Made by a program: the position numbers and the translations under genes
The notes under the pieces: generated by a model
The model's database searches: none
What the model was told of the DNA's origin: nothing
Seen by the model: the letters and a program-made list of their open reading frames with translations, nothing else
IMG/VR virus record: IMGVR_UViG_3300047470_000212
Coordinates: 43,081-107,080 of that record
Source of the DNA: a virus
DNA: 64,000 nt
Direction: 5' to 3' (one strand)
Part shown: piece after piece, positions 1-64,000 of the stretch
Numbering within the stretch: the first letter of the stretch is position 1
Layout of the letters: each line of letters starts with the position of its first letter

Positions 1-170
1 GGGATCATCTTCTCCACGTCCGAGCACGGGATGATGTCCCAGAGCAGGCGCTTGGTGAGCATCTGCGGAGTGAAGAGGTCGACCTGCGGCTCTTCTTCCT
101 CGAAGTCCTCGTAGTCCTCGTAGTCCTCGTAGTCCCCGAAGTCCCTGTTCTTACGGTTGAAGAATCCCAT
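1..170 (-). CDS. Hypothetical acidic protein (runs off window edge)
   Basis: ATG overlaps polymerase stop (TAATG); MGFFNRKNRDFGDYEDYEDYEDFEEEE, 9-bp tandem unit at 104-145. Confidence 0.6.
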   Translation of the reverse strand, partial: MGFFNRKNRDFGDYEDYEDYEDFEEEEPQVDLFTPQMLTKRLLWDIIPCSDVEKMI

Positions 171-2149
171 TACTTAGCCTCACTCCAGCGGTCAACGATT
201 TTCACGTCCGACGACAGCGGCACCTTGAGCAGTTTCTGGATGTCCTCGCCGAGCATGGCTTCCCGAACAAGGTCGGCGGCCTCTTCGGCGCGGTCCTCCG
301 GAGCGAGGACGACGAGTTCGTCGTGCACCGAAAGGATCAGGCGGATTTCGTTCGGCAGGGAGTTGTTCAGCCGGATCATCGCCAACTTGATCAGGTCGGC
401 TGCGCTTCCCTGGATCAGGCTGTTGACTGCCTGGCGCTCGGCGCCCATTCGCAGGCCGTTGTTCTGCGAGAGCATGAGCGGCAGGCGACGCTTGCGGCCG
501 AGCAGCGTGCGGATGTACGGAGGTCGCCGCGACCGGCAGACCTGGATGACCCTTTCCTTGAAGGCGTAGATCTCCGGGAACAACTTCTGGTGCATCTCCA
601 TGAAGCGCTTGGCTTCCTTGACGGAGATCTTCGCCATGCTGGCGACCTTGTCCGGGCCAGCGCCGTAGACCACGGCAAAGTTGATGCCCTTTGCGACCTG
701 CCGGAAGTCGATACACGTACGGTCGCCGCTCTTTACCCGCGCCATGAATTCCTGCGGGTCCACGCCCATAAGCGCGGCAGCGGTGGCCGAGTGAGGGTCG
801 ACGCCGTTGTGGAATCCCTTGTAGAGATCGCCTCGACCGATGAAGTGCGCGAGCACCACGAGTTCGATCTGCCCGTAGTCCGCGACGACCAGTTTGTATC
901 CGGCCGGTGCGACGAACAGGCCACGGATTCGCTTACCGAGGTCCGTGTCCGGGCGCGGGATGTTCTGGAGGTTGGGTTCCCGGCAGGAGAATCGTCCGGT
1001 CACCGTTCCGTACTGGACGAAGTCGGCGTGGATCCTGCCGTCGAAGATGCGGCACGGCTTCTTCGGGTCGTCCTCGATACCGAGGTAGGACAGCGGGTAG
1101 TCGAGCAGCTTGCTGACTTCCGCGTACTCCAGCAGTTTCTTGACGACCGCGTTGTTCTCGTGCTTCTCCAGGCTGTCGGCGTCGGTGGAGTAGTCCTTCC
1201 ACTCCAGCTCCTGCCCTGCCTCGCGCTTCTTCTTTCCGCCGTCGGTCGGCTTGGTGGGGCGCAGGCCCTGGCCGCCGTCCTTCTTGGGGGCGTACAGGAC
1301 TGCGGCCTTCTGGGCCGGGGCGTTGAGGTTGAACTGCTGTCCGGCAGCGCGGTAGATGTCGGCCTCGATCTCGACCAGGCGGGCGCTCATGTCGCGCACC
1401 AGCTCCTGCATGGCCATCTGGTCGACAGGTGCTCCGGTGATGCCCATGTCGAGCAGCACGCCGAGGACGTCCTCTTCCAGGCGCCGGACGTTGATCAGGC
1501 CCTGGTCGTGGATGCGCTTCTGGAACTTTTTCCAGAGGAGCCAGGTGTACTTGGCGTCCATGTACGCGTAGTGCGCGACCTTGCCGAAGGGGTGGGCCTC
1601 GACGCACTTGCCGACGTTCTCGGTGTCGTAGTCGACCTTGTAGTACTTCTTGACGAGTTCCTTGAGGCCCTTCTGCTTGAGGTTTTCGTCGAGGAGCCAC
1701 TGGAGGACGATCGTGTCGCTGTACTGCGGGGGTGCGATCTCGCCCCAGTACTTCGCCGTGGAGATGAGGTCGAAGGTCGCGTTGTGCGCGATCTTGATCT
1801 TGTCCTCGGCGAAGAACAGCGGCTTGAGGATGGAGAACACCTCGCTCGGGAGCATCTGCTCCGGCGGGGCGTCGTAGACAGCCGGGATGGCGTCGAACTT
1901 CCCGGTGATCTTGTTCTTCTTCTTCGTGGCCTTGCTCAGCAGGACGTCGCCGTTGGGGTGGCCGAACGGGATGGCCACAGCCATGCCGTCGGTGGCAAGG
2001 CTCATCCAGTTGGCGACGTTCTGCGTCGGGACGTTCCGGTTGGGGCCGAAGGTCTCGATGTCGAAGGAGAAGGCCGGGCGCTCCATGAAGCGCTCGACCA
2101 CGGTATGAAGTCGGTCGGGGGTGAGGATGACGCTGTTCCTGATGGTCAC
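170..2149 (-). CDS. DNA polymerase family A with 3'-5' exonuclease, no 5'-3' exonuclease
   Basis: Exo motifs DIET, HNATFD, YAYMD; pol motifs ADYGQIEL, KGINFAVVYG, VHDEL; GTG start with GGAGG RBS. Confidence 0.95.
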   Translation of the reverse strand: MTIRNSVILTPDRLHTVVERFMERPAFSFDIETFGPNRNVPTQNVANWMSLATDGMAVAIPFGHPNGDVLLSKATKKKNKITGKFDAIPAVYDAPPEQMLPSEVFSILKPLFFAEDKIKIAHNATFDLISTAKYWGEIAPPQYSDTIVLQWLLDENLKQKGLKELVKKYYKVDYDTENVGKCVEAHPFGKVAHYAYMDAKYTWLLWKKFQKRIHDQGLINVRRLEEDVLGVLLDMGITGAPVDQMAMQELVRDMSARLVEIEADIYRAAGQQFNLNAPAQKAAVLYAPKKDGGQGLRPTKPTDGGKKKREAGQELEWKDYSTDADSLEKHENNAVVKKLLEYAEVSKLLDYPLSYLGIEDDPKKPCRIFDGRIHADFVQYGTVTGRFSCREPNLQNIPRPDTDLGKRIRGLFVAPAGYKLVVADYGQIELVVLAHFIGRGDLYKGFHNGVDPHSATAAALMGVDPQEFMARVKSGDRTCIDFRQVAKGINFAVVYGAGPDKVASMAKISVKEAKRFMEMHQKLFPEIYAFKERVIQVCRSRRPPYIRTLLGRKRRLPLMLSQNNGLRMGAERQAVNSLIQGSAADLIKLAMIRLNNSLPNEIRLILSVHDELVVLAPEDRAEEAADLVREAMLGEDIQKLLKVPLSSDVKIVDRWSEAK

Positions 2150-2232
2150 GTGCGGTACCTCCTGGTGGTGTGGTGGGAAGCTGAGGGGGAGGCCCCGGCA
2201 GCTAGGTGCCAGAACCTCCCCCGGGAGGCTGA

Positions 2233-3042
2233 TCAGTCGTTCAGGATCTCGCGGGCGATCTGCTTGAGTTCGTTCCGCGTGTTGACGTGCAGGACGTCCT
2301 CGTCGTAGGCCTTGGAGTCGAACTCCTCCAGGTCCTCCTCGGTCAGCGGGTCGATGTCCCAGTCGTCGAGGAGGTCCCGCTCCTTGACCGGGGTGATGTA
2401 GTACGTGGTCTTGTTGTTCTTGCTCTGCTTGGAGACGCTGAAGTACAGGTCGTCCCGGTTGATCGGGGCGGTCTTCTTGTCCTTGGAGTAGTTCTTGAGG
2501 ATGTCGGCGACCATCGGACCGAACTGCCACACCTTGATGACCGGGTCCTCGGGGTCGGTGAAGTCGACGACGTTGAACGCAATCTGCTGGGACGGCTTGT
2601 CACCCGCGTCATCGCACAGCGGGCAGCGGCTCTCCAGGCACGTCCAGGACCGCTTGCCCTTGCGCTCGATCCAGTGCTGGAGGAAGACCAGGAACGGCTC
2701 CTCGTCCAGGATCTTCACCACCACGGCCTCGTTGGTGACCTTGAAGTTCTCCGGGAAGCCGGACGTGGCGGACTTGGTCTTCTCGTAGGAACCCCAGCCC
2801 TTGCCACCGACCTTCGGCGCAGGCTCGTTGTCCTCCTCGTCGTCCTCCTCGGAGGCGCGGCGCGAGCGGCGGGAGGCGGGGGCCTCCTCGGTATGAAGCG
2901 ACTCGCGGCGCGAGCGGCGAGAGCCCCGGGCCGGGCGCTCGGTCTCCTCCTCGGCGTAGCCGTGCTCCTCCTGCTCGTCGTCGGCGGGGGTGTAGGCCTC
3001 GGTCGCGGCAGCGGTACGGCGGCGGGTCAGAGTGCGGGGCAT
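2233..3042 (-). CDS. Probable single-stranded DNA-binding protein (gp32-like)
   Basis: H..C..CPLC zinc motif, acidic C-terminal part, next to polymerase. Confidence 0.6.
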   Translation of the reverse strand: MPRTLTRRRTAAATEAYTPADDEQEEHGYAEEETERPARGSRRSRRESLHTEEAPASRRSRRASEEDDEEDNEPAPKVGGKGWGSYEKTKSATSGFPENFKVTNEAVVVKILDEEPFLVFLQHWIERKGKRSWTCLESRCPLCDDAGDKPSQQIAFNVVDFTDPEDPVIKVWQFGPMVADILKNYSKDKKTAPINRDDLYFSVSKQSKNNKTTYYITPVKERDLLDDWDIDPLTEEDLEEFDSKAYDEDVLHVNTRNELKQIAREILND

Positions 3043-3281
3043 CAGTTGTTCTCCTGCTGGTAGAGATGGATGTACGACTTGTCCTCGGCTGTGTTCAGCC
3101 GGGCCTCTTCGATGTCAGCGGCCAGCGCGTCGTGGATGTAGTCGACGGCGATCTTGTCGAGGTCCATGGGGGTGCGTGCCTTGGGGAAGTTGTCGGAGTC
3201 GATCTCCACGGAGGCGGAGAACTCGACCCACTCGAAGTTGCCCATGGACACGTGGTGGCTGGCGCTGCGGGTGATCTTCAC
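3042..3281 (-). CDS. Hypothetical protein
   Basis: GTGA overlap with upstream gene and TGATG overlap with downstream gene. Confidence 0.65.
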   Translation of the reverse strand: MKITRSASHHVSMGNFEWVEFSASVEIDSDNFPKARTPMDLDKIAVDYIHDALAADIEEARLNTAEDKSYIHLYQQENN

Positions 3282-3742
3282 TGCTCGGCCAGCCTCTTGA
3301 AGAGGTCGATGACGCGGGCGGTGAACTGGGTGCCCTTGATGGGCTTCTGGTGCGAGACCAGAACGCCCTCCTCGTGCGCGATGCGGACGATGCCCTCGAC
3401 CTGCTCGCGGGTGTAGAGGCGGCGACGGCCGCGCGGGTCGTCGTCCTTGCCCGGGGACTGGAAGGTGGACTTGGGAATGACTCCCTCCCTCTCCCACTTG
3501 CGGATGGTCACCGGCTGACGGCTCAGTGCCTTGGCGAGTTGACCGAGGGTGAAGAACTCAGTCTCCACACCGCCCACCGTGTACTTCCGGGGCTTGTGGT
3601 CCCAGTCGGCCGCCGACGTGGCGGCCTTGGTATGAAGCCCGTTGCGGTTGTGGTGGCGGACGATCGGCTTGGTGGACCCGGGGTAGAAGGCTTCCCCGAT
3701 CTCCGCGAAGTCCTGCTCGATGCTGGCGAGTGCAGTGCTCAT
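3278..3742 (-). CDS. MerR-type HTH DNA-binding protein
   Basis: FTLGQLAKALSRQPVTIRKWEREGVIP...RRLYTREQV. Confidence 0.75.
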   Translation of the reverse strand: MSTALASIEQDFAEIGEAFYPGSTKPIVRHHNRNGLHTKAATSAADWDHKPRKYTVGGVETEFFTLGQLAKALSRQPVTIRKWEREGVIPKSTFQSPGKDDDPRGRRRLYTREQVEGIVRIAHEEGVLVSHQKPIKGTQFTARVIDLFKRLAEQ

Positions 3743-3757
3743 GTGGTGGTGCTCCGA

Positions 3758-4234
3758 TCAGCCGGTGAGCGGCTTGAAGGCGTACGAGATCTTCTCGGTG
3801 AACAGGGCGTCCAGTTCCTCGTCGGAGATGACGCCCTCCTGGTTGAGGACGTACAACTCGTCCTGGTCCAGGACGGTCGTGGTGACCTCCTTGAAGACGC
3901 GGTCGCGGATGCCCTTGGCGTTGACCAGGGTGTCGACGGCGTCCTCGTCCAGGCCGATCGAGGTGCGCTTCTCGCGCTTGATCTCGGTGAAGGTCTGGCC
4001 GTTGACCTCCATGGGGGCCGGGAGTTTCCAGAACTTCGAGCCCTTCTCGTCGACCTCGCCGTTCTCGTCCACGTAGGCGCTGATCTCGTCGCGCAGGTGG
4101 TTCTTGCGGGTCACGACCTGGGTTTCCTGGAACTTCAGGACCAGGAACTGGCGGACCTTCTCGACCGGGTTCTCGGGGTTGAGGCTGATGGGCTTCTCAA
4201 CGCGGCGGGTGGTGCGCCGGGGCACGGTAGCCAT
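3758..4234 (-). CDS. Hypothetical phage protein
   Basis: 158-aa ORF with coding-like codon usage and upstream promoter. Confidence 0.7.
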   Translation of the reverse strand: MATVPRRTTRRVEKPISLNPENPVEKVRQFLVLKFQETQVVTRKNHLRDEISAYVDENGEVDEKGSKFWKLPAPMEVNGQTFTEIKREKRTSIGLDEDAVDTLVNAKGIRDRVFKEVTTTVLDQDELYVLNQEGVISDEELDALFTEKISYAFKPLTG

Positions 4235-4281
4235 AGAGCGGGGCTCTCTTTCTTCCGGGGTAGTTGGTGGATCGAGTAGTG

Positions 4282-4310
4282 ACTCTACACTACGGATTCG
4301 ATGTTGTCGA
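4282..4310 (-). promoter_or_regulatory. Putative principal-sigma promoter
   Basis: TCGACA-17-TAGAGT. Confidence 0.55.
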
Positions 4311-4317
4311 TTCCTAA

Positions 4318-4671
4318 TTACGGCTTCTTCGGATCCATTCGAACCGTGCGCCGGGCCGCGTAGGCGCGGGCGTCGTCGTCCAACTGATCCATGCGGACTT
4401 CAGTCTCGGCCACGTCCTGGTAGACGGTGACCACGCGGTGGTCGGCCGGGTCGACGATGGCGACGATGTCCCCTCGTACGTGGCGCCACTGTCCGGGGAC
4501 GCGGGCCGAGGGGTAGGTATGAAGCGGCTTGTCGGCCGCGAGGAGAACATCCTCGCTGGTCCAGCCCTTGGCGGCGGCCTGCTTCTGCGCGTGGTAGGTC
4601 AGCCGGTACTCCGGCGACTCGGTGGCGGGAGCGGTCCAGGTGATGCCCAGAGCTTCGGCGATGGTGGCCAT
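4318..4671 (-). CDS. DUF4258-like (RelE-like fold) protein
   Basis: LTYHAQKQAAAKGWTSEDV...IVAIVD...RVVTVY pattern; own promoter and RBS. Confidence 0.55.
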   Translation of the reverse strand: MATIAEALGITWTAPATESPEYRLTYHAQKQAAAKGWTSEDVLLAADKPLHTYPSARVPGQWRHVRGDIVAIVDPADHRVVTVYQDVAETEVRMDQLDDDARAYAARRTVRMDPKKP

Positions 4672-4717
4672 CTCGGTCTCCTCTGTTCGAGCCTCTGTTC
4701 GAGGCCTTGTGAGGACG

Positions 4718-4747
4718 ACTCTAAGATCACGCACCACCTCATGTCAA
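4718..4747 (-). promoter_or_regulatory. Putative principal-sigma promoter
   Basis: TTGACA-18-TAGAGT. Confidence 0.6.
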
Positions 4748-4974
4748 CGACTTTCAGCCAATCGTTTGACAAGTTCACCAGCGGTCGGCGACAGCACCGC
4801 GCAGAGCCAGGCGGACGGGGGTCAGATCCCAGTCCTCCCGCTCCTCCGGGGGATAGATGACGTCCTCCAGCCCCTCACGGAGCAGGACATCGAGTGGTTC
4901 TTCTCGCATAGCTTGATACTGACATGCGATTACGTCTTTAGAACCACTCGACGTCCTGCGTGAGATCCTGAAAG

Positions 4975-6618
4975 TTATGCCGCTTCCAGGCACTGCGTGA
5001 GGCTCACCAGGTCGTTCTCGATGCGGCCCTTGTCGTCCGCACCACGGCCGTCAGTGATGGCCGCTCCCACCCTGCGCTTGTGCGCGAGCATGGCGTACTT
5101 ACGGGGCTCGGTCGTGGCCTGGGTGATCGCGTTCAGCACGTAGATGTTCTTGAACAGGCTGGACGCCCGGTCGTGCCTCTTGTTGATCTGGTCCTGTTTA
5201 CCGCTGCTCCAGGCCAGGTCGTAGTTGATCAGGTAGTTCGCCATCCACAGGTCCGTGCCGAACGCTCCGGCGTGGCTGGACAGGAACACCCGGCAGCCCT
5301 CCTCCGTCTCGAACCGGGAGGCCGCGTACGCCTTGGCCCCGGCACTCATCCGACCCGTGTAGGTGACGGCCACACCCTCCGGCAGCCGGTCGGCCATCAG
5401 GTCGAGCATGTCGGGGTTGACCGAGAAGACGATGGCCTTGTTGCCAGGCACCGCGAGGATGTCCTCGATCGACTGCACCACGGCATCCAACTTCGGGGTC
5501 GCAGTGACGTCGTCCAGGAGCCCGGACTGCCACACCTCGTAGCAGTACTTCGAGCCCGGCCAGGTCTGCTTCTCCGCCCCGCCCTGCCGCGCCTGCTCGC
5601 TCTCCTCATACCGCTGCCCGGACGCGATGATCAGGTCCGGGTGGTTCAGCAGCATGTCGAGCGCCTGCATGCGAGACATGATCTTGCCCTGCTGGCTGTT
5701 CTCGTTCGGTGTCTCACCGCCGTGGTAGTGGGCGAACAGGTCGAAGTCCGAGGTGTTCGGGCCGAGGGCGTGCAGCTCAGCCAGCAGGTCGGCGGAGATG
5801 TGCTTGTACGCCTTGCGGGTCTTGGCGTCCAGGTTCACCGGGATGGTGCTCTCCTGGACCTTGGGCAGGTACGGCTTGACGTCCTCGTCCATGCGGGTCT
5901 TGCGCACCATGGCGTCGGCCAGTTTGGCGTGCAGGACAGGCAGGTTCTTGTAGTGCTGGACCCCGCCGAACTTGTTCCGCACGATGTAGGTCTTGTCGTA
6001 CAGGTCGAAGCGTCCCAGCACCTCGTCGTCGACCCACTGCATGATGCTGAACAACTCCTCCGGCCGCCCGTTCTCCACCGGGGTGCCGGTCAGTGCGTAG
6101 CGGTACGGCGCCGTCAGTCGCTTGATCTTCCGGGTGCGCTGCGCCTTGAAAGTCTTGATGGCGGTCGCCTCGTCCAGGACGATGCACTCCGGCTTGATCC
6201 TCCTGACGAAGTTCCAGTCGTTGACGACGTTCTCGTAGCCCATGATCACGTAGTCCGGCCGGTACGTCTTCACCTTGACGTACTGACCGGCCCGCTTCTT
6301 GGTGTCGCCGTCGATGAGGATGCAGTACTCCTCCGTCGGCACGGTGATCTCCTGGGTCTGCCCGTCCTCGCGCACCTTGATGACCCGCGTGGGAACGTCG
6401 GTGAGTTTGGCGATCTGTTTGGCCCACTGGTACTTGAGCGAGGCCGGGACCACGATGACGGCGGTCTCGACCTCGCTCTTCTCGATCAACTCCTCAATGG
6501 CGGCCAGGGCGATCGGTGTCTTGCCCAGGCCCATCTCGTAGGCGATGAGGAGGGAACCGCGCTCGACGGCGCGGTCCACTGCGGACTCCTGGTACGTGTG
6601 CAGGTCGATGGTCAGCAC
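4975..6618 (-). CDS. SNF2-family helicase
   Basis: EMGLGKT, LDEA, LTGTPVEN, C-terminal helicase motifs. Confidence 0.9.
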   Translation of the reverse strand: MLTIDLHTYQESAVDRAVERGSLLIAYEMGLGKTPIALAAIEELIEKSEVETAVIVVPASLKYQWAKQIAKLTDVPTRVIKVREDGQTQEITVPTEEYCILIDGDTKKRAGQYVKVKTYRPDYVIMGYENVVNDWNFVRRIKPECIVLDEATAIKTFKAQRTRKIKRLTAPYRYALTGTPVENGRPEELFSIMQWVDDEVLGRFDLYDKTYIVRNKFGGVQHYKNLPVLHAKLADAMVRKTRMDEDVKPYLPKVQESTIPVNLDAKTRKAYKHISADLLAELHALGPNTSDFDLFAHYHGGETPNENSQQGKIMSRMQALDMLLNHPDLIIASGQRYEESEQARQGGAEKQTWPGSKYCYEVWQSGLLDDVTATPKLDAVVQSIEDILAVPGNKAIVFSVNPDMLDLMADRLPEGVAVTYTGRMSAGAKAYAASRFETEEGCRVFLSSHAGAFGTDLWMANYLINYDLAWSSGKQDQINKRHDRASSLFKNIYVLNAITQATTEPRKYAMLAHKRRVGAAITDGRGADDKGRIENDLVSLTQCLEAA

Positions 6619-6905
6619 TGGGAGTACTGCCGATCGAACTGCCTGCTGGTGCGCGGGCGCCGGGCGAAGGGGACGCCGGGGGTGTAGTGCCCCTCCTGGA
6701 TGTGGTCCGGGTTGGCGCACATCCGTCGCGTGCACGCGCGGTGCTTCTGGCTGCCGCCTCCGGTGATGAAGGACAGCAGGCTCTGGCCCTTGTAGGTGGG
6801 CCGGGTCGCGGTGGACTGGAAGATCAGGCAGTCGGTGTCCGGGTCCGGCTGGACGCGGTCCCAGAAGGCCTGTCCCAGGTGTTCGTAGCCATCAGGCGGA
6901 AGCAT
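6612..6905 (-). CDS. Degenerate HNH-endonuclease-like zinc protein
   Basis: FWDRV..DCLIF...HRACTRRMCANPDHI; GGAGG RBS. Confidence 0.55.
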   Translation of the reverse strand: MLPPDGYEHLGQAFWDRVQPDPDTDCLIFQSTATRPTYKGQSLLSFITGGGSQKHRACTRRMCANPDHIQEGHYTPGVPFARRPRTSRQFDRQYSQC

Positions 6906-6951
6906 TGGCGGCCTCCGCCCAGGTATGAAGCCGGTTGTTCATGGGGTGCAT
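6892..6951 (-). CDS. 19-aa mini-ORF MHPMNNRLHTWAEAANASA carrying CTT-CAT-ACC in frame
   Basis: ATG overlaps primase stop (TGATG); ORF overlaps start of next gene. Confidence 0.5.
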   Translation of the reverse strand: MHPMNNRLHTWAEAANASA

Positions 6952-7919
6952 CAGAACCTCGCTATGACGGATGAGTAGGCGTTGCGGACGGCGTTCTTGA
7001 GGGCGTCGGCCCCCATGTCGCCGGGGTCCTTGCAGGGGGTGCCGGAGTAGTCCAGGAACTTCAGGGACAGGCCTCGGCCGGTCCACTCCTCGCGCAGCCG
7101 CTTGCACGTCTCGGCTCCTGCGGTGTCGTTGTCGAGCGCGATGATCACGGAGTCGAAGTGGTCCCGGATCAGGGACATCTGGGCGTCGGAGACTCCGGCG
7201 CCGAAGGAGGCGAGACCGGCCTTGAAACCGCAGGCCCGGAGCCGGACGACGTCCAGAGGAGACTCAACCAGGATGGCCGTGTCGTCCTCGTAGGTATGAA
7301 GTCCGAAGAGGGTCTTCGACTTGGCCATGCCCGGCGGCCGGTTGCGGAAATAGCGCTCGTTCTTCTCCTGCCAGCCCCACAGCATTCCCGTGTCGGGGTC
7401 GCGGACCGGGATGATCCACATCTCCCGCTCGGTGTCCCACAGCACGCCGCAGGCTTCCGCGTCCTCCGGCATGAAGAACCGCTCGGCGCAGGGGGTCAGC
7501 GGCGGGGTGACGTACAGGGCCAGGCTGGCCTCGTTGATCTGCTTGGTCGTGTCGACCGTCTTGGGGTCAGCCTTCTTCGCCAGGAACTTCTTGACCCGCT
7601 CGATCCCGCCCCGCTGCCGGACCCAGGCGACCGCGTCCCCGTACGGGAGGTCGAGCATGTCCTTTACGAGGACCACGAAAGGGCCCTGGTAGCGGCAGGA
7701 GAAGCAGTTGAAATACCCAGCGTCGTAGTTTATGGAAAAGGATGGGTGCTTGTCTTTCTTTCCGGTCCGCGCCTCATGCATCGGGCACGGCATGTGAATC
7801 TCGTCGCCGCTGACCTTGTAATCCAGGCCAATCTCATCCAGGCAGGCGGTGACGTTGCCGGGAACCGGAGTTCCTACTGCGTCCCAGCCGCGCGCCTTAG
7901 AACGAACCCTGGTAGCCAT
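6951..7919 (-). CDS. DNA primase (CHC2 zinc finger plus TOPRIM)
   Basis: CPMH...PSFS...CFSC; VESPLD, ALDNDTAG, KDPGD. Confidence 0.9.
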   Translation of the reverse strand: MATRVRSKARGWDAVGTPVPGNVTACLDEIGLDYKVSGDEIHMPCPMHEARTGKKDKHPSFSINYDAGYFNCFSCRYQGPFVVLVKDMLDLPYGDAVAWVRQRGGIERVKKFLAKKADPKTVDTTKQINEASLALYVTPPLTPCAERFFMPEDAEACGVLWDTEREMWIIPVRDPDTGMLWGWQEKNERYFRNRPPGMAKSKTLFGLHTYEDDTAILVESPLDVVRLRACGFKAGLASFGAGVSDAQMSLIRDHFDSVIIALDNDTAGAETCKRLREEWTGRGLSLKFLDYSGTPCKDPGDMGADALKNAVRNAYSSVIARF

Positions 7920-9162
7920 CAGTGTTCTCCTCCTCCATGGCGAAAGGATCCTCGTTCAGTTCCTCGAACTTTCCCGTCTCCCAATCCCACTGGCAGTAGG
8001 TCTCCAGAGGCGGGCAGTTACGGGCCAGGACGACCTTGATCTTGTTGATGTTCGAGTCATCCGTGGACTCGACACCGAGAATGACGTCGGAGTCCTGGGC
8101 GAAGGAGGACGAATATCCGATGGAGTCGGAGGTAATGCCCTTCTTCTTGTTCATCTTCCATTCCAGGACCTGCGTGGAAATGACGATCGGGAGTTGCAGG
8201 TTCTTCGCCATGCGCTTGAATCCTCGGGTGAGGTTGGTAAGCGCCTGGCTGGATCCCTGAGCCTCGCCGAGTTCGTCCTGCATCATGTAGATGCCGTCCA
8301 CGAATACGATCGTCGGCCGAATGGCATCGATCTTCGACTGCACACCGGTAAGCGTGGTCGCATTCATGGAGTCCGAGGAAAGGAAGAACGAGGGCATAGC
8401 CTCAAGTTCCCGAAGGGCCCTTTCGAGTTTGTCCCACTCGGTCTTCTTGAGCGTTCCGTTCCGCAGCCGGGCATGGGAAATCCCCGCGCGGATTGCGTCG
8501 AAGCGTTCCTCCTGCTCCTCGTTGCTCATCTCGAAGCCGATGAACAGCGGGCGCTCACCGTGCAGGTGGGCAGCCATGGCGGCCAGCAGAAGCAGCGTCG
8601 ACTTACCAGCCTTCGGAGGGCCGACGAAGGTGACCAACTGCTCCTTCTGGAGGCCCTGGGTGGCCCTGTCGATCGTGTTGAAGCCGGTGGGGATACCCCG
8701 GAGCCCGTCGGGCAGGTCCTTGAGCGTGAGGTACCGCGCAAGGCGTTCCTGGCCCGTCTCCGTCAGGTCGGTGTCGCGGGCGTTGGGTACCGCCGAGGCG
8801 ATGTTGGCCAGCGTGCGGGCCAACGCCTCCATCGCGGCGGTGGCGTTGCCCTCTTCGTGTGCGTCGACCGAGTCGGCCAGGCCCTGCTCCAGCAGGGCCA
8901 AAGTATGAAGTTCTCGCAGCCGGTCGGTCAGCACTTCCATGCTGTCCTCGACCTTGACGAACCGGTACGTGGGGAAGTCGGTCTTGATCGTGGTGAGGCT
9001 CGGGACCTCGCCGTAGTTCCCCTTGTGCCGCAGGATCGCCTTGAAGACGGACTTGTTGTCCGGGTCTCCGAAGAAGTCGGGGGTGATGCCCGCGTCCGCG
9101 ACGACAGCCAGGTCCTTGTCCTGGATGACGCGGGACACGAGCAAGCGCTCGAAGTCCGCCAC
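7897..9162 (-). CDS. DnaB-like replicative helicase
   Basis: GIPTGF, GPPKAGKS, FEMS, IVFVDG, QDSD. Confidence 0.92.
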   Translation of the reverse strand: MADFERLLVSRVIQDKDLAVVADAGITPDFFGDPDNKSVFKAILRHKGNYGEVPSLTTIKTDFPTYRFVKVEDSMEVLTDRLRELHTLALLEQGLADSVDAHEEGNATAAMEALARTLANIASAVPNARDTDLTETGQERLARYLTLKDLPDGLRGIPTGFNTIDRATQGLQKEQLVTFVGPPKAGKSTLLLLAAMAAHLHGERPLFIGFEMSNEEQEERFDAIRAGISHARLRNGTLKKTEWDKLERALRELEAMPSFFLSSDSMNATTLTGVQSKIDAIRPTIVFVDGIYMMQDELGEAQGSSQALTNLTRGFKRMAKNLQLPIVISTQVLEWKMNKKKGITSDSIGYSSSFAQDSDVILGVESTDDSNINKIKVVLARNCPPLETYCQWDWETGKFEELNEDPFAMEEENTDGYQGSF

Positions 9163-9605
9163 TACATTGCTCCGATCAGGGTGGTGGGTACGGCCGGGAG
9201 CATGCGTCCCTTGCTGCCGTAGATCAGGTGGTTCTCGTTGTCGAAGACGGCCGCTACGTCAGGCATGTGGGCCAGGCGGCGGGCCAGCTTCTTGGGGTCC
9301 TCGCACCACACGCGGCCGATGGGCAGGCCCTCGATGTCCAGGCGCCATTCCAGGGCCTCGGCGAACTCGTCACCCAGGTACGTGATGACGTCGACCGAGT
9401 AGCGGTAGCGCCAGACCGTGTCCCAGATGACGTGGGCCAGCGGCTCGTTGATCTCGTAGGCCTTCACAGCGCGCTTCCACTGGTGCGCCCGGCGGGCCAC
9501 TGCTTCACCAGCTCGGGCTCGCGCGGTGGGCAGGTTGCCCAGCAGTCCTTCGAAGACCAGGACCATGCGCGGGGAGACCTCGTTGCTTATGTCCCCGCCC
9601 TGCAT
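9162..9605 (-). CDS. Hypothetical protein
   Basis: Start and stop overlap both neighbours. Confidence 0.65.
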   Translation of the reverse strand: MQGGDISNEVSPRMVLVFEGLLGNLPTARARAGEAVARRAHQWKRAVKAYEINEPLAHVIWDTVWRYRYSVDVITYLGDEFAEALEWRLDIEGLPIGRVWCEDPKKLARRLAHMPDVAAVFDNENHLIYGSKGRMLPAVPTTLIGAM

Positions 9606-9850
9606 CAGGCTCGCTCCGCTTCGGCGCGGAGCCAGATATGAAGTCGTCCGTGCCGGAGTTCTGTGATCACACGGTGCTCGCGCACGCGGAATCCGAGGGC
9701 GGCAGCCTTGTAGACCGCGAGGAAGAGCAGCCGCTTGGCGGTCGCACGCTGCTCGGGGAACCGTCCGGTGATCGTCGCCGGGATCTCGTCCTTGTAGAGA
9801 ACCGACAAGACCTCGTCCTCGAAGGGGAGGACCATCTGCTCATGCGGCAC
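9605..9850 (-). CDS. Hypothetical protein
   Basis: GTG start with GGAGGA RBS; TGATG overlap downstream. Confidence 0.6.
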   Translation of the reverse strand: MPHEQMVLPFEDEVLSVLYKDEIPATITGRFPEQRATAKRLLFLAVYKAAALGFRVREHRVITELRHGRLHIWLRAEAERA

Positions 9851-10499
9851 GGCGATCTCCTCCGACGACGGTGATGTGGGTGAAGGCGCCCTGGATGAAG
9901 GAGCCCATCGAGGGGTTGTATGTGTCCCCCCACTTGCTCGGCGGGACGTTGGAGGTGACGAGGGTCGGCCGGGCCTCGCGGTGTCGAAGGCGCAGCAGGT
10001 CGTCCAGCAGGCCTTCGGCGTAGCCGGACTTGGTCTTGTGCTCCTTGCCGACGTCGTCGAGGAGGAGGACGGGCGCCTTCTCGGCCGCGACGATCTTGTC
10101 CGTGATCTCCCACCAGCGGGCAACGGCCTCGGGCTCGTGCCGGTCCTGGAGACCCATCCGCTCGATGGACAACTTCACGTAGTCCGAGTAGGCCAGCCAC
10201 GCCACGGGCAGGCGGCGGCCGAAGTAGACCTCCAGCAGCGTGGACGTGGCGAGCGTGGTCTTGCCTGTGCCGGGCGGCCCTACGACCAGCAGCCCCTTGC
10301 CGATGGTGCTCCAGTCGGCCGGGTACTCGTTCAGGGGGCGCTTGTCCGTGACGTAGTGGTCCCGGAGGTTGTCCACGAACTCCTGGCAGACGGCCTTGTG
10401 CGGCGAGTCCGCCAACGTATGAAGACGCAGGTGCTTGTAGTGCGCCGGGATGCCGTACTCCTTGAGCCGCAAGGCGTGGACCCGGGGGTCAGTCGCCAT
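9840..10499 (-). CDS. DnaC/IstB-like ATPase (helicase loader)
   Basis: GPPGTGKT, LLLDDVGKE, TLVTSN; between initiator and DnaB. Confidence 0.88.
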   Translation of the reverse strand: MATDPRVHALRLKEYGIPAHYKHLRLHTLADSPHKAVCQEFVDNLRDHYVTDKRPLNEYPADWSTIGKGLLVVGPPGTGKTTLATSTLLEVYFGRRLPVAWLAYSDYVKLSIERMGLQDRHEPEAVARWWEITDKIVAAEKAPVLLLDDVGKEHKTKSGYAEGLLDDLLRLRHREARPTLVTSNVPPSKWGDTYNPSMGSFIQGAFTHITVVGGDRRAA

Positions 10500-10583
10500 G
10501 TGGATACCTCCTGGTGGTGGTGGGTTCAACGTTCAGGAGGCTACCACAGTTATCGCTTCCTGGATACGTCTTCGGAACGCGTA

Positions 10584-10613
10584 AGGGGCGGGCTGCCGAA
10601 GCAACCCGCCCCT
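10584..10613. terminator. Hairpin, likely terminator
   Basis: AGGGGCGGG...CCCGCCCCT after initiator stop. Confidence 0.55.
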
Positions 10614-10622
10614 GTGGGTCGG

Positions 10623-11690
10623 TCAGGACCAGTAGTCCTCGTTGAACCTGTTGTTCTCCACCTCGTCGACCTTGTCAGCCTTGCCCAGTCGCTGGGTCAG
10701 CAGCCCACGGGCGGCAAGGAAGTCCTTCCAGGCGACCACGTTGTCCGAGCGCTGCCAGGAGGTGGACCAGTAGGTGATGATCATCTGGCGTACCTCTTCG
10801 CGCCCAAGGCCCTGGGCCATCCACCGGCCGAAGGTCCCAGTCAGGGCTCCGAGGTTGGTGGAGCCGGGGACCGGGTGACCTACTTCCCCGGCCCGGTGGT
10901 CGAAGAATTCCGCCAGTTCCTCCGAAGGCCTCTTGGAGCGCTTCTTAGGAGTTCGCCGGGCCGGAGGGGCCAGGTCGCCATCCGAAGCCGGGAGACGGGC
11001 GGCCAGGGACTCTCCTGGATCACCGTCACCGATGGCCTGGGATACCACGTAGGCCGGATCGAGTTCCCGCTCGGCCTGCTCCTGCTCCAAGGCCTCCTGC
11101 TTCCGGGACTTCCTCTTGCCGCCAGGACCCCGGAGGGGGCGTACCGCATTCCAGCCCTTGGCTCCCGGCCTGGGAGTCTCCTCGGCATCGTAGAGATCCG
11201 ACCGCGCCGACTGGCGCGGTGGAAGAGACGTAGTCTCTTCTATTTCTCTAGTAGTACTAGTTAGGTAGTTAGGGGTTGGGTGCACTCCAGTGCAGGGTGC
11301 AATATTTGCAGGGTCCTCTGGAGTTGTTATGTCACAACTACCTTCGTCGACCCCTGCATTATTTGCAGGTGTAGTTCTTGCACCCTTCTCGGGCTCCGGA
11401 ATCCACTCTTCGATGGGGAGAATCCGGCGCACAGCGGACTTGTACCGCAGGGACTCCAGAGGCCTCTCCTCGTCGGAAACGGACTCGATGATGCGACGCT
11501 CCTCCAGGTCCCGCAGGACGTTGTAGGTCTGCCGCTCCTTGATGTTGGCCTTGCTGGCGATGGTTGGTACTGAAAGCCAGCACATCCGGAAGTCGTCATC
11601 CGCTGCGTCGGCCATGGCCAGCAGGACCAGTCGGGATGCAAGTCGGGTGTGCTTGCTCCGCATCACCTCGCCCATGATGATTACGCTCAC
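10623..11690 (-). CDS. Replication initiator with N-terminal winged HTH
   Basis: RLVLLAMADAAD...CWLSVPTIASKANIKERQTYNVLRDLEE; precedes DnaC/DnaB. Confidence 0.75.
   Translation of the reverse strand: MSVIIMGEVMRSKHTRLASRLVLLAMADAADDDFRMCWLSVPTIASKANIKERQTYNVLRDLEERRIIESVSDEERPLESLRYKSAVRRILPIEEWIPEPEKGARTTPANNAGVDEGSCDITTPEDPANIAPCTGVHPTPNYLTSTTREIEETTSLPPRQSARSDLYDAEETPRPGAKGWNAVRPLRGPGGKRKSRKQEALEQEQAERELDPAYVVSQAIGDGDPGESLAARLPASDGDLAPPARRTPKKRSKRPSEELAEFFDHRAGEVGHPVPGSTNLGALTGTFGRWMAQGLGREEVRQMIITYWSTSWQRSDNVVAWKDFLAARGLLTQRLGKADKVDEVENNRFNEDYWS
11230..11385. promoter_or_regulatory. Putative replication origin inside the initiator gene
   Basis: Repeated TGCA-based units (TGCAATATTTGCAGG, TGCATTATTTGCAGG) next to an AT-rich tract. 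Confidence 0.55.
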
Positions 11691-11734
11691 TCGGCGACTC
11701 CGAGGAAGCGATAAGTATGAAGCGATAGCGTCAT
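11687..11734 (-). CDS. 15-aa leader ORF MTLSLHTYRFLGVAE carrying CTT-CAT-ACT in frame
   Basis: Stop overlaps initiator start (GTGA). Confidence 0.55.
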   Translation of the reverse strand: MTLSLHTYRFLGVAE

Positions 11735-11787
11735 GGTAATGTGCTCTCTATCTCGGGGTTTGTGGTGGGCCTCGGGGTGTGGTGGGC

Positions 11788-11843
11788 AAAGGCCCCCGGC
11801 AGTGGCTTGAAGGTCTTGAACCTCGCCAGCGCCGGGGGCCTTT
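11788..11843. terminator. Hairpin terminator
   Basis: AAAGGCCCCCGGC...GCCGGGGGCCTTT. Confidence 0.65.
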
Positions 11844-11850
11844 GCGTTAC

Positions 11851-13080
11851 TCACTCCGAGTCGAGTTCGAGGCCCTTCTCCTCGATCTCCGCCCGGGTCA
11901 ACTGCACGACGGTCTGTCCGGCCGGGATGCGGCCACGGCCGCGACGGGTGTAGTTGCCCTCGTCGTCGACCAGGTAGGCGAACGTCTTGTTCTCGTCACG
12001 CGGGCGACCACGACGCCGACGGGGAGAGGACTGCTCCTCCTGGTCACCCTCCGGCTCCTGGTCACCCTCCGGCTCCTCGGCCGCCTCCGGCGCCTTCTGC
12101 TTCTGCTCGCCGGTCTCCGGCAGCGTATGAAGCGCCTTGCGCAGCAGTTCGGTCAGCGGTCGCTCGCGCACGTCGGCCTGGTTGATGATCGCGTTGCGCT
12201 CGTCCTCCAGACGGAAGGAGTTGTAGGCACCCTCCAAAGCGGCGCGTATCAGGAGCAGGTCGATCTCGGCGTCCGGGACCGGCTTGTCGGTCTCCTTCTG
12301 CTGCGCCTTGTGCTGCGCGCGGGCGATCGTCTCCTGCAAGGACTCCTTCTCCTCCTCGACAGGCGCCTCTTCCTCGACCGGCTCGGCGGCCTTGCGACCA
12401 CGACGGCGGGGCTCCGGCTTCGGCTCCTCCTCCGGCTTGTCCTCGGTCAGCGGCTCCTCTTCCGGCTCGGCCGTCTCCGGCTCGGCGCGACGGCCACGGC
12501 GACCGCGACGGCGGGGCTCCTCCGGCTCGGGCTCCGGCTCGGGCTCCGGCTCGGGCTCCGGCTCCGCCTCGGGCTCGGCGTGGGTCTCGGCAGCGAAGGA
12601 GATGTCGTCGAGTCCGGCCGTCAGGTCCTTGGCCGTGATCCCAGCGGCCTCGGCCGCGTCCAGGAGGAGTTCGGCCTCCTCGCTGCCCTCGGAACCCCAC
12701 AGCAGGATCACGTGGGCGTCGCCCTGACTGTCGGCGTTCTTGAGGAGTTCGACGATCCCGGCGGTGACGTTGGCAGTCTTCACGACCTCCTCGGCGTCCT
12801 TGAGGATCTTGTCGACGGCCCGGCTCTTCTCGCCGTCGGTGACCGCGACGAACGGGATGTCGGCCCACTCGGACCACTCCAGGACGGTCTCCAGTCCGTC
12901 GGACAGGTGCTTCTTGGTGATCGGGAGGATGAGCGTGATCTCGCGCTCGGAGGGCTCGGGGTAGCCGTCCTTGTCTTCCTCGCCGAGGCCCACGAAGTCG
13001 TTCAGGAGGGCCTTGACGTTGTCCAGGTCGGTGGCGGCGTCGCCAGCGAAGGCGAGTGCGATGGGCTGAGTGCTGCTCAA
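11851..13080 (-). CDS. Acidic low-complexity protein with Arg-rich/AT-hook-like motifs
   Basis: TTG start with GGAG RBS; (EP)n tract; RRRRGRPR and RRGRGRIP near C-terminus. Confidence 0.7.
   Translation of the reverse strand: MSSTQPIALAFAGDAATDLDNVKALLNDFVGLGEEDKDGYPEPSEREITLILPITKKHLSDGLETVLEWSEWADIPFVAVTDGEKSRAVDKILKDAEEVVKTANVTAGIVELLKNADSQGDAHVILLWGSEGSEEAELLLDAAEAAGITAKDLTAGLDDISFAAETHAEPEAEPEPEPEPEPEPEPEEPRRRGRRGRRAEPETAEPEEEPLTEDKPEEEPKPEPRRRGRKAAEPVEEEAPVEEEKESLQETIARAQHKAQQKETDKPVPDAEIDLLLIRAALEGAYNSFRLEDERNAIINQADVRERPLTELLRKALHTLPETGEQKQKAPEAAEEPEGDQEPEGDQEEQSSPRRRRGRPRDENKTFAYLVDDEGNYTRRGRGRIPAGQTVVQLTRAEIEEKGLELDSE
12520..12577. repeat. 12-bp tandem repeat encoding (EP)n
   Basis: CTCCGGCTCGGG units. 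Confidence 0.75.
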
Positions 13081-13201
13081 GTCTGCTCCCGATGTGGTGT
13101 GTTTGCCGCCCTTCCGGCGACAGGAGAAGACGTTACCGGTTACGGCTTCTAAAAGCAAGAAACCCCCGCTTCGCAAGCGAGGGTTTCAAAGCGTTTGACA
13201 A

Positions 13202-13486
13202 CTAGGGCAGGTCAGGAACCCTGCGACCGGTGGCCGGATGCCTACGAGGAAGCCGCAGCGCCGGGGCCACCGAACCACCCCGGACAGGGATGTGCAGCAG
13301 GGCCACCACTCCGGCCGCAGCCGCAGCAGTCAGCCAGGGGACGGGAACACGCTGCGCCTCGTAGGCCAGGCCGACAACCACGAGGGGCTGGAGCCAGGCC
13401 GGGAGGGTGAACGGGAGCACGACGACCAGCCACTCCCACGCGGTGAACGTGGCGAATGCGATCAGCAGGAGCCGGAACCAGTCCAT
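13202..13486 (-). CDS. Small membrane protein (lysis region)
   Basis: Three hydrophobic segments. Confidence 0.65.
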   Translation of the reverse strand: MDWFRLLLIAFATFTAWEWLVVVLPFTLPAWLQPLVVVGLAYEAQRVPVPWLTAAAAAGVVALLHIPVRGGSVAPALRLPRRHPATGRRVPDLP

Positions 13487-13489
13487 AGG

Positions 13490-14020
13490 TCAGACCGACC
13501 TCGGGCCGAGGGGAGACTGCGGGAGCGCCTGGGTGGTGATGGTCTCCTGGGCGACCAGGGCTGGCTTGACCGCACGCTGGAGCGCAGCGTGCAGGGCGAC
13601 GGCGATCTGCTCGATGGCCTCGGGACTCAGGGTGGCGCCGCTGACCTGCGCCGGGGGCTCGACTGCCTCCGTCTCCTCGACGTACTTGGCCAAGGTGGCG
13701 GGCGATATATGAAGCCGGTTCTCGGTCTCGGTGATCAGGGCGTTCTGGAGCCAGCCGAACCACGCGTACTTCTTGAGCAGCGAGTGGTAGAAGGCGGTGC
13801 CGGTCACCCAGGCGAGGAAGGACGCGACGACGGCCGGGGCCCAGTAGAAGTGCTGGGGGTGGGCCTGGTAGACGGCCCAGAAGCCCGTGGCGACCGCGAG
13901 GACGGCATGCGCGGCACCCTTGACCGTGGCGTTGGTCGACGGCCGGGTGAACAGCGCGACGATGGCTGGCAGGGCCAGGCCGACGACGAGGGAAGCCGCG
14001 TCGGCGTAGTTGGTGAGCAT
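13490..14020 (-). CDS. Holin-like membrane protein
   Basis: Three N-terminal TM segments, at end of tail operon. Confidence 0.6.
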   Translation of the reverse strand: MLTNYADAASLVVGLALPAIVALFTRPSTNATVKGAAHAVLAVATGFWAVYQAHPQHFYWAPAVVASFLAWVTGTAFYHSLLKKYAWFGWLQNALITETENRLHISPATLAKYVEETEAVEPPAQVSGATLSPEAIEQIAVALHAALQRAVKPALVAQETITTQALPQSPLGPRSV

Positions 14021-14043
14021 GCGTGTCCTTTACGGGTTCGTGG

Positions 14044-15258
14044 TTACTGGGTCGGGAGTACGGCATATTGGGGAACCGCTGAAGTGATTCCCAAAGGAGT
14101 ATTCTCGTCGAGCAACGTGCGGATGAGGTAACTCCGCTCGGTGTAGTTCTCGTAGTAGTAGGAGCGGGTCAGGTTCGCGGTGCCGCTGGCTTCCCAGAGG
14201 TAGTCGGCGCCCATTGAGCCGTCGAAGTACGGGCGTACCGCTGCGCCTTCTTCGACCAGGACTCCGTCGAACCAGAAGATGCTCGACTGCCCGGCGGCCA
14301 TGGTGGTCCGATCAACGAACAGCCCCAAGGTCGTCGTTGATGCGCTCACGTCGAAGGTGACCCACACTGTGCGCCAGCGCTTGTTGCTCGGGTCCGGCTT
14401 GGCGCTGCGGAAGGAGACGCGGTTGACCAGGGTTGCGTTGTTCGACGCGTACGGAATGACATCCCCGCAGCCCTGCGCGACGGCGACACGTACGCTCGCC
14501 GTGTAGCGGCGCCCCGGGATGAGCCCGTTCAGCGTCCAGTGGCTTCCGCCGTTGAGGGTTCCGGCAGATGGCACTGTGACCACGCACGAGGAGGTGCCTC
14601 GCCAACACAGGGAGTCCTGCGCCACGGTGGCGCTATTGAATCCGGTGACCCCTGTAATCCCACTCTCGAAGTTTGGGTTGGCGGCGTAGTTCAACCGTGT
14701 TGGCTTGATGACGACGCGCAGTTCCCTTGCGTTCTGGTAGGCGCTCGGTCCGGCCGAGCCCAGGGACAGCGGCTCGAACTGCACGGCGTCCAGGATCTGG
14801 TGTTTGTTCGCTGACATGCTGGCGAACTTGAAGCCGACGGAGGCGTACGTTGCCCGCTTCCAGGCGTACCCACCGCCGGATACGGGGTAGTCGACCGGGC
14901 CGGTGAACGCGGCGTACGGGCGGCTGTAGGAGCCTGCTACTCCTGACTTGAGCGTGCCGGAGGTGATGCCCATCCATGCCTGCGCCGGGTCGACACCTTG
15001 GTAGGGGTAGTGGGAGAAGTCCTTGAAGGCAGCCGCCGGGGCCTTCACTCCGGCCGAGAGCGCACCGTCCACGGAGAACTGTCCCGCCAGCGGCGCCAGT
15101 GGCTTGCCGCGTGGCACCTTGATGGCCAGGCCACCGTTGATGGTGACCAGGCCGAACAGGTCCGGGGAGTACGTGGTGAACTTCCGCGCGACGATGGTGC
15201 CGCTGACGGAGAACTGGTTGAAGTACTCCGTGGTGTTGCTGAAGGTCAGGTTCGGCAT
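14044..15258 (-). CDS. Tail/baseplate protein with carbohydrate-binding-like domain
   Basis: NYAANPNFES...FWFDGVLVEEG..PYFDG. Confidence 0.7.
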   Translation of the reverse strand: MPNLTFSNTTEYFNQFSVSGTIVARKFTTYSPDLFGLVTINGGLAIKVPRGKPLAPLAGQFSVDGALSAGVKAPAAAFKDFSHYPYQGVDPAQAWMGITSGTLKSGVAGSYSRPYAAFTGPVDYPVSGGGYAWKRATYASVGFKFASMSANKHQILDAVQFEPLSLGSAGPSAYQNARELRVVIKPTRLNYAANPNFESGITGVTGFNSATVAQDSLCWRGTSSCVVTVPSAGTLNGGSHWTLNGLIPGRRYTASVRVAVAQGCGDVIPYASNNATLVNRVSFRSAKPDPSNKRWRTVWVTFDVSASTTTLGLFVDRTTMAAGQSSIFWFDGVLVEEGAAVRPYFDGSMGADYLWEASGTANLTRSYYYENYTERSYLIRTLLDENTPLGITSAVPQYAVLPTQ

Positions 15259-17240
15259 CAGGTGACCGCCATTCCCACGCGGGTGGCAGTGCTGAGCGTC
15301 GAGTTGGTAGTCGTGAGCACCTGAGATCCGTTCCGGTAGACCGTGATGTTGCTCCCGGAGTAGGCCACCGTGATGCGGTCGCCGTCCGAGAACGCCGTGG
15401 AGTAGTTGAGGGTCGTGGTCGCCACGCCCGCCTGGATGAGGTGGAGTGCCGTCCTCCCGGCCCGCCAGTAGTTGCTGGAGTCCTGGAGCCGGAAGACCAC
15501 ACCCTGCTTGAGGGTGTTGCCGGGGTTGGTCAGGAGGGTCCCCGCCACCGTGCCGTCAGCGTGGCCCGGGATCGTGGCGATCGACGCCGTTGCACCAACT
15601 GGGTACGCGCAGCCGCCCCCGTAGCCGCCGGAGGTCCACTGCCCAAGGGTCTCGGCCCAGGACGCGGCCCCGATGTCCGAGGTGCGGGTCGTCCAGTTCA
15701 CCCATCCCTGGGTGAAGGAGTCGAGCACGTTGTACGCGGGCAGGGCGTCGCTGTACAGCGAGGTGATCAGAGTTCCGTGGTTGTCGTAGTACTCGACGAA
15801 CGGGTACACGTTCACCTGCTCGCCGGAGTACGCCTGCGCGTAGCCGGACAGGCACATCTGCACGCGCTCGTCGTATCCCAGCGGCGTCCACTGTGCGTTC
15901 GCGGTAGGTGTGTCCGGCGGGGCGACGTTGATGCTCGCGGTGAGCGCCTGGTAGACGCGGCCGTGGAAGATGACGGAGTCGCCGGGCTGGTAGTAGGTGT
16001 CGTCGTCCCAGGACTGCCAGGTGTACGGCAGCGGGACGCCGAACAGGACCGGCTGCTGCGGGTCCATCGTCGCCTGCCCGGAGACGCGGCCGACGGAGCG
16101 CACGCCCATGGTGGCGACCGACCCACCGGAGTTGGTGTTACGCACCCACAGCGCGTTGCCCGCCTTGTCATCAGGGTTGGTTGGGTTCTGCACGCCGATG
16201 CCCACCAGGACGCCGTTGGTGCCCGGGGTGACGCCTGCGGTGAAGGAGATCTCTTCCCATCCGGCGACGTGTCCGTTGGCGTCGACCAGCGTGGAGTCTG
16301 TGCCGTACTGAACCACCGTCCAGTAGGCATTGGAGGAGTTGGTACCCGTAGGGATCTGGGAGGCACCGTAGGCGCCGCTGCTGCCCGCCTGGTAGAGGTA
16401 GGAGCCGAACTCAGCCTTGTCTCCGGCCGCATAGTTCACGCTCGCGTCCCACTGCGGGAAGGACGGGTGGTCGAAGTCCGCCTGGTCGTCGGAGAGCATG
16501 AGGTTGTAGCCGATGGACAGGTCGGCGTCGTAGCCGGTCGTCTCGGAGATGATGGACCTGATCTGCTCCAGGGTGCCCTTCTGGCGGCCGAGGGTCGCAG
16601 CGTCACGCACCCGCTGCCGGAAGAGGTAGGCCGGAGTGGACGCCTCGTACTCGATACCGAACTGCGTAGCCAACTGGGAGATGTTGTCGAAGCGGGTGCG
16701 CATCGCATCGTTGGTGTACCGGTTGGAGTCGTAGTACGACCTCACCATGTCGAAGCCGAACCCGAAGATCGACAGGAACGGATGCAGGAACGGGTTCAAG
16801 GTGTTGGAGTCGTCGGTGACGTTGTTGCCCGGCGCGATGTCGACCTTGTAGTGCTCGGGAACGAGCCCGTACAGGAGGTCGGTGTACCCGTTGTCCTTCG
16901 GCATGAGGCAGGACACTGTGCCCGCGCGGGACCACTGGCCGGACGCCTTGATGAAGATCGTGTAGTACAGCCAGTGCCCCCCGACCACGCCCCTGTCGAC
17001 GAACGACGTCGACTTGGATGTCTGGTCGAGCAGGACCTCTCCGTCGTTCTCGTTGACGGCCCAGCCGAACCTGTTGCGCAGTAGGCGCAGGTTGGTCCAC
17101 GAACCGGCTGGGGACGCCCAGTCGAGCAGCACGGTGGAGTAGTCGGCGGGCGTGGCTGTGAACGGGCTGACGTCGAACTCGGCCCGGATGTCCGTGCCGT
17201 ACTTCGAGAGCCCGTATTTGGAGACGCCGTATGTACCCAA
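15258..17240 (-). CDS. Baseplate (P2 gpI-like) protein fused to small carbohydrate-binding repeats
   Basis: RQKGTLEQIR motif; two W....Y..GD.V...G..Y.A repeats. Confidence 0.7.
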   Translation of the reverse strand: MGTYGVSKYGLSKYGTDIRAEFDVSPFTATPADYSTVLLDWASPAGSWTNLRLLRNRFGWAVNENDGEVLLDQTSKSTSFVDRGVVGGHWLYYTIFIKASGQWSRAGTVSCLMPKDNGYTDLLYGLVPEHYKVDIAPGNNVTDDSNTLNPFLHPFLSIFGFGFDMVRSYYDSNRYTNDAMRTRFDNISQLATQFGIEYEASTPAYLFRQRVRDAATLGRQKGTLEQIRSIISETTGYDADLSIGYNLMLSDDQADFDHPSFPQWDASVNYAAGDKAEFGSYLYQAGSSGAYGASQIPTGTNSSNAYWTVVQYGTDSTLVDANGHVAGWEEISFTAGVTPGTNGVLVGIGVQNPTNPDDKAGNALWVRNTNSGGSVATMGVRSVGRVSGQATMDPQQPVLFGVPLPYTWQSWDDDTYYQPGDSVIFHGRVYQALTASINVAPPDTPTANAQWTPLGYDERVQMCLSGYAQAYSGEQVNVYPFVEYYDNHGTLITSLYSDALPAYNVLDSFTQGWVNWTTRTSDIGAASWAETLGQWTSGGYGGGCAYPVGATASIATIPGHADGTVAGTLLTNPGNTLKQGVVFRLQDSSNYWRAGRTALHLIQAGVATTTLNYSTAFSDGDRITVAYSGSNITVYRNGSQVLTTTNSTLSTATRVGMAVT

Positions 17241-17246
17241 GGCGGA

Positions 17247-17894
17247 TCACATCTCCCGGAGCATGGAGACGGAGAAATTGATCTCGTCCAGGGTGTAGGT
17301 CTTGCCACCGAAGGGGTTGCGCTCGATCATCTCGATCTTCTTGCCCGCGCTCACGGGGCCCTGCCAGAACGCCGTCGTGTGGCTGTAGCCGTTGAAGTTG
17401 TGCGTGACGGTGTGGCAGACGACGCGGCTACCGCCGACGGCGATGCCCAGCCAGCGCTCGGGGTCTTCGAGCAGGATCGTGCCTCGGCAGTACGCGGAGG
17501 CTAGCCACCAGCCGGTGCGGTTGGCGGTGACCGAGGAGCCGTTGAAGATGCCCTCGGGGTCGTTGGTCGCCGACGGCCTGGGGAACGGGATCGGCACGCG
17601 CTCGGCAGCGGCGGAGATGTGCGTCTTCACAGGCTTGAAGGTGTGCGAGGTCTTGGTCATGTAGCAGACGGGTATGCCCTTGCCGCGCTGGATGGAGTCG
17701 AGACGATCGGCGACCGAGGCCCACTTGTTCGTCTTCATCTTCAGCGTGGTGTCCTGGTGCGGGTTGATGCCCAGGGTCTGCTGCATGGCCAGCACTTCGT
17801 CTTGCAGGTTGTTCACGTGGGAGGCGTCGATATCCTCGACGAGGTTCTTGTGCGTCGTGAACGTCTTGTACTGGTGTGGGTAGACAGCGGCCAT
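17247..17894 (-). CDS. Tail fibre/baseplate-associated protein
   Basis: IDASHVNNLQDEV; start overlaps baseplate J stop (TAATG). Confidence 0.65.
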   Translation of the reverse strand: MAAVYPHQYKTFTTHKNLVEDIDASHVNNLQDEVLAMQQTLGINPHQDTTLKMKTNKWASVADRLDSIQRGKGIPVCYMTKTSHTFKPVKTHISAAAERVPIPFPRPSATNDPEGIFNGSSVTANRTGWWLASAYCRGTILLEDPERWLGIAVGGSRVVCHTVTHNFNGYSHTTAFWQGPVSAGKKIEMIERNPFGGKTYTLDEINFSVSMLREM

Positions 17895-19366
17895 TAGCCG
17901 ATCCCTCCGGTCATGGTGATGTTGGAGATGTTTCCGACCTTCGGGATCTCCCAGGCGCGGAAGACAACGTCGGCTGTGCCGGTCTGCGCGGCGTCCGCGC
18001 GGGCGATCATGGGGATGTCGACGTAGCGCACGCCGTCCACCGCGAGCAGGGCCTTGTAGAAGTCGCTGAGGGTCATCCGCATACCGAAGTCGACGTTGGC
18101 GAATCCGAGCATGTTCTTCAGGGCCTGCTGCACGTCGTAGAGGACCGAGGCCCTGGAGTAGCGGGGCCAGCACTCGACGGTGATGGGCTTGGTGGACGAG
18201 CCGACGTTCACGCTGACCACGGATGGGCCTGCCACGGTGACTGTGGAGCCCGCCAGGGCCTTGGCCTGGAGGGTGGCCTGCACGTTGTTCAGGGTCGTTG
18301 TGTTGGGCTGTCCGCCGTCCGCTCCGATGACGTACACGGAGACGCTGGTGTAGGTCGAGGCGACGGCGTTGGCCCGGACGATGCCGGGAAGGGTCAGTGC
18401 CAGGTCGGAGAAGTCCCGGAGGGTGACGCAGCGGTCCTGACTGCGGAAGATTCGCGGCGCGTTGGCCCTGATCTGATCGTTGGTCTCGGGGTCTGCACCG
18501 CCGGACATGGCCGAGGAGATCGCCGTGCCGCTGGAGTTCTGGGCGATGGTGACGCCGGGCAGGTTCGAGGAGGCGAGGGCGTTGACCACGCCCGCGTTGA
18601 CGTTTCCGATCGTGCCGCCACCGACGCGGTAGGTCGCGTAGATGGTCAACTGACTGTTGGGGATGGCGCCGTTGATGTTGTCGCCGAAGCGGATCCACGC
18701 TGCGCCGGAGTCGTCCAGGAACGTCGTGAACACCTTGTCTTCGGGGTCGGCGTCCACCAGGTAGTTGATGTAGGTCCACTCGGTCGCGGCGTTGACGTCG
18801 TCCACGAAGACCTGCACGGTGCCGTTGATGACGGGCACGTCCGGCAGCCGGAACTCCTGCACGGGCAGGCCCGAGCTGGTGCCAACGTTGACCTGGCTGC
18901 GGGTGACTCCCTGGGTGACCGGGACTGTGGCCTTGCCACCGTTGACCGGCACCAGGATGTCGGAGTCGGTCTCGTAGGTGACCGGGCTGTCGATGGTGTC
19001 GATGTAGTCGGTGACGACCTGAGTGCCCGCAGGCACCAGGACAGCCGGTCCGGGGTTGGACGTCTGGAAGGTGACCGTGCCAGTGGCCGGGACACCGTTG
19101 CTCGGGGTGTAGCCGAGCAGGTCCGCAATCTGGAGCAGGGACAGGCGCTGGGTCGCGGTCGGCAGGAAGGCCTCCTGCTGGAGCCGGTCACCGTAGTAGG
19201 AGAGGCTGTCCCCGAGGTAGGAGAACAGCTCGACCATGAGCACGCCGAAGTCGCCCTCCGAGCCAGGTACCCACTGCGGGAAGGCTCGGGCGGCGTAGTC
19301 CAGCAGGGAGGCCTTGAAGCCCTCGTAATCCCGACTGGTGTAGTCGATAGCCGGTACGTCAGCCAC
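17894..19366 (-). CDS. Baseplate J-like wedge protein
   Basis: IDYTSRDYE, DFGVLMVELFSY, GGADPET, RCVTLRDF. Confidence 0.92.
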   Translation of the reverse strand: MADVPAIDYTSRDYEGFKASLLDYAARAFPQWVPGSEGDFGVLMVELFSYLGDSLSYYGDRLQQEAFLPTATQRLSLLQIADLLGYTPSNGVPATGTVTFQTSNPGPAVLVPAGTQVVTDYIDTIDSPVTYETDSDILVPVNGGKATVPVTQGVTRSQVNVGTSSGLPVQEFRLPDVPVINGTVQVFVDDVNAATEWTYINYLVDADPEDKVFTTFLDDSGAAWIRFGDNINGAIPNSQLTIYATYRVGGGTIGNVNAGVVNALASSNLPGVTIAQNSSGTAISSAMSGGADPETNDQIRANAPRIFRSQDRCVTLRDFSDLALTLPGIVRANAVASTYTSVSVYVIGADGGQPNTTTLNNVQATLQAKALAGSTVTVAGPSVVSVNVGSSTKPITVECWPRYSRASVLYDVQQALKNMLGFANVDFGMRMTLSDFYKALLAVDGVRYVDIPMIARADAAQTGTADVVFRAWEIPKVGNISNITMTGGIG

Positions 19367-19778
19367 TGATGACCTCGCTTACGGTGCCGCCCACACGCAC
19401 CACAGCGGTGTTGGTCTGGAGCGACAGGCTGGATGGGGACGCCCCGGCCTCGCGGCGCATGTAGTCGACCTCGATACGGGCGAGCGACATCTGGGAGGCA
19501 TCAGGGATAGGGGTGGCCCTCTGGAGGAGCACACCGGGCTCGTACCGGTCGAATGCAGAGGTCACGGCACGGCTGATTTCCTGCGCGACAAAGGTCGCGT
19601 CAGGGTCGAAAAGCAGATCGGCCACCGGGACTCCATAGTCCGGGAGCATGACCCGCTCCCCCGGCTGCGTGCCGACGAGCGCATTGACATGCTGGGCGAT
19701 CTGCCTGTCGGGATTCGTCTCGACGGCGATTTTCCCGTCGGACGCAAGTCGAAATGGAACTGCAATCTCGGTAGGCAT
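19359..19778 (-). CDS. gp25/GPW baseplate wedge protein
   Basis: TQPGERVMLPDYG, YEP. Confidence 0.9.
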   Translation of the reverse strand: MPTEIAVPFRLASDGKIAVETNPDRQIAQHVNALVGTQPGERVMLPDYGVPVADLLFDPDATFVAQEISRAVTSAFDRYEPGVLLQRATPIPDASQMSLARIEVDYMRREAGASPSSLSLQTNTAVVRVGGTVSEVISG

Positions 19779-19819
19779 GCTTGCATTCTCCCAGGAATGC
19801 CTACCGAGATTGCAGTTCC
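19756..19819. promoter_or_regulatory. Perfect 23-bp inverted repeat covering the gp25 start codon
   Basis: 19756-19778 is the reverse complement of 19797-19819; 18-nt loop. Confidence 0.85.
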
Positions 19820-19828
19820 GTTCTCAGA

Positions 19829-20128
19829 TCAGAAGCCGGGGAACGCTACCTGCCCGTCGGCCAGCACCTGGTCGTTCTGTGCGGCGACGTCTACGTCTAT
19901 CTGGTGCCTGGCGGCGTTGTAGTCCTGGGCGGCCTGGTTGTAGAGCGGCGAGGCAGCGTTCTGGTTCACGTTCTGCTCCCACGACAGCCAGTTGTCCCTG
20001 ACGTAGGACTTGAACGCGTACTCCAGGAGTTCCTGGTCGCCCAACTGAGAGTCGACGTAGATGCCGTGGAAGGACGCTGCTACTCGGGGCCAGAATTCGT
20101 CGGGAATAGAGATCGTGATGTCGGTCAT
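19829..20128 (-). CDS. Hypothetical protein (possible fibre chaperone)
   Basis: 99-aa ORF following the spike/fibre gene. Confidence 0.6.
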   Translation of the reverse strand: MTDITISIPDEFWPRVAASFHGIYVDSQLGDQELLEYAFKSYVRDNWLSWEQNVNQNAASPLYNQAAQDYNAARHQIDVDVAAQNDQVLADGQVAFPGF

Positions 20129-20144
20129 TAAAGGGACGTCCTCA

Positions 20145-23100
20145 CTACTTTGTGTACGTGATTTTGAGTTGCGGCGGGTGGCTGTCTCCGACACCGCTGA
20201 AGATGCCGTAGTAAGTCTTGTCGGTGCTGGAGCCGAGATCTCCACCGAGCGTGATTCCACGATACGGGGTAGCGGAGTTCCAACCTGAATTCCAGGACGA
20301 CGGCAAAGTAACCCACTTGCCTGCACCAACCGGCCACGATGAAACGGTCAGGTTGTTGCTGGAGGCCATTCCGGACGCAACGCCAGTCTGGGTGTGCACA
20401 CCGATATGCGCGGTACCGCCACCGTTGTAATACCAGTGGCTGGCGTAGAGGTAGATCTCGACCTTGGAGACCTTCGCCGTGGAGCCCATGTCTGTGAACG
20501 GCTGGGTACCGAATCCGACCATCGACTTCTGGGTGCCCCAGGTTCCGGAGTAGTAGCCCTGGTACATCGTGCCGTCGGTGTTACCTGCGTTACCGAATCG
20601 CCGGGACCACACCGCGTTGTAGGTCTTGGTGTACGTCTTCGTCGCGGTGACCGCAGCGCCGCCCGTGTTGTAGACGCCGCCCTCGGGTACGGCCGGGCCG
20701 ATGTCCTCGACGTAGAAGTCCGAGGACTGCGCGGGGCTGTAGTTGCGCAGACCCCAGCCGGTGGCATTGCCCGAGTGGATGGCCCCTACCCACAGGATCC
20801 GGTGATCGCCTGGAGCCAGGGCCGTGTTCGACGCGTAGAGACCGCCTGCGTCGGACGAGCACACGATGATGCCCTCGACCACGCACGTGCCATCCGAGCC
20901 CGCGCCGTCGTAGAACATGCCCATGTTTCGAGCAATGGTCGTGTCAGTGACCTTCGGGCTTACCCCGTTTGGGTTGATGGTCGTGCATCCGTTAAGAACC
21001 GTCGTCGTGCCGGAGGCGTTCACGTACGTCTCCAACTCCTGCACACCGGTCCCGCCGTTGAGGTCGAACTGCGACCGGGCGACGATGCGGTACATCCGTC
21101 CCTCGACGGCCGTGAAGGCCAGCTCGATGATGCCCGTGTCGGTGGTGTAGTAGGTCGTGGCTGTGGGTCTTCCCGTCCACCCTCGCTCGTAGGTGACCAT
21201 TCCCCATGGCAGGTTCCACAGCAGGTCGGAGAGTTCCTTGCCCTGGTACCAAATCTGACCGATGGGGTCGTCGCTGGCCGTGCCGACAGGTCGCTGCGGG
21301 GTCCATAGGGAGTTGAAGGTGCCGACACCGTTGGAGTCGATGGCCGCCGCACCGCCTGCGAATGTCGCGTGGGCGTTGTCCGTGGTCATCTCGGTGGCCA
21401 GCGTGCCGTCCGGCCCGTACAGGCGCAGGCCGCCAGCGGAGATGTCGGTGGCGCCGTAGCCCTCGCGCATGACGATGACGTCGTCCACGCAGATGTACGA
21501 GAACGCGGTGGTCGAGAGACCGTAGGAGCCTGGGTTCAACTGCTGGAAGGAGACGCGGCCCCACACCGCACCGGTCGGGATGGTGACCTCGAAGATGTCC
21601 TCGGTGTACGAGGCGGCGTTGTACGTGATGTCGTTGACGCCCGCCATCTGGTCGGTCCAGGTGACGTTGTCCGGGCTGGTCTCAAAGGTGACGTGTAGGT
21701 GGCCGATGCCGTAGTACCAGTACCGGAGCATGTAGGTCTCGGCCGCGACGACCGGGAAGGCGTTGCTGGTGACGGTCGCGGTGCCGGTGTTCTTCACTCC
21801 CAGGGCCGCCTTGCCCTGGCCGGAGCGCGCGGGGTAACCGCCCTGGGCAATCTCAATCTTGGCCGCTGTGGTGGCCAGAGTGCTGTCGCTCTGGGTGAGG
21901 GTCCAGCCGGTGCGGGAGGTGTCCTCGAAGCCGCCGTTGGTCACCAGGTTGCCGGAGACCGCACCGAGGGAGATGTGCTGGGCGTTGACGTTGCCCAGGT
22001 TGATGTTGCTGGAGCCCACCTGCCCCGTCTCGACGACCTCGATGGTGAAGATGTCGAGTTCGGCGGTGCCTGTGCCACCCGAGTAGTTGAGGTACAGGCA
22101 GGGGCTGATGTACTTCACGTTCTGGTGAAGCCTCATGGGCGAGGTCGGGTTGGGGTTGGGACCAGCGTCTCCGGTCGCGGCCGTGCCCTTGATATATCCG
22201 GTGTACGTAATCCACCCGGAGCCTGTGGTCAGGGGTGTGGCCCTCACGGCTGCGTAGGCCTGGCTGCCGGTGCTGTTGGCGCCGGAGATGTTGACGAGGG
22301 TCACACCGTCGGCTGCGATGCCTGTGACACCTGCGTAGACGGTCTGGTTGGTGCCTGGGGTGGAGTTGTCGACGGTCTGCCGCACCCGGGCGGTAACGCG
22401 GTAGGTCACCCCCGGGTCGAAGGGTATGAGCAGGTCCGGCCGACGGGCGCCCTGGATGTATCCGACGCAACGCATGACAGTCCCGCCGGAGGCTGCGTCG
22501 CTGACGCTGACGGTGGTCATGGTGCCGGTACCGGATGGGCCGTTGACCCACTTGCTCGCCGAGTTGCCGAAGTCGTAGAACTTCTGGCCGACGGTGCCCT
22601 GGAGTCCGGCACTGAGTTTATCGACGGTCAGCGTCCCGGCCTTGATGCTTGCGGCGTCCAGGTTGGTCACGCTGACCAGGCTGGCGTCGATGGTGCCGGT
22701 CTTGATCGAGCCGCCGCTGATCGTGGTCGTGGTCGGGATGGTTCCGTTGCTCAACTGCCCGGCGGGTACGCTGACCCCCGCGCCAATGGAGCCGGTGACT
22801 GTGCCCGCGTTCGTGGCGGTGGTCGCGGAGGTAGCCGAGGTGGCGGCCGGTACGGTGCCGGTGACCTGGGTGCCTGGGACGGCGACTCCGGCGCCGAGAG
22901 ATCCCGTGACGGTCCCTGCGCTGGTTGCCGAGGTAGCCGTGCCTGCCGTGGTCGCACTGGCGACCGGGCCGCTTACGTTCCCACCACCGATGACGAGGTT
23001 GGTCGCGTCGATCTGGGTAGCCGTCAACTTACCGACGGTGATCTTGCTGGCGTCGATGCTGGCGATGACACCGCTCTGGGCCGTGATCGTTCCGGCCGCC

Positions 23101-24503
23101 ATCTGGTTGGCCGTGATCGTGTTCGCCGCGATCTGGTTGGCCGTGATGGTGTTGGCTGCCAGCCGGTCGCCCGTGATGGACCCGGCCAGGATCTGCGTGG
23201 CGGTGAGCGTCCCCGAGGTGATCTTCGAGGCGTCCAGCGATCCGGTCGCGATGCGTGCAGCGTTGAGCGTGCCAGCGTTGATCTTGCCTGCGTCAAGGTT
23301 GGCGATCTTGGCGTTGTTGATGGCGGCGTCGGCGATCTGAGCGGTGCCGACTGCGAGGTTGGCGATCTTCGCCGTGCCGATCGTGGCGTCGGCGATCTGC
23401 GCGCCGGTTACGGCGTTGTTGGCGATGTTGATCGTGCCGACGGCCAGGGCGGCCAGCTTCCCGGCTTCGATCGCACCGTTGGCAACGGCCTGCGCTGTCA
23501 CCGCGTTGGCGGCCAGCTTGGTGTCGTCGATGGCGCCGACCGCGATCTTCGCTGCGGTCAGTTGGCCGTCGAGGATGTCCTGTGCGACGGCCTGCTTGGG
23601 GGTGTCCGAGGCGTATCCGGACGGTGCCGAGGCGACGCCCACCTTGGAGTAGGCGACCAGCCGGTAGTAGTAGGCGTTGCCGTAGTTCTGTATGGAGTCG
23701 TAGGTGAAGTCAGCGCCGCGCAGTGTGGCGACGGTGACCGGGTTGGAAAACGCCGTGACGGTGTCCCGCTGCACCTGGACGCGGTCGAAGATGGCGGGCA
23801 TGGCTGTACCGGTGGTGTCCAGGCCGTTCCACGTGACGCGCAGGCCTCCGAGCACGCCGACGACAGTCGGAGTGGACGGGACCGGAGGAGGCGTCGTCGA
23901 GGATGCGGTGACGATGTTCGCGGTCGCCCAGAGAGAGGCGTTACCGCTGGTGTCGATGGCCTGGGCGCGGACGTAAAGAGTCCGCCCGGTATGAAGTCCG
24001 TCGTAGACGATGAGGGTGTCTTCGGTGGCTGACCCGCCAGCCCAGTTCGTGCCGTCGTAGGAGGTCTGCACGAGGTAGTGCGACATGTCGGTGAGGGTGG
24101 TGCCGTCCTGGTTCTCCGTCGGTGCGGTCCACATCGCCGTCACGCTGGCCGAGGTGTCGCCCTCGGCGGTGACGTGCTGAACGGTGGTCAGGGAGAGGGC
24201 GGTCGGTTCCTTGGGAGGGAGGACGTCGGTGCCGTCGGTCGGCAGTTCGTCGACCTGGTCCTGGACCTCCTTGATGCCCAGCGGTGCATAGACCGGCCTG
24301 GTGATGTCACCGCCGGAGAACTGCACCCACACCGACTGGCCGACGGGCGGCACGGTATTGGTGGGCGAGGACGGAACCGACCAGGCGCTCTCCGCATTGC
24401 CCAGAACCTGCGGGATCAGCAGAGTGACCCGGGCCTCGTTCAGAGGGTCCTGGTTATTGGCGACGCTCGCCCGGTACATGCCCAAAATGGGCTCAGCCGA
24501 CAT
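20145..24503 (-). CDS. Central spike (gp5/VgrG OB-fold) fused to FN3, repeat shaft and receptor-binding domains
   Basis: N-terminal YRASV..NQDP...PPVGQSVWVQFSGGD..RPV; ~10-aa ITANQIAANT-type repeats; CBM-like domains. Confidence 0.8.
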   Translation of the reverse strand: MSAEPILGMYRASVANNQDPLNEARVTLLIPQVLGNAESAWSVPSSPTNTVPPVGQSVWVQFSGGDITRPVYAPLGIKEVQDQVDELPTDGTDVLPPKEPTALSLTTVQHVTAEGDTSASVTAMWTAPTENQDGTTLTDMSHYLVQTSYDGTNWAGGSATEDTLIVYDGLHTGRTLYVRAQAIDTSGNASLWATANIVTASSTTPPPVPSTPTVVGVLGGLRVTWNGLDTTGTAMPAIFDRVQVQRDTVTAFSNPVTVATLRGADFTYDSIQNYGNAYYYRLVAYSKVGVASAPSGYASDTPKQAVAQDILDGQLTAAKIAVGAIDDTKLAANAVTAQAVANGAIEAGKLAALAVGTINIANNAVTGAQIADATIGTAKIANLAVGTAQIADAAINNAKIANLDAGKINAGTLNAARIATGSLDASKITSGTLTATQILAGSITGDRLAANTITANQIAANTITANQMAAGTITAQSGVIASIDASKITVGKLTATQIDATNLVIGGGNVSGPVASATTAGTATSATSAGTVTGSLGAGVAVPGTQVTGTVPAATSATSATTATNAGTVTGSIGAGVSVPAGQLSNGTIPTTTTISGGSIKTGTIDASLVSVTNLDAASIKAGTLTVDKLSAGLQGTVGQKFYDFGNSASKWVNGPSGTGTMTTVSVSDAASGGTVMRCVGYIQGARRPDLLIPFDPGVTYRVTARVRQTVDNSTPGTNQTVYAGVTGIAADGVTLVNISGANSTGSQAYAAVRATPLTTGSGWITYTGYIKGTAATGDAGPNPNPTSPMRLHQNVKYISPCLYLNYSGGTGTAELDIFTIEVVETGQVGSSNINLGNVNAQHISLGAVSGNLVTNGGFEDTSRTGWTLTQSDSTLATTAAKIEIAQGGYPARSGQGKAALGVKNTGTATVTSNAFPVVAAETYMLRYWYYGIGHLHVTFETSPDNVTWTDQMAGVNDITYNAASYTEDIFEVTIPTGAVWGRVSFQQLNPGSYGLSTTAFSYICVDDVIVMREGYGATDISAGGLRLYGPDGTLATEMTTDNAHATFAGGAAAIDSNGVGTFNSLWTPQRPVGTASDDPIGQIWYQGKELSDLLWNLPWGMVTYERGWTGRPTATTYYTTDTGIIELAFTAVEGRMYRIVARSQFDLNGGTGVQELETYVNASGTTTVLNGCTTINPNGVSPKVTDTTIARNMGMFYDGAGSDGTCVVEGIIVCSSDAGGLYASNTALAPGDHRILWVGAIHSGNATGWGLRNYSPAQSSDFYVEDIGPAVPEGGVYNTGGAAVTATKTYTKTYNAVWSRRFGNAGNTDGTMYQGYYSGTWGTQKSMVGFGTQPFTDMGSTAKVSKVEIYLYASHWYYNGGGTAHIGVHTQTGVASGMASSNNLTVSSWPVGAGKWVTLPSSWNSGWNSATPYRGITLGGDLGSSTDKTYYGIFSGVGDSHPPQLKITYTK

Positions 24504-25641
24504 TGATATCCTCCAGAAGACTCGACTCCCAGAACTGCCGATTTCTCAGGACAGCCGGGACGGTGTCGAATTTGAAACGCTTGTTCGCGTCGCTTCGAAA
24601 TGTTACCGAGTAAGGTTGGTCTCTTTCTGCATCGACGGTTGTGGTGAACACCCATCCCGAGTTGCTCTTGTCCCGGTTGATGATGTGTTTGGTGCCGGTA
24701 ACCATCCATCGACCCGTGCGATCTGAGGAAATGGAGTTCCCTGTGACAGCGACCAGAGATCCCGGGACGATCTTTGCCGTCCCATACAGCGTGGCCTGCA
24801 TGGTGATCCAGCCACGGGAAGCCAGCGTGCGGGCCTCCATAAGGGCCTGCGCGTCCGCGTAGTTGTCGACGGCCCTGGCGGTCGATATGGAATTGAGGAA
24901 TGCAGACGCCCCGGTATTCGACGAAGACGAAGCCTTGATCACCCGCCCGGTCTTCGCGTCCAGTCCGGAAATGCTGCTGGTGCCCGTCGTCCCGTTCTCG
25001 CGGGGAACCATGGTGCCCGTCAGGATCGACATCTCCCGCAAGGTGTCCATAACCCCGGGCTGCTGATTCTTGGAGAACACAGGGATGTTCTGCGCGTTCT
25101 GCCCCACAAGGAGAATGCGCGGGTCGAGGAAGTAGAGCGTCGTCCCCTCCACCCAGAAACGGAATCCGACTTCGTGCGCCAGGTCCTGGAGGAGTTTGAA
25201 ATCGCTCTGCCCGCTCTGCGCCCAGTAGGTAAGGCGCCGAGAGGACGGGGAGATGACTGTGCGCAGCCCGTTCTGTCGGCCCACCTGGCGGGCGATGGAG
25301 GTGGGGCTGACGTTCTTCCAGGACCGGGTCCGCTGGATGTTCAGCGGGAGGGTGGTGCCGATACACACGTACCGCGTGGTGACCGTCTGGGCACCGCCGC
25401 TGGCCAGGACGCTGGAGTGGTGCACGTAGCCGTACCAGCGGACCATGTCGTTGGGGCTGCGGCCGTAGTCGAGAACCACCGGAGCCAGCTCGGGGTAGGC
25501 CGAGCTGTTGGCGCTGGTCGTGACGTCCACGAGCGCCATGGAGTGCACGCCGTATCCCTCGCGGACTTCGACGCGCTTGATGAGGTTGTTGATGCGGTTG
25601 CCGGAGATGGTCAGGTTGGTTACTGGCGTCGACTCAGGCAT
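24493..25641 (-). CDS. Baseplate hub (gp27/late control D-like)
   Basis: AQSGQSDFKLLQDLAHEVGFRFWVEGTTLYF. Confidence 0.8.
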   Translation of the reverse strand: MPESTPVTNLTISGNRINNLIKRVEVREGYGVHSMALVDVTTSANSSAYPELAPVVLDYGRSPNDMVRWYGYVHHSSVLASGGAQTVTTRYVCIGTTLPLNIQRTRSWKNVSPTSIARQVGRQNGLRTVISPSSRRLTYWAQSGQSDFKLLQDLAHEVGFRFWVEGTTLYFLDPRILLVGQNAQNIPVFSKNQQPGVMDTLREMSILTGTMVPRENGTTGTSSISGLDAKTGRVIKASSSSNTGASAFLNSISTARAVDNYADAQALMEARTLASRGWITMQATLYGTAKIVPGSLVAVTGNSISSDRTGRWMVTGTKHIINRDKSNSGWVFTTTVDAERDQPYSVTFRSDANKRFKFDTVPAVLRNRQFWESSLLEDINVG

Positions 25642-25906
25642 TCGGGATCCTGACAATCTGGCCCGGCGTAAGGACCGTCCAGTCCAAGATCTCGGGATTG
25701 GCGTCGGCGATGTGCCACCACATCCGGGCGTCGCCGAAGTACTGCACGGCGAGCAGGTCGATACGGTCGGAGCCGTTCAACTGGTGGTAGGTGAAGTTGA
25801 ATGCCCACTCCCGCTGCTGGGATGGCACGAGGGTGAGGTTCGTCCCGCGTCCGGAGGCGACCAGCGTGAGCGTGGATTCTGCATACCGGGAAGTAGCGGA
25901 GATCAT
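25634..25906 (-). CDS. LysM/tail-X-like baseplate protein
   Basis: DRIDLLAVQYFGDARMWWHIADANP. Confidence 0.85.
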   Translation of the reverse strand: MISATSRYAESTLTLVASGRGTNLTLVPSQQREWAFNFTYHQLNGSDRIDLLAVQYFGDARMWWHIADANPEILDWTVLTPGQIVRIPNA

Positions 25907-26661
25907 CGTCCGGCCTTTCCGTTCGCGCCCTTGGCGAATTCGTCCGGCGTCAGTCCGGCCGGGAGCCTGCCGAAGGACACGAACTCCCCGCCGCCCTTTG
26001 GCTTCGGAAGCAACTGCATGGTGATGCCGACTTGGCAGCGGGACGGGATCATCTGCTGGGTCCAGTGGGTGTACTGGATTTCCAGGTCCTGGATGACCCC
26101 GTAGTAGTTCAGGGTGTCGCCGACGATGAGGTAGACCGGGACGTAGAGCATGGGTCCGGCCGCATCGAAACTGAACTGACCCTTTCGGAAGGACTTCGTG
26201 GAGTCGCCCTTGGCGTCCTCCCCCTCACCGGTTACCGCTACCGACGCGGAAATACCGGTGATCTTGTAGAGCAGGGAGATGTCCCAGCCCACGCCGAGAG
26301 CAGGCACGAATACGTTCTCGGCGCCGGACACCCGGGAGGAGTCCCACATCTCGTAGGTGCGGTCGAACAGCAGGTTGAACTGGACCGTCTGCTGCAACGG
26401 CATCAGGAAGTCCTTTGCCGTCACGTCGTTCGGGTTCAGTGCGTTGTCGTCTGCCTGGACCGCCGAGTTCACGGAGTGGGAAACGTTCAGGACGCTTGGG
26501 TTGTAGAGGAAGTTGCACCGGTAGCGCACTCCGTCGACCGGCTTTTCCTGGATGATGAAGCCACGGCTCAACTTCTTCCCGCCGCCCACAAGGGACTGGA
26601 GGCCGGGGAGTTTCGTTATCCGTGGGTCGAAGGAGCCGTTGTCCTGGATCCGCGTAGCCAT
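25903..26661 (-). CDS. Tail tube initiator-like protein
   Basis: FLYNP, FNLLFDRT; position after tape measure. Confidence 0.65.
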   Translation of the reverse strand: MATRIQDNGSFDPRITKLPGLQSLVGGGKKLSRGFIIQEKPVDGVRYRCNFLYNPSVLNVSHSVNSAVQADDNALNPNDVTAKDFLMPLQQTVQFNLLFDRTYEMWDSSRVSGAENVFVPALGVGWDISLLYKITGISASVAVTGEGEDAKGDSTKSFRKGQFSFDAAGPMLYVPVYLIVGDTLNYYGVIQDLEIQYTHWTQQMIPSRCQVGITMQLLPKPKGGGEFVSFGRLPAGLTPDEFAKGANGKAGR

Positions 26662-26747
26662 CAGACACCCACCGCAAAGTCGAAGCGGCGAGTGTTCCGG
26701 AGGCGGGGCCCAGGGCCCCAGGTATGAAGTCGGTCAGTGAAAGCCAT
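26661..26747 (-). CDS. 28-aa bridging mini-ORF MAFTDRLHTWGPGPRLRNTRRFDFAVGV carrying CTT-CAT-ACC in frame
   Basis: Start overlaps tape-measure stop (TAATG); stop overlaps next start (TGATG). Confidence 0.6.
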   Translation of the reverse strand: MAFTDRLHTWGPGPRLRNTRRFDFAVGV

Positions 26748-29740
26748 TAGTTACCTGCCGCGATGAGATTGATCCGGTTGTCCTCGGCGATGGCCTGCAT
26801 GAACTGCTGGGCTGCATCCCGGGCCGAGCGCTGGTCCATGACGCCCTGTACCTGCACGGTGATCGCACCGGTGTGGAAGTTCAGGGTGGGCGAGGCGCCC
26901 TTGGTATGAAGCCCGCCGACGCTGGCCATGGCGTTGTTCCCGGCCAGGACGTTACGGATGGCCTCGGCCTGGTAGGCGGGGATGATCATCTCGCCCTTGT
27001 GGATGCGTGCCGTCTGGTCGACGTCCACGTTGGTCGAGCCGACCGCGTATCCCTTGTAGCCACCGCCGTTGTTCATGCTCTTGATGCCGGGGGTATTTCC
27101 CAGCGAGCCGTAGCGGGAGTCCGCGTAACGCACACCAGCGATGATGTTGTCGACCGGGTTCCAAATGTCTTTATGGCCCTTGATCGAGTAGTGATTGAAC
27201 GTCGAATCGATGGTCTGCATAATGCCCTTGGACGGGTGACCGGCCTTGGCATTGCTGTCCGTCAGGTTGATGGCTCGGGGGTTACCACCGGACTCGTGCA
27301 TGATCATCGTGTTGACGATCCGCTCGTTGGCCTTCGAGTCCTGCTTGATGATTCCGAGCGCAGACTTGATCCACTTCGCGACGTTCCCCTTCGGCATAGG
27401 GCCGGTAGGAACGCCGTTGTCGCTCTTCTCCTTCTTGTCCCCGGCACCTCCGCTGGAGCCGACGCTCGCCGAACCGATGGCGGAGATACCGGCCGCGATG
27501 GCGTCGGCCTCCTCGGTGGACCCGTAACTGCCGACGTCCCCGCCGAAGCCCATGGTGGACAGGCGGTTGTCGGAGGAACCGGCGGTGTCGGTGCTGTCGT
27601 CGGACGGGTCGCCCATGTTGCCGACCGAGCCCAGGATCCGGCGTGCGTTGGTGAACTCGCTTGGCCGGTAGGAGCGGACGCGGACCACGGCGCCCGTGTG
27701 CGGCGCCTCGATGATCTTGCCGTTGCCTATGCACATCACGACGTGATGGGCGGGGTTCCCGTTGAAGAGAAGGTCGCCTGCACGGACCTCGGAGAGTTTC
27801 ACTGCCGAGCCGGTCTTCTGCTGCTGCGCAGCCGTGCGGGGAATCGACACACCGATCTGCCGGAACGAGTACTGAAGCAGGCCGGAGCAGTCGAAGCCCT
27901 TGGGAGTACTGCCACCCCACACGTACTTCACGCCGAGGTACTTCATGGCGACCTTGATGACCGCAGCGGCCGTCTTGCCTGCGCCCTGCGTACCGGTGGC
28001 CTTCGACCCGGACTTACCCGAGCCTCCCGTGGCGGCCGAGGCGTTGCTCTCCCCGGCGCCACCGAAGATGCCGATACCGGCGCCGATCGCACCACCGACC
28101 ACAGCACCGACACCGGTACCGATGACCGGGACGATGGAACCGATCGCAGCACCGGTCAGTGCACCCGTGGCGGTGTCCACGCCGACATGGCCCCACTTGT
28201 TGCCAGTCGAGCCCTTCTTGCTGACCTTGTCGACCAACTGACCACCGAAGTGGTGCGTGCCCAACGCGGCCAGACCGAAGCCACCTGCCGCGCCCAGGGC
28301 GGCACCGGACAGGTCCAGCGCTCCGGCCGCAGTGGCGGAACCTATTGCGCCTCGGGCGGCACCCAGGATGCCTCCCCCACTACTTCCGCCCATGCCAGCG
28401 AGACGGCCCACGCTGGCCAGGCCACGCGCAGCGCCGTAGGCGCCGATACCGCTGCCGATGCTGGAGCCCAGCAGGGAGCCAGCGCCACCACCCCAGCCCA
28501 GGAGTGTGTCCGCGCCAGACGACTTGAGAACGCTCTGGAGCGCGGTGGAGAACTTGTCCAGGTAGTCCGTAGCGGTCTTGAGACCTTCGGTGAACGCGTC
28601 GTTGGTGTTCACGTCTTGGTTTCGCAGGGTGCCCGCACGAGTCATCAGGGTGTTGGCCGACGAACCGCCGATACCCATCTTCCCGAGCGCGCTCTGAGCG
28701 GCGTTCTTCTTCTCCTGCGTGGAGCCGCTGTCGCGCTGGTTGGCGAGGCTGGTGTACGTCTGCGCGGAGCCTCCGTGGATCTGCGCGAGCATCATGCCCT
28801 TGAGTTCACCCTTGACCAGTTGCAGGGTGTTCGCGTCCAGGCCCCAGGAGTTCAACGACTGGTTCAGACCCGAGCCCGGGTCGTCGAGGGTCGCCGACAA
28901 CTGTGCGTTCGACTTGACCCGCTTGAGTTCCGGGAACCGCTGGAAGATCTGCTGGGCGATCTGGCGAGGGCTCTGCTTCTGGCCGCTCTTGATCGTCTGA
29001 ATGCCCATGCCGCGCAGCGTGTTGTACGTCGGCGCACTCCACGCGGCGACTGTGCCCTGGGCTCGCTGCGCCTCGGTCATGCCCGGGTTCATGTACCCCG
29101 AGGTGCCCTTGACGTAGTTCCAGTTCGTGTTGAAGTTCGCAGAGCCGGGCGACATGCCCACCTGCGAAATCGTGCCGTAGGCCTGCCCGGCATCCTGGGT
29201 GGACGCGGCGGTGAAGTTGTTCTTGAAGGCCTGGTCCCGCAGGGTGTGCCAGGACTGAGACGAGTACTGCGCCGCCTGGTAGGCGGTCGTCTGCATCAGG
29301 ACCTGGTCGGGCAACTGCTTCTGGCCCCAGGCGACAGCAGCGGTGAGACCACCCTTGAGGGTGTGCGGGCTCCTCCGGCCACCGTTGTTGGCTGCGCCAC
29401 CGCCCTGACGGGTAGTGCCCGAGCCACCGGATCCGCCGGAACTACCGGAGCCGCCGTTGTTGGCCGCACCGCCGCCCTGCGAGCCGTTGTTGGAGAAGCG
29501 GACGCCGCCACCGTTGCCGGTGCCACCGTTCCGCGACATGTGGTAGTTGCTGGTGCCGTTCCATACGTCACCGAGCGCCATACCGAGGCCTCGGCTGCGG
29601 GACATCTGCCCGACACCGGAACTCACACCCTGGAGACCCCTGTTGAGGTCCGTCACGGTACGCGCGAGGGCAGAGATCGCGTCCTGGGCCTTGTTCCATC
29701 CCAAGAGCGGTCCCTGCCCCGCCACAGTACTCTCAGCCAT
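26747..29740 (-). CDS. Tape measure protein with NlpC/P60 and lytic transglycosylase domains
   Basis: YVWGG..GFDCSGL...HV; HESGGNP..GIMQTI..DNI. Confidence 0.9.
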   Translation of the reverse strand: MAESTVAGQGPLLGWNKAQDAISALARTVTDLNRGLQGVSSGVGQMSRSRGLGMALGDVWNGTSNYHMSRNGGTGNGGGVRFSNNGSQGGGAANNGGSGSSGGSGGSGTTRQGGGAANNGGRRSPHTLKGGLTAAVAWGQKQLPDQVLMQTTAYQAAQYSSQSWHTLRDQAFKNNFTAASTQDAGQAYGTISQVGMSPGSANFNTNWNYVKGTSGYMNPGMTEAQRAQGTVAAWSAPTYNTLRGMGIQTIKSGQKQSPRQIAQQIFQRFPELKRVKSNAQLSATLDDPGSGLNQSLNSWGLDANTLQLVKGELKGMMLAQIHGGSAQTYTSLANQRDSGSTQEKKNAAQSALGKMGIGGSSANTLMTRAGTLRNQDVNTNDAFTEGLKTATDYLDKFSTALQSVLKSSGADTLLGWGGGAGSLLGSSIGSGIGAYGAARGLASVGRLAGMGGSSGGGILGAARGAIGSATAAGALDLSGAALGAAGGFGLAALGTHHFGGQLVDKVSKKGSTGNKWGHVGVDTATGALTGAAIGSIVPVIGTGVGAVVGGAIGAGIGIFGGAGESNASAATGGSGKSGSKATGTQGAGKTAAAVIKVAMKYLGVKYVWGGSTPKGFDCSGLLQYSFRQIGVSIPRTAAQQQKTGSAVKLSEVRAGDLLFNGNPAHHVVMCIGNGKIIEAPHTGAVVRVRSYRPSEFTNARRILGSVGNMGDPSDDSTDTAGSSDNRLSTMGFGGDVGSYGSTEEADAIAAGISAIGSASVGSSGGAGDKKEKSDNGVPTGPMPKGNVAKWIKSALGIIKQDSKANERIVNTMIMHESGGNPRAINLTDSNAKAGHPSKGIMQTIDSTFNHYSIKGHKDIWNPVDNIIAGVRYADSRYGSLGNTPGIKSMNNGGGYKGYAVGSTNVDVDQTARIHKGEMIIPAYQAEAIRNVLAGNNAMASVGGLHTKGASPTLNFHTGAITVQVQGVMDQRSARDAAQQFMQAIAEDNRINLIAAGN

Positions 29741-29910
29741 TTTCTGCCTCAGCCATTCGCCTATGTCGCTGCGCCTTGAACCACTTCACCCAGTGAAGAC
29801 GCTCGCGCACGGTCAACCGGCGAATCTCGCTGAGGCTCCATGCCGGACTTAGTTCAACTAGTTGCTCGTATTCAAAGTACGTGTCGTGGTAATTACAGGC
29901 CCTGAAACAG
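29733..29910 (-). CDS. Tail assembly chaperone C-terminal extension (DUF6760-like), probably reached by +1 frameshift
   Basis: WSLSEIRRLTVRERLHWV in the +1 frame, no good own start. Confidence 0.55.
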
Positions 29911-30756
29911 ATCCCCCGCACTGATAAAGAGGGGGACCTCCTTTCCACACACATCGTGTGTGAACTTGACATCATTGTACTGAGGGCCAGGTTGCTTTTC
30001 CTCAATCGCGTCGAGGATGCGCTTCCGGTCGATGATGCCCATGGAACGCGCGAACTCGGGATTACCGGTGACGGCATTCTCGGAGCCGTCTGCCTCCACC
30101 ACGGAAATGAGGCAGCGCGAAAGCAGGAGGGTGTTCTGCTCGGACTCGGTGGTGCGCTCGACAACGGCGAGGATCGCGTCCTGGTCGGAGCCGACGGGCA
30201 GCCGGACGAAAGCCTTCCGGCCCCGGCGGAGTTCGACTTCGAAGATGCGCTGGGACGGGTCGTCCAGGCGCCGGACGGGGATCTCGTCGAGGGTGACGGA
30301 GAGACGGAACTCCTCGCCGCAGTGCGGGCAGGAGAAGCGCTCCCACACGATCTCGTCGCCGTAGGTAGCGCGCCGGATCTCCATCAGCAGCGCGTCGCGG
30401 TCGCCGAGCAGGAGGTTGCCCAGGAGAGCGGGGCCTGCCTTCTCGTCGCCCACCGAGATGGTGCCGGAGGTGAGCAGGGTGGAGATGAACTTGGCGATGC
30501 CGCCCTGGCGGGCCTTGGTGATGGCCTCTTCGTCCGCGCCGGTCAGTTCTCGTACCTCGGCGTCGTAACGAGTGCTGGCGAAGTCGTTGCCCAGAACATA
30601 GCCGCCCGGCAGGCTGAAATTGCCACCTGCCGGGAAGGCTATGTCGGGCTTCTTGACCTCGGTACCCTCGGAGAGCAAAGCCGCAATGGCAGAGTTTGCT
30701 GCACCAGGGTTCGCAAGGGGGTTGGAGTACCCCTCGGTATGAAGGTCGTTAGCCAC
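29893..30756 (-). CDS. Tail assembly chaperone / T4 gp26-like protein
   Basis: VRELTGADEE, LLLGDRDALL, CPHCG; between tube and tape measure. Confidence 0.75.
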   Translation of the reverse strand: MANDLHTEGYSNPLANPGAANSAIAALLSEGTEVKKPDIAFPAGGNFSLPGGYVLGNDFASTRYDAEVRELTGADEEAITKARQGGIAKFISTLLTSGTISVGDEKAGPALLGNLLLGDRDALLMEIRRATYGDEIVWERFSCPHCGEEFRLSVTLDEIPVRRLDDPSQRIFEVELRRGRKAFVRLPVGSDQDAILAVVERTTESEQNTLLLSRCLISVVEADGSENAVTGNPEFARSMGIIDRKRILDAIEEKQPGPQYNDVKFTHDVCGKEVPLFISAGDLFQGL

Positions 30757-30792
30757 TGGTTGTGCTCCTAGTCGAGTTTCGGGAATCCGCTA

Positions 30793-31344
30793 TTAGAAAC
30801 TAACGGAAGAGGAGCCAGTACTGTTAGCCAACTTGAACTCGAAACCCTCATGGGCGAGGGTCATCTGCTGGACGATGATCGCGTTGGCACCCGCGTCCAG
30901 GTCGGAGAAGGCCACTGCCGTCGGCCACGCGTTGTAGACGCGGAATGCCGCCTTGGCGGGAGTGGAGCCGGAAGTCACCGGGTGGTCGAGCACCTTGATG
31001 TCGACCATGTGCCGGAATTCCGCACCGGCCTTTCCGTTGCCGGTGCCCTGGAGGACAGTGAACAACTGCCGCATCCAGTCCATCATCTGGCTGTCGCCGA
31101 CCGCGAGGCCCTTGGACAGCGTGATGGGGGCGAAGTCGCTCTGCCCTGGCATTTTCTGGGTCGTAGTGTTCATTCCGCCCTCACGGTACGGAATCACCTC
31201 AGTCGTTACGTTCAGCCCCGAAACGGACATGAAGCCCATGCGGGCGAAGCCCTTGATGCCGGGGTGCTGGATCTGCACCTGGAACTTGAAGTTCCTCAAG
31301 GGATCGGTGGCGATGTGCCCGATGGTGGGCGAAGTCGTAGCCAT
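30793..31344 (-). CDS. Tail tube protein (T4 gp19-like)
   Basis: DPLRNFKFQV, YREGG, KMPG, NAWP, LAHEG. Confidence 0.93.
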   Translation of the reverse strand: MATTSPTIGHIATDPLRNFKFQVQIQHPGIKGFARMGFMSVSGLNVTTEVIPYREGGMNTTTQKMPGQSDFAPITLSKGLAVGDSQMMDWMRQLFTVLQGTGNGKAGAEFRHMVDIKVLDHPVTSGSTPAKAAFRVYNAWPTAVAFSDLDAGANAIIVQQMTLAHEGFEFKLANSTGSSSVSF

Positions 31345-31358
31345 CAGTGGGTTACCTC

Positions 31359-32903
31359 TCAGGAAGTGGTCGTGCTGTCGTTGACGGTGGCCCCGCCGCT
31401 GGACTGACCGATCTCGATGACGATGAACTCGGCAGGGGTCTGAAGAGCGACACCGACGGAGATGTTCACCGCACCGTTCGCCACCGACGCGGGGGTGTTG
31501 TTGGTCGAGTCGCAGACGACGAAGAACGACTGGTCCGGAGTGGATCCGGCCAGCACGCCGGTCTGCATCAGCGTCAGCAGGTACTGCGAGATGACGGCGT
31601 TGACCTGGTCCCACAGGATCTGGTCGTTGGGCTCGAACACCGCGAAGCGGGTGGCGTCGAGGATGCCCTTCTTGATCAGCATCAGCGACCGGCGAACGGA
31701 GACGTAACGGTCCGGCATGCCGAGGCTCAGCGTGCGAGCCCCGTAGATGACGAAGCCGGTGCCCGGCATGGACTTGAGCACGTTGACGCCCGCCACGTTC
31801 AGCGTGTCCTGGTCGGCGTTGGAGAACCGGAACTGCACATCGAGCACGCCCTTGAGGACCGTGTCGATACCGGCCGGGGGCTTCTGCACACCGCGCGAGG
31901 CGTCGGTGCGGCTGTACTGACCGAGGACCGCGCCGCCAGGAGGCAGCAGACGGGCCGAGCCGGACGACGAGGTGGCCGGGTCGTTGACGATCAGCCACGG
32001 CCCGTAGATCGCCGCGTACGAGGACGCACGGATCGCCGAGCCGCCCGAGGACATGCCCTGGAGGCTCAGTGCGTACGAGTGCGCGTTGTCGGCGCTGGTG
32101 GCCTTCTGGCCGTCCACGACGACGAAGACCGTGCCCTGCCCTTCGGCCCACGTGATGATGGGGTTCAGGACGGTGGAGGAGGTGACACCGGGAACGTTCA
32201 GGACCAGGTTCTCCTCGACGACCTCCAGCCGCTGGGCAGCGGTGGCCAAGTCAGCCGCAGCCACGCCGTCCGAACCGCCCGCCAGTGGGACGCCCGCCTG
32301 GAGCACCGGGGCGTGGTTGGCCGCCCACGCGGTCTGAAGCAGGCTCTCGACCTGAATGAACGCGGAGCCCGTGACCGGGGAGTTGATCAGGGCCGTCGCG
32401 TTGCGGGAGTCGGCAGGGTCCAGGGAGACGTCGGTGAAGCGCTCCTTGAGGAACGCAGCCGTGGCGCCGCCCACGTAGACGTACAGGTCGAACCGACCGG
32501 CGCCGGAGGAGGCCGCCGTGACGTCGAGGTAAACGCCGTTGCCCCACCCGCCCGGGGATATCGCCTTGACCTTGAGGGTGTCCTTCGCGGTCGTCTCGGT
32601 GTCCTGAAGGGTGACGGACGCCGTGACCGCGTCGGAGGCGGCAGCGCGCACGATGTAGGCGCTGTTGCCACCGTTGTTGAAGAACTGGTAGACGGCGAAC
32701 GGGAGCATGTCCGAGGTGTCGCCGAAGCCGCCGTAGGTGGCGACGTACTGCGAGAAGGACGAGACCAGCGTCGGGGCGAGCGGGCCGCCCTGCTTGGACG
32801 TGCCGACGAAGGCCGCGACGGACTCGCCGGGAGTCGTTGCGGTCTGCGCGAGCGGGGTCAGCGTCTCGTTGATGTAGACACCAGGCCGCTTGTAGACAGT
32901 CAT
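31359..32903 (-). CDS. Tail sheath protein
   Basis: RPGVYINE, GVQKPPAG, IYGARTL, RYVSVRR, VFEPND, PAEFIVI. Confidence 0.95.
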   Translation of the reverse strand: MTVYKRPGVYINETLTPLAQTATTPGESVAAFVGTSKQGGPLAPTLVSSFSQYVATYGGFGDTSDMLPFAVYQFFNNGGNSAYIVRAAASDAVTASVTLQDTETTAKDTLKVKAISPGGWGNGVYLDVTAASSGAGRFDLYVYVGGATAAFLKERFTDVSLDPADSRNATALINSPVTGSAFIQVESLLQTAWAANHAPVLQAGVPLAGGSDGVAAADLATAAQRLEVVEENLVLNVPGVTSSTVLNPIITWAEGQGTVFVVVDGQKATSADNAHSYALSLQGMSSGGSAIRASSYAAIYGPWLIVNDPATSSSGSARLLPPGGAVLGQYSRTDASRGVQKPPAGIDTVLKGVLDVQFRFSNADQDTLNVAGVNVLKSMPGTGFVIYGARTLSLGMPDRYVSVRRSLMLIKKGILDATRFAVFEPNDQILWDQVNAVISQYLLTLMQTGVLAGSTPDQSFFVVCDSTNNTPASVANGAVNISVGVALQTPAEFIVIEIGQSSGGATVNDSTTTS

Positions 32904-32943
32904 CTGTTATCTCCTGTTAGGGGTTATTTCCTGGGGCTCCGAA

Positions 32944-33594
32944 TTACTGATCCGGTGTCTGTGGTGCGGTTACGTCTTCCAGGTAGTACTCGAAGTCCAG
33001 TGCCACGGTCTGTGCCTTCACGTACTGCAAGGCCGTTGCCGGAAGCATTTCGCTGGAAACAGAGATCAGGTATTCGCGGCGGAACAGCCGCTTTCCGTCC
33101 TCGTCTCGGGTGTCGACCAGCTCGGGCCCCCCAAGCAGATCCAGTCGGCGCACCGTTCCGTCTTCGGGAATCGCGAGGAATCCGAAGCGGGAAGGAATCC
33201 GGTCGTGCTGGGCAAGGGCCGCAGCAAGCGCCATGTCGTGCCAGTAGGTGCGGGAGAAGACGACAATCCGGTACCGCAGGTCGTACGGGATGGGGTACTC
33301 GACGATGTACGGGGACTTGGTGACGTCGTACGACGGGGAGTCCGGGTTCCACCACGGCTCGGAGCCCTCGGGTGCGTACGGGAGCCGTACCTGACCTCGG
33401 TGCTCGCGCTCGTCGGCCTTGTCGATCCCCGCGTGCTCGATGACGATCAGGGGGAACGTCTGCTTGGCCATCTCGCTTTCCGGCACGCGATAGCGCACCG
33501 GGACATCACGGCCATCCGGTGCGTTCACGTCAGTGACGGTGAGGCCCTGGAGTTTCGCCTTTACGGCGCGGTCCTCATTAATGAGCCATGGCAA
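32944..33594 (-). CDS. Tail terminator/completion protein
   Basis: Position upstream of sheath; PYDLRYRI. Confidence 0.6.
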   Translation of the reverse strand: MPWLINEDRAVKAKLQGLTVTDVNAPDGRDVPVRYRVPESEMAKQTFPLIVIEHAGIDKADEREHRGQVRLPYAPEGSEPWWNPDSPSYDVTKSPYIVEYPIPYDLRYRIVVFSRTYWHDMALAAALAQHDRIPSRFGFLAIPEDGTVRRLDLLGGPELVDTRDEDGKRLFRREYLISVSSEMLPATALQYVKAQTVALDFEYYLEDVTAPQTPDQ

Positions 33595-33670
33595 AGCGGG
33601 CCTCTTGAGATCTCGGAAAGCGGAAGTCCTCCGGCATTCAGGATCTCAAGAAGCCCGTCGAAGTTTGTAG

Positions 33671-34189
33671 TCAGGCCTTCTGGGACCAGCGCGCGAACTG
33701 CGCGTCGTTCACCAGCTCGTCCGGTTTCATCTGGACACATTCCATGCCGACGATGATGTCTCGGTTCTGGATCTGTCCCAGAACGGAAATCGACGAGACC
33801 CGAAATACCGTGTCGTCGTAGACGATCCGGTCGGTCAGGTACTTCTCGTGGTCGATGTCCTGGTCGGTGAAGCCCATTTTCCGCAGCGCGTCGAACGAGG
33901 CGGTGATGTGCAGGTTGTCCACCGTGTAGAGACCCTGGGTCGTGTCCTGCGCAGGGCCCTGGTTGTGGACGATGTGCAGCGCAGGGATCCGGTACGGGCC
34001 GACGAAGATCTTCCCCTGGCCCGTGCCCTCGTCGTACAGGTCGTCTCCGGCCGAGTCGGCGTGGGAGAAGCGGTAGTACTCCGCCCGTTCGCCGACCTCT
34101 GTCTGGCGCCCTCGAAGGACCCCCATGATGTCGGTGGTCTCGTAGGTGGCGTTGAATCTTCCGTGGGTCTTCCAGTCGAGTCGGCCCAT
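33671..34189 (-). CDS. Neck/head-closure protein
   Basis: Position; DRIVYDDTVFRV. Confidence 0.6.
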   Translation of the reverse strand: MGRLDWKTHGRFNATYETTDIMGVLRGRQTEVGERAEYYRFSHADSAGDDLYDEGTGQGKIFVGPYRIPALHIVHNQGPAQDTTQGLYTVDNLHITASFDALRKMGFTDQDIDHEKYLTDRIVYDDTVFRVSSISVLGQIQNRDIIVGMECVQMKPDELVNDAQFARWSQKA

Positions 34190-35004
34190 CAGTAGCCCCA
34201 GGATCCGAAGACGCTGGAAGGCACGCCGGACTCGTCGTCGTTCTGGTGGCCCGGCCCGATTGGCGGGAGGATCCGCTGCGGCAGGGAGTGGTCGTCGTAC
34301 TCGCGCTCACGGAAGATGGGCACCAGGCGGCCGGTCGTACGGGAGACCCGGCGCAGGTTGGTGACCTCGATCGAGTACAGGCCGACGCCCATCTTTTCGC
34401 AGAGCGTCTTGTACCTATCGGTGAGCATGCCGATCTGCGTCTGGATCTGGGCGAACCTCTGGCCACGGTCCACCGAAGTGCCGTCCGAGGTCTGCACGTT
34501 GATGTCAGTCGCCGCGTCCGTGGACAGCGCCCACATGGCCTCAATGGCGGCCAGCATGACCACCATGACGTCCTCCTCCGGCGGGAGGGTGGAGACATCG
34601 ACAGCGACCTCGTCGTACTTGATGAAGCCGTGGCTGTCCTTGTAGCGGGTCGTGATGGTGCGTCCCCGGTTGTGCTGGGCCAGCGCGTCGTTCAGGTAGT
34701 TGTCCAACTCGTCGTCGGCGAACAGTCCGTACGAGGACCCGGACACCAGCAGCAGGGCATCGAGCGCCAGCGGCTGGGTCAGGTCGAGGATGCCGTTGAG
34801 TGCGTCGAGGACGTAGTCGGCGGGGGTGCTCAGCGTGGTCTGCGAGCCCCCCGAGATATGAAGCACTTCCAGGCCGGTGACGTTGTTCGCACTCAGTTCG
34901 TACTGAGCGACGTCACCTGTGCCCCGGATGGTGTCGCGGAACGGCTGGAGCCGGTCGCCCAGCTCGGAGCGCACCCGGATACGCAGTTCATCGAGAGTTG
35001 CCAT
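34189..35004 (-). CDS. Head-tail adaptor-like protein
   Basis: LRIRVRSELGD, FADDELDNYL; position. Confidence 0.6.
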   Translation of the reverse strand: MATLDELRIRVRSELGDRLQPFRDTIRGTGDVAQYELSANNVTGLEVLHISGGSQTTLSTPADYVLDALNGILDLTQPLALDALLLVSGSSYGLFADDELDNYLNDALAQHNRGRTITTRYKDSHGFIKYDEVAVDVSTLPPEEDVMVVMLAAIEAMWALSTDAATDINVQTSDGTSVDRGQRFAQIQTQIGMLTDRYKTLCEKMGVGLYSIEVTNLRRVSRTTGRLVPIFREREYDDHSLPQRILPPIGPGHQNDDESGVPSSVFGSWGY

Positions 35005-35020
35005 TCCGCGACTCCTCCTG

Positions 35021-35443
35021 TCAGGCGTTCAGCGTCAGAGCGCCAGCGGCGATCTGGAGCGATTCGTTGGTGACGGCCAGCAGCGGGTCGTCGATGGGCC
35101 ACACGTAGATGCACGTGCCGCCCGTACCCGAGACCGTGGTGACCAGGGCCGCGAAGGAGGCCGCGTCGACCATGTCGGCAGTGAACGGGCCGTAGAACAG
35201 CAGCGCGTTGTTGGCTGTGGTCATCGGGGCTCCGGACGGCGCCGTCCACGCCACCTGCTGCCGCGCGTAGCCGGGGGTCGTGATCTCCGCCAGCGTGGTC
35301 ATGTCGACGGGGGTGCCGTCATCGTTGCTCGGGTCGGCGGTGAGCAGAGCCAGGTAGGTGTTGCGGGGAGCGGTGTAGGCCACCGCCCGGCCGGTGAGGA
35401 AGTCCAGGGCGTTGCCCGCCCAGGTGGGGACAGTACCGGCCAT
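35021..35443 (-). CDS. Virion structural protein
   Basis: YLALLTADP...GYARQ motif common in phage structural proteins. Confidence 0.65.
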   Translation of the reverse strand: MAGTVPTWAGNALDFLTGRAVAYTAPRNTYLALLTADPSNDDGTPVDMTTLAEITTPGYARQQVAWTAPSGAPMTTANNALLFYGPFTADMVDAASFAALVTTVSGTGGTCIYVWPIDDPLLAVTNESLQIAAGALTLNA

Positions 35444-35742
35444 CAGGCATCACTCTTCTTGAACAGGCGCAGGAAGTCGGACAGGTGCAGGGAGAAGTGC
35501 CGTACGGCCGTGCCCGGCGCGTGAGCGCCTGCATCGGTGATCACGTGGGTGTCGTGCTCGTAGGCGAGGAGGACTGAGTCCTCACCCGCGTGGCCAACGC
35601 CAGCGGTGCCTGCCGGGTGGACGTCGACCACGGACACCACGGAGCCGGAGGGAACGTGTCCCAGCCCGGCCCCGAAGCCCTCGGCGTTCTCCAGCACGAA
35701 CGTCTCCCCAGCAGTGGGGGTGACAGGAGCGGGAGTCTTCAT
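35443..35742 (-). CDS. Hypothetical protein
   Basis: RBS; TGATG overlap. Confidence 0.65.
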   Translation of the reverse strand: MKTPAPVTPTAGETFVLENAEGFGAGLGHVPSGSVVSVVDVHPAGTAGVGHAGEDSVLLAYEHDTHVITDAGAHAPGTAVRHFSLHLSDFLRLFKKSDA

Positions 35743-35763
35743 GGGATAGGTCTCCTTGGACCG

Positions 35764-36144
35764 TCAGTGCCAGATGTAGCCGAGGCCGTCAAGGTGGTCG
35801 TAGAGCGCCTTGGGCGCCTTGTACCGGACACCCTCTTCGAAATCGAAGTGGTTGCCGTGGCCGAAGGTCATGTTCTCCAGCGAGGTGTTCACACGGAACT
35901 CACGCATGGGGGTCTCGACCTCGACAGCCTCCGACACCTCGATCGGCGCCGGGGCCGGAGGGGCACTCATGTCCCTCGGTACGACCTCATGGACGGTGTC
36001 GTCGCGCTCGGCAGCGGCCTGGGCGTTGATGAGCGAGATCTCGTGCTCGCGAGCCTTCAACTCCTCGGCGTGCTCCTTGGCGAGAGCGGCCTTGTTGCGG
36101 CCGGTCAGATCACCGGGGCGAGCGACGTTGCGTGCAGTAGGCAT
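35764..36144 (-). CDS. Hypothetical virion-associated protein
   Basis: ORF after capsid gene, GGAG RBS. Confidence 0.65.
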   Translation of the reverse strand: MPTARNVARPGDLTGRNKAALAKEHAEELKAREHEISLINAQAAAERDDTVHEVVPRDMSAPPAPAPIEVSEAVEVETPMREFRVNTSLENMTFGHGNHFDFEEGVRYKAPKALYDHLDGLGYIWH

Positions 36145-36201
36145 TTCAATTCTCCGGGTTCGGGACTCGTTTATCGTGAAGCGGTACTACTCTAACGAGG
36201 A

Positions 36202-36238
36202 AGGGGAGCGGTCCTGGTAATCCAGAACCCGCTCCCCT
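36202..36238. terminator. Hairpin after major capsid gene
   Basis: AGGGGAGCGG...CCGCTCCCCT. Confidence 0.6.
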
Positions 36239-36303
36239 AACTTGTGGACTAGCCGGTTACCGCGAATACCAACTCAACTAGGATTCCTTGCGGAATCGCT
36301 GGC

Positions 36304-37296
36304 TCAGTTGGTCTCCGCGATGAGGACCGCCTGGTCGGTGATGAGGCCAAGACCCCAAATCGCGTACCAGGCCAGGGCGTGCTCTCGTCCGAAGTCGAGA
36401 ATGCCGCCGTCACGCAGTTCGACCGGCAGCGAGATCGCGTGGCCGAACGCGTTGTCGCCCAGGAAGATCGACTGGTAGACGGTCTTGCCACCAGCGAAGT
36501 TGTTGGTGAACTGCTTGACCTGAGTCGTCTCAATGAAAACGACATCGTTCAGGCGGCCAATCTCACCGAGCATGAAGTTGCCCGGCGCGGCATACTTCGT
36601 GACCTCGATGAATTCCGGGTCATCACGCAGACGGCGGCTCTGGTGCGGGTGGATGAAGCAGACGTAGGTCTCGCCCAAGCGGGGGACGTTCTTCGTCGCC
36701 AAGGTCTCCACGGCGTCCTTGACGAGCGCGGCGGTGAAGTTGTGGGTGCCGTCCAGAAGGTCGGTCCCAGCAGCGGCGGTACCCGGGGCGTAGACACCCA
36801 TGCCGGTCTGGGCCGACGCGGTCGCGTACTTGTTGTAACCCCAGATCTTCGAGGACGCCTGGAGCAGGGTGTCTCGGGCAGACTGGTCGAGGTAGAGAGC
36901 CATGTTGCGGCCCAGGAGACGCGAGGCCGAGGCCATGACGTCGTCGAACGAGGCGTTCAGCAGCAGTTCGGAGACCGCGACCGCGTAGCCGTGCTCCGCG
37001 ACGGTGATGGAGAACTGGCTGGCGGACAGGGCGTTGGTCTGCATGCGCACACCTTCGACCAACTGCCCGGCGGAGCCGAGGTTGTTGTACCTCATGAAGT
37101 TGATCGTGAGGCCGGGCTGAACGCCCAATTCGGTCTTCTTCACCGCGAACTGCTCGAAGCGGAGAATCGGCATGGACTGGAACAAAATCTCCTTGCTCCA
37201 GATGGTCTGAATGGCCGCACCGAGAGTGCTGTTGGCGCCCGAGTAGTTCGTCGGAGAAGCCGACAGGTTCGGGGTACCAGTGATCGCGCTTGGCAT
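36304..37296 (-). CDS. Major capsid protein (N4-gp56-like, HK97 fold)
   Basis: 330 aa after scaffold; GLTINFMRY, YVCFIHP, GEIGRL, DFGR. Confidence 0.9.
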   Translation of the reverse strand: MPSAITGTPNLSASPTNYSGANSTLGAAIQTIWSKEILFQSMPILRFEQFAVKKTELGVQPGLTINFMRYNNLGSAGQLVEGVRMQTNALSASQFSITVAEHGYAVAVSELLLNASFDDVMASASRLLGRNMALYLDQSARDTLLQASSKIWGYNKYATASAQTGMGVYAPGTAAAGTDLLDGTHNFTAALVKDAVETLATKNVPRLGETYVCFIHPHQSRRLRDDPEFIEVTKYAAPGNFMLGEIGRLNDVVFIETTQVKQFTNNFAGGKTVYQSIFLGDNAFGHAISLPVELRDGGILDFGREHALAWYAIWGLGLITDQAVLIAETN

Positions 37297-37331
37297 ACTG
37301 TGAATTCCTTAGTTACGGGTACTCGACCGAA

Positions 37332-38192
37332 TTACGAGTACAGTCCACGCTGGTTCTGGGCGGCATTACCGACGCCCAACTGGCCCCGAATCTTGGCGTA
37401 CTCGGACATAGGCATGGCCTGGAGGTCCTGGAGGGAGTACGACTTGTGCCCCGGATCAGTGTCCATAGGTCCGGTGGTGGAATAGCCCGTGGGGCTCACA
37501 CCACGCATGGTGGCTCGCTGCTGAATAGCGGCCTGCTGGACCGACTCCAGGATAGCCTGGGTCTTTGCCTTGACTGTATTGATGCTTGCCTCTACCTCGT
37601 CCGGCGAATTACCACCGACGAAGTCGAGAAGTTCCGGAGCGATGTTCTCGGACTCCTCGCCCACACGCTTCTGAATGTAGGTCTGGAGGTTGTTGAACTC
37701 CTGCTCCTTGGCGAACAGGGTGCGCTCCTGCTCACGCTCGCGCTCGAACTGCTCGAAGCGGGAAGTCCACTCCTGCTCCTTCTGCGCCAGCAAGTCCTTC
37801 GCGGACATGTCCTGCTCCGCCAGCGACTTGGCCTGAGTCTCGGCGTCCTTGCGACGCTTCTCCTCGTCGGCCTGCGCGGCCTCACGGGCCTTGCGCTGGT
37901 CCTCGATCTCCTTGAGGAACTTGTTGTTCTGCTCCTCGATCTTGGAGATCCGGCCGTACAACTTGTCCTTCTCCTCCTGCCGCGCCTTGGCGATGTCCTC
38001 GGCGGTGAAGCGAGGTTCGGCAGGCGTGGCGGCGGGCGGCTCGACGACAGCGGCCGGTACGACGATGACAGGGTCGCCACCTTCACCGGGCTGCGGAGCC
38101 CCACCCGCGATGGGGTGGATCGGACGGCCATCCTTGCGGTAGCCAAGTACGGTCTGAGCGGGCACGGAAATGCCCTGGGTATGAAGCGACAT
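37332..38192 (-). CDS. Capsid scaffolding protein
   Basis: Charged coiled coil between portal and capsid. Confidence 0.8.
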   Translation of the reverse strand: MSLHTQGISVPAQTVLGYRKDGRPIHPIAGGAPQPGEGGDPVIVVPAAVVEPPAATPAEPRFTAEDIAKARQEEKDKLYGRISKIEEQNNKFLKEIEDQRKAREAAQADEEKRRKDAETQAKSLAEQDMSAKDLLAQKEQEWTSRFEQFEREREQERTLFAKEQEFNNLQTYIQKRVGEESENIAPELLDFVGGNSPDEVEASINTVKAKTQAILESVQQAAIQQRATMRGVSPTGYSTTGPMDTDPGHKSYSLQDLQAMPMSEYAKIRGQLGVGNAAQNQRGLYS

Positions 38193-38205
38193 GCGCTCTC
38201 GACTC

Positions 38206-39924
38206 CTAGTCGGTCTGGGTGTCCGGGTCTCGGCGAAGTCCGGCCCGTGGGCCGTACGCCTGTGTCACGATTTCAGTAGTCATTTTCTGAATCTCGGGAG
38301 CCGTGATGTTGCCGAGTTCGACACCACCGGGAAGCGTCACCGGATTCGGACCCGCAGGCTGATTGATGGGGTTGCCATCCGCATCAGTTTGCGGTGCAGG
38401 CGCATCCACCCCATCAGGTGGCAATCCCGTCAGTTGCAGAATAGTCGAATCGATCTGTGCCTTTAGCATTCGCAGAGCGCCCTGTTGCTTGGCGTCCTCG
38501 ATCTGCTCCTCGAAGATCTCGCGGACCTTCTCGTCCGGGAACTCCTCGCCCAAGTCGTGGAGGGCTCCGCGCATGGACTCAAGGCCCATGGACATCTTCG
38601 CCTGGATCTCGTTCAACTTGATGAGGGTGTCGACCGGCAGAGGGGCAGGCCATTCGCACTCGGTGAAGTAGGCCATAGGGTCGAGCACATCGACCATAGG
38701 CGGCTGATCGTCCTTCATGATGCCCTCGGTTGCAGGGTCATACAGCCGGGATTCCGGCTCGAAGGTGAACAGCGTCTTGAGGATGAGTTCGTTGACCTTC
38801 TGGAGGCCGACGGAGTACTGCATCTTCTTCTGGTCGTAGCGGGACATCATGGGTCGATACATGATGGCCAATGCCACACCCGATGTATTGCTCGCGGGTT
38901 GCATCTGCCCGAGCGCCGTTTCCGGAACGCCCGTTATCTCGTGCATGGAACGCTTGATCATCTCCAGGTACTGGAGCGGTCCCGCGATGTCGACGCCATT
39001 CTCCAAGTTGAACACGTTCGCGTCTTTGGGGAGTCCGCCCCACACCTTGCGAGGACCCTTCTCAAGGTTGCTCGCTTTCGCGCCCGTGATGATCGTTACG
39101 GGGGCGGCGTGGTAATTGATGATGTCGCTGATGTCGGTGGCCTTCTCGTTGTACTCACGATTCAGGCTGATGATGTCGGCGATATCGGAGAGACCCCAGG
39201 GTGAGCCGCTGACCTGCGAGTTGGCGATGTGGACCACGGGTATGAGGCCCAGCGGGTTCGGCCGGGAGTCTATGAGTTCGTCATTCAGATACTCTTCGAT
39301 CGTCGAGTCCGTGAGCACTTCGACGTAGGTGTAGACGGATCGCGTCCCATCTTCGCCGGTAGCCCAAAAACGGTACTTGAGTTTGAAGCGGATCAGGCGG
39401 TCCCTGTCATGGGGGTGCCACTCTGGAAAGCAGAAAGCAGAGTTGAGCGGGAGGATCCTTACGCGGCCGGGCTGTTCTTGTCCCAGATCATCTACGTATG
39501 CCGGTGCGTAGGCCACCTTCACAAAGCAGTCGCCACCGACGCCGCCTTGCTGGCCCATCTCCCAGAGCAACTGCTCCTTGCGGTTGTCCACCTCCCAGGC
39601 CCTCTTGAGGAGGGAGGGGACGATGTGTTCGTACTGCTTGACGGACTTGAAGTGAACTCCGCGCCCGAAGGTGAAATTGTTGATGTAGTCGGCGAAGGCT
39701 TTCACGTAGTTGAACGTGATCTGGCTCTCTCCAGCCTCACGGCGGTACCCCCAGTGGTGTCCCAAGTAGTATGCAAAGTTCTGGGAATAACGGTTGAGGC
39801 GCGGGCCATGCACTTCGAACTCCTCGTCGGCCAATTCGACTAGGCCGAGAGGAGAGATCGACACAGTAAGGTCTGATCCCGAGGCCCGCATAGACGGGCT
39901 GGCGAATGAGATGGCACCGCTCAT
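38206..39924 (-). CDS. Portal protein (SPP1 gp6-like)
   Basis: 572 aa; NPLGLIPVVH, WGLSDI, SGVAL. Confidence 0.88.
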   Translation of the reverse strand: MSGAISFASPSMRASGSDLTVSISPLGLVELADEEFEVHGPRLNRYSQNFAYYLGHHWGYRREAGESQITFNYVKAFADYINNFTFGRGVHFKSVKQYEHIVPSLLKRAWEVDNRKEQLLWEMGQQGGVGGDCFVKVAYAPAYVDDLGQEQPGRVRILPLNSAFCFPEWHPHDRDRLIRFKLKYRFWATGEDGTRSVYTYVEVLTDSTIEEYLNDELIDSRPNPLGLIPVVHIANSQVSGSPWGLSDIADIISLNREYNEKATDISDIINYHAAPVTIITGAKASNLEKGPRKVWGGLPKDANVFNLENGVDIAGPLQYLEMIKRSMHEITGVPETALGQMQPASNTSGVALAIMYRPMMSRYDQKKMQYSVGLQKVNELILKTLFTFEPESRLYDPATEGIMKDDQPPMVDVLDPMAYFTECEWPAPLPVDTLIKLNEIQAKMSMGLESMRGALHDLGEEFPDEKVREIFEEQIEDAKQQGALRMLKAQIDSTILQLTGLPPDGVDAPAPQTDADGNPINQPAGPNPVTLPGGVELGNITAPEIQKMTTEIVTQAYGPRAGLRRDPDTQTD

Positions 39925-39940
39925 GGAAAGGTTCTCCGAC

Positions 39941-40231
39941 TCAGATTTCGATGACGCGAGTGGGCTTCATCTGCCGCGTCTCGCGCTTGGCCTTGGCACG
40001 GCTCTCGAAAGGCTCTCCGCGCTCGATAACGTCACCGCTGGGAAGCACCTCATGCAGGACGTACTGTCGCGTCTTGGCGCCTTCCTCGTCCTCTACGGGA
40101 ACTCCGCGAACGAGGTAGCGTCCCCCGATGAGGCTCTTCCCGACCGTCTCGCCCTTTTGGAGCGGGAGGCGCGGAAGAACCTCATCGAAGGAGGCTCGTG
40201 GGGACCTGCGACGGTCGTTGAAGGCGACCAC
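39941..40231 (-). CDS. Hypothetical protein
   Basis: ORF in packaging operon. Confidence 0.6.
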   Translation of the reverse strand: MVAFNDRRRSPRASFDEVLPRLPLQKGETVGKSLIGGRYLVRGVPVEDEEGAKTRQYVLHEVLPSGDVIERGEPFESRAKAKRETRQMKPTRVIEI

Positions 40232-40236
40232 GTGAA

Positions 40237-40635
40237 TCAGTCCTCGACGACAGCCGGGGACTGGCGCTCGTACCGGCTGCCGTTACGAACGACCTCCTCG
40301 TAGCGCACCGCCGCGTAGTCGGAGAAGGAGCCCTGGGCGAACTCACCGAGGTAGGTGGGAGCCTCGACCCAGGAGGCGGAACCGACGTGGACACGCTCGG
40401 CCATGGTCTCCTGCGGCGACTTCTCGTAGACGTTGGCGTTGTGGTTCGGGCGGCCCGGGGCCGTTATGTAGCCCTGGAGAGCGCCCTTGGTGAACTCGTT
40501 CGGCACGTCTGTGTCTGTGGCGACACCCTCCTCGAACCGAAGAGGACCGCGCCGTACAGCGTTGTCAGCGAGCTTGCGCTCATAGACCGTGCCGACGCGC
40601 TCCTGAAACTGCGGGTCGGGTGCGAGATTAGTCAT
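40237..40635 (-). CDS. Hypothetical protein
   Basis: RBS; coding-like codon usage. Confidence 0.7.
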   Translation of the reverse strand: MTNLAPDPQFQERVGTVYERKLADNAVRRGPLRFEEGVATDTDVPNEFTKGALQGYITAPGRPNHNANVYEKSPQETMAERVHVGSASWVEAPTYLGEFAQGSFSDYAAVRYEEVVRNGSRYERQSPAVVED

Positions 40636-40698
40636 TCCGTAATCCTCTTCTGATAGCGAGGTAGCGATACCAGGGTATGAGGAATCAGAAAGGCGTTG

Positions 40699-41109
40699 TT
40701 AACTAGCGATAGTCCGAAGCGAGAAAAGGCTCACCGGGGAAGTCGTAGCGGCGGGAACCGTGATGTCGTACTCCTCGCCCCCGGGGAAGCACTCCTTCAC
40801 GCGCCAGGTGAATGCAGGCGTCACTCCGGCGACGTCGGTGGCCAGCAGGCTGATGGTGAGCAGGCCCCTTTCGACCCGCTCGTGCACCTCGTGCAGCCAC
40901 ACCACGGTGTCCCCGTCGGTCACCCGGCGCACCGACGGCGTGAACCTGACCATGGAGCCGTTGAGCGCGTTGCCCTGGTCGTCCACGTATTTGGCCGTGA
41001 CGGTGACGGCCGTGAAGTTGGGCGGAAGAGTAAGGGGCGGAGTATCAGGGCCTGCCACGGTGGAGGGCTTCTGAGCCGTCCACCCGGGGGCATTCCATTC
41101 GTCGGCCAT
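40699..41109 (-). CDS. Hypothetical beta-rich virion-like protein
   Basis: GSMVRFTP...LLATD...FTWRVKE. Confidence 0.6.
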   Translation of the reverse strand: MADEWNAPGWTAQKPSTVAGPDTPPLTLPPNFTAVTVTAKYVDDQGNALNGSMVRFTPSVRRVTDGDTVVWLHEVHERVERGLLTISLLATDVAGVTPAFTWRVKECFPGGEEYDITVPAATTSPVSLFSLRTIAS

Positions 41110-41118
41110 CAAAGGTCC

Positions 41119-42705
41119 TTAGCGCTGGAAGGGAGAATTGGAAACTTCGACCTCGGGCATCGTGTAGTCCTTGGTCAGAACGCAGGCGAGCGCCAGGGAA
41201 TCCGCGTAGTCGTCGTGGGCGTCGGCCGCGCGAGGGGCCTCAGCCAATACGTACGGGCCCTCGAATTTCTTCTCCAGGTCTTCCATCTGCTGACGGAAAC
41301 GCTTGTAACTCTTGAGACGCCGGGTGTAAGCGTGGGCGGGCCAGGAGATGAGTCCCCGGTTCATCAATTCCATGAGGTGCTTCCACCGCTTGGACTGCTC
41401 GGGGCGCTGGGATCCCAGGGCCACGATGTCGATATCCGGCATGAGGACGCGCAGCCGGGATATGACGACGTCACCGACACCGCCCTCGTCGACCGCGATA
41501 GCCATCACGTTATAGTTCCGTGCGAATTCGACGATGCGGAAGTACTGGTTCTCCCAGTCCATTCCGCCGAGGTCCATCCAGTTGAGGATGCGGTGCTCGA
41601 AGTTGCCGAACTCGTCGGGTGCGTCCCAGCGGACCCACACGGCCGTGACGATCGTGGAGTCCTGCTTGCGAGCAGGGTCGATGCCGATGACGACGGGGCT
41701 CTTGTGGTAGGCCGGGACGACCTGCATGGAGACGTCGCCGAGTTCGTCCAGCCGCTCGGTCGTGGTGAACATACCCTTGTCGAGCAGCCACATGAGGCGG
41801 TACGACAATTTGAATTCGTCGGAGTCCTCGCCGATGCGCAGGAGTTCCTTCTTGACGAATTTCGCATAGTTCTCGTTCCACTTCGAGACTTCTTTCCAGT
41901 CCGCATCGAAATGGTTCTGCCGGGCGCCACGCTTTGTCGCGGTACGCCGGTTGATCTGGATCTGGTTGTAGAAGACGCCCTTCTCGTACGTGGGCGTTCC
42001 TGTGAAAACCATCGTTGCATTGGTCGAGGCACCCATCGGGCCGATCGACTTGTTGACCATTTTCTCGTCGGCGCCCTGGCACTCGTCGATAAGGATCAGG
42101 TGATAGGTGCGGCCTTCAATGGTGGCGCGAGGGTGACAGGTCTGCTTTCGCACGAGGCTGCCGGACCGCTTCAGGGATATCGAGCGTCCCTTGCCCGCCA
42201 CGGTGTCGTCGATTTCCGGGTCGGCCATGATTTCCAGGGCGTGGTCACTGGTAAGGCGGGCCACGATTCGGCCGTACAAGTTGTCGGCCTGCTCCTCGAC
42301 GGGAGCAAATGCGCCGACCCAAAGGCCTTCCTTGAATTTGCCCATCAGGTCGGGGAAGATTTTCGCCAGCCTGGGGAACATGATCATGCAGGCGGCGACG
42401 CAGTTGGCCACGGTCTCAGACTTGCCGGACTGCCGGGAGAAGAGCGCGGTAAGGGTGGCGCCATCATTGATGATCAGCGACTCGATCAGACGAGCCGCGA
42501 AAGGGCGCTGGTACCCGTACAGGGGGTGTCCGGAGACCTCATCGACGATGAGGAGCATCTTGGCGACGATCTGGTCGACGAATGCCTGCGAGGTCTGGTC
42601 CAGGACCACCTCGGTGTCGATCCTTGCCTGACGCTCTTCGTCAGTTTCGTCGCTGATGAACTCGTCGTACTCGACGTCCTCCGTTACAGACACAACTAAC
42701 CCCAA
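41119..42705 (-). CDS. Terminase large subunit
   Basis: SRQSGKS, LIDECQ, GIDPA, HDDYADS. Confidence 0.93.
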   Translation of the reverse strand: MGLVVSVTEDVEYDEFISDETDEERQARIDTEVVLDQTSQAFVDQIVAKMLLIVDEVSGHPLYGYQRPFAARLIESLIINDGATLTALFSRQSGKSETVANCVAACMIMFPRLAKIFPDLMGKFKEGLWVGAFAPVEEQADNLYGRIVARLTSDHALEIMADPEIDDTVAGKGRSISLKRSGSLVRKQTCHPRATIEGRTYHLILIDECQGADEKMVNKSIGPMGASTNATMVFTGTPTYEKGVFYNQIQINRRTATKRGARQNHFDADWKEVSKWNENYAKFVKKELLRIGEDSDEFKLSYRLMWLLDKGMFTTTERLDELGDVSMQVVPAYHKSPVVIGIDPARKQDSTIVTAVWVRWDAPDEFGNFEHRILNWMDLGGMDWENQYFRIVEFARNYNVMAIAVDEGGVGDVVISRLRVLMPDIDIVALGSQRPEQSKRWKHLMELMNRGLISWPAHAYTRRLKSYKRFRQQMEDLEKKFEGPYVLAEAPRAADAHDDYADSLALACVLTKDYTMPEVEVSNSPFQR

Positions 42706-42777
42706 TCCCGTTTCTTGCTACGGAATTGAGGTTAGGCGTTTTCTGCTATCGGTTTGTAATTACGGCTTCCGAAGGGT

Positions 42778-43038
42778 TCAGGCGTCCCTTCGGATGTCCC
42801 TGTTCGCGATGATCTGCTGGGCGCGCTGCCGCGTGAAGCCGAACATCCTGCCCAGGTTCTCGTAGGTGTAGCGGCCCTTTGCGTAGACCGCCTCCACCAG
42901 AGCGTCCCGGGCCTCGGTCGACACGGCCGGGTAGTCCTCGAAGCACATCTGGTCGCAGAAGATGGGGGCGTCCTTCTTGGCCACACCCAGCAGCCTGCGG
43001 CAGCCTCGGCACCGAAGATCAACCAGCATGTCAGGCAT
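42778..43038 (-). CDS. Zinc-finger plus HTH protein
   Basis: CRGC, FCDQMC; TYENLGRMFGFTRQRAQQI. Confidence 0.7.
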   Translation of the reverse strand: MPDMLVDLRCRGCRRLLGVAKKDAPIFCDQMCFEDYPAVSTEARDALVEAVYAKGRYTYENLGRMFGFTRQRAQQIIANRDIRRDA

Positions 43039-43315
43039 CGATCTTCGCCTCCCCCGTCATGCGGTCATCGGTCTCGTCGTCCACAGACCCGCCACCGTTC
43101 TCGTGCCAGGCACTCTCCACACCCTGGAGCAACTGGTCGAGCAGCCCCAGTGGAAGGGTCAGGCCGCGCCCGTAGGTCTCCAGGGACGGGATGTACTCGC
43201 GCAGGTCGACGAACAGCCCGTCGTGGGGGCTCTGAACTGTGGAGACGTGAATCTCCTTGTCGTGCACGTACGCGACCCGGGCGTGGATCGTCCGTCCCTC
43301 AGCAAGTTCGTCCAT
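43031..43315 (-). CDS. PC4/YdbC-like ssDNA-binding protein
   Basis: FVDLREY...GRGLTL. Confidence 0.6.
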   Translation of the reverse strand: MDELAEGRTIHARVAYVHDKEIHVSTVQSPHDGLFVDLREYIPSLETYGRGLTLPLGLLDQLLQGVESAWHENGGGSVDDETDDRMTGEAKIDA

Positions 43316-43425
43316 GACTCCTCCATCGCTCTATGTGTCCGAGACTACACCGCGCAAGCGGTCTCGACAACCCGCTTGACGAGCGAGTACAGTGAGTCTG
43401 TTGACAAGAGATAGAGGAGCACACG

Positions 43426-43644
43426 ATGGGCATGTACCCGATGAACGACCCGGAGAAGTGCCCGAAGTGCGGGCGGGTCCTCTCCGAGGCACCTGCACCT
43501 GAGCGGGTAAAGGTCGAAAACTTCCCCGCCGGGGTAACCTACGGACTTGATCCGGTCTGTGGGGGGCGCTGGCACGTGTGGGATCGCACCTCTCCGCTGC
43601 GGAAGAAGGCACAACCCTTCGTGGACGGAGAGAACGATGGATGA
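43426..43644 (+). CDS. Small zinc-ribbon protein
   Basis: CPKC; GAGGAG RBS. Confidence 0.6.
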   Translation: MGMYPMNDPEKCPKCGRVLSEAPAPERVKVENFPAGVTYGLDPVCGGRWHVWDRTSPLRKKAQPFVDGENDG

Positions 43645-43867
43645 CTTCAACCTCCAGAACGGCATACAGCGCGCCACAGGCTCCGAGGAGCTGGACGCCC
43701 TCCAGCAGCGCGAGCTGCGGTCCGAGCAGATGCAGTACTACAAGAACGCCAACACCGAGCCCTTCGAGGGCTTCGGCGGGTTGCAGGGACTCAAGGAGGC
43801 TGCGATCGGTGTGGCGATCTTCCTGGGCGTGGCCCTGTTCATCAAGTACGTCCTCGGCATTGGCTAG
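43637..43867 (+). CDS. Small protein with C-terminal TM helix
   Basis: GGAG RBS; hydrophobic C-terminus. Confidence 0.65.
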   Translation: MDDFNLQNGIQRATGSEELDALQQRELRSEQMQYYKNANTEPFEGFGGLQGLKEAAIGVAIFLGVALFIKYVLGIG

Positions 43868-43877
43868 CCCGCACAGC

Positions 43878-43915
43878 AGAAGGCCCCCGCTCCGGTCTGG
43901 AGTCGGGGGCCTTCT
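43878..43915. terminator. Bidirectional terminator
   Basis: AGAAGGCCCCC...GGGGGCCTTCT between convergent genes. Confidence 0.7.
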
Positions 43916-43921
43916 TCTTGC

Positions 43922-44998
43922 CTACTGCGCCCGCCGCAGTGGTACGACGTTCTCCTGGCTGACCATGGCGGTCAGGAACGGCTTGCCCTTCATGGTCTCG
44001 TCACGGCGCCTGCGCTCCGAGGACAGGCCCAGGTACCGCTCGGTGGTTGCCATGTTCGAGTGGTGCAGCAGGGCCGAGACCGTACGGAGCGCAGCGTCGT
44101 ATCCGACCTCCGTGGACAGCGCGTCGAAGTAGGCACGGGCCACCGCCCGGCGGATGGTGTGGGTGCCCTCGTAGCGGGTCGGCAGGCCCACGGCGGCCAG
44201 CGCGTGCTTGACGATCTTCTCCGTGCGCTGCACCGGCCGGTCCGGGTGCCACATGAACGGCGTGCGGACGTAGACCCGCTGGCCGGTCTCCTTGTCCAGG
44301 TAGTGCGTGGCGATGGTGTTGCCGGTACGGGCCGGGAAGAGGTAGTCGTCCGCGCGTAGGGGTCGGCCCAGCAGCTCGGCGTACTCGACCAGCCATACGC
44401 GCAGCTCGCGCTCCAGGTCGGCGGTCAGGGGCATCTCGTCCTCCTCCCTGGTCTTGATCACGGTCACGAAGACCTCGGACCGCGCGAAGTCGATGTCGCC
44501 GACGCGCATGTTCGTGATCTCCGAGGCACGGCACGCGGTGTTCACGGCCGTGGCCAAGTAGGCCCGGTGCATGGCGCACTCAGCCTGGTCCAGGAGCTGG
44601 AGCAGGATGGACGGGGCGGGCTGCTGGCGGCGCCTCTTCGGTTCCGGCAGGGGGTCGACGCCGGTCAGGTAGTTGTCCAGCGGGGTGAAGCCGCTGTTCT
44701 TGCAGAAGGAGAAGAACACCTTCAGCCGGGCGCGGTAGTTGTTGTGGGTGCCGGGGCCGACGGCCTCCCGAACCGGCTGTCCCTTGATGCGGGTGGAGTG
44801 GGTGTCCATGATCCCGCCGGGCCCGTAGAAGAAGTCCCGGACCTCCACGGCGCTCAGCTTGTCGAACTCCAGGTTGCCCAGGTGCTCGACGAACCGGGGC
44901 AGCAGAGTCTCGTCGACCCTCATCGTGTTGTCGGCCTTGCCGGAGCGCTTACGGATGTCCAGGTACTCCTCGACGGCGCTGCGCAGTGCGATGGTCAC
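43922..44998 (-). CDS. Tyrosine recombinase/integrase
   Basis: TACRASE, HTIRR, LLHHS, TERYL; AGGAGG RBS; TTGATG-17-TAGAGT promoter upstream. Confidence 0.93.
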   Translation of the reverse strand: MTIALRSAVEEYLDIRKRSGKADNTMRVDETLLPRFVEHLGNLEFDKLSAVEVRDFFYGPGGIMDTHSTRIKGQPVREAVGPGTHNNYRARLKVFFSFCKNSGFTPLDNYLTGVDPLPEPKRRRQQPAPSILLQLLDQAECAMHRAYLATAVNTACRASEITNMRVGDIDFARSEVFVTVIKTREEDEMPLTADLERELRVWLVEYAELLGRPLRADDYLFPARTGNTIATHYLDKETGQRVYVRTPFMWHPDRPVQRTEKIVKHALAAVGLPTRYEGTHTIRRAVARAYFDALSTEVGYDAALRTVSALLHHSNMATTERYLGLSSERRRRDETMKGKPFLTAMVSQENVVPLRRAQ

Positions 44999-45107
44999 GC
45001 TTCCTCCTGGTGCGGGGTTGGCTGCGTGTCCGACTCTACAGACGTCAAGCACATTCATCAAGATGATTGCGTAGCACTTCTTGAGAAGCGATAGTAGGGT
45101 GTGCGTC

Positions 45108-45266
45108 ATGGAAACCAACGCGCTTCATACCTCGGGGCTCACCGAGCCCCAGAGCAACATGACCGTCAGCCTGACGAACAACCGCATGGAGGACAGCCGC
45201 TGGAACCGACTCCTCACCATCCTCTTCACCCCGCAGGACGAGGACGCCCAGGCAGCCACCGCCTAG
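45108..45266 (+). CDS. 52-aa ORF upstream of serine recombinase, with CTT-CAT-ACC at codons 6-8
   Basis: METNALHTSG...; otherwise strongly C/G-ending codons. Confidence 0.6.
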   Translation: METNALHTSGLTEPQSNMTVSLTNNRMEDSRWNRLLTILFTPQDEDAQAATA

Positions 45267-45307
45267 AACAACTACCCTTCCCAACAGGGACGTTCCCCAT
45301 ATACTGC

Positions 45308-45369
45308 ACTGATCAACACAACGGGCCTGTCACCGCGAGTCTAGGCGCGGCGACAGGCCCTTGATCAGT
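45308..45369. promoter_or_regulatory. Imperfect palindrome (attenuator hairpin or att site)
   Basis: ACTGATCA..GGGCCTGTC...GACAGGCCC..TGATCAGT. Confidence 0.5.
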
Positions 45370-45388
45370 CTGTAAAGGAGACTGAACC

Positions 45389-47473
45389 ATGGCCAGCATA
45401 GCGGCCGAGCGGGCCCGTGTACGCGCGCAGAAGGTCAACGGCACCCGCCCCGGAACCCCCGGAACCTTCCAGTCCAGCACCGCCCTCGCACGCATCGTCA
45501 AGCGTGTCGGCGCCTACCTCCGTGTGTCCACCAAGGACCAGATCGTCGGCTACGGCCTCGACGTCCAGCTCAAGGGCATCCAGGACAACATCGACCTCAA
45601 GAACGCGACGGAAGAGCGCAACGGCACCAACATCGTCTGGGAACTCTCCGACGTCTACGAAGACGCGGGCGAGTCCGGCGCCAAGCAGGACCGGCCCGAG
45701 ATGATGCGCCTGGAGCGCGACGTCCTCGCCAAGAAGATCGACGTCGTCGCCGTCCACAAGTTCGACCGCATCGGCCGCACCGGCCGCGCCTTCTGGCACT
45801 GGGTCTGGGCCCTCGAAGATGCCGGAACCTCGATCATCTCCGTCACCCAGGAGATCGACACCACCACCACCCACGGCGTCACCGCGCTCCAGCAGCTCGC
45901 ATCCTTCTCCGAGATGGAATGGCGCACCATCCTGGAGCGCACCCAGAACGGCCTCAACATGAAGGCCGCCTCCGGAGGCTGGACCGGTGGCCCCCCGCCC
46001 TTCGGCTACTACATCGAGAACCAGGGCAAGCGCGACTCCAAGCTGGGCCTCGATACCGAAGAGTGCCGCACCCTCGAACTCGCCGCCCAGTTCATCGTCG
46101 AAGGCGGCTACACCGTCGACCGCGCCGCCCACATGCTCAACCTCATCGGCCGACTCACCCGCAAGGGCGTGGAGTGGACCGGATCCAACCTCCGGCACAA
46201 ATTCTTCAACACCGCCCTGGACGGATTCGTCGTCTACCGAAACACCGACGAAGTCGTCAACAAGCGCCGTAAGCGCGCCACCCGGATGAACCCTGACGGC
46301 ACCCCCAAGCACGGCCCCATGGTGATCATCGACACCCCGATGGTCTTCGAACTCGACCGGCTCATCTCCATCCGCCACGCCCTCAAGCGAAACGGCTGGA
46401 ACCTCACCGGCCCGTACAAGTACCACCCCCTCAGCACCCGCGTGATCGGTGAATGCGGCGCCCACTACACCGGAGTCTGGGTAAAGGCCGAGAACCGCCG
46501 CACCTACCGCTGCACCGGAAACAAGTGCGGCGACTCCGTGATCGACGCCGTGGCGCTCGAAGAAGTCGTCTGGGACAGCCTGAAGAACTTCCTCGGCGAC
46601 AAGGAGAAGCTGCGCGAGATCGCCAAGGACTGGGTGACCACCGCACCGGATCACCGCAAGATGTACGAGGCTCGTATTGAAGAACTCACGCGGGAAATCG
46701 CAGGTCTGCGTGAGCTGACCACCACCACGCTGGTCAACCTCGCGAAGGCGGGCGTCGATGCGCTGGCCATCAATTCAGCAGTGGCGAAGCTGAACGAGGA
46801 GATCAACAACAAGCAGGCGATGCTGGACGACGCCGTGTCGATGCTGGCGGAGGCGGAAGAGTCCGCTACTCGCGCCGAGGATTTCCAGCGCCTGGTCGAG
46901 ATCGCCACCTTCAACCTGGAGTTCATCACCGACCGGCAGAAGGCCGAAGTGATGGACCTGCTGGAGATTCAGGTGACGCTCATCGGGCCGGTTCCGCTGG
47001 ACGGCCGCTTCGGGCCGGACTCCGACATCGAGCAGTGGTTCGGAAAGCGCAGTGTTCAGCCGGTCGAGATGACCGATGCGCTGTGGGAGGAGATCCGTCC
47101 TCGGATCAGCTTCCGGGCCTCGAAGAAGAGCCACGATCTGCGGGGGCTGGTGGAGGGTCTGCTCTACAAGGCCCGCACGGGTTGCCCGTGGTCTGAGATG
47201 CCGGAGCACTTCCCGCCGAAGGAGGCTCTGAGGGCCCGCTGGAGGGCCTGGAAGGACGGGGCGTGGGAGAACATCGTCGAGCCTCTTCTGGAGCCCGCTC
47301 CGCCGCGTAAGCCGCCGCTGCCGCCCATGAAGGTGACGGGGAACATCGACCCCCGTCTGGTCGAGTTCACCAACGGTCAGGCGACGAGCCAGGTTCCGCA
47401 CTCTGCTGGACGAACTTCCAGGGGATTGTTCACGTACGTCATCAACCTGGAAAAATGGCGATTGGCCGCCTGA
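45389..47473 (+). CDS. Large serine recombinase with C-terminal DUF4096-like domain
   Basis: YLRVST, ESGAKQDRP, DRIGR, PFGY, zinc ribbon and coiled coil; MTDALWEEI...LLYKARTGCPWSEMP. Confidence 0.93.
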   Translation: MASIAAERARVRAQKVNGTRPGTPGTFQSSTALARIVKRVGAYLRVSTKDQIVGYGLDVQLKGIQDNIDLKNATEERNGTNIVWELSDVYEDAGESGAKQDRPEMMRLERDVLAKKIDVVAVHKFDRIGRTGRAFWHWVWALEDAGTSIISVTQEIDTTTTHGVTALQQLASFSEMEWRTILERTQNGLNMKAASGGWTGGPPPFGYYIENQGKRDSKLGLDTEECRTLELAAQFIVEGGYTVDRAAHMLNLIGRLTRKGVEWTGSNLRHKFFNTALDGFVVYRNTDEVVNKRRKRATRMNPDGTPKHGPMVIIDTPMVFELDRLISIRHALKRNGWNLTGPYKYHPLSTRVIGECGAHYTGVWVKAENRRTYRCTGNKCGDSVIDAVALEEVVWDSLKNFLGDKEKLREIAKDWVTTAPDHRKMYEARIEELTREIAGLRELTTTTLVNLAKAGVDALAINSAVAKLNEEINNKQAMLDDAVSMLAEAEESATRAEDFQRLVEIATFNLEFITDRQKAEVMDLLEIQVTLIGPVPLDGRFGPDSDIEQWFGKRSVQPVEMTDALWEEIRPRISFRASKKSHDLRGLVEGLLYKARTGCPWSEMPEHFPPKEALRARWRAWKDGAWENIVEPLLEPAPPRKPPLPPMKVTGNIDPRLVEFTNGQATSQVPHSAGRTSRGLFTYVINLEKWRLAA

Positions 47474-47488
47474 CCTGGGAAAACACCG

Positions 47489-47520
47489 AAGGCCCCTACC
47501 CGATCGGGGGTGGGGGCCTT
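47489..47520. terminator. Terminator
   Basis: AAGGCCCC...GGGGCCTT followed by T tract. Confidence 0.7.
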
Positions 47521-47522
47521 TC

Positions 47523-47783
47523 TCATGCCTCGCGCTTGGAGAGCACATCCAGGACTCCGAGGAGACTCTGCGCCCCCTGGTGGGCCTCCAGCAGACTCTC
47601 CGGCGTCGACTGCTTGCGGTAGTCGTCCAGGGCCTTGGCCAGCCCACTGCCGACCGCATCCGCCCAGTCGAGCACGTCCCCCGTGGCGAGCCGGTCCAGC
47701 CTCTTGGCCGCCTTCGCGCGGATGGGGTCGATCGTTCCTTCGCCGCCCCGAAGGGCTCGCTTCACATCAGCCCAAGAGCGCAC
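47523..47783 (-). CDS. Hypothetical protein
   Basis: 86-aa helical ORF. Confidence 0.6.
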   Translation of the reverse strand: MRSWADVKRALRGGEGTIDPIRAKAAKRLDRLATGDVLDWADAVGSGLAKALDDYRKQSTPESLLEAHQGAQSLLGVLDVLSKREA

Positions 47784-47864
47784 AGGACCTCGTGCTCCAT
47801 TTCCATGTCGTCGTTCTTCTTGGCTACGAGTCGGCGGGCCGCCGCCTTCTCTTCCTCGGTGTTC

Positions 47865-48164
47865 TCAGACGACGAGTTCATCAGGCACCTCGTCGAATCT
47901 GTGGGCGTTGTCGCGGATCGAGTCCGTGGTGAGCGCGTCCTCTGTTCCCCGGACGGCTTCCAGCAGGGCTTCTCTTTCACTGCGCCCGGTATGCCGCCAG
48001 CGGCCGAACACGAGGCCCTTTCGCCATATCCGGATAATCCAGGAGTGGGACCGGCGGTACGGCGGGTCCAGTTCATCGGTAGGCGCGGTATGAAGCAACG
48101 GTGTCTTTGGGGCCAGGTCGATGAACTGAACGAAGAAAGGCCCCACGTCATGGGTTCTAGGCAT
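47865..48164 (-). CDS. Hypothetical protein
   Basis: 99-aa ORF; carries the LHT motif in frame. Confidence 0.55.
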   Translation of the reverse strand: MPRTHDVGPFFVQFIDLAPKTPLLHTAPTDELDPPYRRSHSWIIRIWRKGLVFGRWRHTGRSEREALLEAVRGTEDALTTDSIRDNAHRFDEVPDELVV

Positions 48165-48212
48165 GACATGGAGCCTATTCTTCGGACGCTCAGGACTGGT
48201 AACTTGGCGGCT

Positions 48213-48413
48213 ATGACTGCCGATGAAGGACTGAACCTCTCCCCCGCCGAGGCTGCTGTACTCGCGTGGTTCGTTATCGACGAGCCCAGGATGACCTATG
48301 TCGACGCGGCTAAGAAACTTGGAGTCGCAGAAGACTTCGTCCGAATTATCGAGTCGCGAGCAAAGAGCAAGCTGCGCCGGTTCACCGGCGAGCGTTGGCC
48401 TTTGGACCAATGA
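48213..48413 (+). CDS. Stand-alone sigma-70 region 4-like HTH protein
   Basis: LSPAEAAVL...TYVDAAKKLGVAEDFVRIIESRAKSKLR. Confidence 0.65.
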   Translation: MTADEGLNLSPAEAAVLAWFVIDEPRMTYVDAAKKLGVAEDFVRIIESRAKSKLRRFTGERWPLDQ

Positions 48414-48414
48414 T

Positions 48415-48873
48415 TCAGTTCACTCCGGTCGGCTCGTCGAGATCGTGCTCCGGCGCATAGGCGAAGTTGTTCAGCGTTCGGTTGATAGCACGGCCCGGAG
48501 ACTTCACTCGCTTGAAGTTCCGCCACACATTCGGCGGGACGTTGTAGTAGCCGTAGACCTGACCGTTCCGGAATCGAACCCGTAGCGTCTGAGAATCCCT
48601 GTCGTAACCAGCGGCAAGAGTTCTCGGGCGCGGCGGATTGATAGAGGGGGTCGGCTGATACGGGAGAAGGTCGAAGTCGTCGCCGTCCTTGGCCAACTGG
48701 ATTGCGTCGGCCAGCTCCTGGGACATGACCCTGCGGGATCCCGCTCGGGCGGCTGGGTTGGGTATCGAGATCGGGGGCTCGGGCTTGTTCAGGTCACCGA
48801 AGTCGAAGGACAACTGCTCGTAGGCGTTCGCGCGGTTGTTCCTCCCCCCGCGCTTGGGGTTGCGTGGTGCCAC
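48415..48873 (-). CDS. KTSC domain protein
   Basis: GYDRDSQTLRVRFRNGQVYGYYNVP...SPGRAIN. Confidence 0.85.
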   Translation of the reverse strand: MAPRNPKRGGRNNRANAYEQLSFDFGDLNKPEPPISIPNPAARAGSRRVMSQELADAIQLAKDGDDFDLLPYQPTPSINPPRPRTLAAGYDRDSQTLRVRFRNGQVYGYYNVPPNVWRNFKRVKSPGRAINRTLNNFAYAPEHDLDEPTGVN

Positions 48874-48947
48874 TGTGTCTCCTTACAAAAACAGCCCCGA
48901 CCCGGGTGGGACGAGGCTGTCAGTCCAGGCGATCAACCCCGGATGGA

Positions 48948-49376
48948 TCAGGCGGGAACGTTGTCGACCGTGGAGGCGGTGGCCGGGCCCTCCGTGGCGC
49001 CTGGAGCGGTGCTGGCGCCTGCGTTGGTCGTGCCCGCGTAGACGGCGGTGCCCGCGAGCAGGTCGTGCGGCTCCGGGCCGCCCGGGTGGGCCTTGGCCTC
49101 GTCGTGAGTCAGGACGACCAGACCGGCGTTCGAGGTGGCCGGGTGGATGCCCGCAGCGGCCTGCGCCTTGGGGTCCGGCAACTGCTTGGCGACGAAGACC
49201 TGGCCGGGGATCGGGTCGGTGTTCTCGTACTTCGTGCCGTGCTGGACGGTCCAGCCCAGGTTCGGGTGGTCCCAGTCGGACGCGCGGCCGGGGACGATCT
49301 CCTGGACGGCAGCAGGGGTCTCGCCGACGGGAGCAGGTGTCTCGGCGACGGGAGCGCTCTTGGATGCAGCAGCCAC
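48948..49376 (-). CDS. Hypothetical Ala/Pro/Thr-rich protein
   Basis: Coding-like codon usage; hairpin downstream. Confidence 0.6.
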   Translation of the reverse strand: MAAASKSAPVAETPAPVGETPAAVQEIVPGRASDWDHPNLGWTVQHGTKYENTDPIPGQVFVAKQLPDPKAQAAAGIHPATSNAGLVVLTHDEAKAHPGGPEPHDLLAGTAVYAGTTNAGASTAPGATEGPATASTVDNVPA

Positions 49377-49711
49377 TGGCTTCTTCTTTCGTAAGGGTTA
49401 CCGGTTTTGCTGGACGGTCCAGCCTGGTTCTTTGACCGGGCCCTCTTCGTCCTCTGTTTGATTATGAGGGCAATCGGGGCCGGAATAGACATGCTGGCCC
49501 TCTTGGAAGATGCAACTCGTTACGTACATAGGTGTGCTCCTACAGGGAACTGCCTGCCTCGGCATTCGAGCCTACCGGCATTCCCCCGTCGGTTTCCCAT
49601 GGCTGGGATCCGGCGAATTGGTCTGCGGAAAGGAGAGCGCCGCGCAGGGGTGCCCCGTTGACGGTGAATGCGTAGCCGCCTGCGTAGGCGTCGCCGGTCG
49701 CGGGGATCGGT

Positions 49712-49918
49712 TCAGGTGTCTTCGGCATGGGAGCCCTCCCGGGCGGCCTCGAAGCCGGAGCGGAGCCGGGTCATCTTGACCTTGTAGGTGCGGAGCCGGG
49801 ACATGTGCTCGCAGGCTGACTCGACTATGGCGCCTACCTCTTCGAGGCAGCGGTCGAGCAGGTCTTCGATGTCGGCGATGTCGTCGCGCGTCTCGCGCGT
49901 CTGGGGCAGCAGTGGCAT
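49712..49918 (-). CDS. Hypothetical protein
   Basis: GGAG RBS, 68 aa. Confidence 0.55.
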   Translation of the reverse strand: MPLLPQTRETRDDIADIEDLLDRCLEEVGAIVESACEHMSRLRTYKVKMTRLRSGFEAAREGSHAEDT

Positions 49919-49919
49919 C

Positions 49920-50264
49920 TCAGGAACTCCTCCGTCGGCGCGGCCGGGGAGTCTGGTCGCTCTGGAACAGGTCCAGCACGTCTTCGAGGACGTCGGTGAC
50001 GGTGGCCTGCGCGGCGACGCTGTCCTGGGTGGCCTGCACCAGGTCTCGGGCGGCGGTGACCATCTGCTCGGCGAGGGGGACCACTTTCTCCGTAAGCGCG
50101 CGGAGCCTCTTGTTCTCTTCCACCTCGCGGCGGTAGGCCTTGCCAGAGACGACGACTTCAGTGACGAAGACCGCGAAGATGAAAGCCGCGATCGGGCCGA
50201 GGACGAGGGGGTTGTCAACGGACAAGCCTCCGCCCCCTGAGTCCGAAGCGAGAAAAACAAACAT
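49920..50264 (-). CDS. Membrane protein with coiled coil
   Basis: One TM segment; start codon inside a hairpin. Confidence 0.65.
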   Translation of the reverse strand: MFVFLASDSGGGGLSVDNPLVLGPIAAFIFAVFVTEVVVSGKAYRREVEENKRLRALTEKVVPLAEQMVTAARDLVQATQDSVAAQATVTDVLEDVLDLFQSDQTPRPRRRRSS

Positions 50265-50330
50265 CCCGGGTACCGCCCGTCGCTTAATTGTGCTTGCGAC
50301 TTAAGGATACCCGGGATGCCGTAATTGCTT

Positions 50331-50573
50331 TTAGATATGAAGACCGGCCTTCTTAAGCTGATTCTTGGCCTTGATCCAGCCAGGGGTCGCTCCGGTTAGC
50401 CCGCTGATGCAGACCGTGTTCCCCTTTGGGTCGACCCACCGGATGTGGTTTCCTCCGGTGACTGTCACCGTCCATTTGTCCTTTCGCGCCTTCTTTACGA
50501 CCTTCTCGATCTCCTTGTCGGCTCCGAGTCGGCCAGAGCTGCTGCTGGCCACTGGTGCACCCTTGCGGGCCAT
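50331..50573 (-). CDS. HicA-like RNase-fold protein, no adjacent HicB
   Basis: WTVTVTGGNHIRWVDPKG...LKKAGL; GGAGG RBS. Confidence 0.65.
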   Translation of the reverse strand: MARKGAPVASSSSGRLGADKEIEKVVKKARKDKWTVTVTGGNHIRWVDPKGNTVCISGLTGATPGWIKAKNQLKKAGLHI

Positions 50574-50813
50574 GGGTCCGCCTCCTTGTTCAATTTGGCT
50601 GTGCTGTTGTTTGTTAGCTACAGACTAGGGTGACGGATTATCAGTTAGCAAGCGGTTAGGGGGATTTACTTGACGTGACCCGGACCACAAACCACTGGTA
50701 ACCCCTTGACCTGCGGAAACTTGCCTCCCTGGCATATGCCAACCTCTGAGCGGTCCTGCACAGCACGAAGCCCCGACTGCCAGTGTGGCAGCCGGGGCTC
50801 GGCAGGGCGCGGA

Positions 50814-51332
50814 TCAGGCCTTGGTCCGGAGGGCTTCCAGGGTCTTGGCCAGCAGCGCGGAGTACTCCTCCTGGTGGGCGGCGATCAGGGCGGCCACGGC
50901 CATCTCTGTGGCCTTTTCGAACCGCTCCCTGTCCCGCTTCTCGTCTCCGCGAGCCGTGATGGCCGCGTTGCTCTCGGCGCAGGCGTAGTACAGGCCGTTA
51001 GCCGCCAGGCCTGCGGATGGCAGCCCGATCGCGTACCACTCGGGGCCGTTGTGGGCGAACACCTGGCCGTCCTTGAACATCTTCTCCAGCAGCCGCTCGG
51101 CGGCCGGGACGTCGATGACACGACGAGCCCAGGTGATCTCCGGGACGTTCCAGTCCCGGTCGGCGGTCACCGCTTGAGCGCACGCTACGAAGATGTCCTT
51201 CTTGCTCATGACGGCGTTGCCGAGGCGTTGCGGATCCCACTTGCCGAGGACGGCGAGGATGTCCTCCTTGGTGACCTCGACCTTCTCGACCACGGGGTCT
51301 CCGCCTACGGGGTAGCGACGGGGTCGGCTCAT
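50814..51332 (-). CDS. Hypothetical protein
   Basis: AGGAG RBS; co-oriented with upstream gene. Confidence 0.7.
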   Translation of the reverse strand: MSRPRRYPVGGDPVVEKVEVTKEDILAVLGKWDPQRLGNAVMSKKDIFVACAQAVTADRDWNVPEITWARRVIDVPAAERLLEKMFKDGQVFAHNGPEWYAIGLPSAGLAANGLYYACAESNAAITARGDEKRDRERFEKATEMAVAALIAAHQEEYSALLAKTLEALRTKA

Positions 51333-51345
51333 AACGCTCTCCTGC

Positions 51346-52488
51346 CTACTTTCCTATCGTCTTCCTGCGGCGCAGCGGATCCTTGCGCTGGGGGTCCACG
51401 GGGACAATCTGCGTGGGCGCGTCCGTCCCTTCCGGCAGGTCCTCCAGCTTGGTCCAGTAGGGCTCGATCCAGGTGGTGGTGGACTGCGTGCGCTGGCCGG
51501 ACTTCCCGGGCCCGATCCAGACCGTCTTGAAGTGGCCCGCTCTGTGCTGCGGCCCGTACTCGACGCCCGACGGGATGGAGATGCCGGAGCGGTTCAGTGC
51601 GGCAGCCCGCTGACGGGCGGTGTGCAGTTGAGGACCGACGTACCAACCGACACGGACCCAGAACGGGTCACGTTCCTTGGGCCTTCGCCCCTTGCCGGTC
51701 TTCTTCCTGCCCTGCGCCGTCGTCCACTCCGGGGGTTCCTTGACGTCCCGGTTGTCGGTGCACAGGTAGGTGAGGACCGCGAAGGCCTTCTGGAGGATGG
51801 GCCGGAAGGTCTTGACCGCGTCGCTGCGGTCCTTCCCGTCGGCGCTTCCGCCCTGCCACTCCTCGGCGAACCGGATGGCCTCTGCGGCCGTGAATGTCTT
51901 CCGGTCCATCGGGAGGGGGATGAGGTCTCGGTGACCTCCGGGAAGGATCTCCCCGGTGTCCTCGTCGACCACGTCGTAGCAGAAGAGGAGCGCCAGTCCG
52001 TCGCGGTCCGGGTCGTTGGAGTTGCACAGGCCCATTCCGGAGAAGCCGGTGATGAAGAAGCACCGCACGTAACCCTCTGCCAGGCCGCCACGGCCCTTGC
52101 CAGCAGGCCAAGGGTCGGGGATGACGACCATGGGGTTGATGTGCGGCAGCTTGTTGAACAGCTCGCCGGGAACCTTGTCCATCTTGGAGCGGTACAGGGC
52201 GTCGGCCAGCTCCTGGTGGAGGTCGTAGACGACCCGACCGTTGCGCTTCCACAGCTCGCTGGCGGCGATCTCCCCCATGAGGTCCCCGGTCCGCTCCAGA
52301 GTCGCCTGGTCGAACTGGACACGGTCCTGGGCGTCCCAGCCGGGAGCGATCCCGCGCATCATCGAGTCGATCCGTCGCGCGATCTTCGGGATGCTGCGTA
52401 GCTCCCGAGAAGCCTCGGTCAGCATGTCCACATGAGCCATGGCGGCCTTGTGCGCCTCGGCGGCCCTGCGGGTTCGGTCTTGTGCCAT
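51346..52488 (-). CDS. AcrVA2/FinQ-like protein
   Basis: W....VY.....L..AL; P...LP; LTYLC; VG..VG..L; HRAGHFKTVWIGP..WIEP (recalled family pattern). Confidence 0.55.
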   Translation of the reverse strand: MAQDRTRRAAEAHKAAMAHVDMLTEASRELRSIPKIARRIDSMMRGIAPGWDAQDRVQFDQATLERTGDLMGEIAASELWKRNGRVVYDLHQELADALYRSKMDKVPGELFNKLPHINPMVVIPDPWPAGKGRGGLAEGYVRCFFITGFSGMGLCNSNDPDRDGLALLFCYDVVDEDTGEILPGGHRDLIPLPMDRKTFTAAEAIRFAEEWQGGSADGKDRSDAVKTFRPILQKAFAVLTYLCTDNRDVKEPPEWTTAQGRKKTGKGRRPKERDPFWVRVGWYVGPQLHTARQRAAALNRSGISIPSGVEYGPQHRAGHFKTVWIGPGKSGQRTQSTTTWIEPYWTKLEDLPEGTDAPTQIVPVDPQRKDPLRRRKTIGK

Positions 52489-52523
52489 CGATCCCTCCCT
52501 GACGTGCAAATCCTACGGGCAGA

Positions 52524-52552
52524 AATCTACCCAGCACGCTACGCACTGTCAA
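52524..52552 (-). promoter_or_regulatory. Strong principal-sigma promoter
   Basis: TTGACA-17-TAGATT. Confidence 0.75.
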
Positions 52553-52700
52553 GCGGTCTCATTAATCAGCTTGACTAAAGATTCCGGGAAGCACGAAACC
52601 CCGGCCACTGCCACGGGGGGAGCAGTACAGACCGGGGTTTCGCTGATCCTCCTCCAGCCGCTCGACCTGTCCAAGGGTGGGGCCGACCGAAGGAGGACTC

Positions 52701-52943
52701 TTATGGGTTGGGCAGTGGCTCTTCGTGCCGCGTCACGCGGTAGTAGTTGGTGGTCTGGAGCCGGAAGCCGGTGTGCTTGGTTCGGCCGGTGTGCTTCATG
52801 GCCCAGTCGCGGGCGTCATCGAGAGAAACGCACCCGGACTGCTCGGGGCAGCTCGTGCAGAACATCTCCTCCATGTCCCGCTCGGCCGCCGGGTCCAGGT
52901 CGATCGAGTGCATCACGTACTTCCAAACAGACTTGAGGCTCAC
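52701..52943 (-). CDS. Small zinc-binding protein of the type found next to Streptomyces XRE/DUF397 loci
   Basis: CTSC...WAMKHTG..HTGF. Confidence 0.65.
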   Translation of the reverse strand: MSLKSVWKYVMHSIDLDPAAERDMEEMFCTSCPEQSGCVSLDDARDWAMKHTGRTKHTGFRLQTTNYYRVTRHEEPLPNP

Positions 52944-53167
52944 AGCTCGCCCCTACTCCTGGCGTTGGCCGCAGCCACGCCGGGGCTCAACTCCTCGGAC
53001 ACCGTCGGCTTCCGCAGGACCTCCCGGTCCGCCCACCACTCCGTACCACCACCGACCGGCCGGAGCGCGATGTTCTTGGGCCAGATCTCCATGACCAGCC
53101 CCAGACGCTGCCTTTGGGTGTCGAAGGCCAGCTTGCCTTCCTCGGGCGAGAACGCCTCCTCAGCCAC
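52940..53167 (-). CDS. Small SH3-like hypothetical protein
   Basis: LGLVM...LRPVGGGTEW. Confidence 0.65.
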   Translation of the reverse strand: MAEEAFSPEEGKLAFDTQRQRLGLVMEIWPKNIALRPVGGGTEWWADREVLRKPTVSEELSPGVAAANARSRGEL

Positions 53168-53441
53168 GGGACAGCACCCCTCTCCTGATGATCTCCGCCA
53201 GGTCCTCGATGACGTCCGGCCGGGCCCGCCCGAGGTCGACCAGCGGGCTGGTGAACCCCGGACCCCCCTGGCCGCGTGCGATCTCCACGCTCGGCAGGGT
53301 GATCTCCGCTGCCCGCAGAGCCTCCTGTAACGCCCCCATTGCCTTCCGGGCCTCCCCCTCCGTCCAATTCACCGGAGGGGCGGGACTGCTGGCCTTCGTG
53401 GAGTTCTGGTCTTCCTGCATCCGCCCACTCCTCGCATCCAC
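53160..53441 (-). CDS. Hypothetical protein
   Basis: LQEALRAAEITLPSV...PLVDLG. Confidence 0.6.
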   Translation of the reverse strand: MDARSGRMQEDQNSTKASSPAPPVNWTEGEARKAMGALQEALRAAEITLPSVEIARGQGGPGFTSPLVDLGRARPDVIEDLAEIIRRGVLSRG

Positions 53442-53649
53442 CGTGCGGCCCTAACCCAACGGCCGCCTTGGGTCACGCAGTTGTCAAGCCGAGTGACCGC
53501 TTCGCCACCCTGCGCTAGTAGCATGCTCCCCAATTCGCCATGGTGCAAGTGCATGAGCCGGGCAAGTGCACGAAGGGGTGAAGGCTGTTGCGTGATAAGA
53601 GGGGGTGGCAGACTGTGGGGCGATACCCGCAACCAGGGAGGGAGCGCAG

Positions 53650-54504
53650 GTGGACAGTCCAACCGTGCTGAGACGACGACTCGGCACCGAGCTGCGCAAC
53701 ATGCGCGTGGCCAAGGGACTGACCGGGGCGGCAGTTGCGCAGCAGTTTGGTTGGTCCGAATCCAAGGTCAGCCGGATCGAGTCCGGGAAGTCTCCGCTAT
53801 CCGACAAGGATGCCAAAGACCTGCTGGGCTTGTACGGCGTAGCTGAGCAACGGGAGGTCCAGCAGTTCGTCGGGCTGGTCCGGAGGAGTCGTCAGCCTGG
53901 CTGGTGGCACTCCTACGGTGACGCGCTTCCCGAGTGGTTCAAGGCCTACGTGGGCTTCGAGTCGGACGCCTCGGTGATCCGCACTTACCAGACCGAGCTG
54001 ATCCCTGGACTTCTCCAGTCGGAGGAGTACGCGCGGGCTGTCATCAGGGCGATGAACACTGATGACTCCGTCGAGGAGGTTGAGCGCAGGGCGTCACTGC
54101 GCATCCAGCGGCAGGAGATTTTCGATCGTCCTTCGCCGCCGAAGTTCTGGACCGTCCTCAACGAGGCGGTGCTACGACGTGTGGTGGGCTCGCCGAAGGT
54201 CATGGCTGAACAACTCGACCACCTGGCGGCCCTCGTGGACGCTCACCCGAGCGTCACTGTCCAGATCCTGCCTTTTGATGCCGGGGCCCACGCCAGCATG
54301 GGGTACAGCTTCTCGCTCATGTCCTTCGAGGACGTGCCCGGGAGCATCGCTTACTCCGAGGCGCTGACCAGTGCCACGTACATGGAGAAGCCAGCGGATG
54401 TGGACCAGCATGACGAGATCTTCCAGCGACTCCTGGCGGCATCCACTCGGCCAAACCGTTCCATCGACTGGCTAAGAGAAACAGCAAGGGAGTACAAGGC
54501 GTGA
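53650..54504 (+). CDS. XRE HTH-DUF5753 regulator (WhiJ/Scr1-like)
   Basis: RRRLGTELR..SKVSRIESG; IPGLLQSEEYARA; EAVLRR; VQILPF. Confidence 0.93.
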   Translation: MDSPTVLRRRLGTELRNMRVAKGLTGAAVAQQFGWSESKVSRIESGKSPLSDKDAKDLLGLYGVAEQREVQQFVGLVRRSRQPGWWHSYGDALPEWFKAYVGFESDASVIRTYQTELIPGLLQSEEYARAVIRAMNTDDSVEEVERRASLRIQRQEIFDRPSPPKFWTVLNEAVLRRVVGSPKVMAEQLDHLAALVDAHPSVTVQILPFDAGAHASMGYSFSLMSFEDVPGSIAYSEALTSATYMEKPADVDQHDEIFQRLLAASTRPNRSIDWLRETAREYKA

Positions 54505-54698
54505 ACACCGACGAGCTGGTCTTCCGCAAGAGCAGCTACAGCAACGGTCAGGGAGACTGCGTGGAGGTGGCGGTCACGCGTGACGGCGGCCGGGCTGTGC
54601 GTGACTCCAAGAACCCCGCCGGGGGCCTCCACTTCTTCAATCCGTCGGAGTGGGCTGCCTTCGTGGCGGGAGTGAAGGATGGCGAGTTCGACAACTGA
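54501..54698 (+). CDS. DUF397 protein (BldB/Scr2-like)
   Basis: RKSSYS...CVEVA...VRDSKNP...WAAFV. Confidence 0.95.
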   Translation: MNTDELVFRKSSYSNGQGDCVEVAVTRDGGRAVRDSKNPAGGLHFFNPSEWAAFVAGVKDGEFDN

Positions 54699-54709
54699 GT
54701 TACGACACA

Positions 54710-54749
54710 GAGAAGCCCCCGACCTCGTACTGAGGTTCGGGGGCTTCTC
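54710..54749. terminator. Bidirectional terminator
   Basis: GAGAAGCCCCCGA...TCGGGGGCTTCTC. Confidence 0.7.
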
Positions 54750-54756
54750 GTTGGAA

Positions 54757-55263
54757 CTACAGCCACTCTCCGGTCAGGGCGCCGTGGACGTCGGCTTCCC
54801 GGTAGGTATCCGGCTTGAGGATCTTGCCGTCCTCGCGGCGGATGACCTGGCCGTCGACCACCTTGCTCATGTTCGAGCGGTGGACCTCTCTGAAGACGGC
54901 CTCCAGGGGGATCTCCAGGAGGTCGGCGGTGCCGTAGACGACGTACAGGACGTCGGCCAGTTCCTTGGCCAGGGCCGCGTACCGGTACGGCGCCTCAACG
55001 GTGTGCAGGCCGGTGATGGTGGCGGCCGGGTTGGCCTCGAAGTAGTCGTCCATGATCTGCGTCTTGCGGTAGTTCAGAAGGGCCTCCAGGGCCTCCTGGA
55101 CCTCCTCGGCGATGAGGGTGGACCGCAGGGAAATCAGGTCGTCCCGGGCGGCCTCGTCACGCTCGATGAAGGGCTTCTCCCCCACCGCCTGGTGCCACTG
55201 TCTGACGGCTTCCATGGGGCGGTGGGGCTGGGTATGAAGCAGGGTGCGCGGGGTGTTCGTCAC
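54757..55263 (-). CDS. MazG-like nucleotide pyrophosphohydrolase
   Basis: LIAEEVQE, KELADVLYV, EVHRSNMSK, DGKILKP. Confidence 0.88.
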   Translation of the reverse strand: MTNTPRTLLHTQPHRPMEAVRQWHQAVGEKPFIERDEAARDDLISLRSTLIAEEVQEALEALLNYRKTQIMDDYFEANPAATITGLHTVEAPYRYAALAKELADVLYVVYGTADLLEIPLEAVFREVHRSNMSKVVDGQVIRREDGKILKPDTYREADVHGALTGEWL

Positions 55264-55274
55264 AGGTTCTCCAG

Positions 55275-55751
55275 TCACGCGGGGAGGATGAGGTCCAGGT
55301 CCACCGGCCGGACGTTCTGCGGCAGGCGGTTGTCGTCGAAGAGGTGGACTCCGGCGCGCTCGTAGGCCAGGTCGACCAACTGCGAGCAGATGAGCCGGTC
55401 CTGCCGCTGGATGCGACGGTCCACCCACCCGATGGAGATGTGGAACCGCTTGAGGGCCAGCGCCAGGATGTCCAGCCAGCCGTACGGAGTACCTACCAGG
55501 GAAACCGCGTTCGCCCAGATCTGCTCCCGGGTGGCTTCCGGGAGCGAGGTATGAAGGTTGAAGCGGGCGTTGGGGTACTGCCTGATGTCGCCGAAGGCCG
55601 CGCCCGAGGGGTTGGCCTCGACGATGAGCCCGCCGGGGCCGACGATGAAGGCGTGGTTCACGCGACCGCCGGTGAACTTGCGTATGACCCAGCCCGCGAA
55701 GCCGCCGGTCGCGGTGACGCCGAAGGAGCCGATCGGAGGAGTGTCAGGCAT
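55275..55751 (-). CDS. Permuted papain-like (YiiX/NlpC) amidase
   Basis: NHAFIV..EA; GTPYGW; ICSQLVDLAY. Confidence 0.8.
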   Translation of the reverse strand: MPDTPPIGSFGVTATGGFAGWVIRKFTGGRVNHAFIVGPGGLIVEANPSGAAFGDIRQYPNARFNLHTSLPEATREQIWANAVSLVGTPYGWLDILALALKRFHISIGWVDRRIQRQDRLICSQLVDLAYERAGVHLFDDNRLPQNVRPVDLDLILPA

Positions 55752-56010
55752 TCTGGCCGTCCTCCTTGTCCTTCTTGTCCTTCTTGGCCGACCAGGCGCT
55801 CAGTTCGTCGTACCAGGCGAGGTAGTCGCCGTAGCCGCCCTTGCGTCCGCCGAAGGAGAACGGGTTCAGGCCGTAGCGGATCGGGCCGTAGGGCCAGCCC
55901 TCGTCGTCCCGCTCGACCACGGTGGTGACGGTCTTGGAGAACTCGCTCCAGTTGCCGTCCTTGTCCTTCTCGCTGTGGACCACGGTGGTCGTTGTCGTCC
56001 TACGCGACAC
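55744..56010 (-). CDS. Hypothetical protein
   Basis: Overlapping operon gene. Confidence 0.6.
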   Translation of the reverse strand: MSRRTTTTTVVHSEKDKDGNWSEFSKTVTTVVERDDEGWPYGPIRYGLNPFSFGGRKGGYGDYLAWYDELSAWSAKKDKKDKEDGQNA

Positions 56011-56194
56011 TGTCTTCCTCCAGGTTGTACTTGCCGTAGAAGTCGATGTGCAGGGAGTCGTTGTTCTCCGCGCGGTCCAGCCAGCGTTTGGCGAAGACCT
56101 CGCGGGAGTAGAAGAGAGTCCTGGCGGCCCAGGTGCCGTCCTTGTTGATCAGCACCCGGACCTTCCAGAGGTGGTTGTCCCTAGCCGTCCGCAC
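56000..56194 (-). CDS. Hypothetical protein
   Basis: Overlapping operon gene. Confidence 0.55.
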   Translation of the reverse strand: MRTARDNHLWKVRVLINKDGTWAARTLFYSREVFAKRWLDRAENNDSLHIDFYGKYNLEEDSVA

Positions 56195-56501
56195 GCGCAG
56201 CCCCTCCGGGCAAGATATGAAGCGCGCCGGGCTGGCCGAGGTCCATGAACGGCTCGGCGATCTGGACGGCGACCTGCGTGAAGGCTTCGCCGATCTGCTC
56301 CTGCAAGCCGCCCAGTCCCTGCAACTGGTCGGCCAACTCCAGCAGGGTGCCGACGATGTCCTTGATCGCGACGTAGTACTCGCCGCTGTCGTCGTCCCGC
56401 ATGAAGCGGTAGGTGGCCTCGTGCTCGGACGTGGTCTCGGTGAGGATGCTCAAGGGGTTCTCCAGGGTGGTGGTGCCATCAGAGCCAGATGCGGTGCTCA
56501 C
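56181..56501 (-). CDS. Hypothetical protein
   Basis: Overlapping operon gene. Confidence 0.6.
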   Translation of the reverse strand: MSTASGSDGTTTLENPLSILTETTSEHEATYRFMRDDDSGEYYVAIKDIVGTLLELADQLQGLGGLQEQIGEAFTQVAVQIAEPFMDLGQPGALHILPGGAARADG

Positions 56502-57720
56502 TGGTAACGCGTCCCTTCTCGGGGTGGATGAAGTGCAGGCGCTGGGAGGGGTCTCCCGTGGCCGCGACGAACTCGTGGGCGTAGATGTTGTCCGACTCCG
56601 GCGAGCCGGTCATGAAGACCGAGCCGCCGTTGGCCATCTGCAACTGCATGGCCTGGTGGTAGTGGCCGATGTACAGGTCGCGGAAGGAAGGCAGGACGCC
56701 GGAGGCCCACTGGTTGGCCTTGCGGAGGATGCCGTAGGCCGGGATGTTGCCGCCGAAACTCTTGATCTCGTCGCCGTGGATCGCCATCGCGGAGTAGTTG
56801 CCGATGGTGAAATGCTGGTACCAGTCCCCCGACGTCTGGAACTTCGTCAGCCGGGGCTCGTGGGCCAGGCGCTGCTTCACGATGTTGTAGACCATGCGGT
56901 CCACGTTGTCCGAGGCCTTGATGCCGTCGCCCTTGCGGCCGAGCCTGCCATGGTTGCCGTACTCGGCGACAACCTCGACCGTCTCGTAGGTATGAAGCGC
57001 CTGCGTGATCGTCCAGATCATCAGGTCGGCGACGTCAAACATCTGCTCGTACAACGTGCCATCCAACTCCCAGACCTGGCCGGGGAAGATGGAGACGCCT
57101 TCGACCATGTCTCCGGTGAACAGCAGCACGCCGTGCTTGACCGGGTGGTCGGCCCGCTGGATGTCGGTGATCTCGGCGGCCTTCTCGACGTACTTCTCGA
57201 TCCGCCTGTGCATGATCTCGCGGTCGTACGTCTCGGTCCGCTTGCCGCCCTGCCAGTCGGTGAGGTGCCACAGGGCTACCTCGGTCGGCTTCATGCGGGT
57301 GTCAGCGATGGGCGGAGTGACGTCGCGCTGGCCGACGTACTGGGCGGCATCCGTGGCCGCGCGGTAGACGGCTTCGATGTACTCGTCGCCGCGCGCCTTG
57401 GCCTTCTTGTAGGCCGCGAACAGACGGCGGTTGTCAGCCTCCAGGGAAGCGATGCGCTCCTCCTGGCCGACCTCCTCCGTGTCCTCGGCCACTGCCTCCG
57501 GATCGCCCTGCTCGGGCTCGGTATGAAGCGTCTTGCGGCCGGGCTCGACCAGGATGGCCCGCTTGTACTCGTTGGCCTTGCGCCAGCGCCGGACGGCGGT
57601 CTCGGACGTCTCGACGCCGTTGAAGACGAGGTCGTCGGCAGCGGCCTGGTGGCCGACGTTCGGGTCCATGAGGATCTGCTGGACCCACTCGACGTCGATC
57701 ATGTCCTGAAGCGTGCTCAA
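56479..57720 (-). CDS. Calcineurin-like metallophosphoesterase with N-terminal extension
   Basis: TDWQ, GDMVEG, GNHG, HGD, GHYH; TTG start with GAGG RBS. Confidence 0.85.
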   Translation of the reverse strand: MSTLQDMIDVEWVQQILMDPNVGHQAAADDLVFNGVETSETAVRRWRKANEYKRAILVEPGRKTLHTEPEQGDPEAVAEDTEEVGQEERIASLEADNRRLFAAYKKAKARGDEYIEAVYRAATDAAQYVGQRDVTPPIADTRMKPTEVALWHLTDWQGGKRTETYDREIMHRRIEKYVEKAAEITDIQRADHPVKHGVLLFTGDMVEGVSIFPGQVWELDGTLYEQMFDVADLMIWTITQALHTYETVEVVAEYGNHGRLGRKGDGIKASDNVDRMVYNIVKQRLAHEPRLTKFQTSGDWYQHFTIGNYSAMAIHGDEIKSFGGNIPAYGILRKANQWASGVLPSFRDLYIGHYHQAMQLQMANGGSVFMTGSPESDNIYAHEFVAATGDPSQRLHFIHPEKGRVTSEHRIWL

Positions 57721-57922
57721 GGGTGTTCCTCTCACAGGGGATGAGGTGGTGTCAGCCCGTCTCCGGGCCAACGACGGTTACGCTATCAGGGTTATTGCTT
57801 CCTAGCAACACTTCACTTCGGGAGTGAGCCGGTTTCACCACAAGGGTGAGCAGCGACTACAACCGTCTGACCTGCACATCCTAGACTTGTTATCGGATCC
57901 AAAGCGATAACTAGGAGTCTCC

Positions 57923-58297
57923 ATGAGTGAAATCGGTGGCAATCTCTTCGTCGTAACCGCGACGGACGCTGCCCAGCCTGTCCTCCCGCTGCCGTTCGCG
58001 GCCGACCTGACCAAGGTCTACGTCAACCTGGCTACGGCTGGCTCGACCAACACCGTGGTCAACGTCAAGAAGAACGGCACCAACGTCACGGGCGCGGCCG
58101 TCACCCTCGCCAACACCGTGACGAAGGCCAACGTGGGCATCGTCAACCCATACATCGGCCAGAACATCGTGACCCCGGCCGTCAACAACGTCGCCCCGCT
58201 GGCGTCCTTCGCGGCCGGTGACACCGTCCAGGTCTCGACTGCCCTGGGTACGTCGGCTGTCGGCGCGGGCGTCGTGCTGGTCTTCGAGCAGCGCTGA
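57923..58297 (+). CDS. Hypothetical beta-rich protein
   Basis: AGGAG RBS; hairpin downstream. Confidence 0.7.
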   Translation: MSEIGGNLFVVTATDAAQPVLPLPFAADLTKVYVNLATAGSTNTVVNVKKNGTNVTGAAVTLANTVTKANVGIVNPYIGQNIVTPAVNNVAPLASFAAGDTVQVSTALGTSAVGAGVVLVFEQR

Positions 58298-58368
58298 CCC
58301 AACCACAAAGCCCCTGGACTGCCACTGTTTCGGCGGTCCGGGGGCTTTCTGCTACCCAAGGAGGGACC

Positions 58369-58662
58369 ATGTTCTGGTCCTGCGAGATCTGCAACGACTG
58401 GGGGGTCGCCGACAACGAGGTCGACCTCGTGGTGGACCGCCAACGGCACAAGGACACCCACGAGTTCCCGGGCACGACAGAGCCCCAGCAGGAGTCCGTG
58501 GAGGAGGATGAGGACACTGTCCTCGGCGCCAATTACCTGGCGTGGGGTATCACGGCCCTGCTGGGGCTACTGTCTGCTCACTGGCACGCGCTGGTGGGGG
58601 TAGTCCCCCTGGCGGGCCTGCTCGCCTTCGTCCTGACCTTCCGGCCGAACGACAAAGGGTGA
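58369..58662 (+). CDS. Small zinc-finger/membrane protein
   Basis: CEIC...H..H; two TM segments; AGGAGG RBS. Confidence 0.65.
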   Translation: MFWSCEICNDWGVADNEVDLVVDRQRHKDTHEFPGTTEPQQESVEEDEDTVLGANYLAWGITALLGLLSAHWHALVGVVPLAGLLAFVLTFRPNDKG

Positions 58663-58743
58663 ACGAAGGGGGTCGAACCCTCACGCCCCTCTCGGGACAC
58701 CGGGGTCACAGCCCGGCGCGGCTACCTTTTCGCCACGTTCACC
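58658..58743 (-). tRNA. tRNA-His(GTG) with G-1:C73 and an atypical long variable arm
   Basis: Acceptor GTGAACG/CGTTCAC, anticodon arm CCGGG-CTGTGAC-CCCGG, variable stem GTCCC-GAGA-GGGGC, T arm GAGGG-TTCGACC-CCCTT. Confidence 0.85.
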
Positions 58744-58782
58744 ATGCCCGGCCTTCAAGCGGTACCGGGAAACGCAGTTGAA

Positions 58783-59100
58783 CTAGGCGATCTTGCGCAC
58801 CGAAGCCCTGAAGATTGCGTTGACGGTACCGCCCGAGACGTGCAGCCGGATGTACCGGGCAGCCGGGTTGACCACAGCGTTGTTCTGGAGGCTGTTCATC
58901 GGAGTGATGGGACCGCTGGGGTACATCGGGGCGGCGCCGTCGAGCGACTCCTCGAAGCCGACCGAGCCACCGCCGAAGATGAAGTACGAGAGACGGGCGG
59001 ACAGCATGCTGCTGGTATCCACCCACTCCCCGATGTAGGTACCCGTGCTGTCGAGCGTGGTGTCGACCTCGATGGGGAGGTCAGGACGCTTGAATGACAT
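58783..59100 (-). CDS. Hypothetical protein within tRNA cluster
   Basis: 105-aa ORF, RBS. Confidence 0.65.
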   Translation of the reverse strand: MSFKRPDLPIEVDTTLDSTGTYIGEWVDTSSMLSARLSYFIFGGGSVGFEESLDGAAPMYPSGPITPMNSLQNNAVVNPAARYIRLHVSGGTVNAIFRASVRKIA

Positions 59101-59204
59101 TCTGTGCCCTTCTTGCTGAACGTTAACCCGGCTGGTTATCGCGGAGCCGGAAGCGCGGGCGGATGAGTTTATACGGATGGACTAAGTACGCCATTCAGTC
59201 CGCG

Positions 59205-59277
59205 CTCCCCGACCTGGACTCGAACCAGGAACCAACGGATTAACAGTCCGTTGCTCTGCCAATTGAGCTATCGGGGA
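59205..59277 (-). tRNA. tRNA-Asn(GTT)
   Basis: Canonical cloverleaf, anticodon loop CTGTTAA. Confidence 0.95.
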
Positions 59278-59282
59278 TTGCG

Positions 59283-59363
59283 TACCCAAGGTGGGACTTG
59301 AACCCACACGCCTTTCGGCGCCGCTTTTGAGGCGGCTGACTGTGCCAATTCGTCTACTCGGGC
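59283..59363 (-). tRNA. tRNA-Leu(CAA)
   Basis: Type II cloverleaf, loop CTCAAAA, A73. Confidence 0.9.
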
Positions 59364-59422
59364 TGGCGCCGGACGGCTCCCGGTCTGCCCCAGGTCACCG
59401 TCCGGCCTTTCCTACGTGAATC

Positions 59423-59914
59423 CTACTTCACGGTGTAGCGACCGTAGTAAACGGACTTCGTCCAGGGCTTGTAGTAGTTGACTCCCTTACCGGGCCGCTC
59501 GGTTTCCAGCCAGGTGTGGGAATTGACGTAGATACCGACGTGGTAGACGTAGCCGTGGGAGTCGTGCGCGAAGACGAGGTCCCCGGTCTTGGGGGTCTTG
59601 ACGTGCACGCTCTTGCGGTACTGGTCGTTGGCGACCCGGGGGATGCTCTTCCCGAGGCGCTTGAATGTGTACTGGGTGAATCCAGAGCAGTCGAAACCTC
59701 TGGACGGTGAGGAACCTCCCCACACGTACCGGACGCCTATGTATTTGGCGCCCTGCTTCACGATTTTCGTTCCGGACGACGTCGTGGTGGTGGCGTGGGC
59801 CGGGGCCGAGACGTTCGTGGAGGCGGCCGGGGTATTTGCCTGCGCGCTTGATGTAGCGAGCGGGGAAATAGCCAGGGCGCCAGCGAGCAGAAGTCCAGCG
59901 ATGCTCTTATTCAT
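59423..59914 (-). CDS. Secreted NlpC/P60 peptidoglycan endopeptidase
   Basis: Signal peptide MNKSIAGLLLAG..AQA; YVWGG, FDCSG, HVGIY. Confidence 0.92.
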   Translation of the reverse strand: MNKSIAGLLLAGALAISPLATSSAQANTPAASTNVSAPAHATTTTSSGTKIVKQGAKYIGVRYVWGGSSPSRGFDCSGFTQYTFKRLGKSIPRVANDQYRKSVHVKTPKTGDLVFAHDSHGYVYHVGIYVNSHTWLETERPGKGVNYYKPWTKSVYYGRYTVK

Positions 59915-59928
59915 GACAGCACTCCGCA

Positions 59929-60052
59929 CGCCTGCGAGATTAGGTGACGGGCTCGGGATAAGTGCCTTTCCCTACCACAAATGACTCTGCGGATTCGCCC
60001 CAAAAGATTCGGTCTCCCGCCCCTGTTCAGGGTTGAGTTCAGGATTTGTCCA
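59929..60052 (-). ncRNA. c-di-AMP (ydaO/yuaA)-like riboswitch
   Basis: AATCC..GGGAGACC..TTTGGGGCGAATC..GTAGGG..CCCGAGCCCGTCACCTAATCTCGCAGGC directly before RBS of a cell-wall hydrolase. Confidence 0.75.
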
Positions 60053-60079
60053 GGAACAGGGCTAAGCGTCTGGACAAAG

Positions 60080-60152
60080 TGGCCCCCCTTGGAATCGCAC
60101 CAAGATCTCCCGCTTTTCAGGCGGGCGCATTAACTGTCTCTGCCAAAGGGCC
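60080..60152 (-). tRNA. tRNA-Phe(GAA), atypical D and T loops
   Basis: Anticodon arm CCCGC-CTGAAAA-GCGGG; T loop TGCGATT; no GG in D loop. Confidence 0.75.
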
Positions 60153-60157
60153 GGGAG

Positions 60158-60231
60158 TCTGGACGGCAGGATTCGAACCTGCGACCCCTCGCATCCAAAG
60201 CGAGCGCGCTACCGGGCTGCGCTACGTCCAG
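60158..60231 (-). tRNA. tRNA-Pro(TGG)
   Basis: C1:G72, A73, loop TTTGGAT, GGTTCGAATCC. Confidence 0.92.
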
Positions 60232-60651
60232 AAGTTGATGTCTTCGACACTACTGTATCAGGGGTACGGCATGTCAACCCTTAACCGCAAACTGCTTGCG
60301 CCACGAGGGAGAAGGGTTCCCCGCCGGGTCTTACGCGGTCGCGCTCAGATGGCGACGGCAGCCCGGTTAGGCGGGGAACGGGAAGCGGCCGAGGCGGAAC
60401 GCCTGCGAGGCCGTGACGAACGCGGGCATGCCAGCCAGCGGGAGGTGGTTCCCCCGGCTCGGCAGTCGCTCGCTCGTCGTGTTCATAGATCCTTTGTACC
60501 GGATCCCGACTACGGCTTTGTAATCGCTTCCGGCCACTGCCTGGAAGCCTCGTGCGGGGGTGGGGGGTAGGACACTGTCCGGGAACGCCGAAGGGGCCGG
60601 GGGGATGTTATCCCTCGGCCCCTTCTCGGGTGCAGGTCAGCTCACGTCAGC

Positions 60652-61017
60652 TCACTTGTGCGCGTCCTCAAACTCGCGGAGCAGGTCCTCCGGCAGTCGG
60701 CCGGTGTGGGACACGTCGCGCCCCTGCTCCTGCAACCACTTGCGGACGTCCGCCGTGGTGAAGGCGCCCCTCTTGCCCTTGATCGCCCTGCGCACCTGCG
60801 TACCCGTGCGCTTCTGCGTGTCGCTTGCGATCGAGGTGAAGGGCTCCAGCACCTCATGCATGTGGTCGATGTGCTCCTGGCACAGGTCCATCAGGTAGCG
60901 GGTGGTCCCGACGGTGATCGGGGTGGCCTCGTTGTTCGGCACATCCTGCCCGCAAGCTACCTTTTCGCGCTTCCGAGTGACCTTGAAGTCGCACTTCTTC
61001 ATCACTACGTCTGCCAT
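60652..61017 (-). CDS. lsr2: Lsr2-like nucleoid-associated protein
   Basis: YLMDLC...L.PF; VRKWLQEQGRDVSHTGRLP; AAGGAG RBS. Confidence 0.85.
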   Translation of the reverse strand: MADVVMKKCDFKVTRKREKVACGQDVPNNEATPITVGTTRYLMDLCQEHIDHMHEVLEPFTSIASDTQKRTGTQVRRAIKGKRGAFTTADVRKWLQEQGRDVSHTGRLPEDLLREFEDAHK

Positions 61018-61138
61018 CGATAACTCCTTAACAACGCGACCCCCGTAGTGCGCCGCACAGCTTTCATTTGACGTCAACCATACTGCTAGTGCAGTACGGC
61101 ATCTGTCAAGCGATTCCAGTGTGGCGCTCGACAAGCCG

Positions 61139-62062
61139 TTACCTGAAGGTCCTACCCAGAAGAGACTCAACCGGCTGGAAAACCCCACCCAAGAGGCTCT
61201 CCGTGTCGCGTCGGCCCGCGTTCACCGGAGGACGGGTCGTAGCAGTAGGACTGGGCGTCACCATAGGGCGAGTCAGCGTCGTAACCGGGGCGGTAGAGGG
61301 GGTGGGAGGGGTGTCTTCCCTGCGGTGCCTTCCCCTGTAGTGGTGCCCCTTGTGCTCCTCCGCGAGGTGGTGGCGCTTGTGCCGGGGGTGGTCAGGCTTC
61401 TTGTGGTTCTGGGCGTCCGGAATACCGCCCCGGGCGCTGTTGGGGTTCACAGTGGGGAGCTGAGCGGGCGCTTGGACGACCGTCGGCGTGGTGACTGGGG
61501 CCGGAGTCTGAGACGGCGACTCCTCGGCGGCGAGGTCCGTCTGCTCCACCGTGGGCTTGCGATGTTCCCTGGCCTCATCGACGGCGTACGCCGCGACGCC
61601 GATGGCGAACGGAGTCGCCACAGCAGCCACCACGGTGACCATGGCCCGAGACATCACGCGCTGCCGGGCCGTGGGTGCACGACGGTGGGAGACCCTCTTC
61701 CTCTCAGGTTCCGGCGCAGGTTCCGGCGTGGGGCAGCAGGACTGCGCGTCGTCGCAGCGCCAGAAGCCCATCTCCTGCCGTTCCTCGATCCAGCCGAAGC
61801 ACAGCTCGCCTTCGTCGACCATCTTGAGGAGTACGGCTTCTATCTGTCCTTCCGCAGTGTCTTCGAAGGGATCTGCCAGGCCGTAGAAGTCGGGGATGGA
61901 CCCCTCGTGAGGCACGTCCTCCTTGTCTCGAAGGTGCGGTGCCCCCGCTTCTTCTTTGGGCTTCTCCTGGGAGGCGCCGTTGCCCCCCAGGAACTGACGA
62001 CGCAGTCCTCGGACGTCCTGATTCCCTGTGTCGTCCGCACCGTCGCGCCTGATCGTGTTCAT
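61139..62062 (-). CDS. Membrane-anchored Pro/Thr-rich protein
   Basis: Central TM segment, low-complexity C-terminus. Confidence 0.6.
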   Translation of the reverse strand: MNTIRRDGADDTGNQDVRGLRRQFLGGNGASQEKPKEEAGAPHLRDKEDVPHEGSIPDFYGLADPFEDTAEGQIEAVLLKMVDEGELCFGWIEERQEMGFWRCDDAQSCCPTPEPAPEPERKRVSHRRAPTARQRVMSRAMVTVVAAVATPFAIGVAAYAVDEAREHRKPTVEQTDLAAEESPSQTPAPVTTPTVVQAPAQLPTVNPNSARGGIPDAQNHKKPDHPRHKRHHLAEEHKGHHYRGRHRREDTPPTPSTAPVTTLTRPMVTPSPTATTRPPVNAGRRDTESLLGGVFQPVESLLGRTFR

Positions 62063-62556
62063 TGTCGTTACGTAACCCCTCCTACCGGACGCACGCAGGC
62101 CGATGTAGCTGGGGACGCGCCTGCGTGCGTGATCTTCACGTGAGGCTGGTGTTTCAGCGGATCACACAGGCGCAGATAGGCCGAAACCCGTACGAGCAGC
62201 AGGGCTGCACGGGTGTGTGATCTGTGGGGAACCAGTGAACGGAACGTATCACCGAGGGGTCGTTTCGACTACGGCTGTCCAGGCTTCCGCAACGCGGTTG
62301 CTTTACTTTTCAAGGGCCCACATGGGCATCTCTTTGCCTTACGGAGCACAACTCATGACCATTACCGCTGGTTACCGCCGGGTGGCCAGAGTGTGAAGGT
62401 TTCGTCAAGGTGGCGTAAGTCACAGCCACGTTTCTGTCGCTTGACCGAAATCTGGACGCCAGTTGTCAAGCTATCACCGTGCAGAACTTGACCCCGCCAC
62501 GGGATGCCGTAACGGGGTCGTATGTCAATTACTTTGCCTATGAGGCAAGTATGAGG

Positions 62557-63474
62557 TTAGAAGTCGCCCGGGGCAACCTGAAGGCAGGTCAGGCCGAGGT
62601 TGTTCCGCCACATATCGACGACCTGGTTGCGGTCGTCGAGCACGAAGCGGACGTTGTAGAACGGCTCGACCTTCCCTCGGTAGATCTCTTCCTTCACGAT
62701 GGCGTCCCTGCGGTTGTCACCGGCCGCCCGCATGTACAGGAACGCCTCCCGGGTCCACTTCCCCACGTGACGCTCCAGCCAGGCGCGCGTCTGCTCGTAG
62801 CAGGAGCCATCCCGGCCGGACAGGAACACGATCTCCACGCCCGAGTCGTCGAGGGTGTTTACCAGGTTCACGACATCCCTGATCGGCTCGTCCTCGCCGA
62901 CCTTGTCCCAGTCGAAGGGACCGCGCGAGACCATCTTGGCCAGCGTGCCGTCGATGTCGACCAGGACCGCGTCCTTAAGGGACGGGTCGTACTCAGGAGG
63001 CGCCACACGAGGCCGCAGGTACGTGTCGTACATCCGCTGGATGACCTTCTCTCCCACGCTCCGCTCGCGCAGCAGGTCGCGCTTGATGCAGGTCCGCAGC
63101 GGCACGTCAGTGAAGTCCTTGACGACGAACTGCACCCCGTAGTGCTCCGCGATGTCCCGCAGGTTCTTCTCGTGGACCGGGTTGAAGTTGGTGTCGTCCA
63201 CGATCACGCTGATGCCACGCACCAGCCAGGTATGAAGCAGCGCGTCCCGAGTCCGTACGACCTGCCGCTCGTTCTTTCCGTGCCAGCGCTCCGCGTGCAG
63301 CATCGCCCGCAGGTCGTCCTTGTTGATGCGGATCAGGGTGCCGGGGGCGGCCTTGAGGACCTGCTCCTTGGCCCAGGTGCTCTTGCCCGAGCCGGGCAGG
63401 CCCTTGGTCATGGTCAGGGTGGTGGTCACAGGCTTCTCCTTGGGTCCGCAGCGGTTGCACTTGAGGTAGGTCAT
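62557..63474 (-). CDS. Polynucleotide kinase/3'-phosphatase (T4 PseT-like); alternative start 63429
   Basis: GLPGSGKST, DDTN, DIDGT, SGR, DDR. Confidence 0.92.
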   Translation of the reverse strand: MTYLKCNRCGPKEKPVTTTLTMTKGLPGSGKSTWAKEQVLKAAPGTLIRINKDDLRAMLHAERWHGKNERQVVRTRDALLHTWLVRGISVIVDDTNFNPVHEKNLRDIAEHYGVQFVVKDFTDVPLRTCIKRDLLRERSVGEKVIQRMYDTYLRPRVAPPEYDPSLKDAVLVDIDGTLAKMVSRGPFDWDKVGEDEPIRDVVNLVNTLDDSGVEIVFLSGRDGSCYEQTRAWLERHVGKWTREAFLYMRAAGDNRRDAIVKEEIYRGKVEPFYNVRFVLDDRNQVVDMWRNNLGLTCLQVAPGDF

Positions 63475-63770
63475 CGACAGCACCCGTCGCAGCCGTGGAC
63501 GCTCTCCCAGGCCGCCGCCTCGTCGCCGAGGAACAGCCGCTTGTATTCGAGGTCGTCCGGGTCGGGGTGGCCGATGCCGTGGGGGCAGGTCCGCTCCATC
63601 AGCGCCCGGTCGAACCGGAAGTGCTGGGGGAAGTCCTGCATGGTGTGGGAGGAGGGGTTGTGCACGGCGCAGTGGCGGCCGATGCAGTCCTTGCGAGGGT
63701 GGGCGAGGATCTCCTCCCCGCCCACCAGCTCGGCCCGCTCGAACCACCCTCCGAAGTCGAAGGGCACCAT
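63471..63770 (-). CDS. Cys/His-rich hypothetical protein
   Basis: C..HCAVHNPS, CPHGIGHPDPD, HGCDGCC; overlaps both neighbours. Confidence 0.7.
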   Translation of the reverse strand: MVPFDFGGWFERAELVGGEEILAHPRKDCIGRHCAVHNPSSHTMQDFPQHFRFDRALMERTCPHGIGHPDPDDLEYKRLFLGDEAAAWESVHGCDGCCR

Positions 63771-64000
63771 CAGGCCACGTCCTCCGAGACCGCGTAGAAC
63801 GGCTTCTCGAACTCCGGCCGGACCCGCTTCCACAGCCGCGTCGAGACGTCCTTGCCGTCGTACAGACCGAACAGGACGTCCTTGTACGGGCTCGTCTGGG
63901 CCAGCAGGGCGAACTCCTTGCGGGCGTCCTTGTCCCACTCCGGCCGCCGCACGCGCTTCTTGATCCACTCGAACTCGTCCACGGCGTCGGCCTTGACCCG
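63770..64000 (-). CDS. Probable RNA ligase, C-terminal part (truncated by window)
   Basis: RKEFA...LFGLYDGK..LWKRVRP tail, upstream of PNK. Confidence 0.55.
   Translation of the reverse strand, partial: RVKADAVDEFEWIKKRVRRPEWDKDARKEFALLAQTSPYKDVLFGLYDGKDVSTRLWKRVRPEFEKPFYAVSEDVA

Follow-up and report, generated by a model that had tools for sequence, protein, structure and literature searches.

A motif-and-hairpin element held in one reading frame across many lytic genes of a temperate phage and switched by one base between sister phages

A sense-oriented motif in one reading frame

The window, a stretch of 64,000 nucleotides from a 107,080-bp phage genome, raises the question of why one 8-mer, CTTCATAY, recurs in its genes and what reads it. 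A DNA search found exactly 27 copies, 26 on the minus strand and one on the plus strand (45123), and reproduced every coordinate listed in a preliminary description. Dinucleotide shuffles of the window gave a mean of 0.56 copies (maximum 5), which confirmed the enrichment proposed there. CTTCATAY was the top over-represented 8-mer of the whole genome, with 47 copies, 46 on one strand and 1 on the other. The gene strand carried all 47, as expected from the proposal that orientation follows the mRNA.

The reading frame was determined using our own, crude gene call. All copies within called genes (41/41) were read as CTT CAT AYN, and the remaining 6 of the 47 were located in boundary stretches or short ORFs. 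From codon frequencies, the three frames would hold 0.06, 0.23, and 0.03 copies by chance, which does not favour frame 0. In the relatives, the best local coding frame placed 189 distinct copies in frame 0. Since the other 22 gene-strand copies were all between genes or at gene boundaries, no out-of-frame copy was found inside clear coding sequence, and the single frame reported for the window held for the genome and its relatives. Two CTTCATAT copies on the opposite strand, antisense to a gene, appeared to be chance occurrences.

The motif contained 41 of the 86 CAT codons of the genome, a share that the preliminary description had proposed to compute, and 41 of the 160 CTT codons. The tripeptide LH[TI] was observed 47 times versus 6.2 expected, and the CTT CAT spelling was used in 40 of the 47. 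The peptide alone was not the signal, as had been argued, and sites derived from CTG-CAC-ACC through synonymous changes. The extended consensus was borne out as R-CTTCATAYC-nnG. Its specificity extended over 10-11 nt and took in base -1 as well as ACC, a common Thr codon. Across the two variants described below, the motif was a G-less 9-mer, (R)CTTMATAYC.

Sites were spaced roughly 1-2 kb along one strand. The capsid, portal, terminase, sheath, and tube genes, identified by PHROGs, had no copy, in agreement with the preliminary description, and a motif-free block of 15-18.7 kb was kept in all four complete genomes. The claim that copies often lie near gene starts held only moderately: 28% were within 60 nt of a called start versus 16% of random places, with enrichment in the first 10 codons. 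Intergenic copies were all in SD-led mini-ORFs. These were coupled to recA and other genes, among them the one downstream of 11687-11734, and the SD of the next gene was inside the hairpin. In five genomes, one copy per genome was reversed, and it was always sense, near the start of the reversed ORF, and followed by a hairpin. Many lytic genes share this signal, which is under selection, sense-oriented, and in frame 0, and it therefore looks like one regulon. The earlier idea of one switch for many lytic genes stood to this extent, but the ribosome as its reader did not follow from the frame lock alone.

A hairpin two nucleotides past the motif

The 9-mer was the front half of an element of about 31 nt, and a GC-rich hairpin began 2 nt past it; this hairpin had gone unnoticed in the first reading. 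The stem had a median of 7 bp and a different sequence in each copy. The minimum free energy from +9 to +49 was -14.8 kcal/mol versus -9.9 kcal/mol for in-gene controls, and the folding-energy excess was significant in this genome (p=1.4e-11) and in the two relatives G001 (8e-8) and G008 (2e-7). Of 46 copies, 22 had a stem starting at +11 and 37 had one starting at +9 to +12, and z-scores against shuffles were negative in all 12 copies tested. The hairpin gave -14.0 at motif-bearing sites versus -11.5 at orthologous motif-free places (p=2e-15, with pairs that were not independent). Stems were mostly Watson-Crick, the G-U share was the same as in controls, and the sense strand folded better than the antisense strand in only two of three genomes. 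A U tract was looked for 3' of the hairpin and none was found. On the sense strand, the signal is a composite cis element about 31 nt long, made up of the 9-mer, a 2-nt spacer, and the hairpin. The copies in the window are as follows; CAT and AAT denote the CTTCATAY and CTTAATAY types.

2072-2110, minus: element (9-mer CTTCATACC and hairpin), DNA polymerase codons 14-16; AAT-type relatives have the orthologous CTTAATACC
2872-2898, minus: element, 269-aa gene
3608-3637, minus: element, MerR-like 154-aa gene
4470-4524, minus: element, CAT-type only; CAG-CAC-ACC in AAT genomes
6894-6930, minus: element, SD-led mini-ORF with a stop that overlaps the following ATG; upstream of the SNF2 helicase side
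7256-7301, minus: element inside the primase gene, CAT-type only; CTG-CAC-ACC in AAT genomes
8880-8910, minus: element, DnaB-like helicase, CAT-type only
9611-9643, minus: element 12 codons ahead of the stop; GGAG of the next gene in the hairpin
10383-10424, minus: element, DnaC/IstB-like ATPase gene
11684-11722, minus: element, 15-codon leader ORF with a TGA that overlaps the GTG of the following gene
12108-12132, minus: element, 409-aa gene
13665-13714, minus: element, CTTCATATA variant
23964-23996, minus: element, 1452-aa tail protein
26704-26729, minus: element, 28-codon bridging ORF following the tape measure gene
26888-26911, minus: element close to the C-terminus of the tape-measure-like 997-aa gene
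30718-30744, minus: element, codons 5-7 of the baseplate-hub-like gene following the tube gene
34821-34863, minus: element, 271-aa gene
38160-38186, minus: element, codons 3-5 of the 286-aa gene preceding the major head gene
45123-45150, plus: sole plus-strand element, in the reversed operon (codons 6-8 of its first ORF); 7-bp hairpin at +11
48048-48095, minus: motif copy in an uncalled stretch, hairpin atypical and distant
50335-50343, minus: motif copy without hairpin, last codons of the HicA-like gene
55184-55239, minus: element, codons 9-11 of the MazG-like gene, hairpin from +16
55523-55556, minus: element, 158-aa gene
56167-56222, minus: element close to the end of the 106-aa gene
56942-56997, minus: element, 407-aa gene
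57505-57528, minus: element, 407-aa gene
63208-63237, minus: element, polynucleotide kinase-phosphatase gene

The type switch and its candidate readers

Sister phages with approximately 90% identical polymerase had zero CTTCATAC and carried CTTAATAC (Leu-Asn-Thr) at the same places. The relatives were either CTTCATAY-only or CTTAATAY-only, all or none per genome, and in both types the gene strand carried about 0.7 copies per kb. The C or A at motif base 4 was the sole base flipped, in every copy. Among 82 orthologous site clusters, 33 were common to both types by descent with the C/A flip. There were 13 CAT-only clusters, at most of which AAT genomes retain His as CAC, and 11 AAT-only clusters, at most of which CAT genomes retain Asn as AAC. 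Lineage-private sites were gained out of CTG-CAC-ACC, and point substitutions turned Leu-His-Thr or Leu-Asn-Thr that was already there into sites. A single-base change made in every copy together between sisters calls for a sequence-specific trans factor. A switchable phage factor, and not the ribosome alone, probably reads the elements.

This is a temperate Streptomyces phage, with an integrase and a prophage in a Streptomyces genome. About 32 host copies were present outside the prophage, mostly as antisense GGT-ATG-AAG in host genes, and these showed no consistent hairpin at +11. The element is not used by the host chromosome. The following phage genes bear on the reader.

6951-7919, minus: DnaG-type primase (CHC2 zinc ribbon and Toprim), co-varies with motif type
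50331-50573, minus: HicA-like 80-aa gene, candidate reader, co-varies with motif type
56000-56194, minus: 64-aa gene, no fold assigned, co-varies with motif type
58657-58742, minus: tRNA-His(GUG), long variable arm, G-1 and C73; one CAT subclade only
59204-59277, minus: tRNA-Asn(GUU), in all relatives of both types

The HicA-like RNase, the 64-aa protein, and the primase co-varied with motif type and their neighbours did not, with type and clade partly confounded. The HicA-like protein had at least 65% identity among 13 CAT loci, versus at most 41% and a 14-aa insert in the 11 AAT loci. The gene adjoining it was 94% identical across types. Its fold was alpha-beta-beta-beta-alpha; the top Foldseek hits included HicA structures, at weak E-values, and the HicA assignment (E=0.004) was below the cut-off of Pfam. 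This dsRBD-fold protein was the best candidate reader.

The primase co-varied with type as well, which counts against the reading of mRNA by the HicA-like protein and would fit a role in DNA priming. On the displaced or lagging-strand template, which is the coding strand of co-directional genes, the hairpin would exclude SSB, and the primase would read the 9-mer and start Okazaki fragments, with the motif variant tracking primase specificity. The protein has the zinc ribbon and Toprim domains of a primase, and the spacing of sites along one strand is in line with priming. Type-discriminating columns numbered 28 of 314 in the primase, whereas RecA and the DnaB gene that overlaps the primase had one each and the polymerase had none. 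All AAT-type primases formed one clade (100% support, stem 0.21), which took in L011 and L014 despite the grouping of their polymerase with the CAT type. However, enrichment of these columns in the zinc domain reached only p=0.07, and DnaG primases normally require just a trinucleotide. Priming at the motif would leave out the conserved motif-free block and two gaps, each about 10 kb long, and degenerate sites did not fill them. The reversed copy followed gene direction, although a divergent origin there could explain it too. A hairpin-dependent primase signal is known in phage G4, where a single origin has its CTG start 3' of three hairpins (PMC6783573). That signal likewise combines a hairpin and a short recognition sequence in ssDNA with a DnaG-type primase, but here the motif is 5' of one hairpin, in 47 copies, with large genome parts lacking any. 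We consider priming quite unlikely.

Frame lock, known systems, and the preferred reading

The preliminary description had concluded from the frame lock that the ribosome reads the signal. The lock may be mainly a by-product of coding. The 30,973 codons included 1 TTA, 38 ATA, and 37 TCA. In the CTTAATAC variant, one other frame contains TAA and another requires TTA, which means that coding itself imposes part of the lock. Two frames of the A variant would thus be shut, and the other frames of the C variant would require A-ending ATA or TCA, decoded by minor tRNAs, directly 5' of the hairpin. Inheritance would account for a further part, as many sites (33 of 82 clusters) are inherited. The phage tRNA-Asn, together with the tRNA-His of one subclade, would make the middle codon of the motif easier to decode. 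The lock may nevertheless exceed a coding by-product: CAT-only clusters were all in frame 0 (13 aligned and 17 unaligned), and five CTTCATCC (TTC-ATC), which a single synonymous change would turn into the motif in another frame, stayed unconverted.

If the ribosome were the reader, CUU in the P site, a U-ending CAU or AAU in the A site, and the hairpin at the mRNA entrance would cause a pause that controls the gene or a coupled downstream gene; the ribosome might stall, slip by +1 on CUU-N, or have the mRNA cleaved in its A site. Among P-site codons, CUU is the classic one for +1 shifts, and a ribosome with CUU in the P site would meet structure 12 nt from its first base, which is where the hairpin started in most copies. 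Also consistent with this reading were the absolute frame lock, even for lineage-private CAT gains with other frames unblocked, the enrichment in the first 10 codons, and the SD-led mini-ORFs coupled to recA and others with the SD within the hairpin. The phage tRNAs suit the variable middle codon, with Asn in all genomes and His gained in a CAT subclade. However, tRNA-His was absent from the complete CAT-type genome G008 and is therefore not the reader; the long-arm tRNA-His did not track motif type. A C/A switch that is all or none calls for a trans reader, and a specificity of 10-11 nt that includes base -1 and ACC, the commonest Thr codon, argues against decoding. The +1 and -1 frames past the motif had no designed stop or open frame, with stop distances equal to controls, and a +1 slip would place the rare AUA in the A site. 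The frame of the A variant is forced regardless. We consider reading by the ribosome unlikely.

Recoding signals combine a frameshift heptamer with a hairpin, and CUU-type +1 sites occur in prfB and Ty1; the bacterial SECIS is a further case. The element shares with them a short in-frame sequence followed by a stem-loop at a fixed short distance within an ORF. It differs in having about 47 sites per genome and not one, in lacking an X XXY YYZ pattern and any conserved product or stop in the alternative frames, and in the genome-wide switch of one base between relatives. REP/RAYT and Rickettsia RPE sequences also form hairpins in frame inside protein genes, mostly in one orientation, but they are copies of one repeat with like stems spread by insertion, whereas the stems here are unrelated and sites originate by point substitution.

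The lambda-type nut site has a single-stranded boxA followed by a boxB hairpin with a conserved loop, untranslated and about two per genome, and T4 RegB cleaves numerous phage mRNAs in their Shine-Dalgarno regions, where its site is the 4-nt GGAG. As in these systems, the element would be a sense-strand RNA signal read by a phage protein, but its specificity resides in the 9-mer and its stem is arbitrary.

Cluster A mycobacteriophage stoperators (L5, Bxb1) are 13-bp duplex sites, mostly intergenic (PMC6550527, PMC9283540). Both systems belong to temperate actinobacteriophages and place 20-50 asymmetric sites over lytic genes in one orientation relative to transcription, and the consensus varies among related phages and co-evolves with a phage-encoded reader. 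An immunity repressor might accordingly bind an asymmetric 9-11-bp duplex site and block elongating RNA polymerase, with the variants as heteroimmune groups; the integrase, the prophage, and the lineage-specific consensus fit this. However, a duplex-binding repressor has no need of an arbitrary-sequence hairpin at a fixed 2-nt distance, and stoperators have neither an adjacent hairpin nor a frame relation. Here, the sites are mostly intragenic and in one frame, and the repressor is putative. No HTH protein co-varying with type was found, and the MerR-like gene did not co-vary. We regard duplex binding as very improbable; the logic resembles that of stoperators, yet the elements are intragenic and hairpin-bearing.

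The reading we tentatively prefer, at a little short of an even chance, is that the element acts as a single-stranded nucleic acid on the sense strand, most likely in middle and late phage mRNAs, and is read by a phage factor of switchable specificity. This sequence-specific factor would bind or cut the 9-mer, presented just 5' of the stem. Reader specificity would have been switched between sister lineages at base 4, and all sites would have followed. The outcome would be a genome-wide brake on lytic transcripts, or their processing, and the element might correspond, at the level of RNA, to the stoperators found in temperate mycobacteriophages or to the RegB sites of T4.

Motif copies and the adjacent hairpin

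CTTCATAY was recounted in the window (genome bases 43,081-107,080), and 27 copies were found, 26 on the minus strand and one on the plus strand, as in the preliminary description. Dinucleotide shuffles of the window gave a mean of 0.56. The whole genome (107,080 bp, G+C 64.6%), in which the minus strand holds nearly all genes, contained 47 copies (46/1), and CTTCATAY was its top over-represented 8-mer. Genes were called using our own simple method (codon log-odds, greedy choice). The single-frame reading CTT CAT AYN was reproduced in 41/41 copies within called genes, and the other six of the 47 lay in short ORFs or at gene boundaries. From codon frequencies, the copy numbers expected for the three frames were 0.06, 0.23, and 0.03, and frame 0 was therefore not favored by chance. 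The motif held 41 of the 86 CAT codons, a share that the preliminary description had proposed to compute, and 41 of the 160 CTT codons. Leu-His-Thr/Ile tripeptides were observed 47 times against 6.2 expected, with the CTT CAT spelling in 40. Beyond the 8-mer, the consensus took in an R one base to the left, with C avoided there, and a C as the ninth base. The capsid, portal, terminase, sheath, and tube genes, identified using PHROGs, had zero motif copies, in agreement with the earlier claim. The motif had also been described as often near the gene start. Enrichment was found there, but it was modest (28% vs 16%) and could be explained by protein termini tolerating change. Degenerate one-mismatch sites in the motif gaps were few, two in the sheath gene among them.

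Folding was then compared between the 40 nt after the 9-mer and in-gene control windows. The energy was −14.8 kcal/mol, compared with −9.9 kcal/mol in the controls (p = 1.4e-11), and two relatives of approximately 75-85% DNA identity gave the same outcome (p = 8e-8 and 2e-7). No comparable folding signal was observed upstream of the motif. When folding was constrained to leave the 9-mer unpaired, the first stem began at +11 in 22 of 46 copies and at +9 to +12 in 37 of 46; in most copies the hairpin onset was 4 nt past CTTMATA. The median stem was 7 bp with loops of 3-7 nt, and stem sequences were unlike between copies. The z-scores against shuffles were negative in 12/12 window copies folded, the lowest being −3.5. 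At orthologous places, the hairpin was −14.0 in the motif-bearing genome against −11.5 in the motif-less genome, in pairs that are not independent. The unit is (R)CTTMATAYC, NN, and a hairpin, spanning approximately 31 nt.

The hairpin was GC-rich and had no T tract after the stem (T fraction in the next 12 nt 0.154 vs 0.156 genome-wide), unlike an intrinsic terminator. A mobile palindromic repeat of the REP/RPE kind was also rejected, since stems differed between copies and sites arose by substitution without indels. The loops showed no excess of the RNA-specific tetraloops GNRA and UNCG, and the G-U share of the stems equaled that of controls. RNAalifold on the orthologous hairpins gave just 16 compensatory pairs across 30 clusters, because stems were often replaced instead of co-varying. 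No match was obtained from Rfam at the motif sites.

The preliminary description had proposed +1 slippage at CUU-C as one possibility. The hairpin does supply the stimulatory structure a few nucleotides downstream that is expected of frameshift sites. The motif placed CUU and then a rare CAU or AAU in frame, with no X XXY YYZ pattern. In the +1 and +2 frames, the first stop lay as far away as it did for in-gene controls in three genomes, which spoke against slippage. The shifted frames carried no signature of a designed stop or product, and a +1/−1 frameshift product was rejected.

Two site types among relatives and the reading frame

An IMG/VR search with the polymerase gave approximately 40 relatives with 86-99% amino-acid identity. 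They fell into two classes. One carried CTTCATAY on the gene strand at approximately 0.7 per kb (CAT type). The other had no CTTCATAY, and its top 8-mer was CTTAATAC, at equal density and on the same strand (AAT type). The two types essentially never mixed, with motif type and clade being partly confounded. Nine genomes were aligned, giving 82 orthologous site clusters. Both types shared 33 of these, CAT in one and AAT in the other, so that in 33 proteins a given position is His or Asn depending on the lineage. Thirteen clusters were CAT-only, where AAT genomes mostly read CTG/CAG-CAC-ACC, and 11 were AAT-only, where CAT genomes mostly read CTG-AAC-ACC. Several were private to a single genome; in one case the motif stood here where the other 8/8 read CTG-CAC-ACC. 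These type-only and private clusters showed that sites are continually gained, through largely synonymous substitutions at pre-existing Leu-His/Asn-Thr, and that selection acts on nucleotides and not on the peptide. The earlier statement that the peptide alone is not the signal was borne out by these gains from CTG-CAC-ACC.

Exceptional sites were also observed. Two CTT-CAG-ACC sites lie in the sheath gene:

31437, minus strand, CTT-CAG-ACC, hairpin kept at +9/+10
32331, minus strand, CTT-CAG-ACC, hairpin kept at +9/+10

In the AAT-type genome G001, whose sheath gene holds a CTTAATACC site, this site is the orthologue of at least one of the two. Both have the appearance of sites lost to decay once the type had switched, with Asn replaced by Gln and not by His. 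In addition, two elements approximately 20 nt apart were seen in the CAT-type Streptomyces prophage (L105 / G011:C18:136147-136176) and in G001. One of the paired elements in the prophage is still CTTAATACC. Such mixing at a site is rare, and it may be a relic of the type switch. Distant relatives were scanned for any other k-mer with the same architecture, namely Streptomyces phage BRock, a Nonomuraea prophage, and two IMG/VR contigs of approximately 50% identity (handles including L042, L043, and L106). No k-mer-plus-hairpin signal was found in them, while the positive control of the scan worked.

The frame lock had been taken to mean that the ribosome reads the signal. The lock was real, also at CAT-only sites, but its meaning was narrowed by the AAT variant. 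One alternative frame of CTTAATAC contains TAA and the other needs TTA and ATA, with TTA used once in 30,973 codons. Coding alone imposes frame 0 on the AAT variant, and sites shared by descent then bring the frame into the CAT variant. Coding constraint and descent did not explain the whole lock. The CAT-only clusters, lineage-private gains included, were all in frame 0, and five TTC-ATC places one synonymous step from an out-of-frame motif were unconverted. The A-ending codons ATA and TCA are read by minor tRNAs under wobble rules, whereas CTT and CAT/AAT are read by major G34 tRNAs. The need for ATA or TCA in the other frames, directly before a stable hairpin, is one possible reason for the lock of the CAT variant. 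We regard the frame lock as mainly a by-product of coding, though not provably so in full. Even a lock without exceptions does not have to imply a ribosome reader, because it can result from stop codons and rare codons in the alternative frames.

Orientation, distribution, and factors that follow the type

Five genomes with the reversed operon (four complete, one partial) each had a single reversed copy alongside approximately 33-46 forward copies. In 5/5 the reversed copy (45123 in the window, plus strand) was in sense and began 6-15 codons after the start of the leading ORF of the reversed operon, and its hairpin stood at +11. It is thus the gene that sets the orientation, although a replication origin at the divergence point could give the same picture. 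A guide RNA transcribed antisense across the reversed copy was also considered, and no promoter evidence for it was found. Exact terminal repeats of 126-127 bp were present in three assemblies (this genome's G000, G006, and the complete CAT-type G008), of which IMG/VR tags G006 and G008 as DTR. They look like k-mer overlap of circular assemblies and not true direct terminal repeats, so that genome ends and replication direction cannot be placed from them.

Intergenic copies stood in mini-ORFs led by a Shine-Dalgarno sequence, with stops overlapping the next start. Loci L056-L101 showed how the recA copy differed. In the AAT type the motif is RecA codons 3-5. In the CAT type a frameshift has produced a 10-codon leader ORF (MRLHTYGGPC), whose TGA overlaps the TTG start of recA:

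genome 40194-40223, approximately 2.9 kb before the window, RecA start remodelled between types

A ribosome-read pause would account best for the frame, the hairpin spacing, and these mini-ORFs. CUU would occupy the P site, and the A site would hold a His or Asn codon ending in U, against the hairpin. This programmed pause would gate dozens of lytic genes and coupled neighbors phage-wide, with the middle codon tuned to host or phage tRNA supply. It would not account for the 10-11-nt specificity or the type switch, and we consider it unlikely.

The tRNA genes also bore on decoding. One of them is as follows:

58657-58742, minus strand, tRNA-His(GUG) with a 14-nt variable arm like that of a class II tRNA, carrying the His identity marks G-1 and C73

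This tRNA was carried by this genome, G006, G007, and G009 and was confined to one CAT-type subclade; just 1 nt separates it from tRNA-Asn in G006. It was missing from G008 and from every AAT genome, while tRNA-Asn(GUU) was present in all genomes of both types. These absences ruled out tRNA-His as decoder, switch, or specificity factor, and the tRNA-dependent reading proposed earlier was not sustained. A tRNA-gated regulon of the bldA-TTA type was rejected too, since neither tRNA tracks the codon signal. The presence of tRNA-His suggests that how the middle codon is decoded is important to the phage, the simplest explanation being relief of a cost.

A one-base switch across all sites calls for a reader acting in trans. 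Approximately 25 genes around the polymerase were screened for co-variation in approximately 25 genomes, and small genes elsewhere were also examined. The DnaG-type primase had 28 type-discriminating columns, against one in the overlapping DnaB gene, none in the polymerase, and one in RecA. In the primase tree the AAT sequences formed one clade (100% support, stem 0.21), including lineages that group with the CAT type by polymerase. The zinc domain of the primase was not significantly enriched for discriminating columns (p = 0.07-0.10). Two small genes split by type more sharply than the primase:

50331-50573, HicA-like gene
56000-56194, 64-aa gene

The HicA-like gene had at least 65% identity among 13 CAT loci. 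In 11 AAT loci identity was at most 41%, with a 14-aa insert, whereas a neighboring gene was 94% identical across types. The 64-aa gene showed at least 78% identity within the CAT type and at most 55% to AAT versions. A 147-aa gene (9162-9605) and a resolvase-like gene seemed type-linked with nine genomes, and the link was lost with approximately 25.

The Pfam score of the HicA-like protein was 17.8 bits, below the cut-off of 27. Its AF2 model had an alpha-beta-beta-beta-alpha order with core pLDDT of approximately 80, and GGNH was invariant. The top Foldseek matches, with weak E values of 0.07-0.3, included the HicA chain of 6g26 and 1whz, which we take to be a HicA-family protein (its own entry is titled just 'hypothetical protein'). 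PDB sequence searches with the HicA-like and 64-aa proteins gave no matches, and the 64-aa protein showed no clear fold match. From its modelled dsRNA-binding fold and nuclease-type His, the HicA-like protein may be the reader, since these would suit a stem flanked on its 5' side by a specific single-stranded sequence.

A primase start signal on the lagging-strand template would fit the co-variation of the primase and has a precedent in phage G4 (PMC6783573). It conflicts with the large motif-free blocks, of which one of 15-18.7 kb was kept in 4/4 complete genomes. On the G4 template strand the start follows the hairpin(s) on the 3' side, while here the motif is 5' of the hairpin on the sense strand. 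We regard this explanation as somewhat less likely still than the ribosomal pause.

Other features were noted in the window:

59915-60049, minus strand, full-length c-di-AMP (ydaO-type) riboswitch, 71.9 bits against a gathering score of 38
43922-44998, minus strand, tyrosine integrase
45389-47473, plus strand, 694-aa large serine recombinase, divergent from and adjoining the integrase
62557-63483, minus strand, polynucleotide kinase-phosphatase with kinase and HAD_PNKP phosphatase domains
63770-63982, short ORF with a weak RNA-ligase family match (E = 0.007)

The riboswitch lies within the phage tRNA region, directly upstream of ORF 59423-59929, and it is unusual for a phage to carry this host sensor of a second messenger. 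The recombinase has a DUF4096 transposase-like tail, is poorly conserved in relatives, and may belong to an inserted element. The kinase-phosphatase, the ligase-like ORF, and the phage tRNAs hint at a tRNA-repair module against host anticodon nucleases.

Proposed mode of action and biological meaning

Streptomyces sp. NPDC002088 carries a prophage with 95% polymerase identity, which identifies Streptomyces as the host. Approximately 32 host copies lay outside the prophage, mostly antisense to GGT-ATG-AAG (Gly-Met-Lys) codons, and no consistent hairpin was found at +11. The element is not used by the host. A Chi-like recombination signal or host-wide use of the motif was ruled out by these antisense, hairpin-poor copies.

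We tentatively favor, at somewhat under even chances, a single-stranded element on the sense strand that is read by a switchable phage factor and brakes or processes transcripts. The element would act most probably within mRNA, the factor would be of phage origin with switchable specificity, and reading would affect middle and late transcripts. The closest analogue in logic is the stoperator system of Cluster A mycobacteriophages, in which 20-30 oriented sites follow a consensus that varies from one heteroimmune relative to another (PMC6550527, PMC9283540). Both cases involve temperate phages with many asymmetric, transcription-oriented sites. However, stoperators are duplex and have no hairpins. 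Two all-or-none site types and three co-varying genes, among them a candidate reader, were found here. Duplex DNA sites of this kind are the least probable of the explanations weighed, and quite improbable, because an obligatory adjacent hairpin favors a single-stranded target. A full-text literature search for the 8-mers returned only primers in unrelated papers, and no described family with the motif-plus-hairpin architecture was found in the literature or Rfam search.

If this is a phage-wide control site, dozens of genes would be under one switch through a site, hairpin included, that lies inside coding sequence. It would also carry a measurable protein cost, with 33 proteins having His or Asn by lineage. 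The all-or-none base switch between sister phages from the same rhizosphere samples is a clean natural experiment in how a reader and approximately 45 targets co-evolve. The 24 sequencing runs listed as containing this phage all seem to be DNA from rhizosphere metagenomes. Since a cultured Streptomyces strain carries a CAT-type prophage, the system is directly testable. The type switch resembles the evolution of immunity specificity.

Follow-up and report, generated by a model that had tools for sequence, protein, structure and literature searches.

Translational coupling through a sequestered ribosome-binding site (RBS) is known from phage MS2, where the coat gene is coupled to the replicase and lysis genes, and from stop/start junctions in operons. 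The uncultivated actinophage analysed here, which is known from metagenomes only, resembles these systems in its TGATG, GTGA and TAATG overlaps and in a hairpin that holds the GGAGG and ATG of a downstream gene. It differs from them in inserting a separate mini-ORF as the coupler, with an invariant 9-nt in-frame word, and in carrying word and hairpin at ~30 mid-gene positions that offer nothing to be coupled. Leader-peptide attenuators such as hisL and trpL likewise have a short ORF with control codons (here His or Asn) just ahead of a hairpin whose state is decided by ribosome position. The phage instead has one control codon within an invariant set of three, mostly inside long genes and in tens of copies per genome; a search of the mini-ORF junction found no alternative antiterminator/terminator pair or U-tract.

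Bacterial SECIS elements and frameshift stimulators also pair an in-frame codon with a coding hairpin at a fixed short distance, and the 5-nt spacer past the A-site codon is common to them and the phage, but in the phage the codon is a sense codon, and neither a slippery heptamer nor a conserved alternative frame nor a dedicated tRNA was found. Stoperators of Cluster A phages and start-associated sequences of Cluster K phages are, like the phage word, tens of short asymmetric words oriented with transcription, in lineage-specific variants that imply a co-evolving reader. These actinophage sequences are mostly intergenic DNA operators or lie just upstream of starts and, to our knowledge, follow no reading-frame rule and have no adjoining hairpin; the phage word is frame-locked and has one, and no repressor was identified for it. 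The bldA/TTA control of Streptomyces offers a high-GC actinobacterial setting in which expression depends on an uncommon codon, and the phages carry tRNA-Asn genes and some of them tRNA-His. Their signal, however, consists of nine fixed bases plus structure rather than a lone codon, and tRNA-His is absent from two complete genomes that use the His form of the word. As far as this comparison reaches, none of these families combines a nucleotide-fixed in-frame sense triplet, an adjoining coding hairpin, tens of copies per genome that are mostly genic and a concerted one-base switch. Text searches of the literature found no description of such a signal, and what we report here appears to be an undescribed translation-linked signal system.

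A mini-ORF bridges the primase and its downstream gene

The stretch analysed (the window; 64,000 nt) comprises bases 43081-107080 of a 107,080-bp IMG/VR virus record (direct terminal repeats, 64.6% GC), in which nearly all genes lie on the minus strand. Within it, a DnaG-type primase is 40-43% identical over its full length to annotated primases of Streptomyces phages LuckySocke, Alone3, GiJojo and BRock in tblastn searches; it has a DnaB-like helicase upstream and an SNF2-family helicase downstream. The original prediction described a short ORF whose ATG overlaps the primase TGA, which carries CGG CTT CAT ACC TGG in frame and which runs over the RBS and start of the following gene. We confirmed this ORF as described. 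It comprises 19 codons and a stop (peptide MHPMNNRLHTWAEAANASA) and reads ATG CAC CCC ATG AAC AAC CGG CTT CAT ACC TGG ... TGA, the A of the primase TGA being common to its ATG (TGATG), with GAGG 5 nt ahead of that ATG. Both the GGAGG and the ATG (6905..6903) of the following gene fall within the ORF, which ends 11 nt beyond that ATG. The two starts are 46 nt apart, so the downstream frame is +1. Pfam, PHROGs and tblastn against phages lent no support to the label 'HNH-like' that had been attached to this 97-aa gene.

Folding predicts a single hairpin at the junction, at -18 to -20 kcal/mol. The mini-ORF stop lies near the downstream start, and GGAGG and ATG sit within a 10-bp hairpin that the mini-ORF crosses, the arrangement of sequestered-RBS coupling. 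Because the hairpin contains both of its initiation signals, the 97-aa gene would depend for its translation on ribosomes arriving from the primase, and the mini-ORF looks translated and coupled to the primase on these sequence features. Taken alone, the hairpin of this copy is not significant (z -0.75); significance comes at the level of the class (48 copies). A scan of 6500-7300, of a kind that would miss actinobacterial terminators without a U-tract, found no terminator-like site.

Four intergenic copies of the word in the genome lie in such bridging mini-ORFs, with the peptides MRLHTYGGPC (outside the window), MHPMNNRLHTWAEAANASA, MTLSLHTYRFLGVAE and MAFTDRLHTWGPG..., each closed by a stop. 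These ORFs have 10-28 codons, an RBS and an ATG 2-7 codons ahead of the word. An in-frame ATG within 7 codons was present at 4/4 of these copies, compared with only 7.7% (0.077) of arbitrary intergenic positions that have one within 9 codons upstream without an intervening stop. The mini-ORF stops overlap or adjoin the next start (TTGA, GTGA, TGATG). As had been proposed, all three intergenic copies in the window (the others at 11722 and 26729) are in frame in short ORFs, and two of the three mini-ORFs share RLHTW. The features of the window are collected in Table 1.

Table 1. Features of the primase junction, bridging mini-ORFs, word copies and genes tracking word type in the window
Feature	Coordinates	Strand	Remark
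Word copy, frame 0, codon 14 of a 659-aa gene	2102..2110	-	
Word copy, frame 0	2890..2898	-	
Word copy, frame 0	3629..3637	-	
Word copy, frame 0	4516..4524	-	
Downstream 97-aa gene; ATG in hairpin loop and 3' arm	6612..6905	-	79-90% identity in relatives
Mini-ORF MHPMNNRLHTWAEAANASA and stop	6892..6951	-	Same ORF in L003; 16-codon form in L001
Hairpin, 10-bp stem (6920..6911 with 6903..6894), 7-nt loop, starting 1-2 nt past the word	6894..6920	-	
GGAGG ribosome-binding site of the downstream gene, in the hairpin 5' arm	6912..6916	-	
9-nt word CTT CAT ACC, in frame in the mini-ORF	6922..6930	-	
DnaG-type primase, 322 aa; own word copy at 7293-7301	6951..7919	-	tblastn
Word copy in primase (LFGLHTY)	7293..7301	-	Same peptide in usual codons in AAT-type relatives
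Word copy (ACT form), frame 0, DnaB-like helicase	8902..8910	-	
Word copy (ATC form), 12 codons ahead of a stop overlapping the next ATG	9635..9643	-	
Word copy (ACG form), frame 0, DnaC-like loader	10416..10424	-	
Second bridging mini-ORF MTLSLHTYRFLGVAE and stop; stop overlaps next GTG (GTGA)	11687..11734	-	All relatives, different stems
Word copy, frame 0	12124..12132	-	
Word copy (ATA form), frame 0	13706..13714	-	
Word copy, frame 0, 1452-aa gene	23988..23996	-	
Third bridging mini-ORF MAFTDRLHTWGPG... and stop; TAATG at start, TGATG at end	26661..26747	-	
Word copy, frame 0	26903..26911	-	
Word copy, codon 5	30736..30744	-	
Word copy (ATC form)	34855..34863	-	G001 site 11 codons further down the same gene
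Word copy, codon 3	38178..38186	-	
Sole plus-strand word copy, in frame in a plus-strand gene	45123..45131	+	Orthologous CTTAATACC in G001
Word copy in a conserved ORF missed by the gene caller	48087..48095	-	
80-aa HicA-like protein, candidate trans-acting reader	50331..50573	-	Sequence tracks word type; family assignment weak
Word copy (ATC form), last three codons of the HicA-like gene	50334..50342	-	
Word copy, codon 9	55231..55239	-	
Word copy, frame 0	55548..55556	-	Relatives have alleles with and without word and hairpin
88-aa gene	55744-56010		Tracks word type
Word copy (ATC form), 13 codons ahead of a stop	56214..56222	-	
Word copy, frame 0	56989..56997	-	
Word copy, frame 0	57520..57528	-	
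Word copy, frame 0	63229..63237	-	Not at this codon in G001, G005

Equivalent mini-ORFs occupy the same four loci in the other complete genomes, some of which have extra ones, and three junctions other than that of the primase keep the same architecture in all complete relatives. The primase junction itself occurs in four states. Group A (the window, L001 and L003) has a 16-19-codon ORF, which in L001 has a separate AGGAGA and lies clear of the primase stop. In Group B the junction is occupied by a real gene of 65-67 aa, with word and hairpin in its codons 6-10. A third group, the AAT clade, whose word is CTT AAT ACC (Leu-Asn-Thr), has a 13-14-codon ORF (MTRLNTCP.. and a stop) with AGGAGA and an ATG or GTG start; its hairpin is CCCCC/GGGGG, where substitutions are confined to the loop, and the downstream ATG, offset by +2, overlaps the stop of the ORF (ATGA). 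In Group D the element is missing and the downstream gene follows the primase directly; L004, L039, L032 and L033 have no element at this junction. Since related contigs do without it, the copy at the primase junction is dispensable. Comparison of the four states indicates that architecture, not peptide, is conserved at this junction: comparative alignment, which the original prediction had named as a check, found RBS, start, word, hairpin and a stop near the next start recurring here in two lineages with different sequences.

The word is fixed in nucleotides and in reading frame

The core of the word, CTTCATAC, has 22 copies in the window, where 0.5 would be expected, and 40 in the genome (<1 expected); 39 of these are on the sense (minus) strand, and the remaining one, on the plus strand, is in a gene of that strand. 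AT-rich despite the GC-rich genome, it is the commonest sense-strand 8-mer of the genome (hereafter G000). CTTCATA has 48 sites in G000. With frames assigned by a codon-usage gene caller and counts limited to copies in called genes, all 40 of 40 genic CTTCATA copies are in frame 0 (CTT CAT A--, Leu-His-Thr), and in 40/40 GC3 shows the coding signal continuing in that frame before and after the word.

CTT-CAT-ACC is the top codon triple of the genome (29 occurrences, against 12 for the runner-up), all in-frame CTT-CAT pairs fall within the word, and Leu-His-Thr in usual codons occurs in only 3 copies, about the chance number; nucleotides and frame are therefore both fixed. Information content drops to background just beyond the nine bases, except for a weak G preference at -1 and +3. 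Rare codons alone fail to explain this 9-nt conservation, since Leu has codons rarer than CUU and no Thr codon is used more often than ACC. A peptide-level motif was rejected because usual-codon LHT is at chance and the AAT-type primase keeps LHT in usual codons.

Codon constraints were also considered as the cause of the frame lock. In G001, an AAT-type relative in which the CAT word is unselected, near-matches to that word are distributed 16:37:5 over the frames at distance 2 and 126:315:92 at distance 3, frame 0 having fewer of them than frame xxC TTC ATx CCx. Exact CAT-word copies, lineage-specific ones included, are nevertheless all in frame 0, which rejects codon constraints for the CAT word and argues that its frame lock is functional. 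For the AAT word, the other frames hold TAA or TTA-ATA, so constraint alone would suffice for its frame lock. Some 300 distinct word copies in relatives obey the in-frame rule; of 309 distinct contexts from 38 sources, none departs from it except the mini-ORF or overlap cases and three chance antisense matches at the starts of genes.

Genic copies are enriched near starts and, less clearly, near stops. In G000, 9/40 lie within 20 codons of the start, compared with 4.1 expected (P = 0.018); the same distance from the stop takes in 7, compared with 3.7 expected (P = 0.07). In G005, G007 and G001 the start enrichment has P values of 0.001-0.03 and the stop enrichment 0.03-0.22.

A stable hairpin of variable sequence follows the word

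The 36 nt 3' of the 48 CTTCATA sites fold at a mean of -13.1 kcal/mol, compared with -8.8 kcal/mol at 2,841 random in-frame genic control positions (Mann-Whitney p = 4e-11); the 36 nt 5' of the word fold no better than controls. Against per-segment shuffles, G000 has a mean z of -1.28 and G001 one of -1.10, with equal-GC controls at ~0 (p ~1e-7), and the hairpin signal is thus present with both word types (CAT in G000, AAT in G001). The stem starts most often 2 nt past the word. In most of the 48 copies the hairpin begins ~5 nt past CAU, within the 5-9 nt spacing of stimulatory structures. The stems are GC-rich, all different in sequence and themselves coding. In the initiator leader, pairing is kept in stems that differ by lineage (CTCGG/CCGAG, CCTGG/CCAGG and GGCGG/CCGCC).

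The word switches in concert between CAT and AAT

To follow the word across relatives, we compared 39 loci from a primase search of IMG/VR and one (L115) from a metagenome scan. The system is present in all phages with at least 75% primase identity. L115, 82% identical, was the only locus carrying the word in the metagenome scan of distant relatives; the word is absent from L036, BRock, LuckySocke and 79 distant low-GC metagenome loci. Two exclusive types exist. Most lineages use CTTCATA, with 34-47 sense copies per complete genome and zero CTTAATA; in the AAT clade (primase-tree support 99/100), CTTAATA has 29-41 copies and CTTCATA 0-2 stray ones. No genome mixing the CAU and AAU words was found among the relatives compared. 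The primase tree gives no direction for the switch, the CAT lineages forming an unresolved polytomy.

About 22 of the 48 G000 sites are CTTAATAcc at the identical codon in G001, a change from His to Asn in proteins that are conserved apart from it, such as ILTPDRL(H/N)TVVER and RPAGARL(H/N)TFGGR. In the primase peptide LFGLHTY, LHT is encoded as CTT CAT ACC in all CAT-type phages and as TTG or CTG CAC ACC in AAT-type phages. At several codons, word and stronger hairpin arise together by substitution with the length unchanged, which rejects an in-frame insertion element; in one gene the sites of the two types are 11 codons apart. Selection thus acts on the nucleotides: the codons of the primase LHT differ by type, ~22 sites swap His and Asn, and word and hairpin are gained together. 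Statistics and comparison together make the existence of a signal system well supported. The all-or-none change between CAU and AAU further suggests a trans-acting reader with single-base specificity, which a pure pause model fails to predict.

Candidate readers and alternative explanations

Word and hairpin could be the binding or cleavage site of a phage RNA-binding protein or endoribonuclease that serves mRNA processing, timed decay or repression, with ribosomes only exposing or protecting the site. An all-or-none C/A switch at word position 4 would suit one trans-acting reader of this kind, and the sites are densest in the replication module. When genes tracking word type were sought by presence/absence and by sequence across genomes, only two were left: an 88-aa gene and the 80-aa HicA-like gene, which would be the candidate nuclease. 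Among five CAT-type genomes the HicA-like gene shows 65-85% identity, and in AAT-type genomes 38% with a 14-aa insert, so that its allele tracks word type although the CAT phages of Group D are as distant genome-wide as the AAT clade. GGNH, with a candidate catalytic His, is invariant among its orthologues, and the dsRNA-binding-like fold of HicA would suit a hairpin beside a single-stranded word.

Several results weigh against this explanation, which we consider rather unlikely. The HicA assignment is weak: the PF07927 match of the 80-aa protein scores 17.8 bits, below the gathering cut-off of 27, and HicA_toxin matches in 5/7 orthologues are sub-threshold (best E 5e-5). Its AF2 model (alpha-beta-beta-beta-alpha) has a pLDDT of 68. 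In structural matches, HicA chains rank 3, 5, 7 and 29 and 1whz, which we take to be a HicA-like structure, ranks 4, at weak Z scores of 3.2-4.9 (4.5-4.9 for the best HicA matches), and Foldseek E-values for the model are all >0.2. Known HicA toxins act independently of translation, and a translation-independent HicA would leave the frame lock and the mini-ORFs unexplained. The correlation, moreover, comes from a single switch event, and the 88-aa gene tracks type too, being present in 5/5 CAT-type genomes and 0 AAT-type genomes; Pfam and PHROGs were uninformative on it. With a correlation that amounts to one evolutionary event, the 80-aa protein is a candidate reader only.

An improbable second alternative is a one-strand DNA signal, for lagging-strand priming, T5-like nicking or Chi-like protection, with the reading frame as a by-product. 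Sense and antisense hairpins do not differ in stability, so folding cannot tell RNA from DNA. The strictly one-stranded orientation of the word across 107 kb, a primase and helicases encoded by the phage itself and a mean word spacing of ~2.2 kb would all fit such a signal. That spacing is very uneven, however, with an 18-kb gap and ~1 kb intervals in the replication genes, and the frame lock holds in ~300 copies contrary to background accessibility. The intergenic copies always lie in RBS-bearing ORFs that bridge two genes, and the only opposite-strand copy sits, conserved, in an opposite-strand gene.

Two decoding features were weighed by gene content. A tRNA-His(GUG) of 85-86 nt, with a long variable arm kept by compensatory changes, occurs in G000, G005 and G006; G007 and G008 are complete, CAT-type and without tRNA-His, which rejects this tRNA as a required dedicated decoder. 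AAT-type genomes have no special tRNA-Asn, only the ordinary one. A queuosine/7-deazaguanine link was likewise rejected, a Tgt-like gene being found in the distant BRock and none in this genome.

Recoding, whether by a +1 frameshift at CUU-C or by SECIS-like special decoding of CAU by the long-armed tRNA-His that three of these genomes carry, is very improbable and on comparison largely refuted: the codon and downstream hairpin resemble recoding signals in geometry, CUU is a classic +1 slip codon (prfB, Ty1), and a +1 slip at the 6951..6892 copy would indeed enter the frame of the downstream gene, as the original prediction had noted, but this frame relation is not conserved (+1 here, +2 in the CTT-AAT-ACC clade), GC3 keeps frame 0 on both sides of genic copies, the A-site codon after a +1 slip would be the rare AUA, CUU->UUC re-pairing is possible in CAT-type phages and poor for UUA in AAT-type phages, no X XXY YYZ slippery heptamer was found at the word, and the tRNA is missing from the complete CAT-type G007 and G008.

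A signal proposed to be read during translation

The in-frame word, the mini-ORFs, the hairpin 5 nt past the middle codon and the enrichment at starts argue that the element is read during translation. We therefore favour, at a probability of roughly 0.45, the reading that word and hairpin form a signal read in translation, as a pause or gate, which at this locus would couple the downstream gene to the primase. The signal would consist of CUU CAU ACC, ~2 nt and a stable hairpin whose sequence varies. When the P site is occupied by CUU and the A site by CAU or AAU, the foot of the hairpin would stand 5 nt beyond the A-site codon and ~12 nt from the first base in the P site, which is the distance at which the mRNA entrance and helicase site of the ribosome lies. 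The expected outcome would be a programmed elongation pause or gate, at the spacing of frameshift stimulators with no slippery sequence.

At the primase junction, the mini-ORF would be a translated bridge bearing one instance of a genome-wide signal, which would act only if read in frame. The hairpin would hide the GGAGG and ATG of the 97-aa gene; a ribosome coming from the primase through TGATG would read the mini-ORF, melt the hairpin and terminate 11 nt past the downstream ATG. The 97-aa gene would then be translated mainly when ribosomes arrive from the primase. Translation of these ORFs, pausing of ribosomes and a gain from the ~30 mid-gene copies are what we infer from the arrangement.

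More tentatively, the ~45 in-frame three-codon words and their hairpins might act together as 'punctuation' of the message, read by the ribosome and a phage specificity factor at junctions, at starts and inside genes. The whole set could be retargeted by one base (CAU -> AAU), with His becoming Asn in some twenty conserved proteins.

For annotation, four 'intergenic' gaps of this phage are small ORFs, putatively translated. If ribosomes read the word, it would represent a genome-wide regulatory layer inside coding sequence, one that fixes uncommon codons, forces replacements in conserved replication and structural proteins and maintains mini-ORFs. It would also be a natural case of a whole regulon recoded in concert, from His to Asn at ~22 orthologous codons, and would provide a portable 9-nt-plus-hairpin module for studies of elongation pausing and coupling in high-GC actinobacteria.

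A possibly degenerate reading frame at the primase junction

In some relatives, the junction between the primase and the 97-aa gene holds a gene for a 65-67-aa protein beginning MPYNKRRLHTCGKRRF, whose product gave faint zinc-ribbon matches and nothing else. The junction mini-ORFs of groups A (16-19 codons; the window, L001 and L003) and C look like remnants of the first codons of this gene, with its start, the three-codon word (CTT CAT ACC in the window) and the hairpin retained.

Features of the window, the remainder of its genome and a related locus
Feature	Location	Strand	Evidence or equivalents
65-67-aa gene	L005:1641-1838	+	equivalents in L002, L006-L012, L014, L016, L034
88-aa Thr-rich protein	window 55744-56010	-	
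tRNA-His(GUG), 85-86 nt	window 58657-58742	-	
Phage NlpC/P60 cell-wall hydrolase gene	window 59423-59929	-	
c-di-AMP (ydaO-type) riboswitch	window 59915-60049	-	RF00379, 71.9 bits
121-aa protein, Lsr2 DNA-binding domain	window 60652-61017	-	PF23359, E 1.6e-6
130-aa protein, phage ProQ C-terminal-like domain	L066:7223-7615 (G000 bases 7223-7615, outside the window)	-	PF24203, E 5.6e-17

Uneven distribution of the word

Across the replication module of G000, the whole genome containing the window, the word occurs about once per kb, whereas it is nearly missing from bases 5157-23334 (outside the window), 18 kb of small, poorly conserved genes. One possible cause is that the stretch was acquired recently or belongs to another expression class. 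Two distant low-GC metagenome phages carry strongly strand-specific repeated words of their own that bear no relation to CTT CAT ACC. In L164, CAAGGAAC (19 copies) forms part of a longer unit resembling GGTAGCCAAGGAAC; L173 has ACCTACGGT (12 copies) and AACTTCAG (14 copies).

Genes and RNAs that differ between CAT-type and AAT-type genomes

The gene for the 88-aa Thr-rich protein, which has no family match, is present in all five complete CAT-type genomes (those with CTTCATA) and in no AAT-type genome (CTTAATA), where its two flanking genes adjoin. Long-armed tRNA-His(GUG) has G-1 and C73, yet its variable arm is long and type-II-like; compensatory changes between G000 and G005 preserve the acceptor and variable-arm stems. 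This tRNA occurs in G000, G005 and G006 and is missing from G007, G008 and every AAT-type genome. The ProQ C-terminal-like protein, judged by its domain a possible RNA chaperone, has counterparts in three of the other four CAT-type genomes, hence is not universal, and has none in AAT-type genomes.

Lsr2-domain protein, riboswitch and probable host

Lsr2 is an actinobacterial protein that binds AT-rich DNA, and by its domain match the 121-aa protein is a predicted phage version of it, more divergent in the AAT-type clade (58% vs 84%). The NlpC/P60 hydrolase gene lies immediately downstream of the c-di-AMP riboswitch, with tRNA genes on either side, and the riboswitch is kept in G001 (AAT-type) and G004 at 57-60 bits. 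That a phage carries a riboswitch of this class, with putative control over a lysis-type enzyme, suggests that its host is an actinobacterium.

Follow-up and report, generated by a model that had tools for sequence, protein, structure and literature searches.

Short leader ORFs coupled to a regulator are already known. The ermC, cat and MS2 coat-replicase systems are single-gene devices with inducer-specific arrest peptides, and recoding signals such as that of dnaX combine a shift site, a 5-9-nt spacer and a stem-loop. Within Streptomyces, the upstream ORF (uORF) of adpA contains an in-frame rare UUA codon at which ribosome profiling (Ribo-seq) detects a pause, and its stop overlaps the main start as AUGA (Antonov et al. 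2023, PMC10732093); this is the closest precedent for the leader described here. For the network of sites to which that leader belongs, the closest precedent is the stoperators of Cluster A mycobacteriophages (PMC6550527). A leader in which nothing is conserved except a word that recurs in frame in ~45 unrelated genes of the same phage, with a hairpin after it at ribosome-entrance distance and an en-bloc His-to-Asn codon switch in a sister clade, has not previously been described; we found nothing in the literature on the word itself or on such a system.

The sequence we studied comprises bases 43081-107080 of the 107,080-bp IMG/VR record IMGVR_UViG_3300047470_000212 (G+C ~64%). We refer to this whole 64-kb stretch, in which nearly all genes lie on the minus strand, as the window, and positions are given within it. 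The features of the locus, in the order in which they are transcribed, are as follows.

11786..11845, minus strand: long, very stable hairpin just past the upstream gene's stop (minimum free energy, MFE, -60.1 kcal/mol; z = -7.5)
11752..11786, minus strand: two direct repeats, CCCACCACACCCCGAG and CCCACCACAAACCCCGAG, candidate iterons or operator
11744..11754, minus strand: purine-rich tract GAGATAGAGAG, 9 nt before the leader ATG, a weak Shine-Dalgarno (SD) candidate for the leader
11687..11734, minus strand: leader ORF of 15 codons encoding MTLSLHTYRFLGVAE, with its ATG at 11734-11732 and its TGA at 11689-11687
11714..11722, minus strand: motif copy CTT CAT ACT, in frame as leader codons 5-7
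11684..11710, minus strand: leader hairpin CGCTT(C)CTCGG-AGTCG-CCGAG(T)GAGCG, starting at +12 from the motif's first base
11698..11701, minus strand: initiator SD GGAG, 7 nt before the GTG, at the junction of the hairpin's 5' arm and loop
10623..11690, minus strand: replication initiator gene (355 aa, HTH_36, lambda-O-like), starting with GTG at 11690
9840..10529, minus strand: DnaC-like helicase loader (PHROG match), with its own in-frame motif copy at 10424

Read on the minus strand from 11734 to 11687, the leader is ATG ACG CTA TCG CTT CAT ACT TAT CGC TTC CTC GGA GTC GCC GAG TGA, and its TGA (11689-11687) overlaps the initiator GTG (11690-11688) as GTGA. Re-reading the sequence in this way confirmed an earlier, sequence-only reading of this DNA, which had placed a copy of the motif in frame within a 15-codon leader whose stop overlaps the initiator GTG; its further statement that the initiator itself lacks the motif was borne out as well, CTTCATA being absent from the initiator ORF. 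Profile matches assign the initiator protein to Pfam HTH_36 and to several PHROG families annotated as 'replication initiation O-like'. Its N-terminus is fixed by the alignment of the profile from residue 1 together with the conserved (M)SI(L/I): GTG, ATG or TTG followed by AGC ATC is kept at the initiator start in relatives, and an in-frame ATG at 11675 is not kept. GGAG, GGGG or GGGGAG occupies the position of the initiator SD in relatives; with a well-spaced GGAG of its own, the initiator could also initiate independently, which is a counterpoint to coupling. All relatives carry a purine-rich tract (GAGAGAG, GGGAAG or AAAGG) 8-9 nt 5' of the leader ATG, and this tract may serve as the leader's ribosome-binding site. 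As an SD it is weak, a counterpoint to translation of the leader. Downstream of the initiator, the replication module continues with the DnaC-like loader, a DnaB helicase and a primase (PHROG matches).

Relatives were gathered from IMG/VR with the initiator protein and with a conserved intergenic 16-mer, and dozens were recovered, together with a prophage in Streptomyces sp. NPDC002088; the 16-mer, taken from the repeat region, recovered the whole clade. Against the 'phages' collection, neither a megablast of the window nor a search with the initiator protein returned a match. A leader with a start codon, the same frame and a stop overlapping the start of the initiator (GTGA, ATGA or TTGA) is kept in 23 distinct relatives, as the sequence-only reading would lead one to expect of related phages. 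Leader length in relatives is 12, 13, 14 or 15 codons, and all indels are multiples of 3. Because start, frame and overlap are kept in these 23 relatives despite indels and heavy sequence change, the leader is more than a chance ORF. Leaders of the A-type (a sister clade, described below; ATG TCG AGC CGA CTT AAT ATC AAC ...) differ at about half of their codons and retain the frame and the stop, with CTT AAT ATC at the motif position. In one relative (L110) the leader is fused in frame to the long downstream ORF, and the motif forms codons 5-7 of the resulting protein. With a leader GC3 of only ~0.55 and no excess of substitutions at third codon positions, the leader peptide shows no conservation beyond LHTY; on this pattern of change, what is conserved would seem to be the act of reading the leader ORF and not its product.

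Conservation extends into the region upstream of the leader, where the 200 nt 5' of the initiator are conserved far better among relatives than the initiator protein itself (50-72% identical). These 200 nt run in the order upstream gene's stop, -60 kcal/mol hairpin, two CCCACCACA..CCCCGAG repeats, purine tract and leader. The direct repeats at 11752..11786 are nearly invariant across relatives with initiators only 50-72% identical, and their sequence makes them candidate iterons or a candidate operator. The hairpin at 11786..11845 is also kept in relatives and is probably a terminator or an RNA-stability element; a simple terminator scan does not call it, because it has no T-run. No sigma-70-type promoter was found after this hairpin, and a TAnCAT that overlaps the leader ATG was rejected as a -10 box, being not conserved in the L014 group.

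The motif copy in the leader is one of many. Allowing up to one mismatch, CGCTTCATAC occurs 17 times against 2.06 expected, a count that none of 100 shuffles reaches, and CTTCATACC is the most enriched 9-mer of the genome (163-fold), with 35 copies in 107 kb, 34 of them on the coding strand, against ~0.2 expected. The shorter form CTTCATAY has 27 copies in the window and CTTCATA has 48 in the genome (47/48 on the minus strand); all of the genome's CTTCATA copies are co-oriented with their gene and lie in frame 0, as CTT-CAT-AYC. This frame lock holds for all coding copies in 8 genomes (243 sites), which read CTT-MAT-AYC, and the frame is fixed at every site, including those in mini-ORFs and in N- or C-terminal tails that are under no constraint. 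Codon usage was rejected as the cause of the lock, since it gives expectations of 0.038, 0.056 and 0.010 copies in frames 0, 1 and 2 and thus predicts no preference for frame 0. Minority-strand copies occur in three different opposite-strand genes (G000, G003, G006), in frame and near the N-terminus, which indicates that the word follows the gene and not the DNA strand. Most copies occupy conserved codons far inside large ORFs (such as those of DNA polymerase, DnaB, primase and tape measure), and motif sites are enriched at gene junctions.

At the protein level, LHT is the most over-represented tripeptide (17 vs 2.25 expected), and 14 of the 17 are coded CTT-CAT, although CTT accounts for 9% of the codons for Leu and CAT for 15% of those for His. 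The A-type clade (G001, G002, G009, G011-G013) has zero CTTCATAYC and 13-39 coding-strand copies of CTTAATAYC at orthologous codons, among them a copy in the helicase-loader gene of G001; the two words are mutually exclusive both genome-wide and at orthologous positions. Where His seems required, the site was lost from the A-type clade, whose primase still has the peptide LHT, written as CTG CAC ACC, and whose DnaB has CAG CAC ACC. The switch to CTTAATAYC, together with the recoding of LHT without the word in the A-type primase, argues that the signal is a nucleotide word with a clade-specific reader and not a peptide, and the en-bloc character of the C-to-A switch points to a reader that acts in trans. 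The 'LHT signal' named in the sequence-only reading is wrong if taken as a peptide signal: the CTT-CAT codons are fixed, the A-type uses Leu-Asn-Thr, and the LHT of the A-type primase is written in ordinary codons. The signal lies instead in the nucleotides CTT-CAT-AYC (CTT-AAT-AYC in the sister clade) and a downstream hairpin.

Rooting a replication-gene tree with Alone3 and BRock places the A-type inside the C-type, and a structural-gene tree leaves the root unresolved. Given the rooted replication-gene tree, and given that lineage-specific C-type copies are also in frame, it is unlikely that the frame lock is a legacy of an A-type ancestor, in which the other frames would give TAA or TTA-ATA. 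No comparable word was found in BRock and Alone3, which are cultured distant relatives. Genes for a tyrosine integrase and a serine recombinase mark the phage as temperate; a related prophage in Streptomyces sp. NPDC002088 carries 40 copies of the word in ~95 kb of one contig, vs 32 in the other 10.6 Mb.

Eighteen of the 243 sites in the 8 genomes fall outside long ORFs, and all 18 lie in mini-ORFs whose start codon (ATG, GTG or TTG, in frame) precedes the motif by 2-7 codons (18/18); among the 243 sites there is no perfect motif copy in untranslated sequence. The stop of each mini-ORF lies on, or within ~14 nt of, the start of the next gene, and the genes so preceded are the initiator, recA, the gene after the primase, the gene after the tape measure and others. 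At recA there is an AGGAG SD, and in G006 the ATG is replaced by GTG. Besides the initiator, at least four genes have equivalent motif-bearing leaders.

Sequence downstream of the motif folds more stably than expected: from +9 to +49 the MFE is -14.2 vs -10.3 kcal/mol in nearby in-frame controls (p = 1e-26), and the motif's upstream flank has no such folding excess. The first helix begins at +11 from the CUU at 40% of sites vs 9% of controls, +11 being the most frequent hairpin start genome-wide, and a helix is kept at that place in 20 of 29 orthologue clusters, with 23 of 272 pairs compensatory. The leader hairpin is the local instance of this genome-wide hairpin after the motif. In RNA folds its 5' arm lies inside the leader and it encloses both the GGAG and the GTG of the initiator; across 7 distinct orthologues 88.6% of cells are paired, vs 34-49% in slid controls. 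Compensatory double changes are seen at two pairs, and a single lineage (L001) supplies both of them; the local fold has a z-score of only -1.7, and the 12-codon leader of G006 has no clear hairpin. Throughout the genome the hairpins are near-perfect Watson-Crick palindromes (-14.2 vs -14.5 kcal/mol on opposite strands), and a sense vs antisense test gives a sense folding bias of only 0.95 kcal/mol relative to controls; since the stems fold about equally on both strands, an RNA structure appears only weakly favoured over a DNA structure. Productive frameshifting was also considered at these sites and rejected, as the distances to the first +1 or -1 stop are not meaningfully different from controls and the X XXY YYZ pattern is missing. 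At internal motif sites the GC3 signal remains in frame 0 on both sides of the word.

The frame lock, the embedding of copies in mini-ORFs and the distance from the ribosomal P and A sites to the hairpin point to an element read by the ribosome. In its full form, this reading holds that the 15-codon leader is translated and coupled to the initiator and that it carries a phage-wide word and hairpin read by ribosomes together with a lineage-specific factor; we regard its chances of being right or wrong as evenly balanced. The anatomy and its conservation, the frame lock, the association with a hairpin and the switch between lineages are observed; translation of the leader, coupling, pausing and the existence of a factor are what we infer. 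The leader's purpose would be to carry one copy of the in-frame CUU-CAU-AYC with a hairpin 2-3 nt later, a geometry that would place CUU in the P site and CAU in the A site of the ribosome just as the hairpin arrives at the mRNA entrance (~+11). The element would be read during translation together with the putative lineage-specific factor, and its most likely action would be a programmed, regulatable ribosome pause or arrest. Ribosomes that finish the leader, whose UGA overlaps the initiator GUG, would unfold the hairpin and reinitiate, and synthesis of the initiator would then probably depend on how ribosomes handle the leader signal. Via the leader, the motif-less initiator would join a regulon of ~45 other replication, recombination, lysis and virion genes. 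Coupling of this kind, by which the motif would gate phage replication, had been proposed in the sequence-only reading. Comparison strongly supports the proposed architecture, since leader and overlap are kept in the 23 relatives; the enclosure of SD and GTG in the hairpin and the presence of at least four equivalent leaders agree with it. 'LHT' as a peptide signal does not stand.

A temperate phage with a word that differs by clade makes stoperator-like DNA operators the main rival to a ribosome-read element. In such a system a 9-11-bp asymmetric word would be bound by a lineage-specific repressor that blocks RNA polymerase at ~45 sites. The copy at the initiator would then be the operator of the replication module, and the mini-ORF would be incidental or a mere bridge between coupled genes. 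Several observations favour such a system: the temperate lifestyle (tyrosine integrase, serine recombinase and the prophage relative in Streptomyces sp. NPDC002088), ~45 asymmetric sites oriented with transcription, an unusually conserved intergenic region with repeats at the initiator, hairpins without a clear strand bias, and a consensus that switches between clades as that of the Cluster A stoperators does between heteroimmune subclusters (PMC6550527). A temperate lifestyle combined with a site variant specific to the lineage is just what an immunity system of operator and repressor predicts. The stoperators of L5, however, lie in untranslated gaps in 26 of 26 cases, whereas no perfect copy of the phage word is untranslated, and the frame of the word is fixed everywhere, even in mini-ORFs and in terminal tails free of constraint. 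From a duplex site one would predict neither that hairpins of variable sequence recur at a fixed spacing nor that a start codon persists 2-7 codons upstream in spite of indels, and we found no repressor candidate that co-varies with the word type, the HTH candidates being without a type-specific pattern. We consider DNA operators unlikely; were the word such an operator after all, its absolute frame lock would still need a new explanation.

The frame lock also weighs on an RNA element read without ribosomes, in which word and hairpin would be the site of a phage or host RNA-binding protein or endoribonuclease (acting in processing, stabilisation or decay) and the leader copy would control the stability or accessibility of the initiator mRNA. 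The architecture of motif plus hairpin, its orientation in the direction of the gene and the enrichment of sites at gene junctions agree with this, as does the upstream context S-R↓CUU, which resembles the RN↓CNU preferred by mycobacterial RNase E. Such an element would nonetheless leave the absolute frame lock, the kept starts and the stop-on-start design of the 18 mini-ORFs unexplained, and cleavage within ~28 essential ORFs would be costly, which makes it distinctly improbable in our judgement. Very improbable is a promoter for a phage-directed RNA polymerase or sigma factor (T4-late-like, with a -10 element only), from which transcripts would start at the hairpin, with the hairpin as a protective 5' stem-loop and the leader ATG upstream of the transcript: although a short AT-rich word in many copies would suit this role in a GC-rich genome, and a new promoter is needed past the strong hairpin at 11786-11845, where no sigma-70-type one was found, most copies lie deep in large ORFs at conserved codons, neither the frame lock nor the conserved leader starts would be explained, and the genes scanned include no phage RNA polymerase or full sigma factor. 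At HUH-type nick sites a word lies next to a hairpin, an arrangement that the phage word recalls, and under a nick-site reading (T5, tf or phiKMV type) a phage nickase would cut one strand at the word and the ORF would be coincidental. A parallel exists in tf-like phages, whose conserved word of 9-10 nt is present 9-13 times, in most cases on the coding strand and frequently where a gene begins (10.1101/2024.10.22.619576). In the tf annotation, however, 14 of 14 nicks are on the top strand, even inside bottom-strand genes, while the word studied here follows gene strand and frame in three minority-strand genes; since the mini-ORF architecture would also go unexplained, we find nicking scarcely credible.

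Returning to a word read by ribosomes with a lineage-specific factor, we looked for the reader among the phage genes. An odd 86-nt tRNA-His (long variable arm, 8-bp acceptor stem) was rejected as a decoder on two grounds: it is absent from the motif-bearing genomes G006, G009, G010 and G011, and A-type genomes have no GUU counterpart. A RelE-fold gene (4318-4737) and an AcrVA2-like gene (51346-52509) were dropped as leads, neither having Pfam, PHROG or PDB-sequence support. When C-type and A-type genomes were scanned for divergence, only small ORFs stood out (e.g. 56000-56194, 64 aa), none of them with a domain match.

If the word is indeed read by ribosomes, it would define a genome-wide translational regulon of evolvable specificity in a temperate Streptomyces phage, and the initiator leader would be its simplest test bed, a stretch of just 48 nt with a single motif, a single hairpin and a single reporter junction. 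A broader proposal, which we advance tentatively and with well short of even confidence, is that CUU-MAU-AYC with its +11 hairpin constitutes a new type of in-frame element for the control of translation, equivalent to stoperators but acting at the translational level, at which a putative phage- or prophage-encoded factor with CAU or AAU specificity would arrest or release ribosomes at ~45 positions, the initiator and recA being brought in through coupled leaders. Immunity or timing in a temperate phage would, if this is true, be controlled on ribosomes and not on RNA polymerase, and the coupled leaders would serve genes whose N-termini cannot carry the word (initiator, recA).

Each of the described systems shares part of this arrangement. 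Like the nick motifs of tf-like Pseudomonas phages (10.1101/2024.10.22.619576), the word is a conserved asymmetric word of 9-10 nt, enriched only within one clade and often found at gene starts; the tf word, in contrast, stays on one DNA strand whatever the direction of the gene, whereas the phage word follows gene strand and frame. With programmed recoding or pausing signals (dnaX; bacterial SECIS) it shares an in-frame element that has, a short and constant distance further on within the ORF, a hairpin whose sequence varies, and the +11 helix start fits the 5-9-nt spacing of a structure that stimulates frameshifting. A -1 slippery pattern is lacking, however, neither ORFs nor stops are conserved out of frame, the zero frame stays open through all internal sites and, unlike SECIS, its hairpin loops are not conserved. 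The leaders of ermC and cat and the MS2 coat-replicase junction likewise place a short leader ORF before a gene whose ribosome-binding site lies in a hairpin under the control of the leader-translating ribosome; in the phage leader, by contrast, the word recurs in dozens of genes unrelated to one another and the peptide lacks conservation.

The two closest precedents are matched on different sides of the system. Taken as a network, the sites resemble the stoperators of Cluster A mycobacteriophages (L5 gp71-type repressor; PMC6550527), in that both belong to temperate actinophages and comprise 20-50 asymmetric, syntenic sites oriented with transcription, with a consensus that co-varies between lineages. 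The L5 sites, however, are 13 bp long and are duplex-DNA repressor sites in untranslated gaps (26/26), whereas the phage word is always in ORFs or mini-ORFs, in one frame, and is followed by a hairpin. Taken singly, the leader resembles the adpA uORF in its host genus, in being a short leader with a rare-codon signal beside the start of a regulator, and in a stop that overlaps the main start; the adpA-type codon signal is also found inside main ORFs, as the phage word is. The difference lies in the signal, which for adpA is a single codon with a known, developmentally regulated tRNA (bldA), and for the phage is a three-codon word plus hairpin, present ~45 times per genome and containing CAU or AAU according to clade.

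One and the same 19-mer (CTTCATACCTACGGGGGC...), comprising the motif and the start of the hairpin, lies beyond the window at genome positions 40200-40218 and 3379-3397 (loci L054 and L052) of the phage genome, where it stands at the head of the recA leader and also at that of an unrelated gene's N-terminus, which hints that whole motif-hairpin modules have been copied. In a relative, L110 (IMGVR_UViG_3300047321_000518, about 2590-2700), the leader and the long ORF that follows it are fused into a single reading frame (MTRILHTYGAPGAENIH...), in which homology to the initiator begins only at about residue 97; this is a natural conversion of a leader into an N-terminus. The Streptomyces sp. NPDC002088 prophage is otherwise of the CTT-CAT-AYC type, and carries a CTTAATACC copy 21 nt 5' of a CTTCATACC copy (G008:C18:136147-136176), the sole place in which both word types were seen together.

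Two features lie within the window near motif-bearing leaders or form one:

6892-6951 (-), bridging mini-ORF, MHPMNNRLHTWAEAANASA
11752-11845 (-), hairpin of -60 kcal/mol followed by two repeats, CCCACCACA(N2-3)CCCCGAG

The ATG of the mini-ORF overlaps the stop of the primase gene (TGATG), and the next gene, by homology to G001 (a related A-type genome), starts at ATG 6905, 11 nt ahead of the mini-ORF stop; because this start precedes that stop, coupling here relies on overlapping frames and not on a shared stop/start. Upstream of the initiator leader, the hairpin and repeats are near-invariant among phages with initiators just 50-72% identical, and may represent a terminator plus iterons, an origin or an operator.

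The remainder of the window holds further genes and RNA elements:

43922-45118 (-), tyrosine integrase
45389-47473 (+), fusion of a large serine recombinase with a DUF4096 transposase-like domain
48168-48413 (+), stand-alone sigma-70 region-4 protein
53605-54698 (+), WhiJ-like XRE HTH/DUF5753 gene with DUF397 (BldB-like) partner
58657-58742 (-), 86-nt tRNA, anticodon GUG
59423-59929, secreted cell-wall-hydrolase-like gene
59915-60049 (-), c-di-AMP (ydaO) riboswitch (Rfam, 71.9 bits)
60652-61188 (-), Lsr2-domain protein

The integrase gene and the recombinase fusion adjoin (43922-47473); the A-type provirus G009 also has the fusion, at 84% identity, but G003 and G010 lack it. The phage-borne riboswitch sits immediately 5' of the hydrolase-like gene. 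The tRNA, found in this genome, G003 and G004 and absent in G006, G009, G010 and G011, combines an acceptor stem of 8 bp (G-1:C73 or Sec-like 8/5) with a long, GAGA-closed variable arm, and a His anticodon on such a type-II body is abnormal. The phage-borne WhiJ-like and DUF397 genes are a typical Streptomyces developmental regulator pair.
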